Shown: positions 1 through 64,000, counted from the first letter of the stretch. The stretch: DNA of 64,000 bases from an uncultured virus (IMG/VR IMGVR_UViG_3300022833_000008) (IMGVR_UViG_3300022833_000008), one strand, 5' to 3'. The notes: generated by a model from the sequence alone, not told the origin. Translations and numbers: made by a program.

Positions 1-392
1 AAGCCCTTGTTACATCAACTCAATTGACTGATGATAACGCTTGGATTGGTTCTGCTATCAGTGGATCTCAGGCTCTTGCTTGGCCTCGTTCTTATGCAAC
101 TTACTATGATACCCGTTTAGGTATGACCGTAACGTTTCTTGAGAACGAGGTTCCGGCCCGTGTGAAGGTAGCAGTCTACGAACAAGCATTACATCTAGTT
201 GCTAATGAAGACTTACTTGCAGGTACTACTCAAACTTTTGAGAGTATTTCTGTAGGATCAATTAGTCTTTCTGATAGTAATAACGATGTTGGAAAAACAC
301 CAATTACTGCGCCAACAACTTATAAGCTACTTAAACCTCTTTTGGTAAAAGGCTCAATGGGTGTAGGTAGGACTTGGTGGAGGGCAAACTAA
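1..392 (+). CDS. Head-tail adaptor/connector protein (5' truncated by window edge)
   Basis: QALAWPR motif and ...VKVAVYEQALHL typical of siphophage head-tail adaptors; first gene of the neck/tail cluster. Confidence 0.65.
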   Translation, partial: ALVTSTQLTDDNAWIGSAISGSQALAWPRSYATYYDTRLGMTVTFLENEVPARVKVAVYEQALHLVANEDLLAGTTQTFESISVGSISLSDSNNDVGKTPITAPTTYKLLKPLLVKGSMGVGRTWWRAN

Positions 393-730
393 TGTCTCTT
401 AGATCAAAAATAATTGCTGGTGTAGACAAGGCTTTTGCAGCTATTGGAGACCTAGCGCAACCTGCTACTATTTCAAATCGTGACGTTACAGAGTATGACT
501 TCTCTACTGGAAAAACCGTAGGTAGTACTAACAATTACAGTGTTACTGTATTCCTAGAAACAGCTAAAAAACCTTCTGATAGTGCTTTCAATCAAAGCGC
601 AATTATGAAGTCTGGTATAACAATTGACGGTTACGATACTTTGACAGTTGGAGAAAATGTCTATAACATTACTGACTTTACTGACGATAGTTTTGTAATT
701 ACAATGCAGTTGACTAAGGAGAAGTCTTAA
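392..730 (+). CDS. Head closure / head-tail joining protein
   Basis: ATG overlaps upstream TAA (TAATG); ~112 aa, position in neck cluster. Confidence 0.5.
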   Translation: MSLRSKIIAGVDKAFAAIGDLAQPATISNRDVTEYDFSTGKTVGSTNNYSVTVFLETAKKPSDSAFNQSAIMKSGITIDGYDTLTVGENVYNITDFTDDSFVITMQLTKEKS

Positions 731-1131
731 TGTTCGTAGATATCTTGTCAGACATTGAAAAAGCTTTTGCTTCCAGTGCTTGGTCTAGTAACAAAATAAA
801 AACATTTCCTTCTAACTATCAAGGTTCGAAAGATAGCTCTAACGAATATGTAGTTGTTACTGTAATGCCTTCTAAGAGTGATAATATTGCACACGGTGCT
901 ATTAAACAATTAGATGGTTTGTTAGCAGTCAAAATATTTGTAAAGTCCGGAGAAGGGCAAGGTAGAACTATGTTTATTGCTAATTTGCTAGACATCCTTT
1001 TACAAAACAAAACACTAAGTTTGGGTACGCAGTTAAAAACTTCGTATGTAAATATCGAGGGCGTCGACCCTCTAAACAAGTCGCTATACAGCGCATCTTA
1101 CTTAATTCCTTTTACAAAATACGGAGAATAA
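730..1131 (+). CDS. Tail terminator / tail completion protein
   Basis: 133 aa directly before the tail tube gene; G-L-x-V-x-I-F-V-x-x-G-x-G pattern. Confidence 0.55.
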   Translation: MFVDILSDIEKAFASSAWSSNKIKTFPSNYQGSKDSSNEYVVVTVMPSKSDNIAHGAIKQLDGLLAVKIFVKSGEGQGRTMFIANLLDILLQNKTLSLGTQLKTSYVNIEGVDPLNKSLYSASYLIPFTKYGE

Positions 1132-1135
1132 ACTA

Positions 1136-1675
1136 ATGGCACACATTTCATCTTTGGGCGCTGGTATTTTTACATACCTTGATATCTTTACAGGTACAGT
1201 CCCAGCCAATACCGACACCGCTGCCGAAGTCGCAGCTTTGTTCGTCGGCGACACCCCCGGAACTCCAAACGCTTCGCATATTCGTATGCCTTCCGTGCGC
1301 GAATTCCCTTCGGTTGGTACACCTGCAAACATTGTAAACGTTCCTGTTTATGGCCAAAAGACTTCTTCGCAGGTCCAAGGTCAAGCTGATGCTCCTTCTT
1401 TGGAAGTTACAGTAAACTACGTTGCAGAAGACATGACAGCAATTCACAATCTTGTTGGACAAAACGTTGCATTCCGCTTTATGATGACTGCTTCCGCTTG
1501 TACACCTGCTGAAGGTTCTGATTCTACTCTTGCAAAAGAAAATACAGAATTCTACTTCTTGGGCAAAATTGAAGCAATCTTGGTTAACCCAGCGTTGACA
1601 GACACTACAACTGCTACAGTTACTATGTCTACACAAACAGAATTCTTTGGTCCAGCAACTATTGCTGCTGCTTAA
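1136..1675 (+). CDS. Major tail (tube) protein
   Basis: 179 aa, VREFPSVGTPANIVNVPVYG...QGQADAPSLEVTVNY tail-tube-like; followed by hairpin and chaperone genes. Confidence 0.75.
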   Translation: MAHISSLGAGIFTYLDIFTGTVPANTDTAAEVAALFVGDTPGTPNASHIRMPSVREFPSVGTPANIVNVPVYGQKTSSQVQGQADAPSLEVTVNYVAEDMTAIHNLVGQNVAFRFMMTASACTPAEGSDSTLAKENTEFYFLGKIEAILVNPALTDTTTATVTMSTQTEFFGPATIAAA

Positions 1676-1684
1676 GTTTTTAAC

Positions 1685-1710
1685 GGAGGCTCCTTTGATT
1701 AGGGGTCTCC
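1685..1710 (+). terminator. Stem-loop after tail tube gene
   Basis: GGAGGCTCCT...AGGGGTCTCC pairs with G.U; no U tract, so could be a stabilising hairpin. Confidence 0.4.
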
Positions 1711-1733
1711 ACAAACCATAAAAGAGATATACA

Positions 1734-1973
1734 ATGGAACATAGCCCATTTAGTAAAGCTTTTGTTATGCGGACCACATTCCGACATATGCGCAGAAGCG
1801 TAGATATTAGTATTCGTAAGACGTTTGAAAGGTTTCAAGATTTTGACAACGAGTCAAACATGGGCCGAGAAATTATGGAAACTTTATCTGTTTTACACAC
1901 TACACGAAAGCTTCTTGATGACTTTCAAGAACAAAACCAAGAATTATTTTCAGAACAAAACAAATCAAATTAA
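1734..1973 (+). CDS. Hypothetical protein
   Basis: 79-aa ORF with RBS, in tail cluster. Confidence 0.6.
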   Translation: MEHSPFSKAFVMRTTFRHMRRSVDISIRKTFERFQDFDNESNMGREIMETLSVLHTTRKLLDDFQEQNQELFSEQNKSN

Positions 1974-1998
1974 TAAAATTAATCAAGGAATATAAAAT

Positions 1999-2301
1999 AT
2001 GAAACATCTCGTAGGTAAAGCCATTACTAAGTCCGTAGAATTTATGGGCGACAACGTAGAAGTGCGAAAGCTGTCCGTTGCAGAAGTAATGGCAATCCAA
2101 CGTCTAGTAAAAGCAGCTGGCAAATCTAAAGACGAAGATGGAGGTCTTAACCTCTTGAAAGATATTTTGCGAATGTCAGTAGTAGGAGCTAAAGAAATTT
2201 CTGATGAAGAGTTTTCTACTTTTCCGCTTTCCGAACTCAATAGTCTTTCTGAAAAAGTACTGTCGTTCTCCGGTATTGGGGCGACCCCAGAGGGAAACTA
2301 A
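1999..2301 (+). CDS. Tail assembly chaperone (lambda gpG-like)
   Basis: Between tube and tape measure; ends GAG GGA AAC TAA with slippery heptamer G GGA AAC (2292-2298). Confidence 0.75.
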   Translation: MKHLVGKAITKSVEFMGDNVEVRKLSVAEVMAIQRLVKAAGKSKDEDGGLNLLKDILRMSVVGAKEISDEEFSTFPLSELNSLSEKVLSFSGIGATPEGN

Positions 2302-2669
2302 ACGAGGAAGATGAAGTTCTTTTTGAAATAGCATATCACTTAAAAATGCCTGTTTATGTTTTAAGAGAAAAAATGCCATACACAGAACTTTTAAACTGGA
2401 TAGAATTCTTCCGCCGTAGACCACCGGGATACCAAGAAGACATGAGGACTTACATGCTTCTAAGTGCTCAAGGTTTTAAAGGTAAGCCTGAAGACATTTT
2501 CCCAACTATTCATGCTGTAAAAGCTCATTCGGAAAACAAGTATACAGAAGACCAAGCTATACCAAAAGGTATTATGCTTGCTAAAATGTTAACTGCTTCT
2601 GATGGAGACGGTGCTAGTTTAAACTGGTTAACAGGAGATAAACATGAAATTAAACTTGAAAGTAGTTAA
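2292..2669 (+). CDS. Tail assembly chaperone -1 frameshift extension (gpGT-like)
   Basis: -1 frame is open from the slippery site (LNEEDEVLFEIAYHLK) into ORF 2346..2669. Confidence 0.7.
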   Translation, partial: GKLNEEDEVLFEIAYHLKMPVYVLREKMPYTELLNWIEFFRRRPPGYQEDMRTYMLLSAQGFKGKPEDIFPTIHAVKAHSENKYTEDQAIPKGIMLAKMLTASDGDGASLNWLTGDKHEIKLESS

Positions 2670-2964
2670 CTACGATGCAGAGCTTAGGCGAATTGAGAGA
2701 GAAGTTCTCCGTCAAGGCAAGCTGGAAGTTAACGACTTGATTGATTACGCTACTGATCAACTTAGGATTGTAACACCTGTAGACACAGGAGAAGCTAGAG
2801 AAGGTTGGTACAATACTAAAACTTCTTTGAGTCTTCGGACTGCAGGTAGTATTAACAACGAAGTTGAGCATATTGTTCATCTAAACCAAGGCCACAGTCA
2901 ACAGGCACCTTCTTATTTTATTGAGCAGGTTTTGTCTACTGTCGGTGTAATATCACCCGACTAA
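2644..2964 (+). CDS. HK97 gp10-like neck/tail completion protein
   Basis: TPVDTG-x-AR-x-GW and LNQGHSQQAP motifs. Confidence 0.7.
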   Translation: MKLNLKVVNYDAELRRIEREVLRQGKLEVNDLIDYATDQLRIVTPVDTGEAREGWYNTKTSLSLRTAGSINNEVEHIVHLNQGHSQQAPSYFIEQVLSTVGVISPD

Positions 2965-2971
2965 CAATACT

Positions 2972-3022
2972 AATACCCTAGATGGTTCCTAATAATATTT
3001 AGGTCTGTTTAGGGTATTTTTT
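2972..3022 (+). terminator. Intrinsic terminator-like hairpin before tape measure
   Basis: AATACCCTAGATGG...CTGTTTAGGGTATT followed by T run. Confidence 0.55.
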
Positions 3023-3042
3023 CAAAAATAATAGGAGCTAAC

Positions 3043-6000
3043 ATGAGTGGTGTAAATATCAAAGTAACCGCTGATGCGGGGAGTGCAAGACGAGAACTTA
3101 AACGCTTAGAAAGTTCTATGGATTCTCTCGCAAATACTGCGAAGAACATTAATAAGACTATACTAGGTATTGGGGCCGCAATCAGTCTTGCGTTTGGTAC
3201 TGACAAAATTACAAAAGCCTCAGATGCTTTTACAACATTAGAAAACAAAATTGCTCTTGTAACTGGTAGAACCAAAGAGCTATCTAAAACACTAGATGAA
3301 CTTTATTCTGTGTCTATTCGTTCAAGAGGTAGTATCCAAGGGTCTGTAGAAACTTTTAACAGGTTTGGCAGAGCAATGGACCAATCTGCTATAAGTACAC
3401 AGAGACTTTTAAACGTTACTGAGTCTGTACAGAAAGCAATTGCAGTAAGTGGTGGTAACGCTGCCAGCGCTGAAGCCGCCATTTTACAACTTGGACAAGG
3501 TTTAGCAGCAGGTCAACTTCGTGGTCAAGAATTAAACTCTGTAATGGAGCAAACACCACGTATTGCAAGGGCTATTGCCGATGAACTTGGGGTAGGAATT
3601 GGCGCTCTAAGGGCTATGGCAGAACAAGGTCAGCTGACTACTGAGCTAGTATTTGGTGCAATGGAGAATCAAGCTTCCAAGATTGCTAAAGAGTTTCAGC
3701 TAGCTAATGCAACAATTGCACAAGGTTTCAGGCTGGTAGTAGATCAAATTACCAGAGTAATTGGTATGTTTGACATGTCTACCTATGCTTTAAAAAGTCT
3801 AGGTGTTATGTTTGAAGGCGTTGCCGACTACATGAACAAGAATGCCCGATCAATCGCTATTGGTGCGGCTTACTATTTCAATATTCTAGAACATTCTATT
3901 TCGGGCATTATTGAAGTTGCCAAAGGTCTTGGTGCGGTTTTAGGTTCTGTATTCGGCAGACTAATTGATGCTTTACCTAGAGTTATTATACCTATGAGAA
4001 CTTTGAGTGATGATATCTTTTTGGGCTTGTTGTACGGTAGTGCAAAAGTTACAACTAATATCTTTAAGTTGGTTGGTGCAATTGACTCTTTAATTGGTAC
4101 AACTTTAGGTACTAGATTTGAAGGTGTTATTTTTAAACTCTTCACTTCTAAATCACTTATAGAATTTGGTAACAACTTAGATGCTCTTGCGGATGCAATT
4201 AGTACTTACGGGCGTAGATGGTTTAACGTAGGTAACTTTGCAGAAACCGCCTTTCGTCAAACTAACTTTACACTACTTAAAACAGGCATATATCTAGGTT
4301 TAATTGATCAGAAGTTATTTGCATTACGCTTTACTTCTTTTGAAAGACTGTATAAAGTAGTTGAACCTCTTCAAAAGCTTTTTCAAAGTTTGCTAATTGG
4401 GTTTCTTAGCTTAGATGCAATTGCGCCAATTGTTGCAGTAATTGTTGGTTCTTTTCAGCTATTGTCACAGGTTATAAACTCCGTTTTAAACTTATTTGGT
4501 TTAGAGCTTAAAGGTGCTTTTAGAGCTTTGTTGTTTGTAGAAGATTTGTTGCAAAACATATTTGAAAAACTTGGTTCTAATATTGCTAAAAGGTTTGGTT
4601 TAAGAACTTTTGAGCCTATCCGAAGCGCGTTAGAAAACGTTACAGATTCTTGGACGTTAGCACTAGGTCTTTTTGATATCCGGTCTAGAGGCCCACTTGA
4701 AAGCATATTGAACAAGTTTAGCAAGTTCGGTATTTCAGCGGGTAAAGCTATTGTATTTGGTGTTAAAGCCATCTTCAATTCTGCAGTAAATAAAATAGTA
4801 GAAAACAGCGACAGAATAAATCGTGCTATTATCAACAGCTTAATTGTAATTAAAAACTTTTCAGTAGAAGTCTCTAAGGCTATAAAAGGCGGTGTATCCT
4901 CTTTCTTGTCTTTTTGGAAAGATCTTTTTGATGGTGCTGGTTCTATTGCGAGCAGCCAGCTAGCTAAAACTTTAAATGTTGTAAAAAACTTTGCCAAGAA
5001 AGTTGTAGATTGGTTTTTCTGGATTTATGACGAAGTGATTGCTAACTCTTGGTGGACGGATCTTATGGAAGGGGTCTACGAAAAGACTATCCAATGGCTT
5101 CCAAAAGCATTGTCAAAAGTACAAGACTTTATTAGTAAAGTAGGCAAAATATTTGCTTCTTTGAAATCGAAAAGCTTTAAGCTTCCAGAATTTAAAGCAA
5201 AAGGCGCAGAAATGCTGTCTGGGTTGACTAAAGGATTCTCTAAGTTTCTAACAGGGGTGTTCAAATCTCTTCGCGAGAGCTTCCCTGATTTCACTAAAGC
5301 GTTTACTACTGTCGTTTCCGCTTCTATTCTTGCCTTGGCGTCTCCCGCTTTATTTAAGAAAGTTGGTTTCATATTCGGTCTAGGTTTTGCAGCAACAATC
5401 GGCGCGGCAATATTAGACACACTAGGTGGTGCATTATCAAACTCTCGTATTTCTTCTGACTTAGGCGCAAGTCTAGGTGCTGGCGCTGGTAAATTTGTAA
5501 ATACTCTTATCTCAAACATACCATTACTTCTTGAGTTGTTCCTAAAGTTTGCAAAAGCTTTTGGAAAGGCTTTTTTAGATGAAATAAAAGGAGTATTTGG
5601 TGCTATTCCTAGTTTACTTTCTTCTGCTACTTTTGGAGTATTTGATACTTTGATTGGTACGCTACTAAGCATATTTGGTGGATCTATACTTTTGAGAGGT
5701 TTCTCAAAGACTACTAAAAGCATGAATTCTATGCTTGGAGCAGTAGGTCTTGCAGGTTCTAAAGGTGGCGGTAGTATAATTTCCGATATGCTTTACGGGA
5801 AAGGCGGTGTTAATGCAGGTCGCGGTAAAATCCTAGCGGGGGTTGCTGGTCTTATGATTGGTGTCAACGGCTTGCTAGGTGGGTTTACTAGTGGCGGTAG
5901 TATAGTAACAAGTGCCTTGTCTGGCGGATTACTCGCTTACTCTCTGTTTGGTGTAGAAGGTGTTCAAACCATCTTGTCAAAAGTAAAGAGTTTATTTTCT

Positions 6001-9000
6001 GGTATTGGGGGCGTAATTAAAACGGAGTCAGCTTCTTTTGCTAAGAATCAAAACTTAACAACAGGGCTAGCCTCAATTGCTGGACAAGTAAAAGGTGGCA
6101 ATTTAAAAGGCGCTCTCTCTGAAGCACAGTCAACTATAAGTAAATTTAAAACTTCGGTTGCAAGTGGTAAGTTTGATACACCATTTTTAAAGTCAGTAGA
6201 CCGTATGGCTGGAAAGATCACTTCTTCTTTCGGCCCTCAGTTTGCATCTTCACTAGGTCCGCAATTTACCGGACTAGGTAACAGTTTAGGTAATAATGTT
6301 CAGAAAGGCTTCTCAAAATCCAAGTTTGCATTGATTGCGGCAGGTATTGCGGCTATTACAGTCGGATTTGCTTCACAAGCTAGTGCTGCAAGTGCTTCAA
6401 CTGAAGCCAACCTTGATCGTACATTAGAGACTTTGAAAGATAATGCAGCAGGTATTGCTACTGGCGGCATAATGGCGTTAGCACTTTTTGGTGCAGAGGG
6501 TATCAAAAGTTTCTCTAAGAACAGTGTTAAGGCTGTTGCAGATGTAGCGAGATCCTTAGTGGGCATAACTACTTTAATGAATGCTCAAAAAGGGGGTTTA
6601 ATACTCAACTTCTTGTTCGGTAAGATGGGTACAATAAGTATTATTAGTAAGGCTAAGTTTGCAGGTAAGCTTGTTGGCAAGGTTCTAACTTCTAGTTTAC
6701 TAAAATCTATGTTAGGTATTGGTGCTAGAATCGCAGCAGCCTTATTAAGCTTTGTTTCAATTCCGGGCGTTCTTGCTGCAGGGGCTATCGGTTTTATCGG
6801 TATCATGCTGTTTGGCGAAGGTGATGGTATTATTGAGAAGCTAGATTTGTTTGCTAGTAAAATCAGAAACATCTTTACTGACTCTACTAGAGAATCTAGA
6901 AAGTTAAGGAGAGAAATCAAAGGAATTTCTTCTGAACTTCCCGAAGCTGTTGGTGAAATCGAGCTTGACATTCAAACGTCTTTAGACAAGATTGATTTTA
7001 CTAGAGTAAGTGATCAAGGTTTCAAAAACTTAGAGCGTTCTTTAGGCAGCTTAATAAGAGTTTCAGAAAGTTCTAACTCTAGCTTTGACGAGTTAGGTAG
7101 GCTAAGTGCTTTAGAAGAAGCAAAAACCAGAGCAGCCATTAGAGACGTTGAGTTAGCTGTTGCAAGATTGCCTCAAGGCGGTAGTGGAGAAGTTGACGGT
7201 TCAAACCTTTCTAAAGACATACTTACAATGTCTGGTCTAATTAGTTTGGCTGAACAAGGTATGTTTACGGCCTCTGTTATTAACCTTAGAGATAACCCTG
7301 AGCTTTTTGCTTTGCAAAACAAAGTATTCTCTAAACCTGTTGGGCCTGATCGTTCACAGAAAATTACTATAAACGATCAAGCACCTAGCGAAGATATAGC
7401 GGAGTACTTAATTGGTGTAACAGCTTTCTTGCGTAGATCCGAAGAATTAAGCGCAAAACAAACTCAAATGTTAAATGTATTGGAGACATTTGGAGATCCA
7501 CTTATCGCGCTAGCTAACGGCACTATTAGTGGAATAGATCCAGCGCTTTCCAATTTGTTCCTTAAGTTATCTGAGGAGCTTTCTTTAATAGGTCCAGAAC
7601 CAGTGGACTCTAACGCTTTTGTTAAAATCTTTAAGGGTATTACAGGCCAAGAAGAAGAACCTCGTTCCTTAATAGCTAATACTGTTATTGACAGTCTACT
7701 TAAAGATATGGCATCTTTGGTACAGGTTACTCAGGTGAGTATAGACTCAGCTAAGAAAGCCGAACGTGCAGTTCAGGATGGATTAACTGTTAGTGATATG
7801 CTTGAAAGTACACAGGCTATTACTGGTGGAGAAGTTGAGTTTGATTCAGAAGCTTTCTTACAACTTGGAGAAAGTGTTCGTGGAGGACTAGTGTCGGCAG
7901 CTAAAGAAGCTGGTGCTATCCTTAATGAAATAAAATTCAAGGCTTTTGTAGACGCTGTTTCATCTAGCGATATTGCTAACAACAGCCCTATCAAACTTGC
8001 TGTTAAAGACCAAGGTATATCTCTATCTGATCTGATCAATACAGACCCCGATAAATTATCTAATACTGTACTCGACGGTCTTCGTTTAGCGTTTAATGCT
8101 ATAGAGTTTTCACCTGACGATTACCCAGATATCTTTAGTGAGTTGTACGGTCAAGAGTTAGTCGAATTGAATAATTTTACTAATTCTGTTGAAGAAACAT
8201 TTAGTCTCTTTTCCAGTAGACTTGAACGACAAGGTATGAGTCTCCGAGAGCAGCTAGATAGCTTAAATCTTTCTGAAATTATACCGGAAGGTTCGATTAA
8301 GGCTATTGACCTTAATATTATCAATCAGGAAGATATTGATATTCTTGCTGCTCAAGTTGCTACTTACAATAGCCACTTAGACACTTTGTCGGGTAAAGCT
8401 CTTGAGGTAAACTTGGCAGAAACTGCTACCTCAATTGCTGAACTAGTTAATGGTGTAATTACTTCAAACTCTGCACTACTTGCTTCTTCTGAGTTAGTCA
8501 CCGGTAATCCTATTACTGAAGCTGAACTTTACGCAATAGAGCCTAGTTTGCTTGTTAAGATTGGTAATGCTACAAAGGCTCTACTTGGGCTTGCAGCAGC
8601 TAAAGCTATTCTGTTTTCAGGAGGTCTTAGTGTATCAGAAATACCAAAGCTAAACGAGTTAGTTGAAAGTATGGTAACTCCACAAGCTACTCTTGATGAT
8701 AACTTGACTAAGCCTGATACTGATAAAAAAGGTGGCGGAAAACAAGAAACTCTGTTTGAAAAGTTTGTTGGCGGTTTAAATTCTTCTGGTTTTAAGTTTG
8801 ATATCGAATCTGCTTCTAAATTAGGCTCTGCTGCAATTAATTCTTTGAAGTCACCTCTAGAGAGTATAAAAGCTCTTCAAGCGAGTATTGTAGATCTCGG
8901 TGTATCAGATGTAGCTGGTCGTCAAAAAGCATTAGCTAATTTGAAAGAACAAAAGAAAACTATTTCAGATATTTTAATGCTTGGCACTATGGATCAAAAA

Positions 9001-10065
9001 GCCGTTGCTTTTGAAGCACTAGGTGCAGACTCCTCTGTCCTTAAGTTCAATGATCTTAATGCAGAAGAAATTGCATTAAACTTAGCTAGTTTACAATCAG
9101 ACTTAAATAATACTTTAAGTTCTGACTTAGAAAGTCGTAAGGCAATTACTTCGGAAATTCGCTCTCAACAGACTTTGTTAGAAGGTATTACAGCTGGGGC
9201 AGAAGCAAGTACAGCTGCAATAACAGACACCTTAAAAGAAAGTATTTCTGGTGTACTCAAAGGAACTATGTCTTTAAAAGAATCTGTACACAACTTATTA
9301 GATGGTATAAGTACAGAAATCATTGACACTGTAGTAAACTCTTTCACACAAGCCTTTATGGAATCTGCCGGACTAAAAGAAATGTTCGACGGTCTATTTA
9401 AGACTTTGTTTAGTGGAGGAGCAACTGTTGGAGAAAAGCTTGGAGATAGTATTTCGGGTAGCATTTCAGGTGCTATGGAAAGTGCAACAGGAAACGACGC
9501 AAGTTTCTGGGGTTCATTGTCCTCCGGTTTTGGAGACATTATTTCTTCGTTAGGTGAAAGCCTTTCTGGTGTGTTCTCTAGCGTAGGGAGCTTCTTTAGC
9601 GGATCAGGCGGAGGAGGGGGTATACTTACTTCTATACTCGGTTTGTTTGGTGGTGGTGGTGCCGTAGCTGCTGCTACTGGCGGTTACATTAAAGGTGCTG
9701 GAACAGGAACTTCAGACTCTATCCCTGCAATGTTATCTAACGGTGAATTTGTTATGAAGGCATCCTCAGTTAGTAAGTTTGGGTCTAGCTTTATGGCTGC
9801 AATAAATAACGGTAAAATTCCATCCGGTTTTGCAGAAGGTGGCCTTATTGGAGGGAACAACTCTATGCTCACTCCTACACAACTAGTTTCTGCTAAGAGT
9901 GCATTGAGTGGTGAAGACAACTCTAATAGCAAAGCACAACAGCAAGTTTACAACATTAATGTTACTGGTGACGTCAGTCGTCAAACTCGTAAAGAGATTG
10001 TCAAGATGATTCCCCAAATTACTGGTGGTGTAAACGCAACTAACCGTGAAAGAGGTGGTCGCTAA
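3043..10065 (+). CDS. Tail tape measure protein (2340 aa)
   Basis: N-terminal tape-measure domain (QLGQGLAAGQLRGQELNSVMEQTPRIA), C-terminal GGYIKGAGTGTSDSIPAMLSNGEFV. Confidence 0.95.
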   Translation: MSGVNIKVTADAGSARRELKRLESSMDSLANTAKNINKTILGIGAAISLAFGTDKITKASDAFTTLENKIALVTGRTKELSKTLDELYSVSIRSRGSIQGSVETFNRFGRAMDQSAISTQRLLNVTESVQKAIAVSGGNAASAEAAILQLGQGLAAGQLRGQELNSVMEQTPRIARAIADELGVGIGALRAMAEQGQLTTELVFGAMENQASKIAKEFQLANATIAQGFRLVVDQITRVIGMFDMSTYALKSLGVMFEGVADYMNKNARSIAIGAAYYFNILEHSISGIIEVAKGLGAVLGSVFGRLIDALPRVIIPMRTLSDDIFLGLLYGSAKVTTNIFKLVGAIDSLIGTTLGTRFEGVIFKLFTSKSLIEFGNNLDALADAISTYGRRWFNVGNFAETAFRQTNFTLLKTGIYLGLIDQKLFALRFTSFERLYKVVEPLQKLFQSLLIGFLSLDAIAPIVAVIVGSFQLLSQVINSVLNLFGLELKGAFRALLFVEDLLQNIFEKLGSNIAKRFGLRTFEPIRSALENVTDSWTLALGLFDIRSRGPLESILNKFSKFGISAGKAIVFGVKAIFNSAVNKIVENSDRINRAIINSLIVIKNFSVEVSKAIKGGVSSFLSFWKDLFDGAGSIASSQLAKTLNVVKNFAKKVVDWFFWIYDEVIANSWWTDLMEGVYEKTIQWLPKALSKVQDFISKVGKIFASLKSKSFKLPEFKAKGAEMLSGLTKGFSKFLTGVFKSLRESFPDFTKAFTTVVSASILALASPALFKKVGFIFGLGFAATIGAAILDTLGGALSNSRISSDLGASLGAGAGKFVNTLISNIPLLLELFLKFAKAFGKAFLDEIKGVFGAIPSLLSSATFGVFDTLIGTLLSIFGGSILLRGFSKTTKSMNSMLGAVGLAGSKGGGSIISDMLYGKGGVNAGRGKILAGVAGLMIGVNGLLGGFTSGGSIVTSALSGGLLAYSLFGVEGVQTILSKVKSLFSGIGGVIKTESASFAKNQNLTTGLASIAGQVKGGNLKGALSEAQSTISKFKTSVASGKFDTPFLKSVDRMAGKITSSFGPQFASSLGPQFTGLGNSLGNNVQKGFSKSKFALIAAGIAAITVGFASQASAASASTEANLDRTLETLKDNAAGIATGGIMALALFGAEGIKSFSKNSVKAVADVARSLVGITTLMNAQKGGLILNFLFGKMGTISIISKAKFAGKLVGKVLTSSLLKSMLGIGARIAAALLSFVSIPGVLAAGAIGFIGIMLFGEGDGIIEKLDLFASKIRNIFTDSTRESRKLRREIKGISSELPEAVGEIELDIQTSLDKIDFTRVSDQGFKNLERSLGSLIRVSESSNSSFDELGRLSALEEAKTRAAIRDVELAVARLPQGGSGEVDGSNLSKDILTMSGLISLAEQGMFTASVINLRDNPELFALQNKVFSKPVGPDRSQKITINDQAPSEDIAEYLIGVTAFLRRSEELSAKQTQMLNVLETFGDPLIALANGTISGIDPALSNLFLKLSEELSLIGPEPVDSNAFVKIFKGITGQEEEPRSLIANTVIDSLLKDMASLVQVTQVSIDSAKKAERAVQDGLTVSDMLESTQAITGGEVEFDSEAFLQLGESVRGGLVSAAKEAGAILNEIKFKAFVDAVSSSDIANNSPIKLAVKDQGISLSDLINTDPDKLSNTVLDGLRLAFNAIEFSPDDYPDIFSELYGQELVELNNFTNSVEETFSLFSSRLERQGMSLREQLDSLNLSEIIPEGSIKAIDLNIINQEDIDILAAQVATYNSHLDTLSGKALEVNLAETATSIAELVNGVITSNSALLASSELVTGNPITEAELYAIEPSLLVKIGNATKALLGLAAAKAILFSGGLSVSEIPKLNELVESMVTPQATLDDNLTKPDTDKKGGGKQETLFEKFVGGLNSSGFKFDIESASKLGSAAINSLKSPLESIKALQASIVDLGVSDVAGRQKALANLKEQKKTISDILMLGTMDQKAVAFEALGADSSVLKFNDLNAEEIALNLASLQSDLNNTLSSDLESRKAITSEIRSQQTLLEGITAGAEASTAAITDTLKESISGVLKGTMSLKESVHNLLDGISTEIIDTVVNSFTQAFMESAGLKEMFDGLFKTLFSGGATVGEKLGDSISGSISGAMESATGNDASFWGSLSSGFGDIISSLGESLSGVFSSVGSFFSGSGGGGGILTSILGLFGGGGAVAAATGGYIKGAGTGTSDSIPAMLSNGEFVMKASSVSKFGSSFMAAINNGKIPSGFAEGGLIGGNNSMLTPTQLVSAKSALSGEDNSNSKAQQQVYNINVTGDVSRQTRKEIVKMIPQITGGVNATNRERGGR

Positions 10066-10415
10066 TGCAAAAGTGGAAAAAGCTTTTTAAGCAGAAAGAT
10101 GGAAAACTATACTGGAAGGAGGCTCGCGGTCGAAAGGCTGCGGGTTCCGAGGCTGGCACGAGTCATGGAGACGGGTATAAGACCGTTCGTGTAAATGGGA
10201 AGGCTCACTACGTACATAGAGTTGTTAAGGAAATGACAACTGGTAAAAAAGTTACGACTGAGTTAGATCACAAAAACAGAGACCGTTCTGATAACAAAGC
10301 TTCTAACTTGAAGCCTGCAACACGGTCTCAAAATAACTTGAATAGGAAGTCGTGGGCTAAGAAAAAACCCGCTGCAGCAAAAGCTAAACCTAAACCAAGA
10401 ACTACTAAAAAATAA
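10065..10415 (+). CDS. HNH endonuclease with Lys/Ala/Pro-rich C-terminal tail
   Basis: YVHRVV...LDHKNRDRSDNKASNL...ATRSQN HNH motif. Confidence 0.85.
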   Translation: MQKWKKLFKQKDGKLYWKEARGRKAAGSEAGTSHGDGYKTVRVNGKAHYVHRVVKEMTTGKKVTTELDHKNRDRSDNKASNLKPATRSQNNLNRKSWAKKKPAAAKAKPKPRTTKK

Positions 10416-10421
10416 ACTAAT

Positions 10422-10450
10422 AGTCATCCCTTAATTGGGGTGACTTTTTT
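10422..10450 (+). terminator. Intrinsic terminator ending the tail operon
   Basis: AGTCATCCC-TTAATT-GGGGTGACT + TTTTT. Confidence 0.8.
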
Positions 10451-10462
10451 ACCGATTTTGAG

Positions 10463-10482
10463 AGTAATTGTACGGGCTTTGT
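10463..10482 (+). repeat. Motif B copy 1 (AGTAATTGTACGGGCTTTGT)
   Basis: 20-bp identity with 11071-11090; core recurs at 21388, 34446 and, on the minus strand, 51289-51307. Confidence 0.9.
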
Positions 10483-10527
10483 GTATAAAAAACTATCAGA
10501 ACTGGGCTAAAAAGTGGGGAAAAACAG

Positions 10528-10541
10528 CCCTCTATAATGAA
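10528..10541 (+). promoter_or_regulatory. Putative early promoter (CCCTCTATAATGAA)
   Basis: 14-bp identity with 13778-13791; contains TATAAT; at the start of a transcription unit. Confidence 0.6.
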
Positions 10542-10575
10542 GAAACATCAAGTAACCCAAATGGAAGATAATAAA

Positions 10576-10737
10576 ATGTTTAATCAAATCACAACTACAG
10601 TCGTAACTGCAGCTATTATGATAAATACTGCCTCAACAATTGTCAAGTTCATAAACTCGCGCAGATCAAATAACCAAGTCAAGGCTTTAGAAGTTAACGT
10701 TATGAAAGACATCACCCCAAAAGAAAATAAGGTTTGA
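10576..10737 (+). CDS. Small hydrophobic hypothetical protein
   Basis: ATG after GGAAGA; N-terminal hydrophobic stretch. Confidence 0.5.
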   Translation: MFNQITTTVVTAAIMINTASTIVKFINSRRSNNQVKALEVNVMKDITPKENKV

Positions 10738-10761
10738 TGTAAAACAGAAAAGAGAGTTGCT

Positions 10762-10974
10762 GTGGAAGAAGAAAATATATTTAACAAACTACGTCGAACT
10801 TTAAATAGAAATAAATCTTCAGAGAGTGTTTTGATAAACGACATACTAGATATAGTAGAAGAAAAACTAGAAGAAAATAACAAAAGTAAAGAGGCAAATT
10901 TAAAAAACTTCTTTAAATTTATTGGAACAGCAGCAGTTGTGATTTGTACAGTTAGCTTGCTAAAAAAGGATTAA
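10762..10974 (+). CDS. Small protein with C-terminal hydrophobic segment
   Basis: FFKFIGTAAVVICTVSLL. Confidence 0.5.
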   Translation: MEEENIFNKLRRTLNRNKSSESVLINDILDIVEEKLEENNKSKEANLKNFFKFIGTAAVVICTVSLLKKD

Positions 10975-10982
10975 TTAGAATA

Positions 10983-11075
10983 ATGAAAGTTACTACTATA
11001 TTTATGATTGTATCATTAGCGGCAGAAGTAATTGTTATGATAAATCAATACAACAAGAAATGGAAGCTGCAGTAA
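10983..11075 (+). CDS. 30-aa hydrophobic peptide (not in ORF track)
   Basis: MKVTTIFMIVSLAAEVIVMINQYNKKWKLQ; AAGGA upstream. Confidence 0.4.
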   Translation: MKVTTIFMIVSLAAEVIVMINQYNKKWKLQ

Positions 11076-11090
11076 TTGTACGGGCTTTGT
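11071..11090 (+). repeat. Motif B copy 2
   Basis: Identical to 10463-10482. Confidence 0.9.
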
Positions 11091-11113
11091 AAACAAAACA
11101 GATAGGAAACACT

Positions 11114-11407
11114 ATGCACAAACTCTTTAGAGGCACTACTCAACGTGAAGCTCAAGAGTTGAGCAAAGATATCCAAACTCGCCTTTTAACACACTGGACA
11201 GACTCTTACGAAAAGGCTTCAATGTACAGCAAGGGCGCTGTTATTGAACTATTGTTTGACGACTTACCACCTAACGTAGACCACTACTCCTCTTGTTGTG
11301 TAGGTGATGTAAAGCACGGCAGTTTTAAACAGTGGGTAATTCCTCGCGCTTACTTTGAAAAAACTATGTCTTGCTTTGTAGAGGAGCATAGCTTAAAAAT
11401 CACTTAA
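11114..11407 (+). CDS. Hypothetical early protein
   Basis: AGGA RBS, 97 aa. Confidence 0.65.
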   Translation: MHKLFRGTTQREAQELSKDIQTRLLTHWTDSYEKASMYSKGAVIELLFDDLPPNVDHYSSCCVGDVKHGSFKQWVIPRAYFEKTMSCFVEEHSLKIT

Positions 11408-11565
11408 AACATAAAGGACAACACCATGCAAGTACTAATATTATTCCCACAACCTCACTGGTGCGATGTTTTAAAGGAAACCGAAGAGTACTACGCAGCC
11501 TGTTGTATGATGGGTGTCAACACACTAATCTCAAAAGATGGTTCAGAAAAGACAAGGAAGAAAAC

Positions 11566-11760
11566 ATGAAATGGTACGTAAAAGAAACTTCCGTAGAAAA
11601 CACTGTTTGTGATTTTGGACCTTTTGAAAAGATTACAGATGCAGCATTTTTTGTGCATACTCATCAGATGCCTTGGAGTGAAGACTTCTTAAGCAAAATT
11701 GAGATTATCAAAGTATCTGATAGTTTTAAGATTAACCCCAACATTTACACAGGAGTATAA
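11566..11760 (+). CDS. Hypothetical protein
   Basis: ATG after AAGGAAG RBS inside ORF 11461..11760. Confidence 0.55.
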   Translation: MKWYVKETSVENTVCDFGPFEKITDAAFFVHTHQMPWSEDFLSKIEIIKVSDSFKINPNIYTGV

Positions 11761-11762
11761 CT

Positions 11763-12224
11763 ATGACTATCAACCTTAAAGAAAATACAACTTACGTAAC
11801 TCGTAGTGGAGAAAAAGTATACATCGCTATCCAAAAGTATGATCGTTTTAGTAGCAATAGCGGTGTTGAGGTAGGAGGCGCTCGCGTTCCTCTGTGGAAG
11901 CAAGATGGAAGGTTCGACTCTTTTCTATCCGAGTCTCTAAACAAGACAGATCACGATATTGTAGCTGAGTTCAAAAATAATGAAAAAATAACCTTAGAAC
12001 TTTCACAACAAGAATGTAAAATTTTACAAAGTATTTTTGGTAGTTTAAGCGGATCTTCAGAGGGACCACGAGGGGATATTGATAAAATCTATAATAAGAT
12101 TGAGAATGCCACAGGTTACAATTTTGAAACAGCAACAGAAGAAAAAATTCTAGATGAAGATCAAGACCACTTAATCGGCTATGACTTGTGCTTAAAAGCT
12201 GGTAAAAATTACTCAAAAGGATAA
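11763..12224 (+). CDS. Hypothetical protein
   Basis: AGGAG RBS; YVTRSGEKV...W..DG....DHDIVAE phage-type domain. Confidence 0.65.
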   Translation: MTINLKENTTYVTRSGEKVYIAIQKYDRFSSNSGVEVGGARVPLWKQDGRFDSFLSESLNKTDHDIVAEFKNNEKITLELSQQECKILQSIFGSLSGSSEGPRGDIDKIYNKIENATGYNFETATEEKILDEDQDHLIGYDLCLKAGKNYSKG

Positions 12225-12229
12225 ATACT

Positions 12230-12589
12230 ATGACACGTCAAGAAATGTTCTCAAAAGCCGTATCTGGTGTAATTGCTCAAGGTGGTCCTTCTAGGACTAA
12301 AGAAATTTGTCTTTATCGTGGACCTACTGGCCGTAAGTGTGGTATCGGTCACTTAATTGAAGACAAAGACTACTTAAAAGAAATGGATGACCATGAAGTA
12401 AACGGTGGTTCTGATGTCTCAAATCTTTATGGAAGAGATGTTTTACCCAGTTACTTAGGGAGTAATCTCCAGTTTCTAGTATCATTGCAATGCTTACATG
12501 ATGGAATGGAGCTAGACTCAGACCTACCTCTTTTTATAGAACGTTGTGAAAGGTACGCTAAAAATAACGACTTAAAAATGCCAACATAA
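12230..12589 (+). CDS. Hypothetical conserved phage protein
   Basis: QG..S....CLYRGP.GRKCGIGHLI...LQ..HD pattern. Confidence 0.65.
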   Translation: MTRQEMFSKAVSGVIAQGGPSRTKEICLYRGPTGRKCGIGHLIEDKDYLKEMDDHEVNGGSDVSNLYGRDVLPSYLGSNLQFLVSLQCLHDGMELDSDLPLFIERCERYAKNNDLKMPT

Positions 12590-12605
12590 AACAGGAGTAT
12601 AACTT

Positions 12606-12995
12606 ATGATTACCGCAGCAGCAGCACTATGTCTTTCTTTAAATGTTTTCTTTGAAGCAAGAAACGAACCTTTAATGGGCCAACTCGCAGTCATAGAAGT
12701 GACAATGAACCGAGTAATTTCTAACAAATATCCAGACAAAGTGTGTGCTGTTGTTTTCCAAGACTCTCAATTCTCTTGGACAAATGACGGTAAACATGAC
12801 GACCCAACACGTATGTCTTATCTTGATCAGTTAGCTTGGGAACACTCTCAAGCTGTTGTTGAAAGCTACGTATCAGGAAACATTGACATGCCTTCTTCCG
12901 GTGCTATTATGTATCACGCAGACTACGTAAGCCCATACTGGACTTCTAGCTATGATATTGTAGCTATTGTCGGAACTCACATCTTTTACAAATAA
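12606..12995 (+). CDS. Cell wall hydrolase (SleB/Hydrolase_2 family)
   Basis: CLSLNVFFEARNEPLMGQLAV..V..NRV...YP..VC.VV.Q..QFSW and GTHIFY. Confidence 0.9.
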   Translation: MITAAAALCLSLNVFFEARNEPLMGQLAVIEVTMNRVISNKYPDKVCAVVFQDSQFSWTNDGKHDDPTRMSYLDQLAWEHSQAVVESYVSGNIDMPSSGAIMYHADYVSPYWTSSYDIVAIVGTHIFYK

Positions 12996-13010
12996 TCTAA
13001 GGATAACTAA

Positions 13011-13757
13011 ATGACTAATTTCAAAGTAGGCGACAAGGTAAAGATCATTGGTAATAGCAATTATAGTGATAATAAAGTAGGAGACATCGGAGTAATTAAG
13101 AGTAACGAGAGTGTCTCAGGTTGTTGGCGTGTTTTTGTAAAAAATGGAACGGATTGTTCTATCTGGACACAGCCAAGTGACATGGAACTAATTGAAGCTT
13201 TCAAAGTAGGCGACAAAGTTAAAATCATTGGTAATGTAGCTCTTAGCTGTAACAAAATAGGGGACGTCGGTATTATTACGTATAATCACGGAGACCAGTT
13301 AGCAGTACAAGTATCAGGAGGTAAAGACTTTGGAAACTGGTCTTGCAATTTTGATCTAGAACTAGTTACAGAAGACGTTCCGACTGGTTACAGGGGTCTC
13401 CCAAAAAATATGAACTTGAAGACTGGAGATGTTGTCAAAGGTCTTACCAATTACTACACCATTAAAAATGAATCAGTCGGAGATTTTAAGATTGAACGCT
13501 GTGGTTGTGCTTACACACTAATATCACGTGCTAACACAGAAGATAACCCTTGGCTCATTTTAACAGATAGAGATGCTGTTTGTAGTTATACAAATGATAT
13601 TGCTTGTTTCAATGGGATTGACGTTGCATATCGTAAGAAAGCTCCTGTTTATGAAGTTGTTGATTTACGTATTTACTCTGACGACCTTCCAATGCAACCC
13701 GCAACAGTAAGGACAAAAGACGGTAATCCAGATTGGGAAACCTTAAAAAAGTCTTAA
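13011..13757 (+). CDS. Hypothetical protein with tandem FKVGDKV (KOW/SH3-like) repeats
   Basis: FKVGDKVKIIGN twice, 60 codons apart. Confidence 0.7.
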   Translation: MTNFKVGDKVKIIGNSNYSDNKVGDIGVIKSNESVSGCWRVFVKNGTDCSIWTQPSDMELIEAFKVGDKVKIIGNVALSCNKIGDVGIITYNHGDQLAVQVSGGKDFGNWSCNFDLELVTEDVPTGYRGLPKNMNLKTGDVVKGLTNYYTIKNESVGDFKIERCGCAYTLISRANTEDNPWLILTDRDAVCSYTNDIACFNGIDVAYRKKAPVYEVVDLRIYSDDLPMQPATVRTKDGNPDWETLKKS

Positions 13758-13777
13758 AAATAACTGAGAAATTATCC

Positions 13778-13791
13778 CCCTCTATAATGAA
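13778..13791 (+). promoter_or_regulatory. Putative early promoter (CCCTCTATAATGAA)
   Basis: Second exact copy, intergenic, just before an RBS. Confidence 0.6.
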
Positions 13792-13812
13792 ATAAACAAA
13801 GGAATAAAAACT

Positions 13813-14031
13813 ATGGAAACTCTTATTATTATTGCAGTCTTGGCATTCACATGTTGGGTTGTATACATTATGTCTGAAGCTCGCGGTCGTAACGCAGCAG
13901 GTTGGACTATCGCAGCTTTGTTAGTTAGCCCACTACTTGTAATGTTGATTCTTCTCGTAATCGGAAAAACTGAAGAAAAAGTAGACGAAGAATTTAAAGA
14001 ACAGTTAAGTAAAATGAAGTCGCGATTGTAG
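13813..14031 (+). CDS. Small two-TM membrane protein (superinfection-immunity-like topology)
   Basis: Two hydrophobic helices, ARGRN..GW motif. Confidence 0.6.
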   Translation: METLIIIAVLAFTCWVVYIMSEARGRNAAGWTIAALLVSPLLVMLILLVIGKTEEKVDEEFKEQLSKMKSRL

Positions 14032-14061
14032 AAAAAAAAACTAAACTTAGAAAGGTGTGTT

Positions 14062-14259
14062 ATGACAATTGCTAAAAGAGGTACTCCTGAATACCTAGAA
14101 GAAATCAAGTTTTCTAATCTTGTGAAAGACATTGATAAACAGTGGTCTCATACTTACGTTGACAATAGTGTTGAAAAGTCAATTGAAGAGATTTTTGCAG
14201 AACTTAAAGCTATCGGCGATAACGCCAAAACAACCAATAAGGAAGACTTTTATGACTAA
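14062..14259 (+). CDS. Hypothetical protein
   Basis: AAGG RBS, 65 aa. Confidence 0.55.
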   Translation: MTIAKRGTPEYLEEIKFSNLVKDIDKQWSHTYVDNSVEKSIEEIFAELKAIGDNAKTTNKEDFYD

Positions 14260-14494
14260 TTTTGTACGCCGGAACTTCCCAACAGCAAAAGAACTTTCCA
14301 AGGGTGCTAACTATTCACTTCTTCAAAACCGCCCTTATGGAAAACGTATTCACTCAGATCGTCTTCAAGCAGTCGGTATGATTCTTGCTGGCAAATCTAT
14401 TCAAGAAGTAGCAGTAGAGTTTAACTGCTGTAAACTATCGGTTCGTAATTGGGTTAAAACCTTCTCGGATAACACACCTCGACTAGACGGATAA
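14252..14494 (+). CDS. Helix-turn-helix DNA-binding protein
   Basis: GKSIQEVAVEFNCCKLSVRNWVKTF HTH pattern; ATG after AAGGAAG. Confidence 0.7.
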   Translation: MTNFVRRNFPTAKELSKGANYSLLQNRPYGKRIHSDRLQAVGMILAGKSIQEVAVEFNCCKLSVRNWVKTFSDNTPRLDG

Positions 14495-14501
14495 ACTAAT
14501 T

Positions 14502-14541
14502 AAAACAACTTTTTGGCTTTTTAGTCAGGAGGTTGTTTTTT
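14502..14541 (+). terminator. Intrinsic terminator
   Basis: AAAACAACTTTTTGGCT-TTTT-AGTCAGGAGGTTGTTTT with G.U pairs, followed by T runs. Confidence 0.65.
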
Positions 14542-14669
14542 CAATACTATTTTTTTTTTTCAAAAACAAGAAAAAGATAAAAATTCTTGTAACAATAATA
14601 AATGTTACTGTCCAACAATTAAGTAGAGTACTAATTGGTACCCAGTCTACAATTATAAATGGAGTAACT

Positions 14670-17006
14670 ATGAACGTAATGCAAGAACTTTGCAAAAACC
14701 TTGATTACCAAAAATCAAAACTTATGAAAACAAACAAACCAAGTGAGGTAGATACAAGAAACAAAGCTTGGATCCTTTATCAATTTGATCCAAAAGAACT
14801 CATCACTCTAACCTACGGGCATGTTCTTACGAACTTAGAACGACAAAGTGAGTTAGCTAACACCTTATCAAGTGTTGGTGGTGCTATGTTTAGGAACCTA
14901 CGTAAAAGAGTAAAGGTGCTTGAACGAGAAAGTGTTAATGATGATAACACAGAACTCAAAGAGTTAAGGTTTTTTATTGGAACTCATAATAAACTAGGTC
15001 TACCTAACTGCAAGTTAAAACTAGAAGAAGAATCAAACAAAGTAGAAATCAAAGAAGTGCATCTTGCATGGTTTTTGTTTCAATCTTATCTTGATTTAGA
15101 AATACTATCGTTACGTCTAAAAGTAGGTAGTAACAAAGGAGGGCGAAAGAAAAAGCACACTTCCTATCATGTAAATGTAAAAAACATTGAAGCACTTCAT
15201 TCTATTATGGAAACAATCGACATTGATAGTGTTGAGTTATTTCCAATGCGTAGTAAGCCAGATCACTGGGAAAGTGGAAAGTTCTTTCACAACACTGGTT
15301 TCCCGATTATCAAGAAAAAACCTCATCAAGACGCAATCAAGAAAGTAAAACAAGGTCAGATGGATTACGTCGTAAAAGCTTTAAATAAGCTAGGTGATGT
15401 GGGTTGGAGGATCAATCCTTTTATTTTTGATGTGTTTAAGAAGGCAAAGACACACCAAGGTAAAACACCTTTTAAAGCTATGAAAGAAGTTGATCCAGAA
15501 AAGAAAGCTTCTTTGTTAATTGAGCTTGCTGCTATTGAAAGGTTAGCAGAAAGAAATCAGTTTGATCCTTTCTACCACTTGTACAACTGCGACTTTCGCG
15601 GTAGAATTTACCCTAACACTGCTTTCTTGCACGAACAATCTTCTGACAACGCAAAAGGTTTACTCTTGTTAGATGAAAGTGTGCCGCTAGGTGAAGATGG
15701 TATGTTCTGGCTTACAGTTCACACCGCTAACATGCTAGGTAACGACAAGGTTACTCTAGCTGATCGTTCAGAGTTTGTAATAGAAAACTGGTCCACGTAT
15801 TTAGGCTATGTAGAAGATCCTCTTGAGAATGATGGTTGGATGGACGCAGACAAACCTTTGTGCTTCTTGGCTTGCTGTTACGAACTTTCGCTAATAAATG
15901 TCTGGGTAAACGACAAAGGATTAAACATAGAGGACTTCCCTTCTAACCTGCCGATCTACATCGACGGTAGCAATAACGGCGTTCAGCACCTAGCCGCCAT
16001 GTCTAAAGATGAAAATGTAGCTCCGCTTGTGAATTTAGTACCTCAAGGGCTTCCAGGCGATGTTTACATGTTTATTGCAGATAAGGTAATTGAAGTAGTT
16101 GCTGAAAAAGCAAAAGAGACACCAAAGAAAGTATCAGACCAGTTTGATAAGGTTTTTAAAACGTTAGTAAGTTTAAAACTAGAAATATCTAAAGTTAGCA
16201 GTAATAGTAAATCTGAACTTTACCGTAACGCAGTAGCTCGCCTAAGAGAATACAAAAACCAAACTTACGACCTAAAAAAACAAATGGGCGCTGTCTTCTG
16301 GCATAACGTAAAAGACCGTAAAATCTGGCGTAAAGGTGTAAAAAGACCCGTTATGACACTCGGTTATGGCGGCACTCAACACGGTATGGTAGATATGGTA
16401 GAAGACGACACCCGTGATCTTTCTGATTACTTGCGTGATAAGGACTACTCTTGGTCGGTTTTCTTGGGCCACTTAATCTACAGCACTTGTAAGAAAGAAC
16501 TAAAAGGGCCATCAGACATGTTAGAAATGTTTGAAAAGCTCGGTGTATCTGAAAATCAGAAAGGTAAGCATGTATCTTATGATCAGGTTATAACAGGTTT
16601 CCCTATGGTACAACTCTATGTAGAGACTAAGACAAAACAGGTAGAGCTGTATCGCGGTGAAAGCATGTACCGCATTAGTGTAAGTTTAAGGAAAACAGAA
16701 GAATTAAACAAGGTTAAACAAAAGCAATCAACTGCTCCAAATGTTGTACACAGTGTCGATGCTGTTCACGTAACTATGGTTGTACACGATTCTGATTATC
16801 AAGTTACAGTTGTACACGACTCTTTCGGTTGCCATGCTGGTAACATGAACCACTTGTTTATGAATGTTAGATACAAGTTCGTTGAGCTTTACGAACAAGA
16901 ACCCTTAGAGCATATCTTTAGTCAGATGGACGCTCTTCATTTAATCCCAGAGAAAGGAAACCTAGATGTTTCTAAAGTCATTGAATCAGATTTCGCCTTT
17001 GCTTGA
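14670..17006 (+). CDS. Single-subunit DNA-directed RNA polymerase (T7/T3 family)
   Basis: DFRGRIY, IDGSNNGVQH (motif A), RKGVKRPVMTLGYG (motif B), APNVVHSVDA, VHDSFG (motif C). Confidence 0.97.
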   Translation: MNVMQELCKNLDYQKSKLMKTNKPSEVDTRNKAWILYQFDPKELITLTYGHVLTNLERQSELANTLSSVGGAMFRNLRKRVKVLERESVNDDNTELKELRFFIGTHNKLGLPNCKLKLEEESNKVEIKEVHLAWFLFQSYLDLEILSLRLKVGSNKGGRKKKHTSYHVNVKNIEALHSIMETIDIDSVELFPMRSKPDHWESGKFFHNTGFPIIKKKPHQDAIKKVKQGQMDYVVKALNKLGDVGWRINPFIFDVFKKAKTHQGKTPFKAMKEVDPEKKASLLIELAAIERLAERNQFDPFYHLYNCDFRGRIYPNTAFLHEQSSDNAKGLLLLDESVPLGEDGMFWLTVHTANMLGNDKVTLADRSEFVIENWSTYLGYVEDPLENDGWMDADKPLCFLACCYELSLINVWVNDKGLNIEDFPSNLPIYIDGSNNGVQHLAAMSKDENVAPLVNLVPQGLPGDVYMFIADKVIEVVAEKAKETPKKVSDQFDKVFKTLVSLKLEISKVSSNSKSELYRNAVARLREYKNQTYDLKKQMGAVFWHNVKDRKIWRKGVKRPVMTLGYGGTQHGMVDMVEDDTRDLSDYLRDKDYSWSVFLGHLIYSTCKKELKGPSDMLEMFEKLGVSENQKGKHVSYDQVITGFPMVQLYVETKTKQVELYRGESMYRISVSLRKTEELNKVKQKQSTAPNVVHSVDAVHVTMVVHDSDYQVTVVHDSFGCHAGNMNHLFMNVRYKFVELYEQEPLEHIFSQMDALHLIPEKGNLDVSKVIESDFAFA

Positions 17007-17223
17007 AGAAGATATTGAGGTAAAAGTACACTATGAAGGTGAAGTTAACAAAGCTAAAGTGATAGGGGTACTTCTAGGAGACCAAGGTTTCGAAGGAGTG
17101 TGCGCTATGGTTTCAACAAATGAAACTGAATTTTATGCAGAGCTTTACGAAAAAGATTACGGAGACTATTTAGTAGAAATTACTGACGAGCAATACCAAA
17201 AGTACCTTGATTATAAGGACTAA
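16966..17223 (+). CDS. Hypothetical acidic protein
   Basis: ORF overlapping the RNAP end; start uncertain. Confidence 0.5.
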   Translation: MFLKSLNQISPLLEEDIEVKVHYEGEVNKAKVIGVLLGDQGFEGVCAMVSTNETEFYAELYEKDYGDYLVEITDEQYQKYLDYKD

Positions 17224-17243
17224 AAATACCCGCAAATAATGAT
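17224..17243 (+). promoter_or_regulatory. Putative phage RNAP promoter, motif A (AAATACCCGCAAATAATGAT)
   Basis: One of five exact intergenic copies; upstream of SSB. Confidence 0.85.
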
Positions 17244-17302
17244 TATAAGTGTTCAATTCCGATCACATAATCCAAACACAAAACCTATTAGGAAGAAATA
17301 AC

Positions 17303-17854
17303 ATGGCTGATAACGCAACAATCGTACTTATGGACGTAGAAATTTACTTTGCTAAACTGGACCCTGAGCGCCCTAACTCTCGTTTTGACAAAGATCGCCC
17401 CACTTGGGAAATTCAAATCCGAACTAAAGACAAGGCAGTTGCTAAAGATTGGAAAGCAAAAGATCTTCGTGTAACTACAGACGATAACGATGACGGTGTA
17501 TTTTATCGTGTTAACTTGAAAAAGCGATCTAAGAAGGCAGATGGTACTAATACTAAACCTGTTAATGTGGTTGCTGGTGATCTTTCGCCTATTGACCCAA
17601 AAACAATTGGTAATGGTTCTCGTGGCAATCTGTCAATTTTTCAGTATGATTACAAAGTAAATAATAAAGAAGGTCGGGCATCCATGTTAATGGGTATCCA
17701 AGTTACACTTCATAATGAATATACTCCAAAACCTATGGACGGTGGTTTTGCCCCTACTGAATATAAAGTCAATAAGATTGAAGATAATCACGATGCCGAC
17801 GACGACATGGTATCGGGTAAGAACGACGACCTTGACGACGACATTAACTTTTAA
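17303..17854 (+). CDS. Single-stranded DNA-binding protein (T7 gp2.5-like)
   Basis: IGNGSRG...GIQV pattern, acidic C-terminal tail ending in Phe. Confidence 0.8.
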   Translation: MADNATIVLMDVEIYFAKLDPERPNSRFDKDRPTWEIQIRTKDKAVAKDWKAKDLRVTTDDNDDGVFYRVNLKKRSKKADGTNTKPVNVVAGDLSPIDPKTIGNGSRGNLSIFQYDYKVNNKEGRASMLMGIQVTLHNEYTPKPMDGGFAPTEYKVNKIEDNHDADDDMVSGKNDDLDDDINF

Positions 17855-17882
17855 ACGTCTTGAACTGCAATTCTAAAATTAC

Positions 17883-17911
17883 GGTCATCCTTTAGCTAGG
17901 GTGACCTTTTT
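17883..17911 (+). terminator. Intrinsic terminator
   Basis: GGTCATCCT-TTAGCT-AGGGTGACC + TTTTTT. Confidence 0.8.
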
Positions 17912-17929
17912 ACCAAATTGGAGAGTATT

Positions 17930-18313
17930 ATGAATATCGAAGGTCTAATGAGAACTGCTTACAATCACAAAGAGCCTAGTAATCTTTACATTCTTTATTG
18001 GATAAGCGTACCTCAACACCATAACACACATCAAGGTTATGTTGGAGTCACTGGGCTAACTGAAGTAGGGTTAGGCATGAGGTATATGGTTGAGCTAGAC
18101 GAAGTGAAAAGAGGAAAAAGAACCTCAAGAACAGTTCACAAAAATATGTTATACTATCAAAAAAGTGTTACAATCTCAATCATTGGTAAAAATCTTACTC
18201 GTGAGCAAGCTTATTTGTTAGAAAATGTTTTGCGACCTAATGATAATACAGGTACAGATTTCAATAGTTATAACTGGAACGAAGTAAAAGGCGGGAAAAC
18301 CCTAAATGTATAA
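17930..18313 (+). CDS. Possible GIY-YIG-like nuclease
   Basis: YILYW...GYVGVT...R...E...N spacing resembles GIY-YIG. Confidence 0.4.
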   Translation: MNIEGLMRTAYNHKEPSNLYILYWISVPQHHNTHQGYVGVTGLTEVGLGMRYMVELDEVKRGKRTSRTVHKNMLYYQKSVTISIIGKNLTREQAYLLENVLRPNDNTGTDFNSYNWNEVKGGKTLNV

Positions 18314-18869
18314 GAATGATGTAAAAGAAATTCAACAATATGTACAAAAAGAAGGTCCATCTGCTCTTGCTGAAGTGGCCTATTGTGTTATCGGTTCTAT
18401 CAGAACTAAATTCTATCACTTAGACACAATTACAAAGAGTATTAAAGAAGAAGGGGCTGCTTCTAAGCACATCTGGGGGCATAAGAACGATGCTTATGAT
18501 GCAATCCAAGCTAACAAATACCATTGGTATAACAGCCTAGTTTCAAACAAAATGGAAGTAAGCGATGCGATTACTCTTATAGCAAAAACTAAAGGTATTG
18601 GTCTTGCCAAATCAGGTTTTCTATTACAAATGTTAGGCTACAATTGTGCATGTTTAGACGTACACAATCTCAATCGTTTAGGCATTTCTAGCTCCTACTT
18701 TTCTAATTCTAAACGTACAGCAGAATATGTTGATCTTGTACAAAAAGAAGGTTCAGAGTATTGGTGGGATACTTGGTGTCAGTTCATCTTTGAAAAAGAC
18801 AAAGGCAAACACTTTAACACTGTTGAAGAAGTTTCTAAGTTTCACGTAACAGCTATCAAAGGGAAGTAA
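18306..18869 (+). CDS. HhH-superfamily DNA glycosylase-like protein
   Basis: TKGIGLAKSGFLLQMLG...CLDVHNL helix-hairpin-helix plus Asp. Confidence 0.6.
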   Translation: MYKNDVKEIQQYVQKEGPSALAEVAYCVIGSIRTKFYHLDTITKSIKEEGAASKHIWGHKNDAYDAIQANKYHWYNSLVSNKMEVSDAITLIAKTKGIGLAKSGFLLQMLGYNCACLDVHNLNRLGISSSYFSNSKRTAEYVDLVQKEGSEYWWDTWCQFIFEKDKGKHFNTVEEVSKFHVTAIKGK

Positions 18870-18871
18870 AC

Positions 18872-19144
18872 ATGAAAACTACTAACACAAACGGTATTTA
18901 CACAAAAGAACGTGAATGCAATCCTTTCAAGTACGATATTTATAACAAAGACACTGGGGAAGTGTATTTCTCTGGCCATACAGCTATCCTCAGTATCAAA
19001 GGTGTACGTGAAAACAAACACGATGAGATCTATCGCAGCTGCCACAAGACTCGCTACCCCTCTTCAAAACCGAATAAGAAGCTTGCTTTGTTGGGTGCAG
19101 CAGTAGAAGCTAAAGAAAACTTGTGGATTAGGAAGGTGTTGTAA
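18872..19144 (+). CDS. Hypothetical protein
   Basis: 90-aa ORF in operon. Confidence 0.55.
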   Translation: MKTTNTNGIYTKERECNPFKYDIYNKDTGEVYFSGHTAILSIKGVRENKHDEIYRSCHKTRYPSSKPNKKLALLGAAVEAKENLWIRKVL

Positions 19145-19587
19145 TGGCAGATCTACTTAACGGTGTTTACTTGGCTGGCCCTATGGCTGGCCTATCTTCA
19201 GCAGAAATGAAAGGCTGGAGAAATCGCGCAAGAATCGACCTTATTGCAGCAGATATTATGTCTTTAGACCCAGCGCGAAGAGTCACTTACCATCAACAAG
19301 TTTTAGACGATAAAGGTCACGAACTAAATATTTCTAAGAGAATTTTCAAACAAGACCTTCGAGATATTTCTGTCTGTGATGCTATGTTGGTTGATATGAG
19401 ACATCACGAAAAAGCCAAGGGGCAAGGTACTGCAGCAGAAGTAATGTTTGCTCATACCGAAAATAAAATCATTATTATGTTTAAACGACCAAGTGATGAT
19501 CTAAATCCTTTTATGGCCGCTATGGCTACTGAAGTACACAACTCACTAGATGATGCGATCTACGCAATTATGGAGTATACCACATGA
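19144..19587 (+). CDS. Nucleoside 2-deoxyribosyltransferase / nucleotide N-hydrolase family protein
   Basis: VYLAGPM...WR...DLRDISVCD...GTAAEV.FA. Confidence 0.85.
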   Translation: MADLLNGVYLAGPMAGLSSAEMKGWRNRARIDLIAADIMSLDPARRVTYHQQVLDDKGHELNISKRIFKQDLRDISVCDAMLVDMRHHEKAKGQGTAAEVMFAHTENKIIIMFKRPSDDLNPFMAAMATEVHNSLDDAIYAIMEYTT

Positions 19588-20117
19588 ACGAAACTACCTT
19601 TAAAGCTTGGCCTAAAATCAACCGTCCAAAAAACAACACCATCACTATCACAGAGAAAATTGATGGTACTAATGCTTGTGTTATCGTCGAAAATGGTGAG
19701 ATTATTGGGGTACAGTCCCGAAACCGTATGATCAAGGTTGGTGATGATAATATGGGGTTTGCTAGTTTTGTCGATACTAATAAAAAAGATATTGTTAATC
19801 TTGGAGACGGCTACCACTACGGTGAATGGGCTGGCCCCGATATTCAAAAGAACCCACATAAGCTCGAAGTAAAAACTTTCTTTCTTTTTAATGTATTTCG
19901 ACCTCAAGAATCACTACCCGATTGTGTAAAGGTGGTTCCTATGCTTTACCACGGACCTAGTAGTGAAAAAGAGATTAACGCTACGTATTGTGATTTGTGG
20001 GAAAGTGCAGCAGCAGAAAACTACACACCTGAAGGTTTAATTGTTTACTATCACGAAAGTAAGTCTTATCTCAAGTACACTTATGCAAATAAGGAAGGTA
20101 AGTGGAATTACGAGTAA
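19584..20117 (+). CDS. RNA ligase (Rnl2-like adenylation domain only)
   Basis: TEKIDGTNA motif I, QSRNR, YGEW.G..IQKN, PEGLIV. Confidence 0.85.
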   Translation: MNETTFKAWPKINRPKNNTITITEKIDGTNACVIVENGEIIGVQSRNRMIKVGDDNMGFASFVDTNKKDIVNLGDGYHYGEWAGPDIQKNPHKLEVKTFFLFNVFRPQESLPDCVKVVPMLYHGPSSEKEINATYCDLWESAAAENYTPEGLIVYYHESKSYLKYTYANKEGKWNYE

Positions 20118-20151
20118 GCTTGTTTTATAAATTAATTGTTGGAGAATATCT

Positions 20152-20337
20152 ATGGGCCACTATGATGACGCAAGAGAGAGACATGATAAAAAGATAGATG
20201 ATGAACACTTCAAGTTACACGGTATTACTTATAGTGAAGAATGTCGTAAAAGGCAAGTAATTAAAAACGCAAAAAAGTTTGAATACCTAAAAGAATGCTA
20301 CAGAGAGTGCCTAGATAAAGGTTGGTTGTCTGTTTAA
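20152..20337 (+). CDS. Hypothetical protein
   Basis: GGAG RBS. Confidence 0.5.
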   Translation: MGHYDDARERHDKKIDDEHFKLHGITYSEECRKRQVIKNAKKFEYLKECYRECLDKGWLSV

Positions 20338-20357
20338 CAAAAACAAAGGATTAGGGA

Positions 20358-20624
20358 ATGAACACTAATTTAAATCAAGCTTCAGATAACGCCGGAGAGT
20401 ATAAAATAGTAGAAAAAGAAAACGGTACTTTTCAGCTATTCTACTCAGAAGAATTAGCAAGTGGAATAAGTAATTATATAGTCTGGAAAGTAATTTCATC
20501 ACATAAGTATGAGGATTTGGCAAAGGCTTCTATGATAGATCACTCTCTTAGTAAACTAGGAGAAATAACAAAAAACATTACTAAATTTAACATGCGAGGG
20601 GAGTATGTGCCTTATGACTTATAA
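20358..20624 (+). CDS. Hypothetical protein
   Basis: ORF with RBS. Confidence 0.5.
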   Translation: MNTNLNQASDNAGEYKIVEKENGTFQLFYSEELASGISNYIVWKVISSHKYEDLAKASMIDHSLSKLGEITKNITKFNMRGEYVPYDL

Positions 20625-20829
20625 TGACTTAAACGAGGTTGCAATGGCAACTATAAGTAAAGAAATTAGTGCAGATAGAGCAAGTGAACTTTTGAAGTTT
20701 TATATTGCAGCTGAAAAACAAGCTGAACTTTTAGGCTACGTGGGAGTAGGAGTAATTTCTTTCTCTGAACAAAACCTAGTTATATTCCAAACTAATCCAG
20801 AAAAATATGAAGGTTGGGACAAAGTATGA
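20605..20829 (+). CDS. Hypothetical protein
   Basis: ORF with RBS. Confidence 0.5.
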   Translation: MCLMTYNDLNEVAMATISKEISADRASELLKFYIAAEKQAELLGYVGVGVISFSEQNLVIFQTNPEKYEGWDKV

Positions 20830-21284
20830 ACCGTGTATTAAAGCGAATTGCAACTGAATTTAACGCTCAAGAGGAAGACGGAATGAAAATATTTGACTCA
20901 CAGAACCCTTACGCAAATATAGATACTTCAGATAAAGAATTCTTAGACTCGCTTGATAACCACAATAACAAAGAAGTTAAAAAAGAAACAGACTTTCATG
21001 GAGATTTCGGGTCTTTAGATGAAAAAGAGAAAAACCTAATTATCAACCCAACTCACTACAAAATTATTCCAAAAGAAGCTTATCTAAAGTACCCAAATGG
21101 CATGCAGTATATGGACATTATGAAATATGTCTTAGCACATCTAAAGCCACACGAAGCAGCTATTATGAGTCAAGTGTTTAAGTATTCTCTACGTATTGGT
21201 AAAAAAGATCACAAACTACAAGACGCAGAGAAAATTTGTTGGTATGCTAATTACATGGCTAAAACAGTTAAAGAAGAAAGCTAA
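20826..21284 (+). CDS. DUF3310-like protein (T7 gp1.7-related nucleotide kinase family)
   Basis: INPTHY...KYSLRIGKKD...QDAEKICWY. Confidence 0.75.
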   Translation: MNRVLKRIATEFNAQEEDGMKIFDSQNPYANIDTSDKEFLDSLDNHNNKEVKKETDFHGDFGSLDEKEKNLIINPTHYKIIPKEAYLKYPNGMQYMDIMKYVLAHLKPHEAAIMSQVFKYSLRIGKKDHKLQDAEKICWYANYMAKTVKEES

Positions 21285-21322
21285 TTCGAGGTATGGTTTA
21301 AACAGAAAAGGAGAGTAATTAG

Positions 21323-23257
21323 ATGACAACAACCTACGTATCAGATATCGAAGCCAACAACCTGCTACCGGGGATTACTAAAATCCATTGTACGGGCCTT
21401 GTAGATGTAGACACTGGAGAAGAATTCTTTTATCGGCCTCACGAACAACAAGCTTACCGAGATCGTATGGACACTGCAGACAAAGTTGTATTCCATAATG
21501 CCTTTGGTTATGACGTTGCTGCTATGTTTAAAGTCTGGGGCTACACACCAAAGTGTACTGTGATTTGTACAAAAGTTATGTCACAGGTTTTAAACTACCG
21601 ACGATTTGGTTTTGGTCACTCTTTAAAACTATTTGGTGAAGTCTTTGAAAGTGAACGTCTACGATTAGAAAGTATAGCTTTGAGCAGCAAAGAGCCAGCT
21701 GTAGTAAAAGCTGCACTTCTTGAAAAAGAAAATATCCTTTTGAAGGGAGACTATAAAGGAGGGTTTGAAGACTTTAATGAAGACATGTTTGAGTATATGA
21801 AACAAGATATTCGCCTTGGTGTCAAAGTATACAAGTTTCTTTTACAAGAACTACGTAACTATATTAAAGCTAGCGGCTCAAAAACCATCCTAAAAGCATT
21901 ACGTTCTGAAATGGAAATGGATGCTATCATGGCAAAACAGAGCCTTAATGGTTGGAAGTTTGACCTTAACGGCGCTAAGATGCTTGTAAAAGTTGTTGAA
22001 GACCAAATGGTAGAAATGCAAGATTTTATCAATCCAATGCTTTCTGGTAATACTATTGTAGTAGACCCCGATACTCAAAGAAAGCATGAAGAAGTTACAG
22101 GGAAACGTTATGCAGTACCGAAAAAACCAACTTACACAAAAGCAGGAAAACTTGTCAAGACAACTATCAATTGGTTTAAGCTTCCTCTGGACACCGATGT
22201 TAATTCTAGCCCCATTTGGGGTCGCTACTGTCGTGTTGATTTTACTGTTGGTGATATTGGTAATACTGATACGGTTAAAGGTCTTATCACTAGCTTGGGT
22301 TGGGAACCGGACGAGTGGAACTGGAAGAAAATCGACGGTAAGCTCACGAAAACATCAGCTAAACTCTCTGACAGTTCCTTGGAACCACTAGGAGAAGTTG
22401 GCGCTGCTTTAATGAAATACTACACTTTGCGCTCTAGACACTCTATCATTAAAGGTTGGTTTGAACACGTAGATAAAGAGTCAAGGCTTCACGGTGATGT
22501 CTTTAACATTGGCACTCCAACATTCCGACAAACTCACAAAATCATCGCTAACTTGCCTAGCGGTGGCGCAACACTAGGTAAAGAAATTCGAGAGTTGTTT
22601 GTTGCAAAGAAAGGCTACAAGATTGTATCAGCCGACTCTGCTGCCTGTCAGTTGCGATTACTTGCTCACTACATGAAAGATGCAGATTATCTAGATCTAA
22701 TTCTAAACGGTGATGTTCATCAACGAAATGCTGATATTCTAGGTTGTACTCGCTCTCAAGCAAAACGATTTATCTTTGCTTTCCTTTACGGCGCTGGCCC
22801 TCAAAAGCTTAGTAGTTACATCGGTAAGTCTTTAGCTGAGACTAAAAAGTCAATTAAAGCTTTTAAGAAAGCACTTCCAAAACTTACTGCTCTAATTGAG
22901 CGTATTACATCAATTGTTGAAGAAGGTAGCGCTATTACTGGTCTTGATGATCGCCCTATTATGCTACCTATTAAAGAGTGTTATAAAGCACTAAACTACT
23001 TGATCCAAGGTGCTGAAGCAGTAGTGATGAAAGCTACTGTTGTTATGATCGATAAAAGGCTAACTGAATCGAAGATTGATTTCTCGCACTTGTTGTTCTA
23101 TCACGATGAACACTCTGTAGAAGTACGTGAAGATCAAGCTGAAGAAGCTCGTGACATCATTATGCAATGTTTTATTGATGCCCCTAAAGAGTATGGTGTT
23201 GATATTATGACATGCGGCGATTGTAAAATCGGTGACAACTACTTCGAAGTACACTAA
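21323..23257 (+). CDS. polA: DNA polymerase family A with 3'-5' exonuclease
   Basis: SDIE exo I, FHNAFGYD exo II, motif A SADSAACQLR, motif B RSQAKRFIFAFLYG, motif C YHDE. Confidence 0.97.
   Translation: MTTTYVSDIEANNLLPGITKIHCTGLVDVDTGEEFFYRPHEQQAYRDRMDTADKVVFHNAFGYDVAAMFKVWGYTPKCTVICTKVMSQVLNYRRFGFGHSLKLFGEVFESERLRLESIALSSKEPAVVKAALLEKENILLKGDYKGGFEDFNEDMFEYMKQDIRLGVKVYKFLLQELRNYIKASGSKTILKALRSEMEMDAIMAKQSLNGWKFDLNGAKMLVKVVEDQMVEMQDFINPMLSGNTIVVDPDTQRKHEEVTGKRYAVPKKPTYTKAGKLVKTTINWFKLPLDTDVNSSPIWGRYCRVDFTVGDIGNTDTVKGLITSLGWEPDEWNWKKIDGKLTKTSAKLSDSSLEPLGEVGAALMKYYTLRSRHSIIKGWFEHVDKESRLHGDVFNIGTPTFRQTHKIIANLPSGGATLGKEIRELFVAKKGYKIVSADSAACQLRLLAHYMKDADYLDLILNGDVHQRNADILGCTRSQAKRFIFAFLYGAGPQKLSSYIGKSLAETKKSIKAFKKALPKLTALIERITSIVEEGSAITGLDDRPIMLPIKECYKALNYLIQGAEAVVMKATVVMIDKRLTESKIDFSHLLFYHDEHSVEVREDQAEEARDIIMQCFIDAPKEYGVDIMTCGDCKIGDNYFEVH
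21387..21405 (+). repeat. Motif B copy 3 (inside polA)
   Basis: ATTGTACGGGCCTTGTAGA; exact reverse complement of 51289-51307. Confidence 0.9.
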
Positions 23258-23276
23258 TAAGGAATTGGAGTTATAA

Positions 23277-23606
23277 ATGATACAAAGCTCAGAAAACTCA
23301 AAAATAAAAGTAGAAATCAATATTATGGACATTGTAGAGTTCAAAGACTTAACTAGTTCCCTTTATGACTGGGCTGTAGAAGTCGATAAAAAAGATGTGC
23401 AATCTCCGTCGGAAATTTCTTTAGTGAACTCTATCCTCAACCTGTCTGTTTCAAAACCAGAAAAAGACACTCTTTATACACACCCAGTTGTAACAAGAGT
23501 AGAAGTTATTGATAACTTTGGACGAAGCTACGCTAACTATACTTCTGAAAACGTTAAAACAGTCTTCCAAGATAGTGGTAAAACACTAAAAATATTCATT
23601 GATTAA
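23277..23606 (+). CDS. Hypothetical protein
   Basis: VTRVEVIDNFGRSY...QDSGKTLKIF conserved phage-type domain. Confidence 0.6.
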   Translation: MIQSSENSKIKVEINIMDIVEFKDLTSSLYDWAVEVDKKDVQSPSEISLVNSILNLSVSKPEKDTLYTHPVVTRVEVIDNFGRSYANYTSENVKTVFQDSGKTLKIFID

Positions 23607-23623
23607 ACGGGAGAACTAACTAA

Positions 23624-23884
23624 ATGGGACACTTAACTTCAAGAGGTGACTTTTGCAGCGAAAAAGAAGAACTGAGAGCAAGAGAGTGGTTTATGGAGAG
23701 TCGGGGTTATCGTTTCTGTGATATACCCGCTTGCAATTGTAACTCTTGGCACCAAGGTCACTGTGAAGCTCGTCTAAGAGATATTCGAGACTTACTTCAA
23801 GACTATGATGTACCTACGAATGGTATAATTTTGCTAGACGTGATTGAAGCAGCTGTTATCAAAGCTGGATACACAACAGATTAA
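23624..23884 (+). CDS. Hypothetical Cys/His protein
   Basis: GYRFCDIPACNCNSWH. Confidence 0.6.
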   Translation: MGHLTSRGDFCSEKEELRAREWFMESRGYRFCDIPACNCNSWHQGHCEARLRDIRDLLQDYDVPTNGIILLDVIEAAVIKAGYTTD

Positions 23885-23894
23885 GGGATGTTAA

Positions 23895-24443
23895 ATGAGC
23901 TATGTTAGAAACGCTAAATTTGCTGCTATGTCCTTTATGAAAGGATCTTACCCTGACCGTGATTGGTTTATTGTTGGTGGTCTTATACGAGACACTGACA
24001 TGGGTCTTCCTGTTAAAGACATCGATATTTTTATCTCTGGATACAGTACAGATCCTTTGCCAGAAATGTCCACTGATGATGGTTCCCGTAACGCCTATTT
24101 AATGCGAGCGCAAGTAATCCCTTGGATGGGGTTTGAGCTTAACTTAGTATTCTTACGTGGTGAGTGGAACCTAGAGCGCACTGCAGATCGTTGTGACTAC
24201 GGTATTTGTCAAGCAGGTTGGTGTCCTCGAACCGATCGAACTTACCGCTCTGATCAGTATAGCCAAGATATGCAGTTTAAACAGTTAACTCTTTGTCGAG
24301 ATACAGTACCAGAACGTCAAGTTCGTATGCAGGATAAATTTCCACATTTTATCCATCGAAACCCTAAAGAGTACGCTATCTCAAATAAAGTTACCTCTTG
24401 GTGTTATAATAGTGAAACTAAATCAATTGACAAACTCAGCTAA
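23895..24443 (+). CDS. tRNA nucleotidyltransferase/poly(A) polymerase head-domain protein
   Basis: IVGGLIRD...KDIDIF motif. Confidence 0.75.
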   Translation: MSYVRNAKFAAMSFMKGSYPDRDWFIVGGLIRDTDMGLPVKDIDIFISGYSTDPLPEMSTDDGSRNAYLMRAQVIPWMGFELNLVFLRGEWNLERTADRCDYGICQAGWCPRTDRTYRSDQYSQDMQFKQLTLCRDTVPERQVRMQDKFPHFIHRNPKEYAISNKVTSWCYNSETKSIDKLS

Positions 24444-24472
24444 GAATTTAAACTCAAAAGTAGGAAACTAAA

Positions 24473-24730
24473 ATGACAAAATGGAACTATAACCTAGAAG
24501 AAGCGCCTAAGAGTTACTACACCGAAGTAAAAACAGGTCGATTTAACAAAGAAGGGGAACCTATCACTAAACCCGGATTTATTGTAGAGCGTATCTTTGC
24601 AGTAATCCCAGATAGTTCTACTGTAACAATTTCTTACTGGTTGCCACGGGAAAACCGTTGGTGTATGTTTACTAAAGAACACGGCCCTCTCTGCTGGAAA
24701 GCTTGGCCGACGTTTTCTAAAGAAGATTAA
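24473..24730 (+). CDS. Hypothetical protein (DUF551-like W...APK...W..WP)
   Basis: Pattern in translation. Confidence 0.55.
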   Translation: MTKWNYNLEEAPKSYYTEVKTGRFNKEGEPITKPGFIVERIFAVIPDSSTVTISYWLPRENRWCMFTKEHGPLCWKAWPTFSKED

Positions 24731-24752
24731 ATTATAAATCAAAGGATACAGA

Positions 24753-24956
24753 ATGACTAACATGGTTAAAGCTATTACTGAAGCACTTCGTCGTCGTCGT
24801 AACATTAACAATACAATCAAAGAGCTACATAGTTTGTCAGATTTAGAGCTAAACGATATTGGAATTGCACGGGCCAACATTGAGGTAGTAGCTCGTGGTC
24901 TTATTGATATTCACCGAGTTGTACGTGACAATAGTAACGGAAAGGTTATTAAATGA
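24753..24956 (+). CDS. DUF1127 family small protein
   Basis: RRRR...ELHSLSDLELNDIGIAR. Confidence 0.85.
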   Translation: MTNMVKAITEALRRRRNINNTIKELHSLSDLELNDIGIARANIEVVARGLIDIHRVVRDNSNGKVIK

Positions 24957-25357
24957 CTGAACTTGAGAAAGCACTACATAACTTCATGTGTGTAGATACT
25001 GATACAGGAGATTGTACAGTACAAGAAGGTATCTACGATGGAGACTATACTAAGCCACGAGATATCAAAAAACTAGCTGAAATAGCTTTTGAGTCTGGTT
25101 GGGATGCCCACAAAGCCGCCTTGCCCGATATGATTGCGCCGTTGGTGTGGACTGATTTCTCAAGCGAGCAAGTATATCAACAGGCTGCACCTGTAATTTA
25201 TGGTAATACATATAACGTCCGAGGAACGAACAATACAGGCTGGAACGCATATTATGGTGAACAAATGATAAGCCCCTCGTTGTCGTGTCACCTGCAGGCG
25301 CAGGCAGCAGCCAACGCCCACCACGCAGCGGCAGCGTTTACAGGGGCAAACAAATGA
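24953..25357 (+). CDS. Hypothetical protein
   Basis: Starts with the MTELEK leader shared with the Ala-rich family. Confidence 0.6.
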   Translation: MTELEKALHNFMCVDTDTGDCTVQEGIYDGDYTKPRDIKKLAEIAFESGWDAHKAALPDMIAPLVWTDFSSEQVYQQAAPVIYGNTYNVRGTNNTGWNAYYGEQMISPSLSCHLQAQAAANAHHAAAAFTGANK

Positions 25358-25551
25358 TAGACACCAAGGTTAAGCCTGTTAAGTGGGTAGAGTCTGGTAA
25401 GCATTTTTATTCAGGAGAATACACTTTAGTATGTTTTGATGATGGCTTCTTGGTAGACTTTAATGATCTATGTCTAATGAGTGAATTGAACTTAGCTGAA
25501 GCTAAAAAATGCGCACTAGACCATTACACAACAACAGGAGAAAACAAATAA
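25354..25551 (+). CDS. Hypothetical protein
   Basis: ATGA overlap with the previous stop. Confidence 0.5.
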   Translation: MIDTKVKPVKWVESGKHFYSGEYTLVCFDDGFLVDFNDLCLMSELNLAEAKKCALDHYTTTGENK

Positions 25552-25835
25552 TGATTAAAGTAGTCTATAACGCAGGGTTTGGAGGTTATCAGTTATCTAG
25601 CGCTGCTATTGATTTGTACGAAAAGTATTCAAATCTAGAGTACTCTGAAGATGTTGATCGACACGATAAAATATTAGTCATGGTAGTTGAAAAACTAGGT
25701 GAGTTATCAGAAGTAAGTTATTCAACATTAAGGATTAAAGAGATACCAAAAGGTTCAGAATACGTAATAACTGACTACGATGGTTATGAGGCAGTAAGAA
25801 CCAAGGATAGCTACAACTGGAAAACTGCACAGTAG
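25551..25835 (+). CDS. Hypothetical conserved phage protein
   Basis: KVVYN..FGGY.LS...RHD..LV..VE.LG...YDGYE. Confidence 0.65.
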   Translation: MIKVVYNAGFGGYQLSSAAIDLYEKYSNLEYSEDVDRHDKILVMVVEKLGELSEVSYSTLRIKEIPKGSEYVITDYDGYEAVRTKDSYNWKTAQ

Positions 25836-25849
25836 GAGAGTAAAAATAC

Positions 25850-26131
25850 ATGCCAAATATTGAACAAAAACCTGTTAGAGGTATTGTTGCAGCTGCTTGC
25901 CAACTTGGAGGCTTAACTTTTTCAATGCCAGCTCCAGCAAGGCACCATGATATTCTGCAATCTATGCACGTAGCAGGTGTAAAAAATGGTTATGAAGATC
26001 AAGGTTTTCTTGATCACCGTGGAGTTTATGTCGGAAGGAAAGCTGCAATGATTGTTGCCATGCAGTGGGGCCAGCTAGAACAAGGTGAATTCTTAGACGG
26101 TGGCGAGTTGTTTAGTGAACACCTTTGGTAG
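25850..26131 (+). CDS. Hypothetical conserved phage protein
   Basis: PARHHD...QGFL...G.YV.R..A...GQ...LFSEHLW. Confidence 0.65.
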   Translation: MPNIEQKPVRGIVAAACQLGGLTFSMPAPARHHDILQSMHVAGVKNGYEDQGFLDHRGVYVGRKAAMIVAMQWGQLEQGEFLDGGELFSEHLW

Positions 26132-26397
26132 AAGTTGTATCAACAGAAATCCGTAATAGGATTCGGTTATCCGTAGCAGCTTACACTTACGAATACAGAA
26201 ACATGTCTATTATGACAGACCATGAGTTTGATGCGCTGTCTCTTAAAGTAGACCTTTCTGTAGTCACAGGTAACAGGAAACTAGATAACTTTTTCAAGAA
26301 GCACTTCCAACCCAGTACTGGAATGTGGATACGGAAACACCCCGACAAAGCTGGGTTAGAGAACATATACTACAGATATTGGAAAGAAAAGGAGTAA
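26125..26397 (+). CDS. Stand-alone protein resembling NAD-dependent DNA ligase domain Ia
   Basis: AYTYEY...SIMTDHEFDAL resembles YY...P.ISD.EYD.L. Confidence 0.55.
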   Translation: MVEVVSTEIRNRIRLSVAAYTYEYRNMSIMTDHEFDALSLKVDLSVVTGNRKLDNFFKKHFQPSTGMWIRKHPDKAGLENIYYRYWKEKE

Positions 26398-26399
26398 AA

Positions 26400-26792
26400 A
26401 TGTTTAAAGAAAAAATCATATTCTCAATTGACAACGGACATGATCTTCACACTATGGCCAAGTTCTTGCGTCACATTGACACCGTTAAAGCAATGGGTAA
26501 ACTAGAGGGAGGGTTTATACAGTGTATTAGCTATTATGGGGGTAAACTTAAAAGCTCTTTCATTATGGATGAAAAAGACTACGTCCGTTTTGTAGCTAAA
26601 CTAGGGTTCACAGTAAAACAAGAAAGTGTACTACAGGTTCCCGGAGATACGCGGCAACCTTGTATGTTGATATACCAAAATATACCATCAGATGTTTTAA
26701 GCCCTATGCGAAAGATAAAACCGGAAACTGCAATCAAAAGTAAAGCTTGGACTTATGTGATTGAAGAAAACACTTACTGGACTGCAGATTAG
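26400..26792 (+). CDS. Hypothetical protein
   Basis: AAGGAG RBS. Confidence 0.6.
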   Translation: MFKEKIIFSIDNGHDLHTMAKFLRHIDTVKAMGKLEGGFIQCISYYGGKLKSSFIMDEKDYVRFVAKLGFTVKQESVLQVPGDTRQPCMLIYQNIPSDVLSPMRKIKPETAIKSKAWTYVIEENTYWTAD

Positions 26793-26806
26793 AAATAGGA
26801 AACTCT

Positions 26807-27022
26807 ATGCAAGTTAAACAATACTTTAGATCTATTGCAATTTCAATCTCAATTCTAATAAACGCTATCTTTGGAGGTGTTGCAGGTCAAACTTTCTCTG
26901 CTAGACAGTATCAAAGAGAAATTAAAAACAAAATCAACCTATGTAAAATCATAGATAAAATCTTAGGAAAGGATCACTGCCAAGACTCTTGGTTGAAGTG
27001 GGTTCTTAGAAAGAGCTATTAA
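26807..27022 (+). CDS. Hypothetical conserved small protein
   Basis: NAIFGG...QTFSAR...DHC. Confidence 0.6.
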   Translation: MQVKQYFRSIAISISILINAIFGGVAGQTFSARQYQREIKNKINLCKIIDKILGKDHCQDSWLKWVLRKSY

Positions 27023-27023
27023 A

Positions 27024-27257
27024 ATGTTTACAATCGAAATGGATACTGAAAACGGCCACGGCACTACAATCACAGTACTAGATGAAACAGGTCAGCAAGA
27101 CGACTTGGAAGTTATTTTATTTGATGATATTGTATTTTTCCGACAAGTTGACGACTTTGAAGGGGTAAACTTAATTTGTCTAACTAACAATCAACTTAAA
27201 GATATGTTGTGCGCTATAGATCTTCCTTCTGGTACTTATCGAGCAAAAGCTAAATAA
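27024..27257 (+). CDS. Hypothetical acidic protein
   Basis: 77-aa ORF. Confidence 0.55.
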   Translation: MFTIEMDTENGHGTTITVLDETGQQDDLEVILFDDIVFFRQVDDFEGVNLICLTNNQLKDMLCAIDLPSGTYRAKAK

Positions 27258-27287
27258 TTTTATAAATAAAACAAGGATAGTATTACT

Positions 27288-27677
27288 ATGACAAATGAGA
27301 TGTGGGAAAAGTCTCAGGCTCAATTTAAGAAATTTGAAGCAAGCAGGGTTGAAAATAACATGTCTATCAAAACCAAAGTATATGAAACACAAGCCGCCGC
27401 TTTCGAAGTAAAAGATACCTGCATAGACACTTTGTTTATGGGATTAAGTTCTGAAGTCGGAGAACTTCTTAGTGAAAGACTAGAAGAAAAACGTACAGAT
27501 CGTGACGATATTAATCGTACTGAAGAAAGCCTAACTGAACTATCAGATATCCTGTGGTATGTTGCTCGAATTTCTGATCGTCTTGGTTCTAACCTAGAAG
27601 AACTTATGCGCCGGAATTTAATCAAGTTAGAAGACCGAGCTTTGAACGGTAAAAAGAGCTATAAAAATAAGGACTAA
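27288..27677 (+). CDS. MazG-like NTP pyrophosphohydrolase
   Basis: GLSSEVGEL...ELSDILWYV...NLIKLEDR. Confidence 0.85.
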   Translation: MTNEMWEKSQAQFKKFEASRVENNMSIKTKVYETQAAAFEVKDTCIDTLFMGLSSEVGELLSERLEEKRTDRDDINRTEESLTELSDILWYVARISDRLGSNLEELMRRNLIKLEDRALNGKKSYKNKD

Positions 27678-27697
27678 AAATACCCGCAAATAATGAT
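27678..27697 (+). promoter_or_regulatory. Putative phage RNAP promoter, motif A
   Basis: Exact copy; identity with the 17224 copy extends to 31 bp. Confidence 0.85.
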
Positions 27698-27733
27698 CAA
27701 AGGTTGACTTAATTATAATTTAAGGAAGTATAA

Positions 27734-28492
27734 ATGAACCTAGCAATTATCGATGGTGATGTTCTTCTGTATATGAGTATATGGAAAGTAGAGACATTAC
27801 CTAAAGCTAAAAAGAAATTTAAAGAACACTTTAATACAGTGTTGAATAGCCTGTTTATTGAAGACTATGTAATGGCCATGGGAGGACCGGATAACTTTAG
27901 AGTAGATCTTTATGAAGGTTATAAACGTTCAAAGAGTCGTTTAAATTCTAGTTCAACTAAACCAGAGTGGTTTAACGACCTGAAGTTGTGGACTACAAAG
28001 TATTACGATGGTTGTATTATGACTGATAACTGTGAAGCTGATGACATGTTACGAGTATGGGCATTAGAAGCAAAAGAAGCAGGTATTAATTCTGTTGTAG
28101 TTTCAATCGACAAAGACTTGCATTGTATTCCTGGAACCCATTTTAACCCTAAAACAAAAGCTATTGAACAAATTAGTGAGGAGTGGGCTAACTACTTTTA
28201 TTGGAAACAACTTCTTATGGGTGACAGTGTTGACAATATCCCGGGAATTAAGGGTATTGGTCCTAAAAAAGCTGAAAAAGTTTTAGAAGGGTCTGTCGGT
28301 AATGATGAACACAAGAAACGTATCTCTATTGAGTACTCCAAAGTTTATGGTGAAGCAGGTTTTGATCACATGTTGTTAAATGGAAAACTCTTGCACATCT
28401 GGAGAAAATTAGATGACCACTTCACCCTCGACAAAGAAGTATACGACAAAACTATTGAAGAACGAAATCGGACATTGGAAGTCAAAAGTTAG
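27734..28492 (+). CDS. 5'-3' exonuclease (T7 gp6/RNase H-like)
   Basis: IDGD, NFR..Y..YK..R, EADD, DKDL, GDSVDNIPGIKGIGPKKA. Confidence 0.92.
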   Translation: MNLAIIDGDVLLYMSIWKVETLPKAKKKFKEHFNTVLNSLFIEDYVMAMGGPDNFRVDLYEGYKRSKSRLNSSSTKPEWFNDLKLWTTKYYDGCIMTDNCEADDMLRVWALEAKEAGINSVVVSIDKDLHCIPGTHFNPKTKAIEQISEEWANYFYWKQLLMGDSVDNIPGIKGIGPKKAEKVLEGSVGNDEHKKRISIEYSKVYGEAGFDHMLLNGKLLHIWRKLDDHFTLDKEVYDKTIEERNRTLEVKS

Positions 28493-28910
28493 CTTCAACC
28501 CTAGCGACCACTTTGGTTTCTTGTATTGCATTCAAAACAAGATTACAAGACAGATCTACTGGGGTAAAAAACAATTCTGGCGAGGAGGTCTCAAAAAGTC
28601 TTCCACTTACGGTAAAGAAATGCCTTGGCGAGTTTATGTTGGATCCTCTGAACACCTAAAATTAGACCTCAAAAACCAAAAGAAATCTGATTTTGTATTT
28701 GAAATTGTCGATGTTTATAATACAAAAGGGGGTTTATATTACGCTGAGGCTTACTGTCAGATGGTTTCAGAATCTATGACCGAAAAGTTAGAAGATAATA
28801 AAACACCTCGCTTTTATAATAGACAGATTGCAGCTATCAGGTTTGTACCTAAAGAATCAATTAGTGTTCGTACAAGATCTTATTTAAAAACTATAAAAGG
28901 AAAATACTAA
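28413..28910 (+). CDS. GIY-YIG-family putative endonuclease
   Basis: FGFLYCI.N......YWGKKQF...W..Y.GSS...YN..I. Confidence 0.6.
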   Translation: MTTSPSTKKYTTKLLKNEIGHWKSKVSFNPSDHFGFLYCIQNKITRQIYWGKKQFWRGGLKKSSTYGKEMPWRVYVGSSEHLKLDLKNQKKSDFVFEIVDVYNTKGGLYYAEAYCQMVSESMTEKLEDNKTPRFYNRQIAAIRFVPKESISVRTRSYLKTIKGKY

Positions 28911-29104
28911 TGTTGAAAGACGTAGCTATTGCACTATATTTAGTAAAAGTAATAATCTTGTTTACAGGATTTCTTGCAGCTTTTAATATTTTTGATTTTA
29001 ATATCATGGGTTGCTTATTTGCTTATTTAGCGTGTCATAATTTCTCAGAACTTTTCATGGCTTCACACCTAAATAACGTTATAGATAGTAACAAGAATGG
29101 GTAG
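28910..29104 (+). CDS. Small membrane protein
   Basis: Hydrophobic 64 aa. Confidence 0.5.
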   Translation: MLKDVAIALYLVKVIILFTGFLAAFNIFDFNIMGCLFAYLACHNFSELFMASHLNNVIDSNKNG

Positions 29105-30773
29105 AATTGTTACCAAAAATCAACCTTGCGAAGATTGCGGCGGTTCAGACCCTTTGCAAATATATGAAGACGGTTCAACTTTTTGTTTTTCTTGCAGAAA
29201 GTCACACGGTAATAAAGAGGGTAATAATAAAAGTATGAGCAACAATGACAACGAAGACTTTGATGCAGTAGATAATGATTGGGGTCCAACTGTTAAAGAA
29301 GTGTCTGAAGGCTACCCAACACGAGGTTTCCGAGAAAGGAACATTAACAAAAATGTGGCAGAATACTATGGTGTTAAAGTATCTTATGATCTTGATGGTT
29401 CTATTGATACTCACTACTACCCCTACCATAAAGGAGAAGCCCTCACTGGATATAAAGTACGTGAGCTACCAAAGACCTTCAAAGCGAATGTAGGTAAAGT
29501 TAAAGGCGGTTTGTTCGGCCAACATCTGTTTAGTGGAGGTAAACGACTAGTAATCACTGAAGGTGAACTCGACACTCTAGCGGTTGCTTGCGCTTTGTAT
29601 AAACGCTGGGGTACATTTTACCCTGTTGTGTCGATTAGATCCTCAACTACTTTGAAAGACTTAGTTGAAGAACGAGAGTGGATCCGTAACTTTGAAGAAG
29701 TAATTATCTGGTTTGATAACGATGACTCCGGTAAGACCGCTACTAAAGAAGCCGCTAAGATTATCGGTTATGATAAAATCAAAATCGCTAAAACACCAGA
29801 AAAAGACGCTAGCGATACTTGGATCAAAGACCCTGATAAGGTTCTAAAAGCAATTTACGATGCTGTAGAATACACACCTGCTGGTATTCTTAACAAAGAT
29901 GAGTTGTGGAACCAGCTAGTATCTTATAACGAGCTAGAGTCTGTACCTTACCCTCCTTTCATGGGGGGCTTGAACGAAAAGTTAAAGGGTATGCGCTTTG
30001 GCGAAATCACTCTTTGGACTTCTGGGACAGGTTCCGGTAAGTCTACGCTACTACGAGAAATTGCCTTTCATCTTCTTGATATAACAAAAGATAAAATTGG
30101 TATTATTTCTCTAGAAGAAAGCCCTGCAGAAACAGCCAGAAAAATGTCTGGAATGGCTCTGAACCGTAACACAGCAGCAGAGGAGATTCCTGTTGAAGAA
30201 CTCAAAGAAGGATATGACCGAGTATTTGGAAGTGACCGAGTCCTTGTGCTTGATCATCAAGGAAGTATTTCTGACGGTTCTATTATGGATTTTCTTGAGT
30301 ACATGTGCCTCAGTGGTGCTAAATATCTTTTTGTAGATCACATTACTATTCTTGCCTCAGAAGGTGCTGAAGGTCTTACTGGCAACGAAGCTATTGATTT
30401 AATTATGAATCAGCTTCTACGTATGGCTAAAAAGCATAACGTGTGGATTGGCCTAATTAGCCACCTTCGTAAGACAGACAATAAAGGCAAATCCTTTGAA
30501 GAGGGTAAGCTTCCTTCTATGGACGACATTCGCGGCTCCGGCTCAATTAAACAAATTAGCAATGATATTATTGCTTTTGCAAGAGACGTAGGCAATGCTA
30601 ATGAATCTAAAAGAAACACGATTAACACAAAAGTCCTCAAATGTCGTTATACTGGTCTTACAGGCCCATCAGGAGCATTGCTTTATAACTTTTCTACTGG
30701 AAGACTCGATAAGGGAACTGAATACCCCGACGACGGAGATCAAGAAAGTTCAGGACAGTTCCAAAGAATCTAA
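29097..30773 (+). CDS. DNA primase-helicase (T7 gp4-like)
   Basis: CxxC...CxxC zinc domain, TOPRIM ITEGELD/FDND, Walker A SGTGSGKS, VDHI, IRGSGSIKQ. Confidence 0.96.
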   Translation: MGRIVTKNQPCEDCGGSDPLQIYEDGSTFCFSCRKSHGNKEGNNKSMSNNDNEDFDAVDNDWGPTVKEVSEGYPTRGFRERNINKNVAEYYGVKVSYDLDGSIDTHYYPYHKGEALTGYKVRELPKTFKANVGKVKGGLFGQHLFSGGKRLVITEGELDTLAVACALYKRWGTFYPVVSIRSSTTLKDLVEEREWIRNFEEVIIWFDNDDSGKTATKEAAKIIGYDKIKIAKTPEKDASDTWIKDPDKVLKAIYDAVEYTPAGILNKDELWNQLVSYNELESVPYPPFMGGLNEKLKGMRFGEITLWTSGTGSGKSTLLREIAFHLLDITKDKIGIISLEESPAETARKMSGMALNRNTAAEEIPVEELKEGYDRVFGSDRVLVLDHQGSISDGSIMDFLEYMCLSGAKYLFVDHITILASEGAEGLTGNEAIDLIMNQLLRMAKKHNVWIGLISHLRKTDNKGKSFEEGKLPSMDDIRGSGSIKQISNDIIAFARDVGNANESKRNTINTKVLKCRYTGLTGPSGALLYNFSTGRLDKGTEYPDDGDQESSGQFQRI

Positions 30774-30789
30774 TCATTAAGGAATACTT

Positions 30790-30999
30790 ATGACAGAAAA
30801 TGAATGTATTTACGTATCAGTTATCCTTCAACTTATTTTTGATGGAGAAGCTAAACTTGGAGAGTTATCACCCGCAGTAAAAAGCTTTGTAGAAGGAATT
30901 GTAGATGAATTTAACCTAAATCCAGACGACCCTGATGTCAAAGAGCTTTACTACGCAGCTAACACTATGTTGGAATTTGATAAGGAAAAAATGAATTGA
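30790..30999 (+). CDS. Hypothetical protein
   Basis: AAGGA RBS. Confidence 0.55.
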   Translation: MTENECIYVSVILQLIFDGEAKLGELSPAVKSFVEGIVDEFNLNPDDPDVKELYYAANTMLEFDKEKMN

Positions 31000-31205
31000 T
31001 TAATAAAGTCTTTAAAGATGCAGCTGGTTGTAATCTCAAGGTAGGAGATATCGTCGTAAATGCTAGTCAATATTTTAGAGGTAGTCATAAGATTTTAAAA
31101 CTTAACTCCAAAACTATTAGAGTCAGAGGTTTAAATGAAAGTTATGAATACAACACTTACTCTAGTAACCTAGTAAAAACCTTCAATCAAACAAAGGAAA
31201 ACTAA
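30996..31205 (+). CDS. Hypothetical protein (LKVGDIV KOW-like)
   Basis: Translation pattern. Confidence 0.5.
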   Translation: MINKVFKDAAGCNLKVGDIVVNASQYFRGSHKILKLNSKTIRVRGLNESYEYNTYSSNLVKTFNQTKEN

Positions 31206-31206
31206 A

Positions 31207-31530
31207 ATGAACAAATTTGCTATTAGCGGTATCAAACCAGAGTTTCACAAAGCTTGGCACTACGCTAATGACTTTATGTACGTTGCAATCAAAAGTGAAA
31301 AACATTGTAGTCAATTTTTAAAACAGAGTGTTAAATGGTCTGACGAAGAAAAAGAATTTCTTAGTTGGGCTTGGGTTTTAATTAAAACAGGAGTTGACAT
31401 CGACCCTGTGTATTCTTTTAATGAAGTCTATTCCGAACCTTCTTTTGAAGTAGAAAAAACAAAAGTGAAAGAACCAAAGGCAAAACCACGACCTCGTCCT
31501 AATTTTAAGAAACATAATCAAGAAGACTAA
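31207..31530 (+). CDS. Hypothetical protein
   Basis: AAGGA RBS, basic C-terminus. Confidence 0.6.
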   Translation: MNKFAISGIKPEFHKAWHYANDFMYVAIKSEKHCSQFLKQSVKWSDEEKEFLSWAWVLIKTGVDIDPVYSFNEVYSEPSFEVEKTKVKEPKAKPRPRPNFKKHNQED

Positions 31531-31626
31531 TAAAATTAAAACCCGCATACATAATAAGAAGTTATAGTTCAGGTATTCTACCCGCTGATCTTCTAATACT
31601 TGTAGAGCAAGAAAGCACAAAACAAA

Positions 31627-33498
31627 ATGAACAATTACGAATCCTTTATCCACATGAGCCGTTACTCCCGCTTTTTGGAAAATCTAAACCGACGCGAAAG
31701 CTGGGATGAAACAGTAGATCGTCTCGTTGGCTTCTGGCGAGAAGAAGTAGACTCGAACGTCATTACAGACGATGAGCTACAATTACTACGTGACGCTATC
31801 TATAAGCGTGAAGTCATGCCCTCTATGCGTGCGCTTTGGGCAGCTGGTGATGCACTTCGTAAAAACCCCTTCCGTGGCTACAACTGTAGTTACATTGACG
31901 TTGATCACATTCGTGTGTTTGATGAAATTCTTTATATTTTGATGTCTGGTACAGGCGCTGGCTTTGGTTGTGAAAAGATTTCAACTTCAGGTCTTCCAAT
32001 TGTAAATGATACCTTTAATCTTTCTGACCGTGTTATTACAGTTGAAGACTCTGCTGAAGGTTGGGCCAAGGCACTGCGTAAGCTTATCGCAGAACTTTAC
32101 CTCGGTAACATGCACCAATGGGATTATACAAAAGTCCGACCTGAAGGCGCTCGTCTTAAAACAATGGGTGGTCGCGCTTCCGGACCCGGGCCTCTCAAAG
32201 ACTTGATGGGCTTTGTAACAAACGTATTCCGCGCTGCTGAAGGTCGTAAGTTGACCTCTCAAGAAGTACACGATATTGTATGTAAGATTGCCGAAGTTGT
32301 AGTTGTAGGTGGTGTTCGCCGCTCCGCACTTATTTCTTTGTCAGATCTTGGCGATCCAGAACTTCGGGATTGTAAGTCTGGCCAATGGTGGAAAACCGCT
32401 GGTCATCGAGCCTTGGCAAATAACTCTGCTGCTTATGATAGTAAACCACCTATGTCAGTGTTTATGGATGAGTGGATTGCCCTTATGAAATCAGGTACAG
32501 GCGAACGAGGTATCTTTAATCGCTCCGGCGCTAAAGCTCTCGCACCAAATCGACGTGATTCTACTCAACTGCGAGGAACCAACCCTTGTGCTGAGATTCA
32601 ACTGCGTTCCGGTCAACTCTGTAACTTGTCAGAAGTAGTCTGCCGTGTAGATGATACAGAAGAAGATATCGCTCGTAAACTCAAGTTAGCAACCATTCTA
32701 GGAACACTACAGTCTTCTTTGACTAACTTTAAGTATGTACGTAAAATCTGGCAAAAGAACTGTGAAGAAGAACGTTTGTTGGGTGTTTCCTTAACAGGTA
32801 TTCAAGATTGTAAAATTCTTCGTAAACCTGACCCCAAGATGCTTGAACGTCTTCGTGATATTTCAATTGCAGTTAATATTGATTACGCAGAACGTCTTGG
32901 TATCAACCCTGCAACAGCAGTTACAACAATCAAACCAAGTGGTACAGTTAGCCAACTCGTAGATTCTTCTTCGGGTATTCATGGTCGTTTCTCGGCTTAC
33001 TATATTCGTGCTGTGCGTCAAGCAAACAACGATCCAATTACTACTTTCTTGAAAGACATGGGTGTGCCAAACGAGGCAGACGTTACGAACCCACAGAAAA
33101 CCACTATCTTCTACTTTCCCATTAAGTCGCCAGAAGGTGCAACACTCGCTAACGAACAAAGTGCTATTGAACAACTTGAAAACTGGAAACTCTTTCAGTT
33201 GCACTGGTCAGAACATTCTGTTTCCGTAACAGTTTACGTTAAAGATGAAGAATGGATGAAGGTTGGAGCTTGGGTCTATGAAAACTTTAACTTCATTACA
33301 GGTGTGTCTTTCTTGCCTTACTCTGAACACACTTACCAACAAGCGCCCTACACACCTTGTACTAAAGAAGAATTTGATGCTGCAGAACTAGCAATGCCAG
33401 ATATTGACTTCTCTCGTCTTCAAGAGTATGAGTCAGAAGACAACACAAGTGGATCTCAGACTTTGGCCTGTAGTGCTGGAGGTTGCGATATCCTTTAA
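31627..33498 (+). CDS. nrdJ: Ribonucleotide reductase class II (adenosylcobalamin-dependent)
   Basis: MPSMR, YNC, VVVGGVRRSALI, TNPCAEI, CNLSEV, TIKPSGT, C-terminal ACSAGGC; no beta subunit in window. Confidence 0.93.
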   Translation: MNNYESFIHMSRYSRFLENLNRRESWDETVDRLVGFWREEVDSNVITDDELQLLRDAIYKREVMPSMRALWAAGDALRKNPFRGYNCSYIDVDHIRVFDEILYILMSGTGAGFGCEKISTSGLPIVNDTFNLSDRVITVEDSAEGWAKALRKLIAELYLGNMHQWDYTKVRPEGARLKTMGGRASGPGPLKDLMGFVTNVFRAAEGRKLTSQEVHDIVCKIAEVVVVGGVRRSALISLSDLGDPELRDCKSGQWWKTAGHRALANNSAAYDSKPPMSVFMDEWIALMKSGTGERGIFNRSGAKALAPNRRDSTQLRGTNPCAEIQLRSGQLCNLSEVVCRVDDTEEDIARKLKLATILGTLQSSLTNFKYVRKIWQKNCEEERLLGVSLTGIQDCKILRKPDPKMLERLRDISIAVNIDYAERLGINPATAVTTIKPSGTVSQLVDSSSGIHGRFSAYYIRAVRQANNDPITTFLKDMGVPNEADVTNPQKTTIFYFPIKSPEGATLANEQSAIEQLENWKLFQLHWSEHSVSVTVYVKDEEWMKVGAWVYENFNFITGVSFLPYSEHTYQQAPYTPCTKEEFDAAELAMPDIDFSRLQEYESEDNTSGSQTLACSAGGCDIL

Positions 33499-33515
33499 CT
33501 TATATAGGAGATAAT

Positions 33516-33710
33516 ATGTCAGTTTTAACAGAAGTCTGTTTTTGTAACAAATGTCAAGGTCGTGGATACACTACGAATGACGTAACAAGAGAAACTTCCG
33601 GTGCAAATGTCGTTTGTGATAAATGCAAAGGAGAAAGAGTAATGCTAAAGACTACTACTGTTATTGTTACCTACGAAAAATTAAAAACATCGTGGTCTAG
33701 TGGTATCTAA
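33516..33710 (+). CDS. Small DnaJ-type zinc-finger protein
   Basis: CNKCQGRG...CDKCKG. Confidence 0.6.
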   Translation: MSVLTEVCFCNKCQGRGYTTNDVTRETSGANVVCDKCKGERVMLKTTTVIVTYEKLKTSWSSGI

Positions 33711-33906
33711 AAGGAATAATGTAATGAAAAAATGGTATAACTGGCCAGCAAACTATTATGAGAAGTCTTGGAAACCTTGGTATGGTATTCTAAGAACTCT
33801 CTTGTTCGCTCCTGTCGTAATCCTTGGATTTAGTATTCTATACATTGGAATGTTTCTTGTAGAGGGTTTTGAAGAGGCCGAGAGTTTACGAAAAGATATC
33901 TTCTAA
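33700..33906 (+). CDS. Small membrane protein
   Basis: One hydrophobic segment. Confidence 0.5.
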   Translation: MVSKRNNVMKKWYNWPANYYEKSWKPWYGILRTLLFAPVVILGFSILYIGMFLVEGFEEAESLRKDIF

Positions 33907-33961
33907 TAACAACACCTGAGTAAGTGTATAAACTGCTTATTTTATCAAATATAAAAGGTAA

Positions 33962-34165
33962 ATGAAAATGTCAGTAGAAATAACAAACTATGAAGACCAC
34001 AATGAAGACAATATTTTAATTGAAATCTCAGTAATAGGTATGGATAAGACACTGTACCCTTTAAATATAATTATCCCAAAACCAGATAGTACTCTGGGTA
34101 AGCAAGCCTACTACGCAAATCACTCTCTAGGATTGAACCTTTCAACAACAGGGCATTATGAATAA
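33962..34165 (+). CDS. Hypothetical protein
   Basis: ORF with RBS. Confidence 0.45.
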   Translation: MKMSVEITNYEDHNEDNILIEISVIGMDKTLYPLNIIIPKPDSTLGKQAYYANHSLGLNLSTTGHYE

Positions 34166-34788
34166 TGACTAAGAAATCTAAAAAGATTAAATCAAAAGCA
34201 GAAGCACCTGTTCTCCAAAAGTCAGGAGAGTATTTGTTTAAAAGCGGTATTCTGATGATTGCTCAACCTTTTAAACCTGAAACTATTTTTCCAGTAATCC
34301 AAGACATTCTTGAGTATAACTTAATGGAAAAGGAACTTCAACCAGAACGAATCACTCTTATTATTAACAGCCCCGGTGGTCGTGTAGACTCTTGCCTTAG
34401 CCTTGTAGACACAATGTTAATGTCTAGTATTCCTGTAGATACCTTTTGTACGGGCCTTGCAGCTTCCTGCGCTACTGTTGTCCTAATGGCTGGTAAAAAC
34501 CGATCAGCGTCTATTACCGCTAAGATCATGTCTCACCAATACTCAGGTGGAGTGATCGGTAAAGAACATGAAATCTACGGTTCTATGCGAAGCTTTGAGC
34601 ATACTTCTTCTTGGATGGAAGAACACTATCGTATCTTTACAGGAATGTCTGTAAAAAAGATTCGTAAAAATCTACTATGTCCTACTGATGTTTGGCTTAA
34701 TGCTGAAGAAGCCTTAAAGTTTAACATCATCGATGAAATCGTAAACCCTTATCAAAACGTTCTTGTGGAGAATAAAACAAATGTATAA
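34165..34788 (+). CDS. clpP: ClpP-like protease subunit
   Basis: IINSPGG, GLAASC (catalytic Ser), IMSHQ, DVWLNAEEAL.F.IIDEI. Confidence 0.9.
   Translation: MTKKSKKIKSKAEAPVLQKSGEYLFKSGILMIAQPFKPETIFPVIQDILEYNLMEKELQPERITLIINSPGGRVDSCLSLVDTMLMSSIPVDTFCTGLAASCATVVLMAGKNRSASITAKIMSHQYSGGVIGKEHEIYGSMRSFEHTSSWMEEHYRIFTGMSVKKIRKNLLCPTDVWLNAEEALKFNIIDEIVNPYQNVLVENKTNV
34446..34460 (+). repeat. Motif B copy 4 (inside clpP)
   Basis: TTGTACGGGCCTTGC. Confidence 0.75.
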
Positions 34789-35017
34789 ATCAAATAAAAC
34801 TACTTTCGCTTCTGCTGCTGGCATGGTTTTTAGCGCAATTGCTCTATTTGCAATAGTTGGCGCTTTTGTATCTTGGATTTTCATGTTGCTTTGGAATTCA
34901 GTTGCTGTAACTATGTTTGAGCTTCCTGAAATTACCTTTTGGAAGGCTTGGGGCTTACTGCTCCTTATTAACCTCGTTACTTCTAGCTTTAAATCAGTAA
35001 CAAGTAATTCTAAATGA
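34781..35017 (+). CDS. Small membrane protein
   Basis: MLLWN...F.LPEITFWKAWGL pattern. Confidence 0.6.
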   Translation: MYKSNKTTFASAAGMVFSAIALFAIVGAFVSWIFMLLWNSVAVTMFELPEITFWKAWGLLLLINLVTSSFKSVTSNSK

Positions 35018-35106
35018 TGACTTTATTAATCCTATTTGAAGTAATCGTAGGGTTGCTTTCTAATCTATACGTACTGTAGTAACTTAAATTAATAAATGGA
35101 TAGCTT

Positions 35107-35460
35107 ATGAGAACTTCAAATTGTGGCAACTACGTGGCAGTACCCTCTTATCGTAGCTTTGATATTGATAACGAAAGTCCAGAAGATCTGATTTTGAATT
35201 TAGAAAAATTGCTAGAGAAGTACCCTTACAATTACGAACCCACTTACGGGAAATCATACCAAGTTACTCACTGTACTTTGTCCCTTTTACCTGATGATTG
35301 TGAAGATTACTACTCTATCGTAGTTCAAGAGTGGCGTTCAATTACAGAAGATGAGCGCGTTGATGAAATCAATAGAAAGAATAATCTTTTAAACAGTAAT
35401 AAAGTACGAGAGCTTGAAAAACTTAAAACCCTAATGAAAAAATATAAAGGTGAGTTTTAA
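35107..35460 (+). CDS. Hypothetical protein
   Basis: 117-aa ORF. Confidence 0.55.
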   Translation: MRTSNCGNYVAVPSYRSFDIDNESPEDLILNLEKLLEKYPYNYEPTYGKSYQVTHCTLSLLPDDCEDYYSIVVQEWRSITEDERVDEINRKNNLLNSNKVRELEKLKTLMKKYKGEF

Positions 35461-35482
35461 TTACATAGGAAAGGACTGATAG

Positions 35483-35683
35483 ATGACTAACTTAGAGAAA
35501 CTGAAAGACGCCTATAAGGTTGCTGGTGCTGAAGTTGAAGCTGCCCATGATTCTTATGTTGTTGCTCGTAATGCTCATAATTCTACTCGTAATGCTCATA
35601 ATGCTTTTAATGATGCCTATGATGCTTATGCTGTTGCGTATCGTACCTACATTGAAGCTAAGGAAGGGTGTGCTAATGACTGA
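35483..35683 (+). CDS. Ala/Tyr heptad-repeat small protein (MTxLEKLK family)
   Basis: Low-complexity 21-nt periodic coding sequence. Confidence 0.65.
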   Translation: MTNLEKLKDAYKVAGAEVEAAHDSYVVARNAHNSTRNAHNAFNDAYDAYAVAYRTYIEAKEGCAND

Positions 35684-35828
35684 ACTTGAGAAACTAAAGG
35701 CTGCTCGTGATACTTATGCTGCTGCTCGTGATGCTTATGTGGTTGCTGAAGCTGCTTATAATGCTGCATATGATGCTTATGCTGATTCTCGTGCCTACAT
35801 TGAAGCTCAGAAGGAAACTGAACAATGA
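35676..35828 (+). CDS. Ala/Tyr heptad-repeat small protein (MTxLEKLK family)
   Basis: MTELEKLKAARDTYAAARDAYVVAEAAYNAAYDAY. Confidence 0.65.
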   Translation: MTELEKLKAARDTYAAARDAYVVAEAAYNAAYDAYADSRAYIEAQKETEQ

Positions 35829-35970
35829 TACAGGCATGGAAAAGCTATAAGGTATGGTGGGATAGTTATGGCAGCTCTTGTGGGGATTACGAGAAAACCT
35901 TTGAAGATCATATTAACGAAATGACTCTCTATGAACTTATGGAAAAACTAGAATTTTGGGAGACTAACTA

Positions 35971-36282
35971 ATGACTAAGAAAATAAATAAAGCAGCTAAG
36001 AATTTAGCTAATGAGCTAATCAATGACTGTACGGTTGGTCTCTTAGTTGTAGCATCACTAGAAGAAACTATTAATCTTGCTATTAAAGATTGTTTAAGGG
36101 TTATCTCTTATGAAGAACCCGCCCCACACAGGTCAAAAGACTTCTGGGAAAATATACAAGTAGCTAAGGCGGCTATTATTCTTGCTAGATACTACAGTAT
36201 AAATAAATATAAAAATAAAGAAAAACGTATTATTTTGCTGGAAGACTCTTTCAATAAATTACATGGAGGGCTTGACAAATGA
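35971..36282 (+). CDS. Hypothetical protein
   Basis: GGAG RBS. Confidence 0.55.
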   Translation: MTKKINKAAKNLANELINDCTVGLLVVASLEETINLAIKDCLRVISYEEPAPHRSKDFWENIQVAKAAIILARYYSINKYKNKEKRIILLEDSFNKLHGGLDK

Positions 36283-36470
36283 TGTGTTACAAAGACAAAT
36301 CTTTCTGTTCAGCTGAGTGTCTTAATAAAGTCTGTCATAGACAGTTCACAACGGAAATGGAAAAAGGCTCACGTAAGTGGTGGTCACATGACCCAGATAA
36401 TGCACCCGTAGCCTTTACGGACTTCTCAGGTAGTTGCGAGGCGTACATACCTCCTACTAACTTCAATTGA
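36279..36470 (+). CDS. Small Cys-rich protein
   Basis: CYKDKSFC...C....C.R. Confidence 0.55.
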   Translation: MMCYKDKSFCSAECLNKVCHRQFTTEMEKGSRKWWSHDPDNAPVAFTDFSGSCEAYIPPTNFN

Positions 36471-36491
36471 TTTTGTAAAGGACACTGACCA

Positions 36492-36827
36492 ATGACTAAA
36501 TATGTACCAGATAACTGGGTAGTTATCAAAATATATCCGGAGAAGTCAAAACCTCTTTACAAAGTGTTAGGTGGTTGGTTAGGAGGCTACCCCTATGGGG
36601 ACTCTTGGCGTATGAATAGTGGTATAATTAGTGTAATTGAAACCGATAATTACTTCCACTTTGAAGGTTCAAGTGGTTCTGACTACCGAGTTAACAAAAA
36701 GAGCTATGAACTATCAATAAATACTTCAGGTGTATGGTCAGCTCTTAAAGCCCATCTGGGAGACAAAGTAGAGATAATGCCGGAAGATACTAATTGGATT
36801 AAAATGGATTGGAATACGGATGACTAA
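36492..36827 (+). CDS. Hypothetical conserved phage protein
   Basis: YVPDNWVVIKI...YKVLGGW.GGY..GDSWRMNSGI...F.G.SGS.Y. Confidence 0.7.
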   Translation: MTKYVPDNWVVIKIYPEKSKPLYKVLGGWLGGYPYGDSWRMNSGIISVIETDNYFHFEGSSGSDYRVNKKSYELSINTSGVWSALKAHLGDKVEIMPEDTNWIKMDWNTDD

Positions 36828-37131
36828 CACACCGGATTATAACAACGGGCTATGGCACGGGTGGAACGGCGGGGAGTGTCCTGTGCATCCTGAGAGCATT
36901 ATTGAAATTGTCAGCAGCAGCGGTAATCTTATTAAAATGGTAGCTAGATGCGGCGCTTGGGATCATACAATAATGCAGTTGATTGCCTTCAGAGTAACCA
37001 AGGAACACAATGAACCAAAGGAGTTTTGGTTGTGCTATCGGCTGCTGGCAGATGTTGCAGAAGTGCGCTATTCGCTACCACACGACAATGAGGACTACCT
37101 CACAGTAATCCACGTAAGAGAGGTAACATAA
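36820..37131 (+). CDS. Hypothetical protein (WxxWxGGECPV domain)
   Basis: Homologous to the C-terminus of 39152..39898. Confidence 0.65.
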   Translation: MTNTPDYNNGLWHGWNGGECPVHPESIIEIVSSSGNLIKMVARCGAWDHTIMQLIAFRVTKEHNEPKEFWLCYRLLADVAEVRYSLPHDNEDYLTVIHVREVT

Positions 37132-37132
37132 A

Positions 37133-37366
37133 ATGACTGAGCTTGAAAAACTAAAGTCGACCACTGCTGCTGCTTATAAAGATGCTTGTAAGGCTCTTGA
37201 TGAGGCAAAGGATACTTATAATATTGCCTTTGAAGCAGCGGCTAATACTGCTTATGCTGCCTTTGATGCTGCTTATGAGTCGGATGCTTACGCTGTTTTT
37301 GATGCTGCTTATGAGTCGGATGCTTACGCTGTTTTTGAATCTACCCTTAAAGATAAAAACCTGTAA
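37133..37366 (+). CDS. Ala-rich small protein (MTxLEKLK family)
   Basis: Contains a perfect 36-bp tandem duplication. Confidence 0.65.
   Translation: MTELEKLKSTTAAAYKDACKALDEAKDTYNIAFEAAANTAYAAFDAAYESDAYAVFDAAYESDAYAVFESTLKDKNL
37262..37333 (+). repeat. Perfect 2 x 36-bp tandem repeat (FDAAYESDAYAV)
   Basis: Direct sequence identity. Confidence 0.9.
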
Positions 37367-37382
37367 CAAAGGAAACTGAACA

Positions 37383-37913
37383 ATGAATGAGACCTTCGCA
37401 GACCTGGGTTACAACGTAGGCGACACGGTGCGCTGTGTTGATAATAAAAGCTGTCGGTTTTACACGACTGGCAAAAAATATGTGCTTGAAGGTAGTGTCG
37501 ATTCGAGACCAACAATAAAAGGTGATAAAAACGGACTCAGCGCAACATGGGAACTGGTATCACGCGCGGTATCACCAGCCGCTGCAAAAAACGTAAACTT
37601 ACTTTGGAGTGACCTGACACCGGAAGATAAGTGTACGTTACTACTAGCTGAAAGTAGTGGGGAAACTATTCAACTTTTTAGCATATTAGCTAGTAAGTGG
37701 ACTGACATTGAAAACAGACCAATGTGGCTTGATAGTTTCAAATACCGCGTAAAGCCTGCGGACCCTGTTGTCGTGGCGCATGAGCTATTTGGACGCCATG
37801 GGAGTATTTGGGCCTTCTTCACAGACGACTTTGACACACACAAGATGACCTATAACACGATTGACGGTGTAATTGATTGCGCGTCATATAAAATGATGGA
37901 GATTGGTAAATGA
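37383..37913 (+). CDS. Hypothetical protein, paralog 1
   Basis: MNETFADLGYNVGDTVRCVD...SATWELVSRA...YNTIDG. Confidence 0.7.
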   Translation: MNETFADLGYNVGDTVRCVDNKSCRFYTTGKKYVLEGSVDSRPTIKGDKNGLSATWELVSRAVSPAAAKNVNLLWSDLTPEDKCTLLLAESSGETIQLFSILASKWTDIENRPMWLDSFKYRVKPADPVVVAHELFGRHGSIWAFFTDDFDTHKMTYNTIDGVIDCASYKMMEIGK

Positions 37914-38446
37914 ATAAGACATTTGCAGACCTAGGTTACAACGCTGGCGACACGGTGCGATGCGTTGATGACAGGAATCGTGTTGATGACGGAGGTTGTT
38001 TGATTTATGTAACGGGTTATGAATACTTGCTTAGACACACTACCATAGAACCTAGAACCAACTGCGGTCATAACGGCTACAGCGCAACATGGGAACTAGT
38101 ATCACGCGCCGGATCAACGGACGACGCAGATGACGAATATCTGAACTGGCGTAACATGACACCAGAGGCGCAAGGGGCGCTGATGTTATCGCTTCACAAC
38201 GGAGCAACCATTCAAGTTTTTAGCGTATCAAGTGATAAGTGGGTTGATACGAGAAAACCAATGTGGGTAGATTACATAAAATATCGCGTAAGGACTGCGG
38301 ACCCTGTCGTTTTAACACATGAGGTTTCTGGTTATGTTGGTGGGCCATGGAGTGAACAAAAAATTAAGATTGATACACAAAAGATTACTTACAACACAAT
38401 CGATGGTTTAGTTGACTACGATTCGGTTAAAATGATGGAAATTTAA
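37910..38446 (+). CDS. Hypothetical protein, paralog 2
   Basis: MNKTFADLGYNAGDTVRCVD...SATWELVSRA...YNTIDG. Confidence 0.7.
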   Translation: MNKTFADLGYNAGDTVRCVDDRNRVDDGGCLIYVTGYEYLLRHTTIEPRTNCGHNGYSATWELVSRAGSTDDADDEYLNWRNMTPEAQGALMLSLHNGATIQVFSVSSDKWVDTRKPMWVDYIKYRVRTADPVVLTHEVSGYVGGPWSEQKIKIDTQKITYNTIDGLVDYDSVKMMEI

Positions 38447-38496
38447 CAATGACTCGTAAGAAATCCCAACTGCTTTAATTGAAATGGAGACATCAA

Positions 38497-38730
38497 ATGA
38501 ATAAGATTATCAAATTTTACAACTGGGGGCGTAGTCAAGACAATGGAACTGGGTTTGTATTCTATATTATAACAGTTTTGTTTTGGACGTTTGTAATCCT
38601 TAGTATTGTATTTTCAACAGTAGCATTATTTGCCACGGGAAATGCAATACCACTCTTTATTTCCTTAACTCCTGTAATAGTTTTATTATGGTCTTTGTGG
38701 AGGTCTTTTGAGAAAGAACAAAACGAATAA
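38497..38730 (+). CDS. Small two-TM membrane protein
   Basis: Hydrophobic segments; GGAG RBS. Confidence 0.55.
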   Translation: MNKIIKFYNWGRSQDNGTGFVFYIITVLFWTFVILSIVFSTVALFATGNAIPLFISLTPVIVLLWSLWRSFEKEQNE

Positions 38731-38780
38731 CTCACTTATAACTTCTAATATGTTGTGTTTAATTAAACTGGAGAATACCT

Positions 38781-39155
38781 ATGAATAAAGAACGCTTGAG
38801 TATCATTGCTGACTGGCTTGAAGCTGGGGGTGACAACAAAGACGGATACGGGTTTAACATGGAACATTGGCTTACTGAGGGTGTAACAGATTACACAGGG
38901 AGCAAATGTGGTACTGCAATGTGCATTGGTGGTGCAGCAGATACTTTCTTTGGTGGATATCAGGCCGAGTCACTGGGGTTAGGTAGCGCATACAAAGAGG
39001 GAACAAGGGCTGACCGATTGTGCCACCCTCGTGACATTGATATACTCTGGGATAGTATCACACCACAAGCAGCAGCTACGGTTGTACGTCACCTGATTAC
39101 ATTTGGTGTAGTAGACTGGCGTTTAGCAGAAGATCACATAGGAGAAGCCAAATGA
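38781..39155 (+). CDS. Hypothetical conserved phage protein
   Basis: FNM..W......CGTAMCIGG...ITPQAAATV.RHL..G.VDW. Confidence 0.65.
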   Translation: MNKERLSIIADWLEAGGDNKDGYGFNMEHWLTEGVTDYTGSKCGTAMCIGGAADTFFGGYQAESLGLGSAYKEGTRADRLCHPRDIDILWDSITPQAAATVVRHLITFGVVDWRLAEDHIGEAK

Positions 39156-39898
39156 ATACTGAACTAAAACATAAGGTAGGTGATACAGTTGTTATTACTG
39201 GTAATTTATCTGGCCACGGGTATAATATTGGTGATACAACAATCATTACCGAAATCGAATACGAATACAGTGAGTATATTGGTGCAGCAGACTGCGACAA
39301 TCAGCGCTGGTACCTTGAAGAAGGAGACTTTGTTTTATACGATGATAATAACTGTAAGGGGAGAAGCCAAATGAATACTGAACTAAAACATAGGGTAGGT
39401 GATACAGTTGTTATTACAGGTAATACGATTGGCCACGGGTATACCCTCGGTAAAGCCTTAGTTATTGCTAGTATTGACAAAAATGATTCACTTTACTATG
39501 GCCCTGCCGACTTTAAACATGGTCTCTCTTATTGTTTTGGTGACGACGACTGTGTTCTAAAGGTTGATAGCCAAGAAGGTGAGACTGTTAATTATAATGA
39601 TGGTAAATGGCATGAGTGGCATGGCGGTAGCAATCCCGTCCACCCTGAGTCTGAAGTACACTTCACATTAAGAGGAGGTAGTACGAATGGGCAAGGGGCT
39701 TTATCTGACGACTTAAGCTGGGATAAAAGTGGCAAGACAGCTATCGTCTTCTTCCGAGTATCTGAAGTTTACAAACGTCCTGAACCAAAAGAGTACTGGT
39801 TTGTTAAAGACTCAAATGAGTGTGAATACACAAAACTACCCGCTTATCCTGCAGGAAGTTGGGATGAAGTTATTCACGTAAAAGAAGTGGTAAAATGA
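39152..39898 (+). CDS. Modular hypothetical protein (2x KVGDTVVITGN + WHGG.NPV domain)
   Basis: Internal duplication including RBS and ATG at 39360-39373. Confidence 0.7.
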   Translation: MNTELKHKVGDTVVITGNLSGHGYNIGDTTIITEIEYEYSEYIGAADCDNQRWYLEEGDFVLYDDNNCKGRSQMNTELKHRVGDTVVITGNTIGHGYTLGKALVIASIDKNDSLYYGPADFKHGLSYCFGDDDCVLKVDSQEGETVNYNDGKWHEWHGGSNPVHPESEVHFTLRGGSTNGQGALSDDLSWDKSGKTAIVFFRVSEVYKRPEPKEYWFVKDSNECEYTKLPAYPAGSWDEVIHVKEVVK

Positions 39899-40095
39899 AA
39901 CTATTTATCGTTTACAATCCAGAAGACCACACCTACCTGACGCGTAGAAAAGTAAACAAAGATGAACAAGAAGGTTGGACTAAAGACTTTTCTAAATGCA
40001 AAGTTTTCAATTCTAAATCTGCAGCGTCTAACTCTGCTAGGTCAAACAGTAAGAAAGGGTCTATTGTAATTGAAGGCTCTTTTTATACAAAGTAA
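39895..40095 (+). CDS. Hypothetical protein
   Basis: ATGA overlap. Confidence 0.5.
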   Translation: MKLFIVYNPEDHTYLTRRKVNKDEQEGWTKDFSKCKVFNSKSAASNSARSNSKKGSIVIEGSFYTK

Positions 40096-40138
40096 GAAGC
40101 CAACAACAAAACAAACTTAAAAACAAGGATACTAAACT

Positions 40139-40339
40139 ATGACTGATCAAGTTGAAAACCAAAACGTAACTGACATGGATGAACTGCTAGAAGCAGCTTT
40201 TGATGAATTTATCTTGGAATACGAAATGGATATCGAAATGCCTATGCGAGACATTCTTTTTGAGTTCTTTGTAGGAGGTGTTGAGACTATGTTGGATGAT
40301 GATGATGATGATAGTGAAATAACTATTGACACTGAATAA
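40139..40339 (+). CDS. Highly acidic small protein
   Basis: Very high D/E content in 66 aa. Confidence 0.6.
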   Translation: MTDQVENQNVTDMDELLEAAFDEFILEYEMDIEMPMRDILFEFFVGGVETMLDDDDDDSEITIDTE

Positions 40340-40385
40340 TACTTAACTCGCTATAAAATAAACAAACGCTAAAAGGATTAATTGA

Positions 40386-40622
40386 ATGACATACTTAGTG
40401 ATAGGTAAAGCTAATTGTACATTTTGTACTAAAGCAGTGATTAAGCTAGAAAAAGAAAATCTCGAATATCTCTACGTTGATCTAGACTCAGTTGATGCTC
40501 TTAGTAACGCCCTATGGAAGTCTATTCTTGTAAAAAAACTTAACGTAAAAACAGTACCACAAATCTTTAAATTAATCGGCGGGTTTACAGACCTAGAAAG
40601 TGAACTAAACAATGACTCTTAA
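40386..40622 (+). CDS. Glutaredoxin
   Basis: CTFC active site, TVPQIF...IGGFTDL. Confidence 0.9.
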   Translation: MTYLVIGKANCTFCTKAVIKLEKENLEYLYVDLDSVDALSNALWKSILVKKLNVKTVPQIFKLIGGFTDLESELNNDS

Positions 40623-41061
40623 ACCAGTAGACGAAGCACCTAAACAAAACCGTGGTCGCCCTAAAGGTAGTACTGACGTTAAGACAACCAAAATTAAACT
40701 TAAGCCTACACCCAAGAACGCCAAAGAAGACTTCAAGAAGAAGTACCCTAACCTAGATACAATTGCTATCTACGGTGTAGATGAGTTCTCCGAAGAACTT
40801 ATCCGATACTTCTGGTCAGATATGACTAAAAACTTTGTATTAGCAGATCCAGTAGAACAACGTGCGGCAACTATGAACCGTAAAATCGGAGGACTTCCTT
40901 ACTCTCTCTATCGCTTTGAAATCATCAACCACATTAACTGGGTTGAGGGTGGAATGTTTGAAGTTATTGTTGTTGCAGAACAGTACTGGGAAGAGCTTAG
41001 TAAGCTACCTAACCCCTATAACACTGAACTCGTATGTCTCAGTGCTTGGAAGAAAAAATAA
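40612..41061 (+). CDS. Hypothetical protein with AT-hook-like RGRPK
   Basis: Translation. Confidence 0.6.
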   Translation: MTLKPVDEAPKQNRGRPKGSTDVKTTKIKLKPTPKNAKEDFKKKYPNLDTIAIYGVDEFSEELIRYFWSDMTKNFVLADPVEQRAATMNRKIGGLPYSLYRFEIINHINWVEGGMFEVIVVAEQYWEELSKLPNPYNTELVCLSAWKKK

Positions 41062-41309
41062 TGATTGATTATTTAATTTCACTTTCTATATGGGTTTCTC
41101 TTGGTCTTCTCCACATGCCTTTCTTCAAATATTGGGTGCTTCAAGATTCAAACTACACAGCCCAAGATAGAACCTTTGCTATTTTCTTCGGGAGCGTGTT
41201 TGGACCTTTTGCGTTATTAACTTCTATTTGGTGTATAGCATTAAGTAAACTCTTTAAAATAAAAGCTGCTAACCCTAAGAGTAAAATCATTATTAAAAGA
41301 AAAGGATAA
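41061..41309 (+). CDS. Small membrane protein
   Basis: Two hydrophobic segments. Confidence 0.5.
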   Translation: MIDYLISLSIWVSLGLLHMPFFKYWVLQDSNYTAQDRTFAIFFGSVFGPFALLTSIWCIALSKLFKIKAANPKSKIIIKRKG

Positions 41310-41312
41310 GTT

Positions 41313-41558
41313 ATGAAAACTAGCAAAACATCAACTACTAAACCTGTAGAAGATACTCGGGTTAAACGTAAAGAAGGTGATTTACTACGTTGTACTTTCC
41401 CTATGTCTCGTAACTATACTAAACATAAGCTTTATCGTGTACACCTCAACTCTGAAGGTTGGCGCTGTGTAATGGATGATCGAGGTTATGAAGACCTAAT
41501 TAGTTTAATGTTAACAGAGTTTGTACTTCAAGATAAAGACTCTTTGTATTTGGTCTAA
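41313..41558 (+). CDS. Hypothetical protein
   Basis: AAGGA RBS. Confidence 0.55.
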   Translation: MKTSKTSTTKPVEDTRVKRKEGDLLRCTFPMSRNYTKHKLYRVHLNSEGWRCVMDDRGYEDLISLMLTEFVLQDKDSLYLV

Positions 41559-41577
41559 CTATGCTATCACTACTATC

Positions 41578-41669
41578 ACTACAGTCACCCTTCAATCATT
41601 TCTTTTGACCACCCTTCGGGGTAGTTGAAGGGAGTGGTTGAAGGGTGACTGTAGTAATCTTTTTTTTTT
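41578..41669 (+). terminator. Very long intrinsic terminator (37-bp stem, cUUCGg loop, T10)
   Basis: 41578-41614 pairs with 41619-41655 (1 mismatch, 6 G.U); boundary between middle and late regions. Confidence 0.85.
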
Positions 41670-41712
41670 GAAATTATAACTACAACAAAACTCCTTAGTT
41701 TTATCAAATAAT

Positions 41713-41732
41713 AAATACCCGCAAATAATGAT
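41713..41732 (+). promoter_or_regulatory. Putative phage RNAP late promoter, motif A
   Basis: Exact copy directly after the long terminator. Confidence 0.85.
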
Positions 41733-42016
41733 AGGATGTGATGAGAAGGTACCTGTGGGGGTAGTGTCTTTAAATATTTCAGTATAAATAACCTTCCAGT
41801 ATTCTTATCCAGATAGAAGCTATAGTCTAGTTTTGTTAGAGTAGGAAATTCTAGTTAATAAAATAAAAGCTTTAACTACGTCTTTCTTTCTAAATGTCAT
41901 TAAATGTAATTAAAGTATACCACAAGAGTAGCAACTTCTCAACCGAAGTTTATAACAGTATTAAACTAGCTTTCTAAACTTAACAATAACAAGAACATAC
42001 AAAAGGTGTCACCCCA

Positions 42017-42271
42017 ATGCAAGATAATGGAAACTTTGCTTTAACACAGTTATACAAAGAGCAAGAAGATCTCAAACAAGATATTGACAAACTAAGAGAA
42101 CAACTACAAACTATTAAGCTAGAAGTAGCTAGTCTGACTACTCACTTAGGTATTGTCAAAGCTAAACTACAGTCCTTTGATAGTCTCATTGGCTGGGTTG
42201 TTAAGCTTTCTGCCGCTGCCGTTATTGGTGCGGCTATGACCTTTATCTTAAAGGGTGGTTTGTTGTCATGA
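42017..42271 (+). CDS. Coiled-coil plus C-terminal TM protein (XhlA/holin-like)
   Basis: Heptad pattern then WVVKLSAAAVIGAAMTFILKGGL. Confidence 0.55.
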   Translation: MQDNGNFALTQLYKEQEDLKQDIDKLREQLQTIKLEVASLTTHLGIVKAKLQSFDSLIGWVVKLSAAAVIGAAMTFILKGGLLS

Positions 42272-42384
42272 ACGAAGAACATAAACAGTTAGCAAAGCAA
42301 AACATTACTTCTGGAATAAAATGGGGACTTGCTATTTCTACTATCCCTTTTGTGTTACACTATGTGCTACAGTTTTTATTCTGA
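42268..42384 (+). CDS. 38-aa membrane peptide (not in ORF track)
   Basis: ATGA overlap; MNEEHKQLAKQNITSGIKWGLAISTIPFVLHYVLQFLF. Confidence 0.4.
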   Translation: MNEEHKQLAKQNITSGIKWGLAISTIPFVLHYVLQFLF

Positions 42385-42607
42385 GTTATACCTCTAATAG
42401 TACACTAACCATGACGTAAGAATTATACGCAGACTATCCCTGAAACGAACTATTTGAACTTTACTGTTTACTATAAACCTTTACTTTTCTTTGGGTTATA
42501 TTTTTATTGTTATATCTTGATGATAAGTAAGGAAATATTTTTGATATTTAAAGTGTACAGTTGTAAACTATTTCACAGAAGTCCAAAAACAACACAAGGA
42601 ATTAATT

Positions 42608-42856
42608 ATGCAAGAAGATACTTGGGGGTTCAATGTGACCTCTGAAAAAGAAGGTCTTGATACAATAGCTTCATCTTATGGCACGGATGCAGACGTAGAC
42701 TATGAGTATGGTCAAAGATTTACAATCGGTGGTGATGGTACTATTTACGCTCTTGTAGCAGGTGATATGGGTTACGAAGCTACTCACATTGCAATACCAA
42801 GAGATCACATTCTCGCTATGGTCGAAGACTGGCCGGAGTTTTCTAAAACAAACTAA
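42608..42856 (+). CDS. Hypothetical protein
   Basis: AAGGA RBS. Confidence 0.55.
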   Translation: MQEDTWGFNVTSEKEGLDTIASSYGTDADVDYEYGQRFTIGGDGTIYALVAGDMGYEATHIAIPRDHILAMVEDWPEFSKTN

Positions 42857-42876
42857 AAAGAATATAGGAGGTTACA

Positions 42877-43242
42877 ATGAGTAATCGAGGAAAGAATCTA
42901 GTAGGCGGTCGCAAACCCGGATCAGGTCGTCCAAAAGGATCTAAGAACATTAACGCTATGGCTTCTGTTAAGAAACTTGAAGCTCTTGGTTTTGATCCAA
43001 TTGAAGAAATGACGCGACTATACTTCGAGATCAGTACTAAGATCGAATCAGGGGAAGTTCGTAAAGGCTCTGGTGCTTATGCACAGTTGATCGCTACTCA
43101 AGGTACACTTATTAACAACCTTATGGCTTATGGTTACAAGAAAGTTCCTGAGAAGATTGAACAGGAGATTACTACTAAGAAGCCCATTGCTATTAAGTTA
43201 ACAATGCCTGTCAAGAAAGACAATAAAGATGACAACCCCTAA
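42877..43242 (+). CDS. Terminase small subunit (putative)
   Basis: GGRKPGSGRPKGSKN N-terminus; upstream of TerL. Confidence 0.7.
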   Translation: MSNRGKNLVGGRKPGSGRPKGSKNINAMASVKKLEALGFDPIEEMTRLYFEISTKIESGEVRKGSGAYAQLIATQGTLINNLMAYGYKKVPEKIEQEITTKKPIAIKLTMPVKKDNKDDNP

Positions 43243-43516
43243 AGACGCTCGTCTAACAAAAGCTGGTGTTAGTGGCTATAACAAGCCTAAGAGAACACCC
43301 AGTCATGCTACCAAGTCACATGTTGTTGTTGCTAAAGTCGGTAGTAAAGTTAAGACTATTCGCTTTGGTGCGCAAGGTGCTGTTGGTAGCCCTAAGACTG
43401 CTAATGAAACAACCTCTAACAAGAAGCGCCGTTTAGCGTTTAAAGCCCGACATGCAACTAACATTGCTAAGGGTAAAATGAGTGCTGCTTACTGGGCTAA
43501 TAAAGCTAAGTGGTAG
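43229..43516 (+). CDS. Basic conserved phage protein
   Basis: YNKPKRTPSH.TKSHVVVAK...IRFG.QG...FKARH...SAAYWA.K.KW. Confidence 0.7.
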   Translation: MTTPKDARLTKAGVSGYNKPKRTPSHATKSHVVVAKVGSKVKTIRFGAQGAVGSPKTANETTSNKKRRLAFKARHATNIAKGKMSAAYWANKAKW

Positions 43517-43539
43517 CCTAAAGTAGTATTGAGAATAGT

Positions 43540-44895
43540 ATGACAGATCAAGAAGAATATATCGATAACGAAGTAGTACTACATGAAGGACAGTCAGCGG
43601 TTATCTCTGATATGTTTGTTGACAATGTTGTACGCTATATGGTTGTCAACGCTTCCCGTGGTTTCGGTAAGTCAGTCTTAGGGGCCACTGCTGCTATGTT
43701 AGCAGTACAAGAACTTATTGACCTTCCAGCAGAAGTACCTAACAAGAATGTAGCTATCATTGCGCCTACTTATGCACAGGCTGTAGACATCTACTACCCT
43801 ATTGTAGCCTACATGCTAGGTGGGGAAGAAGCCGCTATCAAGTCCAGCAGGGTAGCGGGTATGTTTTGGTTCCCTAACAATGTAACCCTTAAGATTTGGT
43901 CCTATGAGGCCATTGAGCGTATGCGTGGTAGTGGTCAGTACTTTGTTGTAGCCGATGAGGTCTGTTCTTGGAAGGGTGCAGGTTCTAACTTAAAGGAATC
44001 TTGGGAGTCTGTTATTCAGCCCTGTATCTCTACACGTTGGTCTAAGAAGAACGCAGACCGTTGGGGTGCAAAACCCGGACGTGCTTTAATCATTAGCACT
44101 CCAATGGGCTATAACTACTTCCATGAAATGTATAACCGTCAAGATAGTGATGATCAGTGGAAGTCTTATACTTATACTTACACAGACTCTCCTTACTTAG
44201 ACCCAGAAGAAATTGAGAGAGTAAAGCTAACACTTGATCCTCTTAAGTTTGCTAGAGAGTATTCAGCGTCCTTTGAAGACTCCGGTAACACTGTATTCTA
44301 CACCTTTAATCGTGCAGAGCATATTGATAAAGACCTGCCTTACTTTGATGCTAAAGAAGATATCCATGTAGCTATTGACTTCAACGTCGGTATTATGGCT
44401 TCTGTTGCCTTTGCTCTCCGTGGTAATCAGATGCACATCTTAGACGAGTTTCAAGGACACCCTGATACAGAAACTCTAGCTAAACGTCTTGCTGAGAAGT
44501 ACAAAGGACACCGGATTATCTCTTATCCTGACCCTAGTGGTCGTGCTAGGAAGTCTTCTGCTGCTGTTGGTAGTACTGACTTCTCGATCCTTACTGCTAA
44601 TAAGATCATTACTAAAGCACACCAGAAAGCACCTCCTATCATTGATAGTGTAGCTGCTGTAAATAAGAAATTTAAGAACGCCAATGGTGATATCGACATG
44701 TATATTCACCCCCGATGTGTTAATACTATCAAATCTATTGAACGAACTACTTGGGTAGAGAGCAATCCCGACACAGCTACTATTTGCAAAAAAGAAGGTG
44801 TTGAACACTGGAGCGATGGTTTACGCTATGCTGTAGAATACTTGTTCCCTGTTCGTGGTGGTTCTAAACTCGTAACAAGAGGCTTCGGCTTCTAA
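43540..44895 (+). CDS. terL: Terminase large subunit
   Basis: ASRGFGKS Walker A, VVADE Walker B, ISTPMG, AIDFN, DGLRY nuclease motifs. Confidence 0.95.
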   Translation: MTDQEEYIDNEVVLHEGQSAVISDMFVDNVVRYMVVNASRGFGKSVLGATAAMLAVQELIDLPAEVPNKNVAIIAPTYAQAVDIYYPIVAYMLGGEEAAIKSSRVAGMFWFPNNVTLKIWSYEAIERMRGSGQYFVVADEVCSWKGAGSNLKESWESVIQPCISTRWSKKNADRWGAKPGRALIISTPMGYNYFHEMYNRQDSDDQWKSYTYTYTDSPYLDPEEIERVKLTLDPLKFAREYSASFEDSGNTVFYTFNRAEHIDKDLPYFDAKEDIHVAIDFNVGIMASVAFALRGNQMHILDEFQGHPDTETLAKRLAEKYKGHRIISYPDPSGRARKSSAAVGSTDFSILTANKIITKAHQKAPPIIDSVAAVNKKFKNANGDIDMYIHPRCVNTIKSIERTTWVESNPDTATICKKEGVEHWSDGLRYAVEYLFPVRGGSKLVTRGFGF

Positions 44896-44911
44896 CTTAA
44901 GGAATACTACT

Positions 44912-44983
44912 ATGCCAAGCGGAAAAGGTACTTACGGGAAAAAGGTAGGTCGCCCTACTAAAAAGAAACCCGTTAAGAAATAA
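44912..44983 (+). CDS. 23-aa basic peptide (not in ORF track)
   Basis: MPSGKGTYGKKVGRPTKKKPVKK with AAGGA RBS. Confidence 0.65.
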   Translation: MPSGKGTYGKKVGRPTKKKPVKK

Positions 44984-45004
44984 CAAACAAAGAAGGGAGT
45001 CGTT

Positions 45005-45376
45005 ATGGCTTTAATTGAATACAAACTCGATAACGACTCTCTATCTTTTAATCTTGAACTATCCAGAGTAGGGCCGCAGGGTATTAAGGGTGATATTGGT
45101 TCTACTCTTAAAGGCTATGCGTTCTTGGACTTTGGCACTCAAAGTAAGACAGCAGAGGTTGTTGTAACTAATGTCTCTACAGTCGCAGAAAACTCTGTAA
45201 TCTTACCTACTATGATAATAGAAAACACAGCTTATCACTCAGCTGATGAGTTACTTGTAGATCCCATTAGGCTAGCTGTTAAAGATATCGTAGCTGGTGA
45301 AGGTTTTACTATCTATGGTGAAATGGATAATGCAGAGGCTAACGGCATATACAAGATAAATTGGTCTTTATTATGA
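45005..45376 (+). CDS. Putative virion structural protein
   Basis: Short collagen-like GPQGIKGD; late region. Confidence 0.5.
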   Translation: MALIEYKLDNDSLSFNLELSRVGPQGIKGDIGSTLKGYAFLDFGTQSKTAEVVVTNVSTVAENSVILPTMIIENTAYHSADELLVDPIRLAVKDIVAGEGFTIYGEMDNAEANGIYKINWSLL

Positions 45377-45507
45377 GGAGCATAAATAATGACACCCGAA
45401 GAAATTAAAATATCTGAAGAACTAAGGGTTGTTCGTGCAGTTAAGACTGCTGCTATCCTTGTTCAAAATCAAAGAATTCTAGCTAACATGCACATGAGGA
45501 TAGAATA

Positions 45508-45720
45508 ATGAGCTTAGAAGATGACGTAACTAATCTAACACAACAAACAACAAACTTGCTCAACGTATTCCTTACTCAAAAAGAGAACGTTGGAAACCAA
45601 ATTAAAGTTGCTGTAGCTGAATCAGAAAATGCAGCCCAAGAGCCATTGATTTCCATGGCAGTAAATTTGATCGACACGCAGGTAATGCTTGTACAATTAT
45701 TAAGTAGGCAATCAACATGA
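45508..45720 (+). CDS. Putative fibre-associated protein
   Basis: MSLEDDVTNLTQQTTNLL helical N-terminus similar to the next gene. Confidence 0.5.
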   Translation: MSLEDDVTNLTQQTTNLLNVFLTQKENVGNQIKVAVAESENAAQEPLISMAVNLIDTQVMLVQLLSRQST

Positions 45721-46316
45721 CAATTGAAACACAAGTCGCAGCTTTGACTGCCTCTACTACCGCCCTAATTACTGCCGTTGGCGCACAACAAGTTACTGTT
45801 GATGACGCCATCTTGGCCTTTAACGCAGCTATTTTGACTGTTAACAACGACCTTAATAACGTTAACAACACAAGTGACGAGAATAAGCCAGTAAGTATAG
45901 CTCAACAAATTAAGTTTGACGAACTACAACCTACACTTGTATCTGGCGGAAACATCAGTACTATTAATGGTGTATCCGTACTAGAAGGCGGTGATCTAGT
46001 CATTGCCCGTAGCCCTACCTCTCTATCATCCTTGCCTTACGAATCCCGTGGCACTCTAGGCTACGACCCTGTAAGCCCTAACTTACCTAACGTAGTTGAT
46101 GACTCTGTAGTAGTAGAGGGTATTGGGTTATTCATGTGGGTTGATACTACTGATGAACCTGAAGACGATGAGACTTGCTTCACAACACCTTCGGGTCAGT
46201 GGCTGTTAGCTCAACCCGCCTTTGACTTTATAGAAGCTTACGCTTTGATAGAAAAATCTATTATTGACGAAGTAGTTGAAGACTTTTTGCTTTCTCGCCT
46301 TGTACACCCCCATTAA
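45717..46316 (+). CDS. Putative fibre protein
   Basis: NVNNTSDENKPVSIAQQ and LVSG.NI.TING motifs typical of fibre proteins. Confidence 0.6.
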   Translation: MTIETQVAALTASTTALITAVGAQQVTVDDAILAFNAAILTVNNDLNNVNNTSDENKPVSIAQQIKFDELQPTLVSGGNISTINGVSVLEGGDLVIARSPTSLSSLPYESRGTLGYDPVSPNLPNVVDDSVVVEGIGLFMWVDTTDEPEDDETCFTTPSGQWLLAQPAFDFIEAYALIEKSIIDEVVEDFLLSRLVHPH

Positions 46317-46335
46317 AATTCTAAGGAAATAACAC

Positions 46336-47772
46336 ATGTCTACACTACGCTCATTACGTCTACTTGGATCCGTTGAATCCGGCATAACACTCGGTCCTGC
46401 TTTCAACACTTTTCTACAAGATCCCGGTCGGCTGTCTGAATTTCACGTTCTAATGTCTATGCGCGGTCAAGCACGTCGTATGGCTGCTAGTACAACTTCA
46501 ATGACAGCTATTATGGCTTCTTCGATTGCGACTAACGCAGTGTTTGCTGATACAGACATTAATAACCCCATGGTAGCTAAAGCTATTGTTGCTAATCAAA
46601 CAGCTATCACAACTGTTTCTAACGACCCCGTGACACTTAACATTATCGGCACAAACCCTATTTCTTGGAGTCTGTTTAAGAATTCTCCTTGGTACGAGTC
46701 CCGTATTAAAGAAGTTGTAGCTAACCTTGCTGATCTAGAACCAACTGCTTATACAACTGCAAACGATATTGTAACTAACCCTAGTGCAGCTGCAAGTGTT
46801 GTTTCTTATCCACGCGCCATGTCCGCAGTTATTGCTAGTCCTCCTACCTTTACCGCAATGGCGGGAAATGCTGTTGCAATGGGTATCGTAGCTTCTGACG
46901 CAGTTGCTACAGGTATCGTGGCTAATGATTACTCGGCTATTAGCATTGCTAGTTCTTCAACAGAAGCTATGGATGAATTTGCAGGCTCTAATGTTGCCAT
47001 GCCAGTTCTTTCTGGTGCTGCTGGTGCTGTTCAAGCTATTGCCGCTAACCCTGCTGCTTGGCCTGTTTTCTTGGCATCACCTTACTTTGGTGCAAGTGAT
47101 AAGACTATCATGCTTAACCTTGTTGGTCTTGATCCGAGCGACTATAACTCCTTTAATGCTGTTATTGCTGATGCAAATGCTTTAGCTCTTGTAGCTGCGA
47201 ACACAGAAGCGGTACAAACTTTTGCAGGTAATTCTGGTGCAATGACTGCACTTACTGCAAGCGTTAACATTAGTGTTATCCTTGGTAGTGACGTTGCAAT
47301 GGGTGTTATTGGCACTGACACAGCAGCCATGACTAGCTTTATTAACACAACTTCAGCTATGGTACCTTTGCTTAATAGTTCTGCTGCTAAAGGCTTTATT
47401 GTTTCTTCTACACCTCTTGTAGATGCCGTTGCAGCTAATGCCGCTATGGTTTCTTACATGATTGCTAACGGTGTAAAGACAATCCCCGCATCATTACGCG
47501 CTAGTACTACAATAACTTCACAGCCCTTTGATGGTATCCCTAACAAAGTTATGCTGCTTAAGCTGCGTGCAAACAACATTGGCGCTATCCCCGGAACCTA
47601 TACTTTTGCTGGTAGCCCTGCTGCTGGTACTGGTGCAAGTGATGCTATTGCGCTTAAAGGTACTGTTATTGAAACTCGTGTTTCCGGTTATACAGACTTG
47701 TATTGGGGTGTTAGTGGTATTACCGTAACACCCGCAGTTTCTCCTGAAGTAACTTACTTTGACATGACTTAA
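46336..47772 (+). CDS. Ala-rich repeat protein (putative virion appendage)
   Basis: Periodic AM.A.A.S repeats and a duplicated NP..W..F..SP block. Confidence 0.6.
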   Translation: MSTLRSLRLLGSVESGITLGPAFNTFLQDPGRLSEFHVLMSMRGQARRMAASTTSMTAIMASSIATNAVFADTDINNPMVAKAIVANQTAITTVSNDPVTLNIIGTNPISWSLFKNSPWYESRIKEVVANLADLEPTAYTTANDIVTNPSAAASVVSYPRAMSAVIASPPTFTAMAGNAVAMGIVASDAVATGIVANDYSAISIASSSTEAMDEFAGSNVAMPVLSGAAGAVQAIAANPAAWPVFLASPYFGASDKTIMLNLVGLDPSDYNSFNAVIADANALALVAANTEAVQTFAGNSGAMTALTASVNISVILGSDVAMGVIGTDTAAMTSFINTTSAMVPLLNSSAAKGFIVSSTPLVDAVAANAAMVSYMIANGVKTIPASLRASTTITSQPFDGIPNKVMLLKLRANNIGAIPGTYTFAGSPAAGTGASDAIALKGTVIETRVSGYTDLYWGVSGITVTPAVSPEVTYFDMT

Positions 47773-47795
47773 TATAATTAGAAAGGAACTATAGC

Positions 47796-49265
47796 ATGGC
47801 TGTAGAAATTAAATCAGGTGCAGGTTCAGACTTAGCTACAGTTGACCCTCAGAGTAAGGCTATCCGAGTCACTCACTATTCTAGCGATGGGTTAGAAGTT
47901 TCCCAAGAGCTTCCTGTAAAACTAACTACCAACACTGCTTCTGCAATTAACGAAGACATTTTAATATCAACCATTGTAGAGCCTTATAAATTCGTATCAC
48001 TACAAGTGAAAGGTACATGGTCTGGTGCTGTAACAGTTCAAGGATCAAACGACGGTATTCAGTTTTTTGATGTTGTGTTTCAAGATGTAAGTGACACAAC
48101 TTCCCCCTATAGCACAAGCTTGACATCTAACGTCTTGATTAAAATTCCTGTATTGTTTCGAAGATTAAGAGTTAGGGTTTCAACATACAACTCTGGTAAT
48201 GTCGAAGCAGAGGCTTATGGTTATCACGAAGCAAACTCTTTCAATTCAGTAAGTCAAGTTGGCTCTGTTACGCTTAGTCCTGAAACTGACAAGGTAATTG
48301 GTACTGTTAATGTAGCTGATCAAACCACTAGCTTGACTAGTATTATCTCCGCATCTGACACACAAGTATCTGCACCTGCGGGTGACGGTGTCATGGTCAC
48401 TGGTACAGCTAGTGTCGATTCTTATGTAGGAGTTCCTACTTTTGCAAACGACTCCTCTTGGGTTGTTGAAATTGATGGTGACTTAGGAACAGGCACTACT
48501 TTTCATTTTGAAGGGTCTGTGAGTTCTACTAACGGCATAGATGGAAACTGGACCACTATTAACGGCAGACAAACAGGCGTAGTCAATACTTCCTTAGATT
48601 CTAAAACTACTACTGCGGGTTTCTTCCGTGGTACTCTTGCGGGGATTAAATTCTTCAGAGTACGTGCTACTGGCGGTACTGGTATTAATGCTGATGTGAC
48701 TATTCATGTCGGTTATGGTTCAGGCGCAGTCTTCTTGAACGCTTCTATCCCAGAAGGCTCAAACAACATCGGCTCTGTAGCTCTAGCCACGGACAGTACA
48801 GTATCTCTAGAATCAGGAACTAACGTCATAGGTGATGTAGGTTTAACAGCAGGTAACAAGATCGGCTTAGACTCTGGTAGTGAGCTTATCGGTACAGTTA
48901 AGGTCATCCCTTCTATTACAGACTCTCCTGACTACCTAAAGTTTATTTCGGCAACAGGTGTCAACTCTACTGTTGTAAAGGCTTCGGCAGCTAACTTGGG
49001 AATTCTTCACATTGTTAACGGTGCTGCTACCTTGCGGTATTTTAAGTTATACAATAAAGCAACAGCACCTATCGTTGGAACAGACATTCCTTTGATTACT
49101 ATTACACTATCTCCTAACTCTGCTAGTAACTTCACTCTACCTGCTCTTGTAGGTATTGATTTTTCAATTGGTCTTTCTTTTGCAGTACTACTCGGTGTAC
49201 AAGATAGTTCAACCACTCCTTTTACTGTTTCAGGAGAAGTTACAGCAATGCTTGCTTACACTTAA
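47796..49265 (+). CDS. Putative virion structural/fibre protein
   Basis: Ser/Thr/Gly-rich beta repeats (GTWSG.V..QGS.DG; IG.V repeats). Confidence 0.55.
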   Translation: MAVEIKSGAGSDLATVDPQSKAIRVTHYSSDGLEVSQELPVKLTTNTASAINEDILISTIVEPYKFVSLQVKGTWSGAVTVQGSNDGIQFFDVVFQDVSDTTSPYSTSLTSNVLIKIPVLFRRLRVRVSTYNSGNVEAEAYGYHEANSFNSVSQVGSVTLSPETDKVIGTVNVADQTTSLTSIISASDTQVSAPAGDGVMVTGTASVDSYVGVPTFANDSSWVVEIDGDLGTGTTFHFEGSVSSTNGIDGNWTTINGRQTGVVNTSLDSKTTTAGFFRGTLAGIKFFRVRATGGTGINADVTIHVGYGSGAVFLNASIPEGSNNIGSVALATDSTVSLESGTNVIGDVGLTAGNKIGLDSGSELIGTVKVIPSITDSPDYLKFISATGVNSTVVKASAANLGILHIVNGAATLRYFKLYNKATAPIVGTDIPLITITLSPNSASNFTLPALVGIDFSIGLSFAVLLGVQDSSTTPFTVSGEVTAMLAYT

Positions 49266-49310
49266 TAACAATAACAACTCTCCAACTGAGGTTCGAGAAA
49301 GGAAAATAAA

Positions 49311-49784
49311 ATGGCAAGACTTAATAACCCAACGACTTCACAGCCAATGGGCCGTAGTCGTTTATCGTCTCCATCTAAGGATACAGTTAATGATAACGGT
49401 ACAGTACTGGTTTCTGTTGTTGACGGTGAACAAATTCAAATGCAACTAACAGTAGGTTGGATGACTAACCTTTCAAGTGCAAACATCGTGGCTAAGATTG
49501 TTGAAGGTAGTAACTTAGGTGATGGTGAGTTGCCCGAAGGTACCGCTACAAACCCTATTGTAAAAACTTTGGTGATTTTAGATCAAGATGCAACAGACAA
49601 CGTATTCAAGATTGTTATCCCAGAAGATTTGACTTCAACTTGGTCTCAAAAGGCAACACCTAATAAACCTGTTTACGGATTTATTGGGCTTGAGATTGAT
49701 GACGGTGGGATTGGTTCTGCAAAACAAATCTGGAAGCCCTTGCGTGGGCTTGTAGAAGTCTTGTATAGCCCTTCGGAGGCTTAA
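49311..49784 (+). CDS. Putative baseplate/fibre adaptor (BppU-like)
   Basis: Late region; LEIDDG...WKPLRG.V.V pattern. Confidence 0.45.
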   Translation: MARLNNPTTSQPMGRSRLSSPSKDTVNDNGTVLVSVVDGEQIQMQLTVGWMTNLSSANIVAKIVEGSNLGDGELPEGTATNPIVKTLVILDQDATDNVFKIVIPEDLTSTWSQKATPNKPVYGFIGLEIDDGGIGSAKQIWKPLRGLVEVLYSPSEA

Positions 49785-49788
49785 TAAC

Positions 49789-50259
49789 ATGACTACTAAG
49801 TACAGTTTAATCCTCTCTCCAAACGAGTACAGTTTAGAAATTAATGAAAATCAGGTATCTCTCTCTCTTAGTAGAGTAGGTGGACAAGGCTCTCAAGGGC
49901 CGCTAGGTTCTTCTATCGACAATGCTTATGTAAACTCAAGTAATGAACTTCTTCTTGTAATCAAAGATCACTTAGGAGGAGAGACTTTATTCAACGCAGG
50001 TGATGTTTCTACTAACTCGACCTCTTTAACCAACATTCAGATTACTTCTGTGCAAGATGGTGACATGCTGTATTATAACGCAGCTACAACCAACTGGGAA
50101 AATAAAGCTCATACTCTTACTACTGCTAGCGTCTCTGATATTGACAGTACTAACAAAGCGGACGGGGCTGTTCTCTTGTATGATGGTTCTTCTTCTAAGT
50201 ACAAGGCCACTACACAAATAAATAATTCAAACTTATACTTAATCGGAGGGTCATACTAA
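49789..50259 (+). CDS. Putative fibre protein
   Basis: Repeated L.DV......DG..L.Y......W units; ends IGGSY. Confidence 0.55.
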   Translation: MTTKYSLILSPNEYSLEINENQVSLSLSRVGGQGSQGPLGSSIDNAYVNSSNELLLVIKDHLGGETLFNAGDVSTNSTSLTNIQITSVQDGDMLYYNAATTNWENKAHTLTTASVSDIDSTNKADGAVLLYDGSSSKYKATTQINNSNLYLIGGSY

Positions 50260-51287
50260 TGGCTACTAAAATTATTCTAAAAAAATCCGTCACTAGTGGC
50301 TCTGCTCCTGTAGCTGGTGACATTGATGTCGGCGAACTCGCTATTAACCTTGCAGACCGAAAGATTTATGCTAAAGATAATAGCGGTGCTATTGTACTCT
50401 TAGGCGGTGCTTATGTAGACTCTAGCGCCCCTGCTAACCCCGCCGAAGGTGACTTGTGGTACGACACTACAAACAACCTTTTAAAGGCTCACAACGGCTC
50501 TGGCTTTATTGCTGCTGGTTACTCAACACTAGCTGCCTTAGAAGATGTAACTATTACCTCTGTTTCTAATGGCGATTTCTTGCGTCATAACGGTACAGCT
50601 TGGGTAGACTCTACTATTCAAAACAGTGATGTTTCTGAAGCTATGATTACACAGCATGAAGACGCTATTACAATTGTAGCTTCTCAAGTAAGTGACTTCG
50701 ATACTGAAGTTGCAAACAACTCTGCTGTAACAGCTAACACTGCCAAGAATACTAACGTATCGACTAACCTCGGTTACAACTCTGCTTCTAATAATGGTGT
50801 CGTTACTTCTTCTGATGGTACTAACGCCACTATTCCAGCTGCAACTACTTCTGCAGCAGGTCTTCAGACAGCAGCTGACAAGACTAAGCTAAATAATATT
50901 GAGACTGCTGCCGATGTAACAGATACAGTAAATGTTACTGCTGCTGGCGCTCTTATGGATAGTGAACTTACAAGTATTGGCTCTGTAAAAGAAATTGATC
51001 AAGGTCTAACAACGACCTCTAACGTCAATTTTAATAACATGATCCTTGCTGGCAACTTGACTGTAAATGGTACTACTACTTCTGTCAACTCTAACGAAGT
51101 AAACATTGGTGACTCTATCATCGTGCTTAATTCTGATGAAACTGGAACACCTTCTGAGAATAGTGGTTTTGAAGTTGAACGTGGCACTTCCACTAACGTA
51201 TCTTTTGTTTGGAACGAGACAGACGATGCTTGGGATCTCTCTGATGAGACCTTGCAAAACGTAATCCTTGATGGTGGTACTTACTAA
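50259..51287 (+). CDS. Tail/head fibre protein
   Basis: IILKKS...P....GELAINLADRKIY N-terminus; GNLTVNGTTT; ends DGGTY. Confidence 0.75.
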   Translation: MATKIILKKSVTSGSAPVAGDIDVGELAINLADRKIYAKDNSGAIVLLGGAYVDSSAPANPAEGDLWYDTTNNLLKAHNGSGFIAAGYSTLAALEDVTITSVSNGDFLRHNGTAWVDSTIQNSDVSEAMITQHEDAITIVASQVSDFDTEVANNSAVTANTAKNTNVSTNLGYNSASNNGVVTSSDGTNATIPAATTSAAGLQTAADKTKLNNIETAADVTDTVNVTAAGALMDSELTSIGSVKEIDQGLTTTSNVNFNNMILAGNLTVNGTTTSVNSNEVNIGDSIIVLNSDETGTPSENSGFEVERGTSTNVSFVWNETDDAWDLSDETLQNVILDGGTY

Positions 51288-51288
51288 C

Positions 51289-51307
51289 TCTACAAGGCCC
51301 GTACAAT
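51289..51307 (-). repeat. Motif B copy 5 (minus strand, intergenic)
   Basis: Reverse complement is ATTGTACGGGCCTTGTAGA, identical to 21387-21405. Confidence 0.9.
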
Positions 51308-51368
51308 AAAACTCTAGGGGGTGGCTCTATAGTCACCTCCTTCCTCACAAACAAAGGAAAACAGCCCA

Positions 51369-52574
51369 ATGGCAACTAGTTTAATTCATAAAAAATCTTC
51401 TACTGCAGGGTCTGCTCCAACAGCGACAGACTTACAGCCCGGAGAATTGGCCCTAAACCTCTCTGATAAGAAGATTTATTCAAAAGACACTTCTGGAAAC
51501 ATTATTGAATTTTCAGGAGAAGCCGCTGGGGTTCTACTCTATGCAGAGAAACCAGTAGCGCAAACAACACCTAGCGCTACAGGAAACAACTCCCTAGCGT
51601 TTGGTAGTTCTTCAGTATCTTCAGGAGTTAGCTCTGTTTCTTTCGGAGAAGCTTTGGCCCAAGGTGACTATTCTATCGCTATTAACATACAAGACAACAC
51701 AAACACCTACGGCGCACTTGGCTTTGGTTCCATTGCAATGGGTGAAAACTCAAAAGCTGATAATATAGGCGCTTTGTCTATTGGTGAAAGCTGCACAGCT
51801 TCAGGCGAAAAAGCTCTAGCTATTGGTGAAAGCTCAATTGCTGCTGGTTTTGAAGGTTTTGCACTTGGCAGTCAATCCGAGGCTTCTGGTTATAGAGCTT
51901 TTGCCGCAGGTTTTAAGTCAATTTCTTCTGGCAGTTGGTCTTTTTCAATAGGTCCAAGAGAAGCCCTTGCTAGTGGTCATGGATCTATGGCTATTGGTCG
52001 GTTTGCAGAAGCTACTGGTCGCCACGCTGTTTGCATTAGCAGCACAGAGTTTGGAGAAAGTGTCGCCTCTGGTGAACACTCTTTTGCTATAGGTAATAAA
52101 GCAGAAGCAAGTATTATCGGAAAGATGGTTTACTCAGGTCCAAACTTTGGATCTCTCGGAGACGCTCAAACAGGAACCCAAGTTCTATTTGCAACAACTC
52201 TTGACGGTAGTTCTACTATTAGTTATTTGACTTCAAATGGTCAAAATAAAAGTGATGATAATCAAATCTGTTTAGCTCCTGATTCTGCTCTGACTTTTTC
52301 AGGAACAGTCATTGCAAGAGAAGATTCTTCAGATGGTAGTGAATACGCTAGCTGGGAAATCAAAGGTGTTGCCTTACGTGACACTGGACTAAACACTATT
52401 GTTTTAGGTTATTCTACAAGCACCAAGACGTTTTCTACAACTAACGCGAGTAGTTGGGCTATATCGATATTAGCAGACACTTCTCACGGTGCCATAACTA
52501 TTAGGGCAGACGGAGAGTCTTCTACAAACATACGCTGGGTTGCCAGTATACAAACAAGTGAGGTAAAGTACTAA
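51369..52574 (+). CDS. Fibre protein with YadA-head-like (A.G..S.A.G) repeats
   Basis: Same N-terminal module as 50259; ~14-aa SxAIG repeats. Confidence 0.75.
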   Translation: MATSLIHKKSSTAGSAPTATDLQPGELALNLSDKKIYSKDTSGNIIEFSGEAAGVLLYAEKPVAQTTPSATGNNSLAFGSSSVSSGVSSVSFGEALAQGDYSIAINIQDNTNTYGALGFGSIAMGENSKADNIGALSIGESCTASGEKALAIGESSIAAGFEGFALGSQSEASGYRAFAAGFKSISSGSWSFSIGPREALASGHGSMAIGRFAEATGRHAVCISSTEFGESVASGEHSFAIGNKAEASIIGKMVYSGPNFGSLGDAQTGTQVLFATTLDGSSTISYLTSNGQNKSDDNQICLAPDSALTFSGTVIAREDSSDGSEYASWEIKGVALRDTGLNTIVLGYSTSTKTFSTTNASSWAISILADTSHGAITIRADGESSTNIRWVASIQTSEVKY

Positions 52575-52876
52575 TGGCTATTGAAATCGATTTTAACAGT
52601 GATAAATTTGGAATTACCTTTGAAAAGGCTTACTTTATTATTGTAAACACTTCTGTAAAACGTCAACAACCCGAAGAAGGTGAGAAGTTTGTTGCGGTTA
52701 TTGACATTGCAGGTTATACTGACAAGTCTTTAGTATCTGTAAAAACCCCGTTAGAATTCAAACGCTACCGTGTTAATCTGTCTACAGTCGATAATTTTTC
52801 AGGTTCTAATTTCGTTGAACGTTGTTACAGCTGGGTTATGACACAACCTGAACTAGCTGGCGGCAAAAAAGTATAA
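52574..52876 (+). CDS. Fibre-associated/chaperone protein
   Basis: Coupled to the fibre gene (TAATG); CYSWVMTQP. Confidence 0.5.
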   Translation: MAIEIDFNSDKFGITFEKAYFIIVNTSVKRQQPEEGEKFVAVIDIAGYTDKSLVSVKTPLEFKRYRVNLSTVDNFSGSNFVERCYSWVMTQPELAGGKKV

Positions 52877-52913
52877 AACATTAAAGCCTAGCCAAAAAAA
52901 AAAAAGAATGAGA

Positions 52914-53150
52914 ATGGCAATTCAAGTAGCAGGTACAGAGGTTCTTAGTAACGCTCGAAGCCTAAACAACATTACAGCAGTAGACTCTACTACCGTAATT
53001 GACGCTGGGTTCGGCGGCGGCCCTGTTGTTGCTGGTCACACCTATGAGGTTCAAGGAATTTCTCAAATTTAAGTTTCAAATACTGGACATGGTGTTCAAA
53101 ATAACCTTGCCGATGAAGTTTACACTGGAGTTATTGGCTACTTGGCTTAA
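52914..53150 (+). pseudogene. Decayed fibre-like gene remnant
   Basis: MAIQVAGTEVLSNARSLNNITAVDSTT fibre-type start, TAA at 53070-53072, same frame open again to 53150. Confidence 0.5.
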
Positions 53151-53211
53151 TGTCTTTAAACTACACTAACTTATCATAAAACTTAAACCTTTTCTAAGGA
53201 AAACTTAACCT

Positions 53212-53937
53212 ATGTCTAAGCAAAAACTTCGCAAGTCACGTCAAAAGCCTATTTATGAGCGTGATCAGCAGAATAATAATATGTATCAAGATACTAAGGT
53301 TAGCAACTTTAACGTGCTACCAAAGAACGAAAAACAAGACTTTCTTATCCACTCAATTGAAAGCTCAGTTATTACTGTTGCTATTGGTTGCGCGGGTACA
53401 GGAAAGACTTACTGTTCTGTAGGTACTGCCGCTAAGTTGTTTTTAAAAGGCGGTTACAAGAAAATTGTAATCACTCGTGCTAACGTCCCAACAGGTAAGT
53501 CTCTCGGAAGTTTCCCCGGAAATGTAGGTGAGAAGATGACACCGTGGCTTATGCCAATGCTAGATGTCTTGAAAAAGGCTTTTGGTAGCGGGAAGTACGA
53601 GTACATGCTAAACAAAGAGCAAATTGAGATTCAACCTATTGAAACAATCCGTGGACGTTCTTACGAGAATGCCTTAGTGCTTGTAGATGAGTCTCAAAAC
53701 CTCGACATGGACGAGTTGAAAGCAGTTAGTACCCGTATCGGAGAAAACTCTAAACTTGTGTTCATGGGCGATCCTGCTCAATCCGATGTGCGTAATGGTC
53801 GAGACCTTCTTCAATTCGCACGTCTGTGTAACAAGCACAACTTAAAAGTCCCTGTTATTGAGTTTGAAGTAGAAGACATTGTTCGTTCAGATATTGTCGC
53901 AGATCTAGTTCGGATGTTTATTAAAGAAAATATTTAG
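53212..53937 (+). CDS. phoH: PhoH-family ATPase
   Basis: GCAGTGKT, LGSFPG, IRGRS, VDESQN, TRIGENSK..F.GD..QSD. Confidence 0.93.
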   Translation: MSKQKLRKSRQKPIYERDQQNNNMYQDTKVSNFNVLPKNEKQDFLIHSIESSVITVAIGCAGTGKTYCSVGTAAKLFLKGGYKKIVITRANVPTGKSLGSFPGNVGEKMTPWLMPMLDVLKKAFGSGKYEYMLNKEQIEIQPIETIRGRSYENALVLVDESQNLDMDELKAVSTRIGENSKLVFMGDPAQSDVRNGRDLLQFARLCNKHNLKVPVIEFEVEDIVRSDIVADLVRMFIKENI

Positions 53938-54033
53938 AGAGATCACAACAAAGAGTAACAACTTTAATTTTTAATAGGTTATTCTATTAGCTATTAAGGT
54001 TGTTACTTTAAGTTCGTAGATATAGAGGTTATT

Positions 54034-54477
54034 ATGAAGTATTACACGTATGATGAGATGTTCTTTGCTATACAACAAGCTAAAGACAAAATTAATGATC
54101 TTACTAATAGTTGTAAAGAATACACAAGAGGTACAAACGATTGTTTCGCTTTAATTGCCGAGTACGATTTAAATCTTAGAGGTAAAACTAAAGCTAGAGA
54201 CATTGTAAAGCTACCTTACAAAAATTTTAAAGACTGGTATGTTAAACTTATCAGACTAAACTACACCCCAGAATCCTATGCTGAATACTGTGGTTACGAG
54301 ATTGTTAAAAACAAAAAAGCCAAACTAGGAGACATTGCTTTTGATAGCGGTGTTGCTATACACGCTGGAGATTTTTGGTTAACAACAAACGAACAAAACA
54401 AAGGTACCGAAAACAAACGGCAAACCTTTTTCTTAGAAACAAAAATACCACTTATAGCTAGACCAGTTAGGAATTAA
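54034..54477 (+). CDS. NlpC/P60-like tail-tip assembly protein
   Basis: Y.RG.NDCF...A..GDI pattern; directly before tail-tip genes. Confidence 0.5.
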   Translation: MKYYTYDEMFFAIQQAKDKINDLTNSCKEYTRGTNDCFALIAEYDLNLRGKTKARDIVKLPYKNFKDWYVKLIRLNYTPESYAEYCGYEIVKNKKAKLGDIAFDSGVAIHAGDFWLTTNEQNKGTENKRQTFFLETKIPLIARPVRN

Positions 54478-54478
54478 A

Positions 54479-55087
54479 ATGTCTGTTTATTATTTTGATG
54501 GTGCTCAAATACTAGCACCCTTTACTATCAATTCTAACGAGCCTATGTTTGAAGCTGAAACCGTTTCTCTTAAAATACAAAGGGCTTCTCAGAATGTTCA
54601 ACGTTGGGAACTTTCTTTTGAAGTTTCAGGGGTAGATACTACTCAAGTAGACTTGCTGGTTAACTCTGTTATTAACTTAGATCAGGTTTCTAACATGATT
54701 ATGCCTCAACTACCAACAGTAGATAAAAACTACACTGTTAGTTCAGGTGACACTTTAGTAGGGGCTTCTGCTGACGCAGGCTCTAATTCTGTATTTGGAA
54801 ACACTTCTAATAAGTCAGGTGTTCTCCCAAAAGGTAGTTTTATAAAATTTTCTAACCATGACAAAATTTATTTAGTAACTTCCGAAGTTAATTTTAATAC
54901 AATTTCAAACCCCGCTATAAGTATTTTTCCTAGTTTAAGAGTTGCAGTTACTACAAGCAACTTAATAAAAACAGGTCAAGAAGTTCTTATCACTTATAAA
55001 CGTAGCATTGATAACAGTTCTGGTATTACTTTTGTAGACGGTGTTTTATCTAGTTTAGGAACTATTAACATTATTGAGGACGTATAA
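54479..55087 (+). CDS. Distal tail protein (putative)
   Basis: QRWELSF...G.FIKFSNHDKIY.V...IFPSLR pattern. Confidence 0.65.
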   Translation: MSVYYFDGAQILAPFTINSNEPMFEAETVSLKIQRASQNVQRWELSFEVSGVDTTQVDLLVNSVINLDQVSNMIMPQLPTVDKNYTVSSGDTLVGASADAGSNSVFGNTSNKSGVLPKGSFIKFSNHDKIYLVTSEVNFNTISNPAISIFPSLRVAVTTSNLIKTGQEVLITYKRSIDNSSGITFVDGVLSSLGTINIIEDV

Positions 55088-55647
55088 TGAGATCCTTTTC
55101 AGAAAAATTTCAAGAAATTATTGATAGTAACACTATTAAGTATATATTTTTAATCAGGTTGGGATTTAACTCAACCTATTATCTTTCATCTTACCATAGC
55201 AATGTTATTTATGACGGTAACACTTATGTAGCAGACGGGGGTTTGTTCGAATTTGATTCTCCTAAGTTTTCTTCTGTTGTAGACAGAGAGTCCTACAAAA
55301 TTGTTATTGCCGACTTAACAAATCAAATGGCTTCTGAATTTAGATATAACGTAGTAGGTAAATCTATTGAAGTAAAGGTTGCCCTAATTGATGCTAACGG
55401 TAGTCCTTTGTTAAACAATGAAGACGTACTGAGCGTTTATAAAGGCTTTGTTGACAAACCTTCTGTTGAAACAGATTTCGAAGGTAAATTTGCTACTCTG
55501 GAAGGGACTTCGCCTATGTCTGATTTAGATATGGTAAGATCGTTTATTACGTCTAAAGCCGGTATGGATCAGAAAAGTAGCACAGACACTTCTTTTGATG
55601 AAATATTTAAAAACAATGAAATTTCAATTAAGTGGGGTAAAATATAA
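55087..55647 (+). CDS. Baseplate hub / minor tail protein
   Basis: YDGNTY..DG...YKG.VD...D..F...IKWG. Confidence 0.65.
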   Translation: MRSFSEKFQEIIDSNTIKYIFLIRLGFNSTYYLSSYHSNVIYDGNTYVADGGLFEFDSPKFSSVVDRESYKIVIADLTNQMASEFRYNVVGKSIEVKVALIDANGSPLLNNEDVLSVYKGFVDKPSVETDFEGKFATLEGTSPMSDLDMVRSFITSKAGMDQKSSTDTSFDEIFKNNEISIKWGKI

Positions 55648-58232
55648 TGCCGGACCAGTTACTATTACAATTATTTATTTTTGCAGCTTCTACTGCATAC
55701 CAAATATCTCAACAAAACAAAATGAAAAGACAAGCCGATAAGCGTAAAGGTTTTAACATAACTGTTTCTGGAACAGCGGAACACTTACCTATTGTTTATG
55801 GTAAAAACATGTTAGGTGGGATAGAAGTAAAACATAGCGTAACAGATAGTTTTTCTTCCGCTACAAGTACTTCCTCTAAAGATTTTTTAAAAGGCTTTAC
55901 AAACACAAACAAGAGCGGTTCTAAAAATGAATTCTTGCACGTACAGTACGCACTGTGCCAGCAAGGTATTGAAGGTGTTCAGTGGGTTAAGGTTAACGGA
56001 CAACACTACAACTCAAATCAAGAAAAGTTTAAACACTTCATTAGAACTTTCAACAATGGAGGTAGTGCAGATCCCGTTGCTACAACTAACGGCATCCCGT
56101 CAACTAACACTTTTACTAAAACTGCCTTTGCTTCTTCAACTTTCAGTCTTGATCGTGATGAGTACAACTACAACGGAATTCCTCAACTAGAGTTCCTTGT
56201 GAAAGGCCGCAAAGTTCGGTGGGTTAAAAAGATTTCAGGCGTTTATAGCTTAAGCGCCGAGTATGTGTATTCTAATAACCCTGCACTGTGTCTTTTAGAC
56301 TATCTAACAAGCGATGACTTTGGGAGAGGTCTCGATACAAATCAAGTTGACCTAGAATCTTTTTATAATGCCGCAGACGTTTGTGACACTATCGTCGCAA
56401 CTTCTCGCACTATTGGGGGCAAGGTCAACGGACAAAAAACAGTAACCACGGTAGCCAACAATAACTCTCGACCCACAAATCTTGAAAAACACACCTATGA
56501 GAATGAGGTTTGGTTTACAACAGATAGCGGAAAATACTGGTACTGGAATAAAACAGTCTGGGTTGAGACTACTTTAACATCAACTCGTCCAATACCTTTG
56601 TATGAATGTAACATAACACTTGACACAGAAGATAACATTCGCAACAACATTGAACGTATCTTGTCTACAATGGGTATGGCAGAAATGACGTGGTCTTCTG
56701 AAGGTAAGTATAAGCTACTCGTTGAGTACCCGACTACCCTAGAACAACAGAATAGCCTTGTAGATGCTAGTAACTATTTTACAGATGATGATGTTATCCG
56801 CGATGCTATTAGTATCTCTTGGCCTTCCGCTTCAGACCGACTAAACCAAGCAACAGTTAGCTTCTTGAACGAGCATGAAGACTTTAAAGAAGACTCTATG
56901 ACTTGGCCTACGTCCTTCTCTACAGTTCATAACACATACCTCACAGAAGACAACAACCAACCTTTCCAAGCGGACTTTTCTGCAGATGGAGTGACAGACC
57001 CTTACCACGCACTAGCAATGGCAGAGCAAGCTGTTCGTATGGCCAGAACTATGTTTACTATTTCCTTGACAGTATCTAAGAAAGGCTTAAATCTAGAACC
57101 TGGTGATTTTATTAACCTCACTTCAAATTCGTTAGCAATCACTGAAGAAGTGTTTCGTGTACAGTCTATTGAAGTTATGACGGACTTCACAGTAAAGTTA
57201 ACTTGCTACAAGTTTGAATACCAGAATCTTGCATGGAATGTGGATGACGATATTGCTTACATTGAAGCTCCTGTGTTTGACTTCACGGTAGAACCCCCGA
57301 CTGCTTTTAATTACACACAAGGGGCAACAACAACAATTGGCACTTCTTCTGGTAAGCTTTCTTGGGTTCTTGCTAATGATATCGTTGCAACTGAATATCT
57401 TTTAGAGATCTCAGGAGACAACGGTAATACATGGGAAAACCTCGGAGTAACCCGTGCAAATGTCTTTGATGTTGGTGGGTTAGTTACTGGTGTTTATGAT
57501 TTTAGTATAAGATCTCGATCCCCTGCAGGTACTCTTTCTACAAGAGTAACGGTAGAGAATGTTACAATCCAGTTGCTAACTTTAGGCAAAGTTGCGGTTA
57601 TCTATGCAAACACTGAAAATGCCGTAACAAACAACCAGAGCTACAACCTTGGTTCTAACACATATGTTGCCTATTACTCTTATACAGGCGACTTACCTAC
57701 GCTACCGATTCGTTCTAGTATTGAGTTTGCGTTGTTTGTCGGAGAAAACGGCGAGGCTGGTGAAGACGGTGAAGACGGTGAAGACGGCTCCGCAGGTCCG
57801 CGTGGTGCAGGTTGGTGGCGTTATGAAACAGGAACCTCGGATACAACTGTAGGTCTTTCTAACTCAACACTAGATTCTTTCTTTTCTACGGCAACGGGTC
57901 TATCGATTGTTTCAGGCGACAGGCTCATTGTTGTTAACACTGCTGACCTCGCTACAGGTTACTTGCGAAACAACGCCAACACATCTTGGGTTGAGCAAGC
58001 TGAGTTTATCGATGGAAATTTGCTCGTATCAGGAACAGTTACAACAAGCGCTTTAGATGCAGGGGCTGTTACAGCAGATAAAATTAATGTTACTAGTCTC
58101 AGCGCAGTTTCTGCCACACTTGGTACATTTCAAAGTGCAGTTTCAGGAGAAAGACTTGTAATTGAAGATGGTGTCATATCTGTGTATGACTCTTCAAATG
58201 TAATTAGAGTAAAGATAGGGAATTTGTCATAA
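55647..58232 (+). CDS. Central tail fibre / tail tip protein (gpJ-like)
   Basis: LPIVYG, VKGRKV, SNNPALCLLDYL, LEPGD, FN3-like block, GEDGEDG, ends RVKIGNLS. Confidence 0.85.
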   Translation: MPDQLLLQLFIFAASTAYQISQQNKMKRQADKRKGFNITVSGTAEHLPIVYGKNMLGGIEVKHSVTDSFSSATSTSSKDFLKGFTNTNKSGSKNEFLHVQYALCQQGIEGVQWVKVNGQHYNSNQEKFKHFIRTFNNGGSADPVATTNGIPSTNTFTKTAFASSTFSLDRDEYNYNGIPQLEFLVKGRKVRWVKKISGVYSLSAEYVYSNNPALCLLDYLTSDDFGRGLDTNQVDLESFYNAADVCDTIVATSRTIGGKVNGQKTVTTVANNNSRPTNLEKHTYENEVWFTTDSGKYWYWNKTVWVETTLTSTRPIPLYECNITLDTEDNIRNNIERILSTMGMAEMTWSSEGKYKLLVEYPTTLEQQNSLVDASNYFTDDDVIRDAISISWPSASDRLNQATVSFLNEHEDFKEDSMTWPTSFSTVHNTYLTEDNNQPFQADFSADGVTDPYHALAMAEQAVRMARTMFTISLTVSKKGLNLEPGDFINLTSNSLAITEEVFRVQSIEVMTDFTVKLTCYKFEYQNLAWNVDDDIAYIEAPVFDFTVEPPTAFNYTQGATTTIGTSSGKLSWVLANDIVATEYLLEISGDNGNTWENLGVTRANVFDVGGLVTGVYDFSIRSRSPAGTLSTRVTVENVTIQLLTLGKVAVIYANTENAVTNNQSYNLGSNTYVAYYSYTGDLPTLPIRSSIEFALFVGENGEAGEDGEDGEDGSAGPRGAGWWRYETGTSDTTVGLSNSTLDSFFSTATGLSIVSGDRLIVVNTADLATGYLRNNANTSWVEQAEFIDGNLLVSGTVTTSALDAGAVTADKINVTSLSAVSATLGTFQSAVSGERLVIEDGVISVYDSSNVIRVKIGNLS

Positions 58233-58636
58233 TGGGTTATGGTTTTGAAAGTTATAAAACAGACGGTTCATCTCTAATTAGCTCGACGGATGGGGTGGCA
58301 AGATTGATATACGCCAGTGATCGTGCAGAATCTTTCAATGGTAATATCAGTGTTCCAGACTTTGACATTAATTTAGGTTACTTTGCTGCCAAAGTTTATC
58401 CGCACTTAAATTCATATTTTATGGGCAGATTTACGAGCCAGCCAAAATCAGAAGCATCTTCATGGAGTAGTGTTTCATACATGAAAGCTTATCAGCAACA
58501 AAACAGATCTCCCTCGTTGTCGTGGAATAACTCTACAAAAGTGTTGAGCGTAACATCAAATAACAGTTCCGAAAACAACAACAACAGAGTTAATTATAGA
58601 TACAGGTATAGAATAATAATGGTGCATTACAAATGA
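58232..58636 (+). CDS. Tail tip accessory protein
   Basis: MGYGFE..DG start typical of genes after gpJ. Confidence 0.55.
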   Translation: MGYGFESYKTDGSSLISSTDGVARLIYASDRAESFNGNISVPDFDINLGYFAAKVYPHLNSYFMGRFTSQPKSEASSWSSVSYMKAYQQQNRSPSLSWNNSTKVLSVTSNNSSENNNNRVNYRYRYRIIMVHYK

Positions 58637-59553
58637 GTTTTGGGTTAGAAGTTAAAAACGCTTTTGGCGAAAACATTATAGATACAACGGAAGGATACAC
58701 CTATTATCATAAGTCTTCTGGCAGCACAAAAAAGCGAAGCAGCGCACCGACCTACATTTCTTCGGGCGGCAGTGCTGGGTATTTAAGCGTAATAAATGGT
58801 GAACATCTTTTGCCGTTTGGTACGGGTGTAAAACCATTTCACCTTCAAAAAAGCTATTACTCAACCTATACTACGAATCCTGTGTTTTGTTGGGCAACGC
58901 CTTCTTGGGGATACATAATTGGTAAATCGGGATCGTCTCAAGAAAACCATAGTTTTCCGAAGCCCGTATCTACAAATAAGAACGATATAATATTTTTTAA
59001 AGTACCAACAGAAGGTCTTCTTTCGATGGACTCTGTATGGTTCAATTTTACGGGAAGTGATCGTAGAGGTGAAAAAGTAGATGTCGGGTTACACGGAACT
59101 TGTTGCCCACACCCAAGTTTCAATGGAACAGTAGAATATAAAGTTGTGTCAACAGACTTACCTGCACCGTTTACAGACCACGGTCTTCGTGTTTTTGGAA
59201 GCAACGGTTCTGACATAAAATTCGATACTTCGCGGGAAATAGCTTCATTCTCAGACCATGTTTTCTTAACCGCTGCTCAACAGGAAAGTGTTATAAAAAA
59301 CGGTGCAACGATCAACATTACGTTGAGGAAACCCATTTCTAATCTATGGATGGCAAATGCGTCAGGAGTTAATTCCTCAAAAAGAACGTATTATAACTCT
59401 AGCGGAATGACAACTTGGTTAGCACGCTACAGACTTACAAGTCCTACAAATCTACAAGTTAGTCGTGTAACACTACGAGCCACAGGGGTAAATTGGGCAA
59501 CTACAACTCTTGAAATGTACGACGATGTTTTGTTTATTCTAGGTGACTATTAA
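58633..59553 (+). CDS. Putative receptor-binding tail protein
   Basis: MSFGLEVKNA.G...ID and HGLRVF..NG...FDT repeats. Confidence 0.6.
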   Translation: MSFGLEVKNAFGENIIDTTEGYTYYHKSSGSTKKRSSAPTYISSGGSAGYLSVINGEHLLPFGTGVKPFHLQKSYYSTYTTNPVFCWATPSWGYIIGKSGSSQENHSFPKPVSTNKNDIIFFKVPTEGLLSMDSVWFNFTGSDRRGEKVDVGLHGTCCPHPSFNGTVEYKVVSTDLPAPFTDHGLRVFGSNGSDIKFDTSREIASFSDHVFLTAAQQESVIKNGATINITLRKPISNLWMANASGVNSSKRTYYNSSGMTTWLARYRLTSPTNLQVSRVTLRATGVNWATTTLEMYDDVLFILGDY

Positions 59554-59619
59554 TACATCGAATGAGATTACACTATACTCCTTCTTAGGTGTATATAAAA
59601 ACAAAATAAGGAATGACGT

Positions 59620-60021
59620 ATGTCAGTATCAATTATTACTCTTTTAGCACCTATTATTGGAGATTTAGTTAAAAAGCTAATCCCTGACGCAGACAAAGCT
59701 AAAGACATTGAAAAAGAAGTAAAGTTGGCTTTACTAGATCACACAGACTCTCTCGAATCTATCCGAGGGAGTATTGTACTTAGCGAAACAAAATCAGACA
59801 GTTGGTTGACCGCCACATGGCGACCCTTACTTATGATGGTCATTGTCTCTATTGTGGCAATGAACTACCTCATATTTCCACTAATAGGTTTAATGTTTGG
59901 TGTTGAACTTATGATCGACCTTCCTGAAGAACTTTGGGGTCTTCTCCAAATCGGCGTAGGTGGTTATGTTGTAGGTCGATCTGGTGAGAAAATGATAGAA
60001 AAATGGAGTGACTCAAAATGA
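59620..60021 (+). CDS. Holin (3-TM, GTA-holin-like)
   Basis: E.KS.SWL...WRPL...LP.ELW.LL.IGVGGYVVGRSGEK. Confidence 0.85.
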   Translation: MSVSIITLLAPIIGDLVKKLIPDADKAKDIEKEVKLALLDHTDSLESIRGSIVLSETKSDSWLTATWRPLLMMVIVSIVAMNYLIFPLIGLMFGVELMIDLPEELWGLLQIGVGGYVVGRSGEKMIEKWSDSK

Positions 60022-60533
60022 AGACGACTAAAATGTTTAAAGATAAACCTCAAGCAAAAGATAAAAAGGAACCTAAATTGAAAACTTATGATTGGCATTT
60101 CGGAAATCGTTCTGAAATGAAGATGGTAGACGTAGATGCTCGACTTATTGAAGTTGTACGTCTTGCCCTGCCACTTAGCCCTATTGATTTTGGTATTACT
60201 TGTGGGCTACGTTCTCAACACGAACAAAACCAATTACTTGCACAAGGTAAGACACAAGCCCGTTACTCTCGTCATCAGGACGGAATGGCAATTGATGTTG
60301 TTGCGTATGAGAATGGTAAGGTGTCTTGGGAACTTGAACACTACATTACTATTGCGGACGCTTTCGCTAAGGCTTGTAAGCAGACAAAGCTAGGTGTTCG
60401 TTGGGGGGGTGGTTGGCCGTTCTACCTTGATGAACATACAGGCAAAGAGTCTCATGACGCCTATCTTGAAATGAAAAGACTACAGGGCAGACGAGCATTT
60501 ATTGACGGGCCTCACTACGAAATCCCCAAATAA
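60018..60533 (+). CDS. Endolysin, peptidase M15 family
   Basis: DFGITCGLRS...Q..L...G......SRH..G.AID...RWGG.W...DGPHYE. Confidence 0.9.
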   Translation: MKTTKMFKDKPQAKDKKEPKLKTYDWHFGNRSEMKMVDVDARLIEVVRLALPLSPIDFGITCGLRSQHEQNQLLAQGKTQARYSRHQDGMAIDVVAYENGKVSWELEHYITIADAFAKACKQTKLGVRWGGGWPFYLDEHTGKESHDAYLEMKRLQGRRAFIDGPHYEIPK

Positions 60534-60534
60534 T

Positions 60535-60554
60535 AAATACCCGCAAATAATGAT
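60535..60554 (+). promoter_or_regulatory. Putative phage RNAP promoter, motif A
   Basis: Exact copy. Confidence 0.85.
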
Positions 60555-60655
60555 ACAGTGGAGCAGGCTCTCAAGTCTGACAGCTCCTCTGTCTTCAAGA
60601 TGACCGGAATACATCTAGTTAGGGTGGGTTAATTCTCACCCTGACGACCTTATTT
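60555..60655 (+). ncRNA. Candidate structured small RNA
   Basis: No credible ORF; three hairpins with G.U pairs between two tandem promoters. Confidence 0.5.
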
Positions 60656-60666
60656 CTATCAAGAAT

Positions 60667-60686
60667 AAATACCCGCAAATAATGAT
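60667..60686 (+). promoter_or_regulatory. Putative phage RNAP promoter, motif A
   Basis: Exact copy upstream of portal. Confidence 0.85.
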
Positions 60687-60825
60687 AGTAGGTGTCCCTA
60701 ATTAAAGGGATAATTTAAGTATATCTAAAGGTATAATAGTGATTATGTTTGTCTTTAAATATACTTAACAAAACAAAACAACTAGAAGGGCTTTATTGCC
60801 TGTTAACCAGATAATGAGGTAAATA

Positions 60826-62400
60826 ATGGCTCTAATTAAAACAGCAGCTAATACAACTAAACGTGGAGTAGAAACACCTTCTGCAGCTTACTTGTCTATG
60901 AAACCACTTTGGAAGAAAGCTCGGGCAATTCTTCAAGGTGAAGCTAATGCTAAGGCACATGATGACTTGCTGAAGTACGACTATAGCAACTTACTACTAC
61001 CTTTCTCTCCAAGTATGACTGCTGCACAGTATGACTTTTATAAAGCTGAGGCTGAACTTCCGGGTTTAACTACCCAGTATGCAAGAGTATTGATTAGTGC
61101 ATTGTTGCGTAAACCATCTTCTTTAGAACTACCTGACGCTCTTGACGATAGTGTAAAAGAGTGGTTAACAAAAGATATTACCTTAGACGGTGCTTCTCTG
61201 TTTAACTTCTTAGATGCTGCTATCTGGGAAGAACTCCAAACTTCTCGTGCTTGGGTTTATGTTGATCGTCCAACTATTTCTGATGAAGAGCTAGAAGATA
61301 TGGACCCTGAAGTCAGAGATATGATTTCACCGTATCCTGTTTTGATCAGAGCAGAAAATGTAATTAACGTACAATTGAGCACACACCCTGTTACAAGGGT
61401 AAAGACACTCAGCCGTTGGGTTACTAGATACATTTCTGAAGAATTTACTCTTGACAACCCTTGGCATCCAAGTTATGTTGATACTGTTTGTGATCACTAC
61501 CTTGATGAACAAGGTTTCTTAGTTCTTGATTATTACAAAAAATCAGGAGGAGGCCAGCAAGTAGAAGCTCTCAATGGAGAAATTTCTCAAGAATACGCCG
61601 ACTCTGCTGCTGGTGGTTTTACTAAGTATGATACTAAATTCCCAATGAAGTTTGGTAAACGCCTAAGTCGTATTCCTGCTTGGCCTCTTAATGGGCAGCT
61701 AGACGCGGTAGAACCTGTACTTATGCCCTTGATCGATAGAGAAGTTGCACTGTATAATAAAGTTTCTCGTCGTAACCACCTTTTAATGGGTGCTGCTACT
61801 TATACTCCAATTGTTCAATCTGATATGACAGATGAAGAGTTTGACAAGCTTTGTGATGCGGGTTTAGGTTCTTGGCTACGAGTTCGTAAAGATGAATCTA
61901 TTACTGTTTTAGAAACACCTACTAGTGCGCTTGCAGACATGGATCGAGCTATCGAAGCTACAGTTGGTGAAATGGCTAAGATGGGTATTCGAATGTTATC
62001 TCCGGAACAAGCCGCTTCAGGTATTGCTTTAGAGATTCGTAACGCTTCTCAAACTGCACAGCTAGGGACTCTTAACGCTAAGATTTCCGGTACTATGCAA
62101 GAAATTATTTCTTTTATGATCAACTGGAAGTACGATACTGACTTGACAGGTAATGATGTTGAATTTCAGCTTTCTTCTGACTTTGCTGCTACTGTTGGCG
62201 GTGAAGGTGCAATGCGCTTGGTAGCTGAGTGGTATCAGTCCGGTGTTATTGATCGTAATACTTTCGTCACAATTGCCAAGTTTAATGATTTTCTTCCAGC
62301 TGACTATAATGATGAAGAAGCCACAAAGTCAATTCAAACTGACCCTTTAGTGGCAAATCCTAACTCACAGGAATCACAAGTCACAATGGAAGATATGTAA
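60826..62400 (+). CDS. Portal protein (DUF4055-like)
   Basis: 524 aa; YDFYKAEA, AWVYVD, PY..LI.AENVIN; precedes head-morphogenesis gene. Confidence 0.8.
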   Translation: MALIKTAANTTKRGVETPSAAYLSMKPLWKKARAILQGEANAKAHDDLLKYDYSNLLLPFSPSMTAAQYDFYKAEAELPGLTTQYARVLISALLRKPSSLELPDALDDSVKEWLTKDITLDGASLFNFLDAAIWEELQTSRAWVYVDRPTISDEELEDMDPEVRDMISPYPVLIRAENVINVQLSTHPVTRVKTLSRWVTRYISEEFTLDNPWHPSYVDTVCDHYLDEQGFLVLDYYKKSGGGQQVEALNGEISQEYADSAAGGFTKYDTKFPMKFGKRLSRIPAWPLNGQLDAVEPVLMPLIDREVALYNKVSRRNHLLMGAATYTPIVQSDMTDEEFDKLCDAGLGSWLRVRKDESITVLETPTSALADMDRAIEATVGEMAKMGIRMLSPEQAASGIALEIRNASQTAQLGTLNAKISGTMQEIISFMINWKYDTDLTGNDVEFQLSSDFAATVGGEGAMRLVAEWYQSGVIDRNTFVTIAKFNDFLPADYNDEEATKSIQTDPLVANPNSQESQVTMEDM

Positions 62401-62481
62401 GTTAGAGCAGGTCGCGGTCTCAAACGATGTCACAGGCGTCACATCAATGAGAAGCTTGGTTCGATTCCATAACTAACACCA
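62401..62481 (+). ncRNA. tRNA-like element / degenerate tRNA
   Basis: GTTAG/CTAAC stem, GGTTCGATTCC T-arm, 3' ACCA; no canonical D-arm or anticodon loop. Confidence 0.5.
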
Positions 62482-62524
62482 AAATAAAAGGCATCCTTGA
62501 TATAATTTTACAAGGGTGTCTTGC

Positions 62525-62600
62525 GCTGCAATAACTCAGTTGGTAGAGTGCTTCACTTGTAATGAAGATGTCCGGAGTTCGAACCTTCGTTGCAGCACCA
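62525..62600 (+). tRNA. tRNA-Thr(UGU)
   Basis: Cloverleaf, CTTCA-CTTGTAA-TGAAG anticodon arm, encoded CCA. Confidence 0.92.
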
Positions 62601-62604
62601 ATAA

Positions 62605-62681
62605 CCGTGCATAGCTCAAATGGATAGAGCAAGATTTTTCTACAGTCTAGGTTGTGGGTTCAAGTCCTACTGCGCGGTCCA
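62605..62681 (+). tRNA. tRNA-Arg(UCU)
   Basis: Cloverleaf, AGATT-TTTCTAC-AGTCT anticodon arm, encoded CCA. Confidence 0.88.
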
Positions 62682-62702
62682 AGTATTACACTAATAAAAT
62701 AT

Positions 62703-62777
62703 TCTCTGTAGCGCACAAGGTGTGCGGTCTGACTGTTAATCAGCTGTAGCTTGGTTCGATTCCAAGACAGAGAGCCA
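62703..62777 (+). tRNA. tRNA-Asn(GUU)
   Basis: TCTCTGT/ACAGAGA acceptor, CTGA-CTGTTAA-TCAG anticodon arm, encoded CCA. Confidence 0.9.
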
Positions 62778-62881
62778 ATATTTAACCTAGCTGGATAGGT
62801 AAAGCCTGTAAAACGACCCTGCTGGGGTTTGGCGTCCAGACTTATAAATCAATCTCACGAATGAAGTAATGGGGAAAACTT

Positions 62882-64000
62882 ATGTCTATTAACGAAAAGA
62901 TCTTTGACCGTATTGTTGACCATAGCGGTGATGTACGTTTATACGAAAACGGAGTCCAAGCGAAGAATAATACAATTCTTAAAAAACACAGGTTTAACCT
63001 TAGAGACCTTCTAAAAGGAAACTTGAGGTCTAATGTCAAACCCGAGGTAACTCGTTTTGCTAAAGAATTAAATGATCACAACGTTAAGAGTATGCTAGAC
63101 TTTAGCAACTCCCAGACTGTTTTCCACACAAATAACTTAAACGCAGAAGTGAAAAACTTCTATAGACTTCAAAAACCAAAGACTAAAGACCTTCTCCTTG
63201 AGATTACTGGCCCTCAGATTAAAGGTGTTAAGTCTCTTTCTGGCAACGTTAAAAACATTGCTTCTGGTGAACTAGTCCGTATTCAAACTAAAGTAAAAGG
63301 TGGCCTTGCTAGAGGTCTAACCCCTGATGAAATTATCGATGATGTTTTAAAAACAACTAAGATTACAGAACATCAGGCGCGTACTTTAACAAGAACTTCT
63401 ATTACAGCTACACAAACGAACGCCTTGAATAGTGTTATGTCTGCAAACTCTGACTTGATCAGTGGTTTTATGTTTACTGCAATCTTAGACGGTAGAACAA
63501 GCGCTGTATGCTCTTATCACAACGGCAAAGTTTATGACATTGGTGATAATAGGTTTAAACCCCCTCTGCACTGGCAGTGCCGATCAACAATGGTTCCTGT
63601 AATCAAGAGTCAAGAGGAACTATTAAGTCTTCCTTTAGCTAACGTAAAACCCAGGAACTTGGCAAAAGTACACCCTTCAGAACTAACGGGTATAATGCCA
63701 GCTATTCGAACTTACTCCGCTTGGCTGCGTACACAAGGTTCTAACGTACAAATTAAGATGCTAGGCGGTGAGCGTCAAGCTAAACTATTCCAAGACGGTA
63801 AGTTAGAAGCTTCAGAGTTTGTTTCCCCAGAAGGTAAAGCACTTTCTATTATGGGTTTAATGCGTAGAGCAAATCAAACTATTAAGCGACCTACTTCGAC
63901 TAACGATAGTAATACAACTTTAAGATTTTCTAACCCTAAAGAACTAATGGAGTCTAAAGCAAATAGAGCCGCCTTGCTAGATCACTTTAAGAATGACGCA
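62882..64000 (+). CDS. Head morphogenesis protein (Mu gpF/SPP1 gp7 family), 3' truncated; absent from ORF track
   Basis: Open frame from ATG 62882; ARTLTRT, AILDGRTSAVC, PPLHWQCRSTMVP. Confidence 0.9.
   Translation, partial: MSINEKIFDRIVDHSGDVRLYENGVQAKNNTILKKHRFNLRDLLKGNLRSNVKPEVTRFAKELNDHNVKSMLDFSNSQTVFHTNNLNAEVKNFYRLQKPKTKDLLLEITGPQIKGVKSLSGNVKNIASGELVRIQTKVKGGLARGLTPDEIIDDVLKTTKITEHQARTLTRTSITATQTNALNSVMSANSDLISGFMFTAILDGRTSAVCSYHNGKVYDIGDNRFKPPLHWQCRSTMVPVIKSQEELLSLPLANVKPRNLAKVHPSELTGIMPAIRTYSAWLRTQGSNVQIKMLGGERQAKLFQDGKLEASEFVSPEGKALSIMGLMRRANQTIKRPTSTNDSNTTLRFSNPKELMESKANRAALLDHFKNDA

Follow-up and report, generated by a model that had tools for sequence, protein, structure and literature searches.

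A dispersed 15-bp motif of an uncultured phage, most likely the cutting site of an adjacent candidate HNH_3 endonuclease in a system like the enigmatic nicks of T5 DNA

Programmed nicks and small HNH enzymes

Site-specific nicks in the DNA of phage T5 have been known since the 1960s, and those of the phiKMV-like phages and of P. putida phage tf were found later. The phiKMV-like nicks have the consensus 5'-CGACNNNNNCCTA/CTCCGG-3' and those of tf 5'-TACT/RTGMC-3'; sciA and sciB of T5 have been mapped, the tf "nickase" is hypothetical, and no nickase is identified in the available portions of these reports, which state the purpose of the T5, phiKMV-like and tf nicks to be unknown (PMC3517423, 10.1101/619015, PMC10644984). 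Nicked T5 and BF23 DNA breaks at the nicks upon handling, according to the available text of PMC10644984. Small HNH enzymes of phages offer a further comparison. I-HmuI nicks in a strand-specific manner. T4 MobE also nicks strand-specifically (available part of PMC2790892), and N.phiGamma is strand- and site-specific with the site AC^CGR (available parts of PMC3592412 and PMC4027164).

The phage considered here is of siphovirus type with a T7-like RNA polymerase (RNAP), and roseophage DSS3_VP1 is a distant relative. The window, i.e. the whole stretch of 64,000 nt that was analysed, was annotated with 104 ORFs totalling 19,415 aa. The relatives are uncultured IMG/VR contigs (labelled L or G) together with metagenome stretches, and Logan contigs represent the phage's own population; in such contigs a nick and a double-strand cut look alike, as do virion and intracellular DNA. 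The features of the window are:

10065-10415, plus strand: small HNH_3 endonuclease gene, 116 aa (PF13392, PHROG 99), candidate motif-cutting enzyme
10468-10482, plus strand: motif copy 1 (TTGTACGGGCTTTGT), intergenic, past the hairpin/T-run 3' of the HNH gene
10483-11075, plus strand: variable cassette between copies 1 and 2
11076-11090, plus strand: motif copy 2, intergenic, 23 nt upstream of the ATG of ORF 11114-11407
21388-21402, plus strand: motif copy 3, inside the family-A DNA polymerase (polA-like) ORF 21323-23257
29097-30773: gp4-like primase/helicase
34446-34460, plus strand: motif copy 4 (TTGTACGGGCCTTGC), inside the ClpP-like protease ORF 34165-34788
42877-43242: terS-like ORF
43540-44895: TerL
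51292-51306, minus strand: motif copy 5, intergenic, 4 nt past the stop of the tail-fibre-like ORF 50259-51287
60826-62400: portal

So far as the available text describes the T5/BF23, phiKMV-like and tf systems, the motif shares with them a small number of copies per genome, an asymmetric consensus (theirs of 9-19 bp), sites within as well as between genes, loss of some sites between close relatives and, probably, a break at a fixed bond; the phiKMV-like phages also encode a T7-like RNAP, as does the window phage. Within the same text it differs in its unrelated consensus, in a specific HNH_3 gene tied to the sites, in the gain and loss of gene and sites as a cassette, and in strand, theirs lying on one strand only and the window's four on plus and one on minus; their nicks are ligatable and lie in virion DNA, and the break considered here is seen as contig ends of relatives. 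With the free-standing or intron-borne HNH nicking homing endonucleases (I-HmuI, PDB 1U3E; T4 MobE) the candidate enzyme of the window shares an HNH_3-type catalytic domain in a small phage protein, a sporadic occurrence among close relatives and a presumed target beside the gene. It has 116 aa against the 174 of I-HmuI, lacks the C-terminal part of the latter, and its similarity to 1U3E is not significant. Homing endonucleases have one site, lost or immune in the carrier, whereas carriers here keep 2-5 intact sites, some newly evolved in essential genes. Enzymes of the HK97 gp74 / N.phiGamma type are likewise small HNH proteins at the end of a late operon and next to a DNA end, but in the available text (PMC3592412, PMC4027164) those of the gp74 type adjoin terS, terL and portal and serve a single cos cut. 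The gene at 10065-10415 lies 32 kb from terS/terL and far from portal, with five sites, which does not fit a terminase accessory of that type. Packaging HNH enzymes of this type read 3-5 bp. They belong presumably to Pfam HNH (PF01844), not HNH_3.

The motif is non-random and conserved

The motif TTGTACGGGCYTTGY has five copies in the window, four on plus and one on minus, where 0 are expected; no match arose in 100 dinucleotide-preserving shuffles, and allowing up to two mismatches yielded no extra copy in the window (0.21 expected). Copies 1 and 2 are identical over 20 bases (10463-10482 and 11071-11090), and copies 3 and 5 have 19 bases in common as reverse complements. Copy 3 spans polA codons 22-27 and encodes H-C-T-G-L-V; copy 4, just upstream of a GxAAS-type serine region, encodes F-C-T-G-L-A in the same frame. 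The tetrapeptide CTGL occurs nowhere else in the 104 ORFs, and among the window ORFs its ACG and GGC codons are uncommon, ACG making up 72 of 1,126 Thr codons (6.4%) and GGC 203 of 1,227 Gly codons (16.5%). A shuffle of synonymous codons gave on average 0.062 coding copies of the 10-mer as against the two observed, a number reached in 1 of 500 shuffles.

Many uncultured relatives carry the consensus (A/T)A-TTGT-ACGGGC-YTTG-Y, and near-complete relatives have 2-5 copies each. Conservation extends beyond the searched word, to the A before TTGT (63 of 86 non-redundant contexts) and to the Y after TTG (75 of 86), and the motif forms a conserved island within diverged intergenic DNA; e.g. the 20 nt of copy 1 stand out as conserved in surroundings only 74% identical to G002. 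The 86 contexts divide into 66 plus and 20 minus, and G002 has three sense and two antisense copies. Coding copies in the relatives use other frames or genes (L-Y-G-L in L021, V-R-A-L in others), and in polA copies with at most one mismatch occur at three different codons in three lineages.

The preliminary description had given all five copies, the 20-bp pair and the 19-bp reverse complement at the positions found here, and its reading of both coding copies as C-T-G-L in rare codons agrees with the codon counts. Its proposal of selection on the DNA itself is favoured by the conserved island and by the extension past the searched word, and the codon-preserving shuffle that it suggested bears this out. 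The conservation of the coding copies, which it proposed to examine in related phages, holds only in part. The clpP copy is unchanged in G002 amid 165 nt carrying 10 substitutions; the polA copy is kept in L002, whose polA is 99% identical, but is lost in the closest other strain, G002, which has TTGTACGGGTCTTGT there (GGC>GGT), an alteration that counts against a cleavage site.

A separate 20-bp word, AAATACCCGCAAATAATGAT, has five copies, all on the plus strand and all intergenic, and is the likelier promoter of the phage RNAP; the motif is unrelated to it, as had been stated. The motif was itself considered as a promoter for the single-subunit RNAP and rejected, since two copies lie within coding sequence and one is antisense, the other 20-mer fits that role, and the motif stays constant in relatives while the AAATACCCGCAAATAATGAT-type promoter differs.

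Contig ends at the motif and the adjacent HNH_3 gene

The relatives contributed 196 unique contig ends, 82 left and 114 right. Six left ends begin exactly ACGGGC (L014/L215, L022, L031, L192, L214, L224) and belong to independent IMG/VR contigs from different assemblies; a seventh, that of L185, begins TCGGGC in the same register. On the other side, seven right ends lie 3, 12, 18, 18, 19, 20 and 27 nt beyond the TTGT^ACGGGC bond and six more 53-164 nt beyond it, and the 200 nt preceding the bond contain none of the 114. One assembly yielded both L344 and L192, whose ends overlap at the site by 27 nt; ends also occur at coding copies (L022, L314/L315 and, at the polA copy, the right end of L214). 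Since sister contigs run across these sites, the ends are not sequence boundaries. Among stretches with a junction-type site, 13 of 14 from IMG/VR and 30 of 30 from metagenomes are bridged, and a Logan contig of 988 nt from the phage's own population spans copies 1 and 2 with zero differences; bridging by most contigs counts against cleavage. The recurrence of ends at the TTGT^ACGGGC bond points to a preferred place of DNA breakage there, in coding as well as intergenic copies. In the window the break would lie between 10471 and 10472 in copy 1 and between 11079 and 11080 in copy 2. No contig end was found at any of the ~20 non-redundant minus-strand contexts; this and the presence of copies on both strands, unlike the known nick systems, are further points on the opposing side.

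The product of the neighbouring gene matches PF13392 with E=3.5e-10, and is 63-79% identical among phages whose RNAPs are only 45-56% identical. Ten HNH_3 sequences have H51, D68, H69, N77, N81, N90, N91 and N93 invariant, and the closest cultured homologues, 40-44% identical, carry the annotation HNH homing endonuclease. The nicking enzyme I-HmuI is the only PDB sequence match and the top fold match, neither of them significant (E 0.53 and 0.81), and the structure model is poor (pLDDT 65). A protein of 116 aa with no obvious extra DNA-binding domain would have to read ~15-17 bp, which counts against its being the enzyme.

Gene and motif are adjacent and co-distributed. The gene ends at 10415, 52 bp upstream of copy 1; in 10 of the 14 junctions that were scanned, no other ORF separates it from the tape-measure gene upstream. 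Every junction with the gene, L207 excepted, has a motif copy within ~60 nt of it, on one side or the other. In 40 junction-spanning loci both are present in 19, neither in 17, the motif only in 4 and the gene only in none; across 27 RNAP clusters, with L207 recoded, the figures are 14, 13, 3 and 1 (Fisher p=3.9e-5). This co-distribution could partly reflect linkage in one cassette. The motif is absent from 13 of the 16 HNH-less cluster states, and the classic homing logic of a site left intact in endonuclease-less genomes was rejected on this count; one HNH-less lineage has a decayed site, TTGTACGAACTTTG. Dispersed copies are commoner in long contigs that bear the gene (the window, G002, G020, G021, G018), and none was found in the HNH-less long contigs G019 and G007. 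G017, rated complete, has two exact copies and no HNH homologue, and is an exception that counts against the pairing.

The motif is thus probably the cognate site that the adjacent HNH_3 protein recognises and cleaves, in an interruption system that is akin to those of T5, the phiKMV-like phages and tf and is carried on a mobile cassette. The enzyme would cut the motif-bearing strand between T4 and A5 (TTGT^ACGGGC), leaving a 5' end at A. Every good copy would be cut, whether between genes or within them, and the phage would then carry a handful of programmed sequence-specific interruptions, as do T5/BF23, the phiKMV-like phages and tf. The HNH_3 protein as the enzyme, a single-strand nick as the form of the break, its carriage in virion DNA and a benefit to the phage would all be parts of such a system. 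Of the partners and functions proposed in the preliminary description, a site read by a protein, e.g. for a programmed nick, is favoured by the six contig starts and the HNH gene before copy 1 by its physical and phylogenetic tie to the motif, both at the level of sequence, whereas the HTH ORF at 14132-14494 and the GIY-YIG genes show no link to the motif; a packaging or injection signal and an operator are weaker alternatives to an HNH cut site.

Alternative explanations and mosaic boundaries

The RNAP gene lies 2.0-2.7 kb downstream of five of the six exact contig starts, a placement expected of a T7-like left end that carries early promoters; the HNH gene ends the late operon, and HNH genes beside cos sites are a described theme (available text of PMC3592412). 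The plus-strand copy at the late/early junction could be read as a terminase site, cos-like or at the edge of a terminal repeat, with the HNH protein as a packaging accessory as in HK97, the contig starts as true left ends of the genome and the internal copies as secondary or silent. Such a packaging terminus is unlikely. Gene and motif are missing from 13 of 27 RNAP clusters and differ in the near-identical L104/L105, and a signal gained and lost in this way would hardly be essential to packaging; terS and terL are 32 kb off, at 42877-44895, breaks are also seen within genes remote from the junction (L022, L314/L315, the right end of L214), the site is bridged in most contigs, and no left-hand contig ends exactly in ...TTGT or at one fixed overhang length. 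It is quite improbable that no DNA break occurs at all, the motif only marking where a mobile HNH element recombines or where its cassette ends, and the contig ends being assembly-graph breaks at strain divergence. The junction does vary between strains, motif-free ends lie at or near the HNH gene (L225, L266 at 115 nt past the tape-measure gene, L335, L337, L359), and G001 and G002 share an exact motif-free end at window position 43577. A graph break, however, would start a contig where the strains first become identical, and TTGT with the preceding A is common to nearly all copies; the repeat of the L031 lineage begins 10 nt upstream, yet six contigs of different assemblies start at A5; and L344 and L192 give just one upstream variant. 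Even then the joints would have to coincide to the base with the TTGT|ACGGGC bond, which implies site-specific breakage.

Binding of a regulator to the motif, possibly of the HNH protein as autorepressor, would make it an operator of the adjoining host-type early promoters, and the junction motif does abut a AAAAAGTG...TATAAT early-promoter box in either orientation; this is very improbable, as the distance to TATAAT ranges from 19 to 49 nt (49 nt for copy 1), the polA, clpP and inter-fibre copies have no such promoter, and the contig ends are left unexplained. T7 and T4 primers begin with AC. A start of DNA synthesis, at an origin or strong primase site, would thus give nascent strands from a T7-like primase-helicase a 5' end at the A of "AC..."; the fixed 5' end here begins with AC, the opposite side is ragged, and the phage encodes the gp4-like protein at 29097-30773. 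But the motif is co-distributed with the HNH gene, not with the primase, which is present in all relatives, and it occurs as plus and minus copies. To our knowledge a word of 15-17 bp is also far longer than known primase sites, and this explanation is extremely improbable.

On the preferred reading, that of an HNH_3 cleavage site, the gene and its sites would form an accessory cassette that moves as a unit and is seated where late genes give way to early ones, and the breaks would serve as recombination points, which would place module boundaries at the motif, i.e. at the cassette of copies 1-2 and at the tail-fibre gene after copy 5. Possible, but decidedly tentative, is the wider proposal that a domesticated HNH_3 nickase and dispersed 15-17-bp sites constitute a programmed-interruption system, the first with a nameable nickase gene, whose nicks start recombination or nick-primed replication; this would account for the orientation of most sites along transcription, for the repeated emergence of new sites in the polymerase gene and for the exchange, exactly at sites, of host-range modules, among them the tail-fibre gene after copy 5. 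This HNH_3 phage family is a natural experiment in which near-identical phages have or lack the cassette, with a named candidate enzyme of ~100 residues and an unusually long asymmetric site, and with sites visibly linked to mosaic boundaries, including a tail-fibre swap. If the system is confirmed, the role of phage nicks becomes directly testable and a rare-cutting nicking enzyme could be provided; such systems are detectable from metagenome contig ends alone.

The HNH-plus-motif block is gained or lost between near-identical phages, with homology breaking at the motif. Three RNAP clusters with nt identities of 90% or more contain members with the gene and members without it (L105/L104, L157/L159, L195/L199/L200), and L105 differs from L104, with flanks 96-98% identical, by a ~1.15-kb block made up of inverted motif, promoter, HNH gene, two ORFs, terminator and motif. 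The window's cassette at 10483-11075 has an early-promoter-like box, CCCTCTATAATGAA, at 10528 and small ORFs at 10537-10737 and 10762-10974; G002 and co-occurring strains have other contents here, and in some strains 10565-11073 is replaced. Homology between the window and G002 begins at 11073 and stops at 51309, just at copy 5, which has an identical copy in G001 and precedes the fibre-like ORF 51369-52574.

The motif in the window

The 15-bp word TTGTACGGGCYTTGY has exactly five matches within the 64-kb window, bearing out the five copies of the preliminary description, and was found in 0/100 dinucleotide-preserving shuffles; with two mismatches allowed, the search of the window gave no further copy. 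Copies 1 and 2, at the junction where the early genes follow the tape-measure gene, have 20 identical bases in common, and copy 3 shares 19 bases with copy 5 in reverse complement. The long ORFs of the window are all on the + strand, with gene assignments from PHROG matches.

Motif copies (pattern search), genes and promoter-type words of the window
3043-10065, +, tape-measure protein
10065-10415, +, small HNH endonuclease of 116 aa (HNH_3 by Pfam)
10468, +, motif copy 1, intergenic
10528 and 13778, TATAAT-type box CCCTCTATAATGAA, marking host-type early promoters
11076, +, motif copy 2, intergenic
14670-17006, +, T7-like single-subunit RNA polymerase (RNAP)
17224, 27678, 41713, 60535 and 60667, +, 20-mer AAATACCCGCAAATAATGAT, before the SSB, exonuclease and portal modules
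21388, +, motif copy 3, in polA
34446, +, motif copy 4 (TTGC variant), in the ClpP-like gene
42877-44895, +, terS-like ORF and TerL
51292, -, motif copy 5, intergenic
Further + strand genes: gp2.5-like SSB, DNA polymerase, exonuclease, primase/helicase, RNR; ClpP-like protease; tail fibres, PhoH, Dit/Tal-like proteins, holin/endolysin, portal

Both coding copies are read in the same frame, as C-T-G-L, in the genes of the family-A DNA polymerase and the ClpP-like protease, and CTGL was found nowhere else in the 104 ORFs. The earlier remark that both genes write this peptide with disfavoured codons also held, since only 6.4% of Thr codons are ACG and 16.5% of Gly codons GGC, and the codon-preserving shuffle suggested as a check reached the observed two coding copies in 1/500 runs. 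A k-mer table also displays a 36-bp tandem duplication in a small ORF at window 37262-37312.

Conservation and contig ends at the motif

IMG/VR loci of uncultured relatives were retrieved around polA (80), RNAP (80), the tape-measure C-terminus (80) and HNH (64). The motif is present in about half of the family, typically with two or three junction copies and one to three dispersed ones in either orientation, some within genes. In 86 non-redundant contexts, positions that formed no part of the search are conserved as well (A before TTGT in 63/86, W ahead of that A in 76/86, Y after TTG in 75/86), and the word is thus ~17 bp, WA-TTGT-ACGGGC-YTTG-Y. Coding copies of relatives occur in other frames and genes, e.g. 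as L-Y-G-L (L021) or V-R-A-L (several), and three lineages have polA copies with <=1 mismatch, each lineage at a different place, which points to selection on the motif DNA rather than on the encoded peptide. Against the closest other strain, G002 (~90% identical), copies 1, 2 and 5 remain as islands of conservation where the surrounding intergenic DNA has diverged or is not homologous. The synonymous-site comparison that had been proposed for the coding copies went both ways, copy 4 being unchanged amid 10 substitutions in 165 nt and copy 3 carrying a synonymous GGC>GGT change; conservation thus appears real, not absolute. G002 has a further antisense copy at 39813 (+), between two head-region genes and ~2 kb before window position 1, and a sixth copy may accordingly lie just outside the window in the window's own genome. 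Among the literature matches listed for the motif string, only primer or unrelated hits, by title, were seen.

The most informative result comes from the 196 unique contig ends of the relatives (in gene orientation, 82 upstream and 114 downstream), several of which fall at or near the motif. Six upstream ends start exactly with ACGGGC (L014/L215, L022, L031, L192, L214, L224) and a seventh, L185, starts in the same register with TCGGGC. Sister contigs cross these places and show TTGT just ahead of them. Seven downstream ends lie 3, 12, 18, 18, 19, 20 and 27 nt past the TTGT^ACGGGC bond, six more lie 53-164 nt past it, and none falls within the 200 nt before it; less than one contig end is expected by chance in such windows. 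L344 and L192, from one assembly, overlap by 27 nt at the site. Coding copies are among the sites with contig ends (L314 and L315, in a small ORF, and the right end of L214, in polA); L022, counted with these, lies 500 bp upstream of polA. An assembly-graph break caused by strain divergence is expected to start at the first shared base, a base no further along than TTGT and, for the L031 lineage, 10 nt further upstream. Because the ends are instead at the A of ACGGGC, they are read as a real DNA break, preferred at TTGT^ACGGGC, whose 5' end is fixed at that A, a nick and a cut being alike in contigs.

Such breaks are a minority. Searches of IMG/VR and a metagenome collection with the junction-type site plus promoter gave contigs bridging the site in 13/14 and 30/30 stretches, leaving 1/14 and 0/30 at a contig end. 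When Logan contigs from four runs labelled salt lake metagenome were compared with window 9800-29799, copies 1 and 2 were bridged by one 988-nt contig (X1 and X2). Since most contigs bridge the sites, the break would be partial, or a nick that is only sometimes turned into a double-strand end; handling reportedly fragments T5 and BF23 DNA at its nicks (PMC10644984). No contig end was seen at minus-strand copies among the 196 ends. Tape-measure-anchored retrieval for right-hand genome ends returned mostly unrelated siphophages, with the motif in 4/80 loci and a contig end at the motif in none. A 608-bp terminal repeat between copies 1 and 2 was dropped, with no refutation claimed, in view of the 988-nt contig, whose depth is not doubled; contig depth cannot rank parts, nor can contigs show molecule ends.

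The HNH_3 gene and mosaic boundaries

The first ORF after the tape-measure gene matches HNH_3 (Pfam) in 10/14 junctions scanned, and in an eleventh an endonuclease VII family gene (PF02945, E=3e-19; L102:7226-7579) takes its place; one exact motif copy lies near the latter gene. The HNH gene is within ~60 nt of a motif copy, before it in the window, L182 and L203 and after it in L105, L157, L180, L197, L218, L221 and L179. Among 40 junction-spanning loci, 19 have HNH and motif, 17 neither, four the motif only and none HNH alone. Counted by 27 RNAP clusters, with L207 scored as HNH without a junction motif, both occur in 14, neither in 13, motif only in three and HNH only in one (Fisher p=3.9e-5); this co-distribution may come partly from linkage. 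Both HNH states are found within three RNAP clusters. A decayed site, TTGTACGAACTTTG, persists in one lineage that lacks the HNH, and the complete genome G017 has two exact motif copies with HNH absent. The HNH proteins are 63-79% identical where the RNAPs are 45-56% identical. Their closest cultured homologues (40-44% identity) are annotated as HNH homing endonucleases of coliphages. I-HmuI, which nicks DNA, is both the sole PDB hit by sequence and the top one by fold, neither of them significant. The structure model is weak (pLDDT 65, pTM 0.45), and in the Foldseek search of the PDB no match reached E<=0.001 (top row 1U3E, E=0.81).

Mosaic boundaries coincide with motif copies in three instances. 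What sets L105 apart from L104 is a block of ~1.15 kb with inverted motif copies at its ends, running inverted motif, promoter, HNH, two ORFs, terminator, motif. Homology of the window with G002 starts at 11073, the start of copy 2, and stops at 51309, a little beyond copy 5; the fibre gene downstream is therefore different in the two. Window 10565-11073 is replaced in co-occurring strains (Logan contigs). The evidence as a whole fits a sequence-specific HNH endonuclease that would break its own phage's DNA, by cutting or nicking, at a handful of cognate sites. Beyond cleavage, nick-stimulated recombination could generate the mosaic boundaries at motif copies, and nick-primed replication and selfish spread are further candidate functions.

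Alternative readings and the setting of the phage

The closest known kind to the motif system is the localized interruptions of T5, the phiKMV-like phages and tf. Unlike these, the motif sites are on both strands and have an unrelated consensus, there is a candidate enzyme to name, and HNH gene and sites behave as a gain/loss cassette, in the manner of a free-standing homing endonuclease. The HNH protein is nonetheless not a homing endonuclease in the strict sense, because carriers keep, and even acquire, sites; nor is it a packaging HNH of the HK97 type, given the 32 kb that separate it from terS and terL, the five sites, and a system that close relatives can do without.

Transcriptional roles for the motif were also considered. 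A promoter for the phage RNAP is at odds with two coding copies and one antisense copy, and this role is better suited to AAATACCCGCAAATAATGAT, whose five copies are all intergenic and + and which probably serves the phage's own T7-like RNAP as promoter; in relatives another word stands at its places, while the motif stays constant. As a host sigma-70 -35 box, TTGTAC would pair, over a 17-nt spacer, with -10 hexamers that are poor at both copy 1 and copy 2. A PhoB-type direct repeat (TTGTA-N6-TTGTA) was rejected because its "spacer", CGGGC, is the most conserved part. The host-type early promoter box itself, AAAAAGTG(G/A)G...N...C(C/A)TCTATAATGA, is repeated at window 10505-10540 and 13755-13790 and in many loci, with up to three per junction in relatives, and is itself a cause of contig breaks (e.g. 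L198).

By gene order and polymerases the phage is placed near the Naomviridae, its nearest cultured phages being the siphoviruses DSS3_VP1/PM1 (polA 47%, RNAP 43.5% aa identity; common gene order). Naomviridae DNA has dU in place of dT; dU-DNA in the window phage, if present, would affect how the T-rich motif is read. The motif is absent from DSS3_VP1 (with 3 mismatches allowed, the motif and its reversed control each gave 13 hits), and the passages of PMC8323127 examined make no mention of nicks or termini. Megablast of window 20000-36000 against cultured phages gave no match.

The window sequence is present in the salt lake runs, in which Logan contigs skip or replace 11759-12227, 14494-14724, 19590-20017, 24957-25118 and 25651-26109; several strains with different small-gene cassettes thus co-occur. 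Two independent IMG/VR contigs, G001 (100% identical to 43577-60840) and G002 (~97% identical there), both have an end exactly at window 43577. This place, free of the motif, is 37 nt inside the TerL ORF and closely follows the terS-like gene; packaging may start here, or strains may diverge at a variable boundary. Within TerL, G002 has ~684 extra bases (63066-62381, at window 44391/44392), possibly an intron or homing-endonuclease insertion of the kind described in the TerL of DSS3_VP1.
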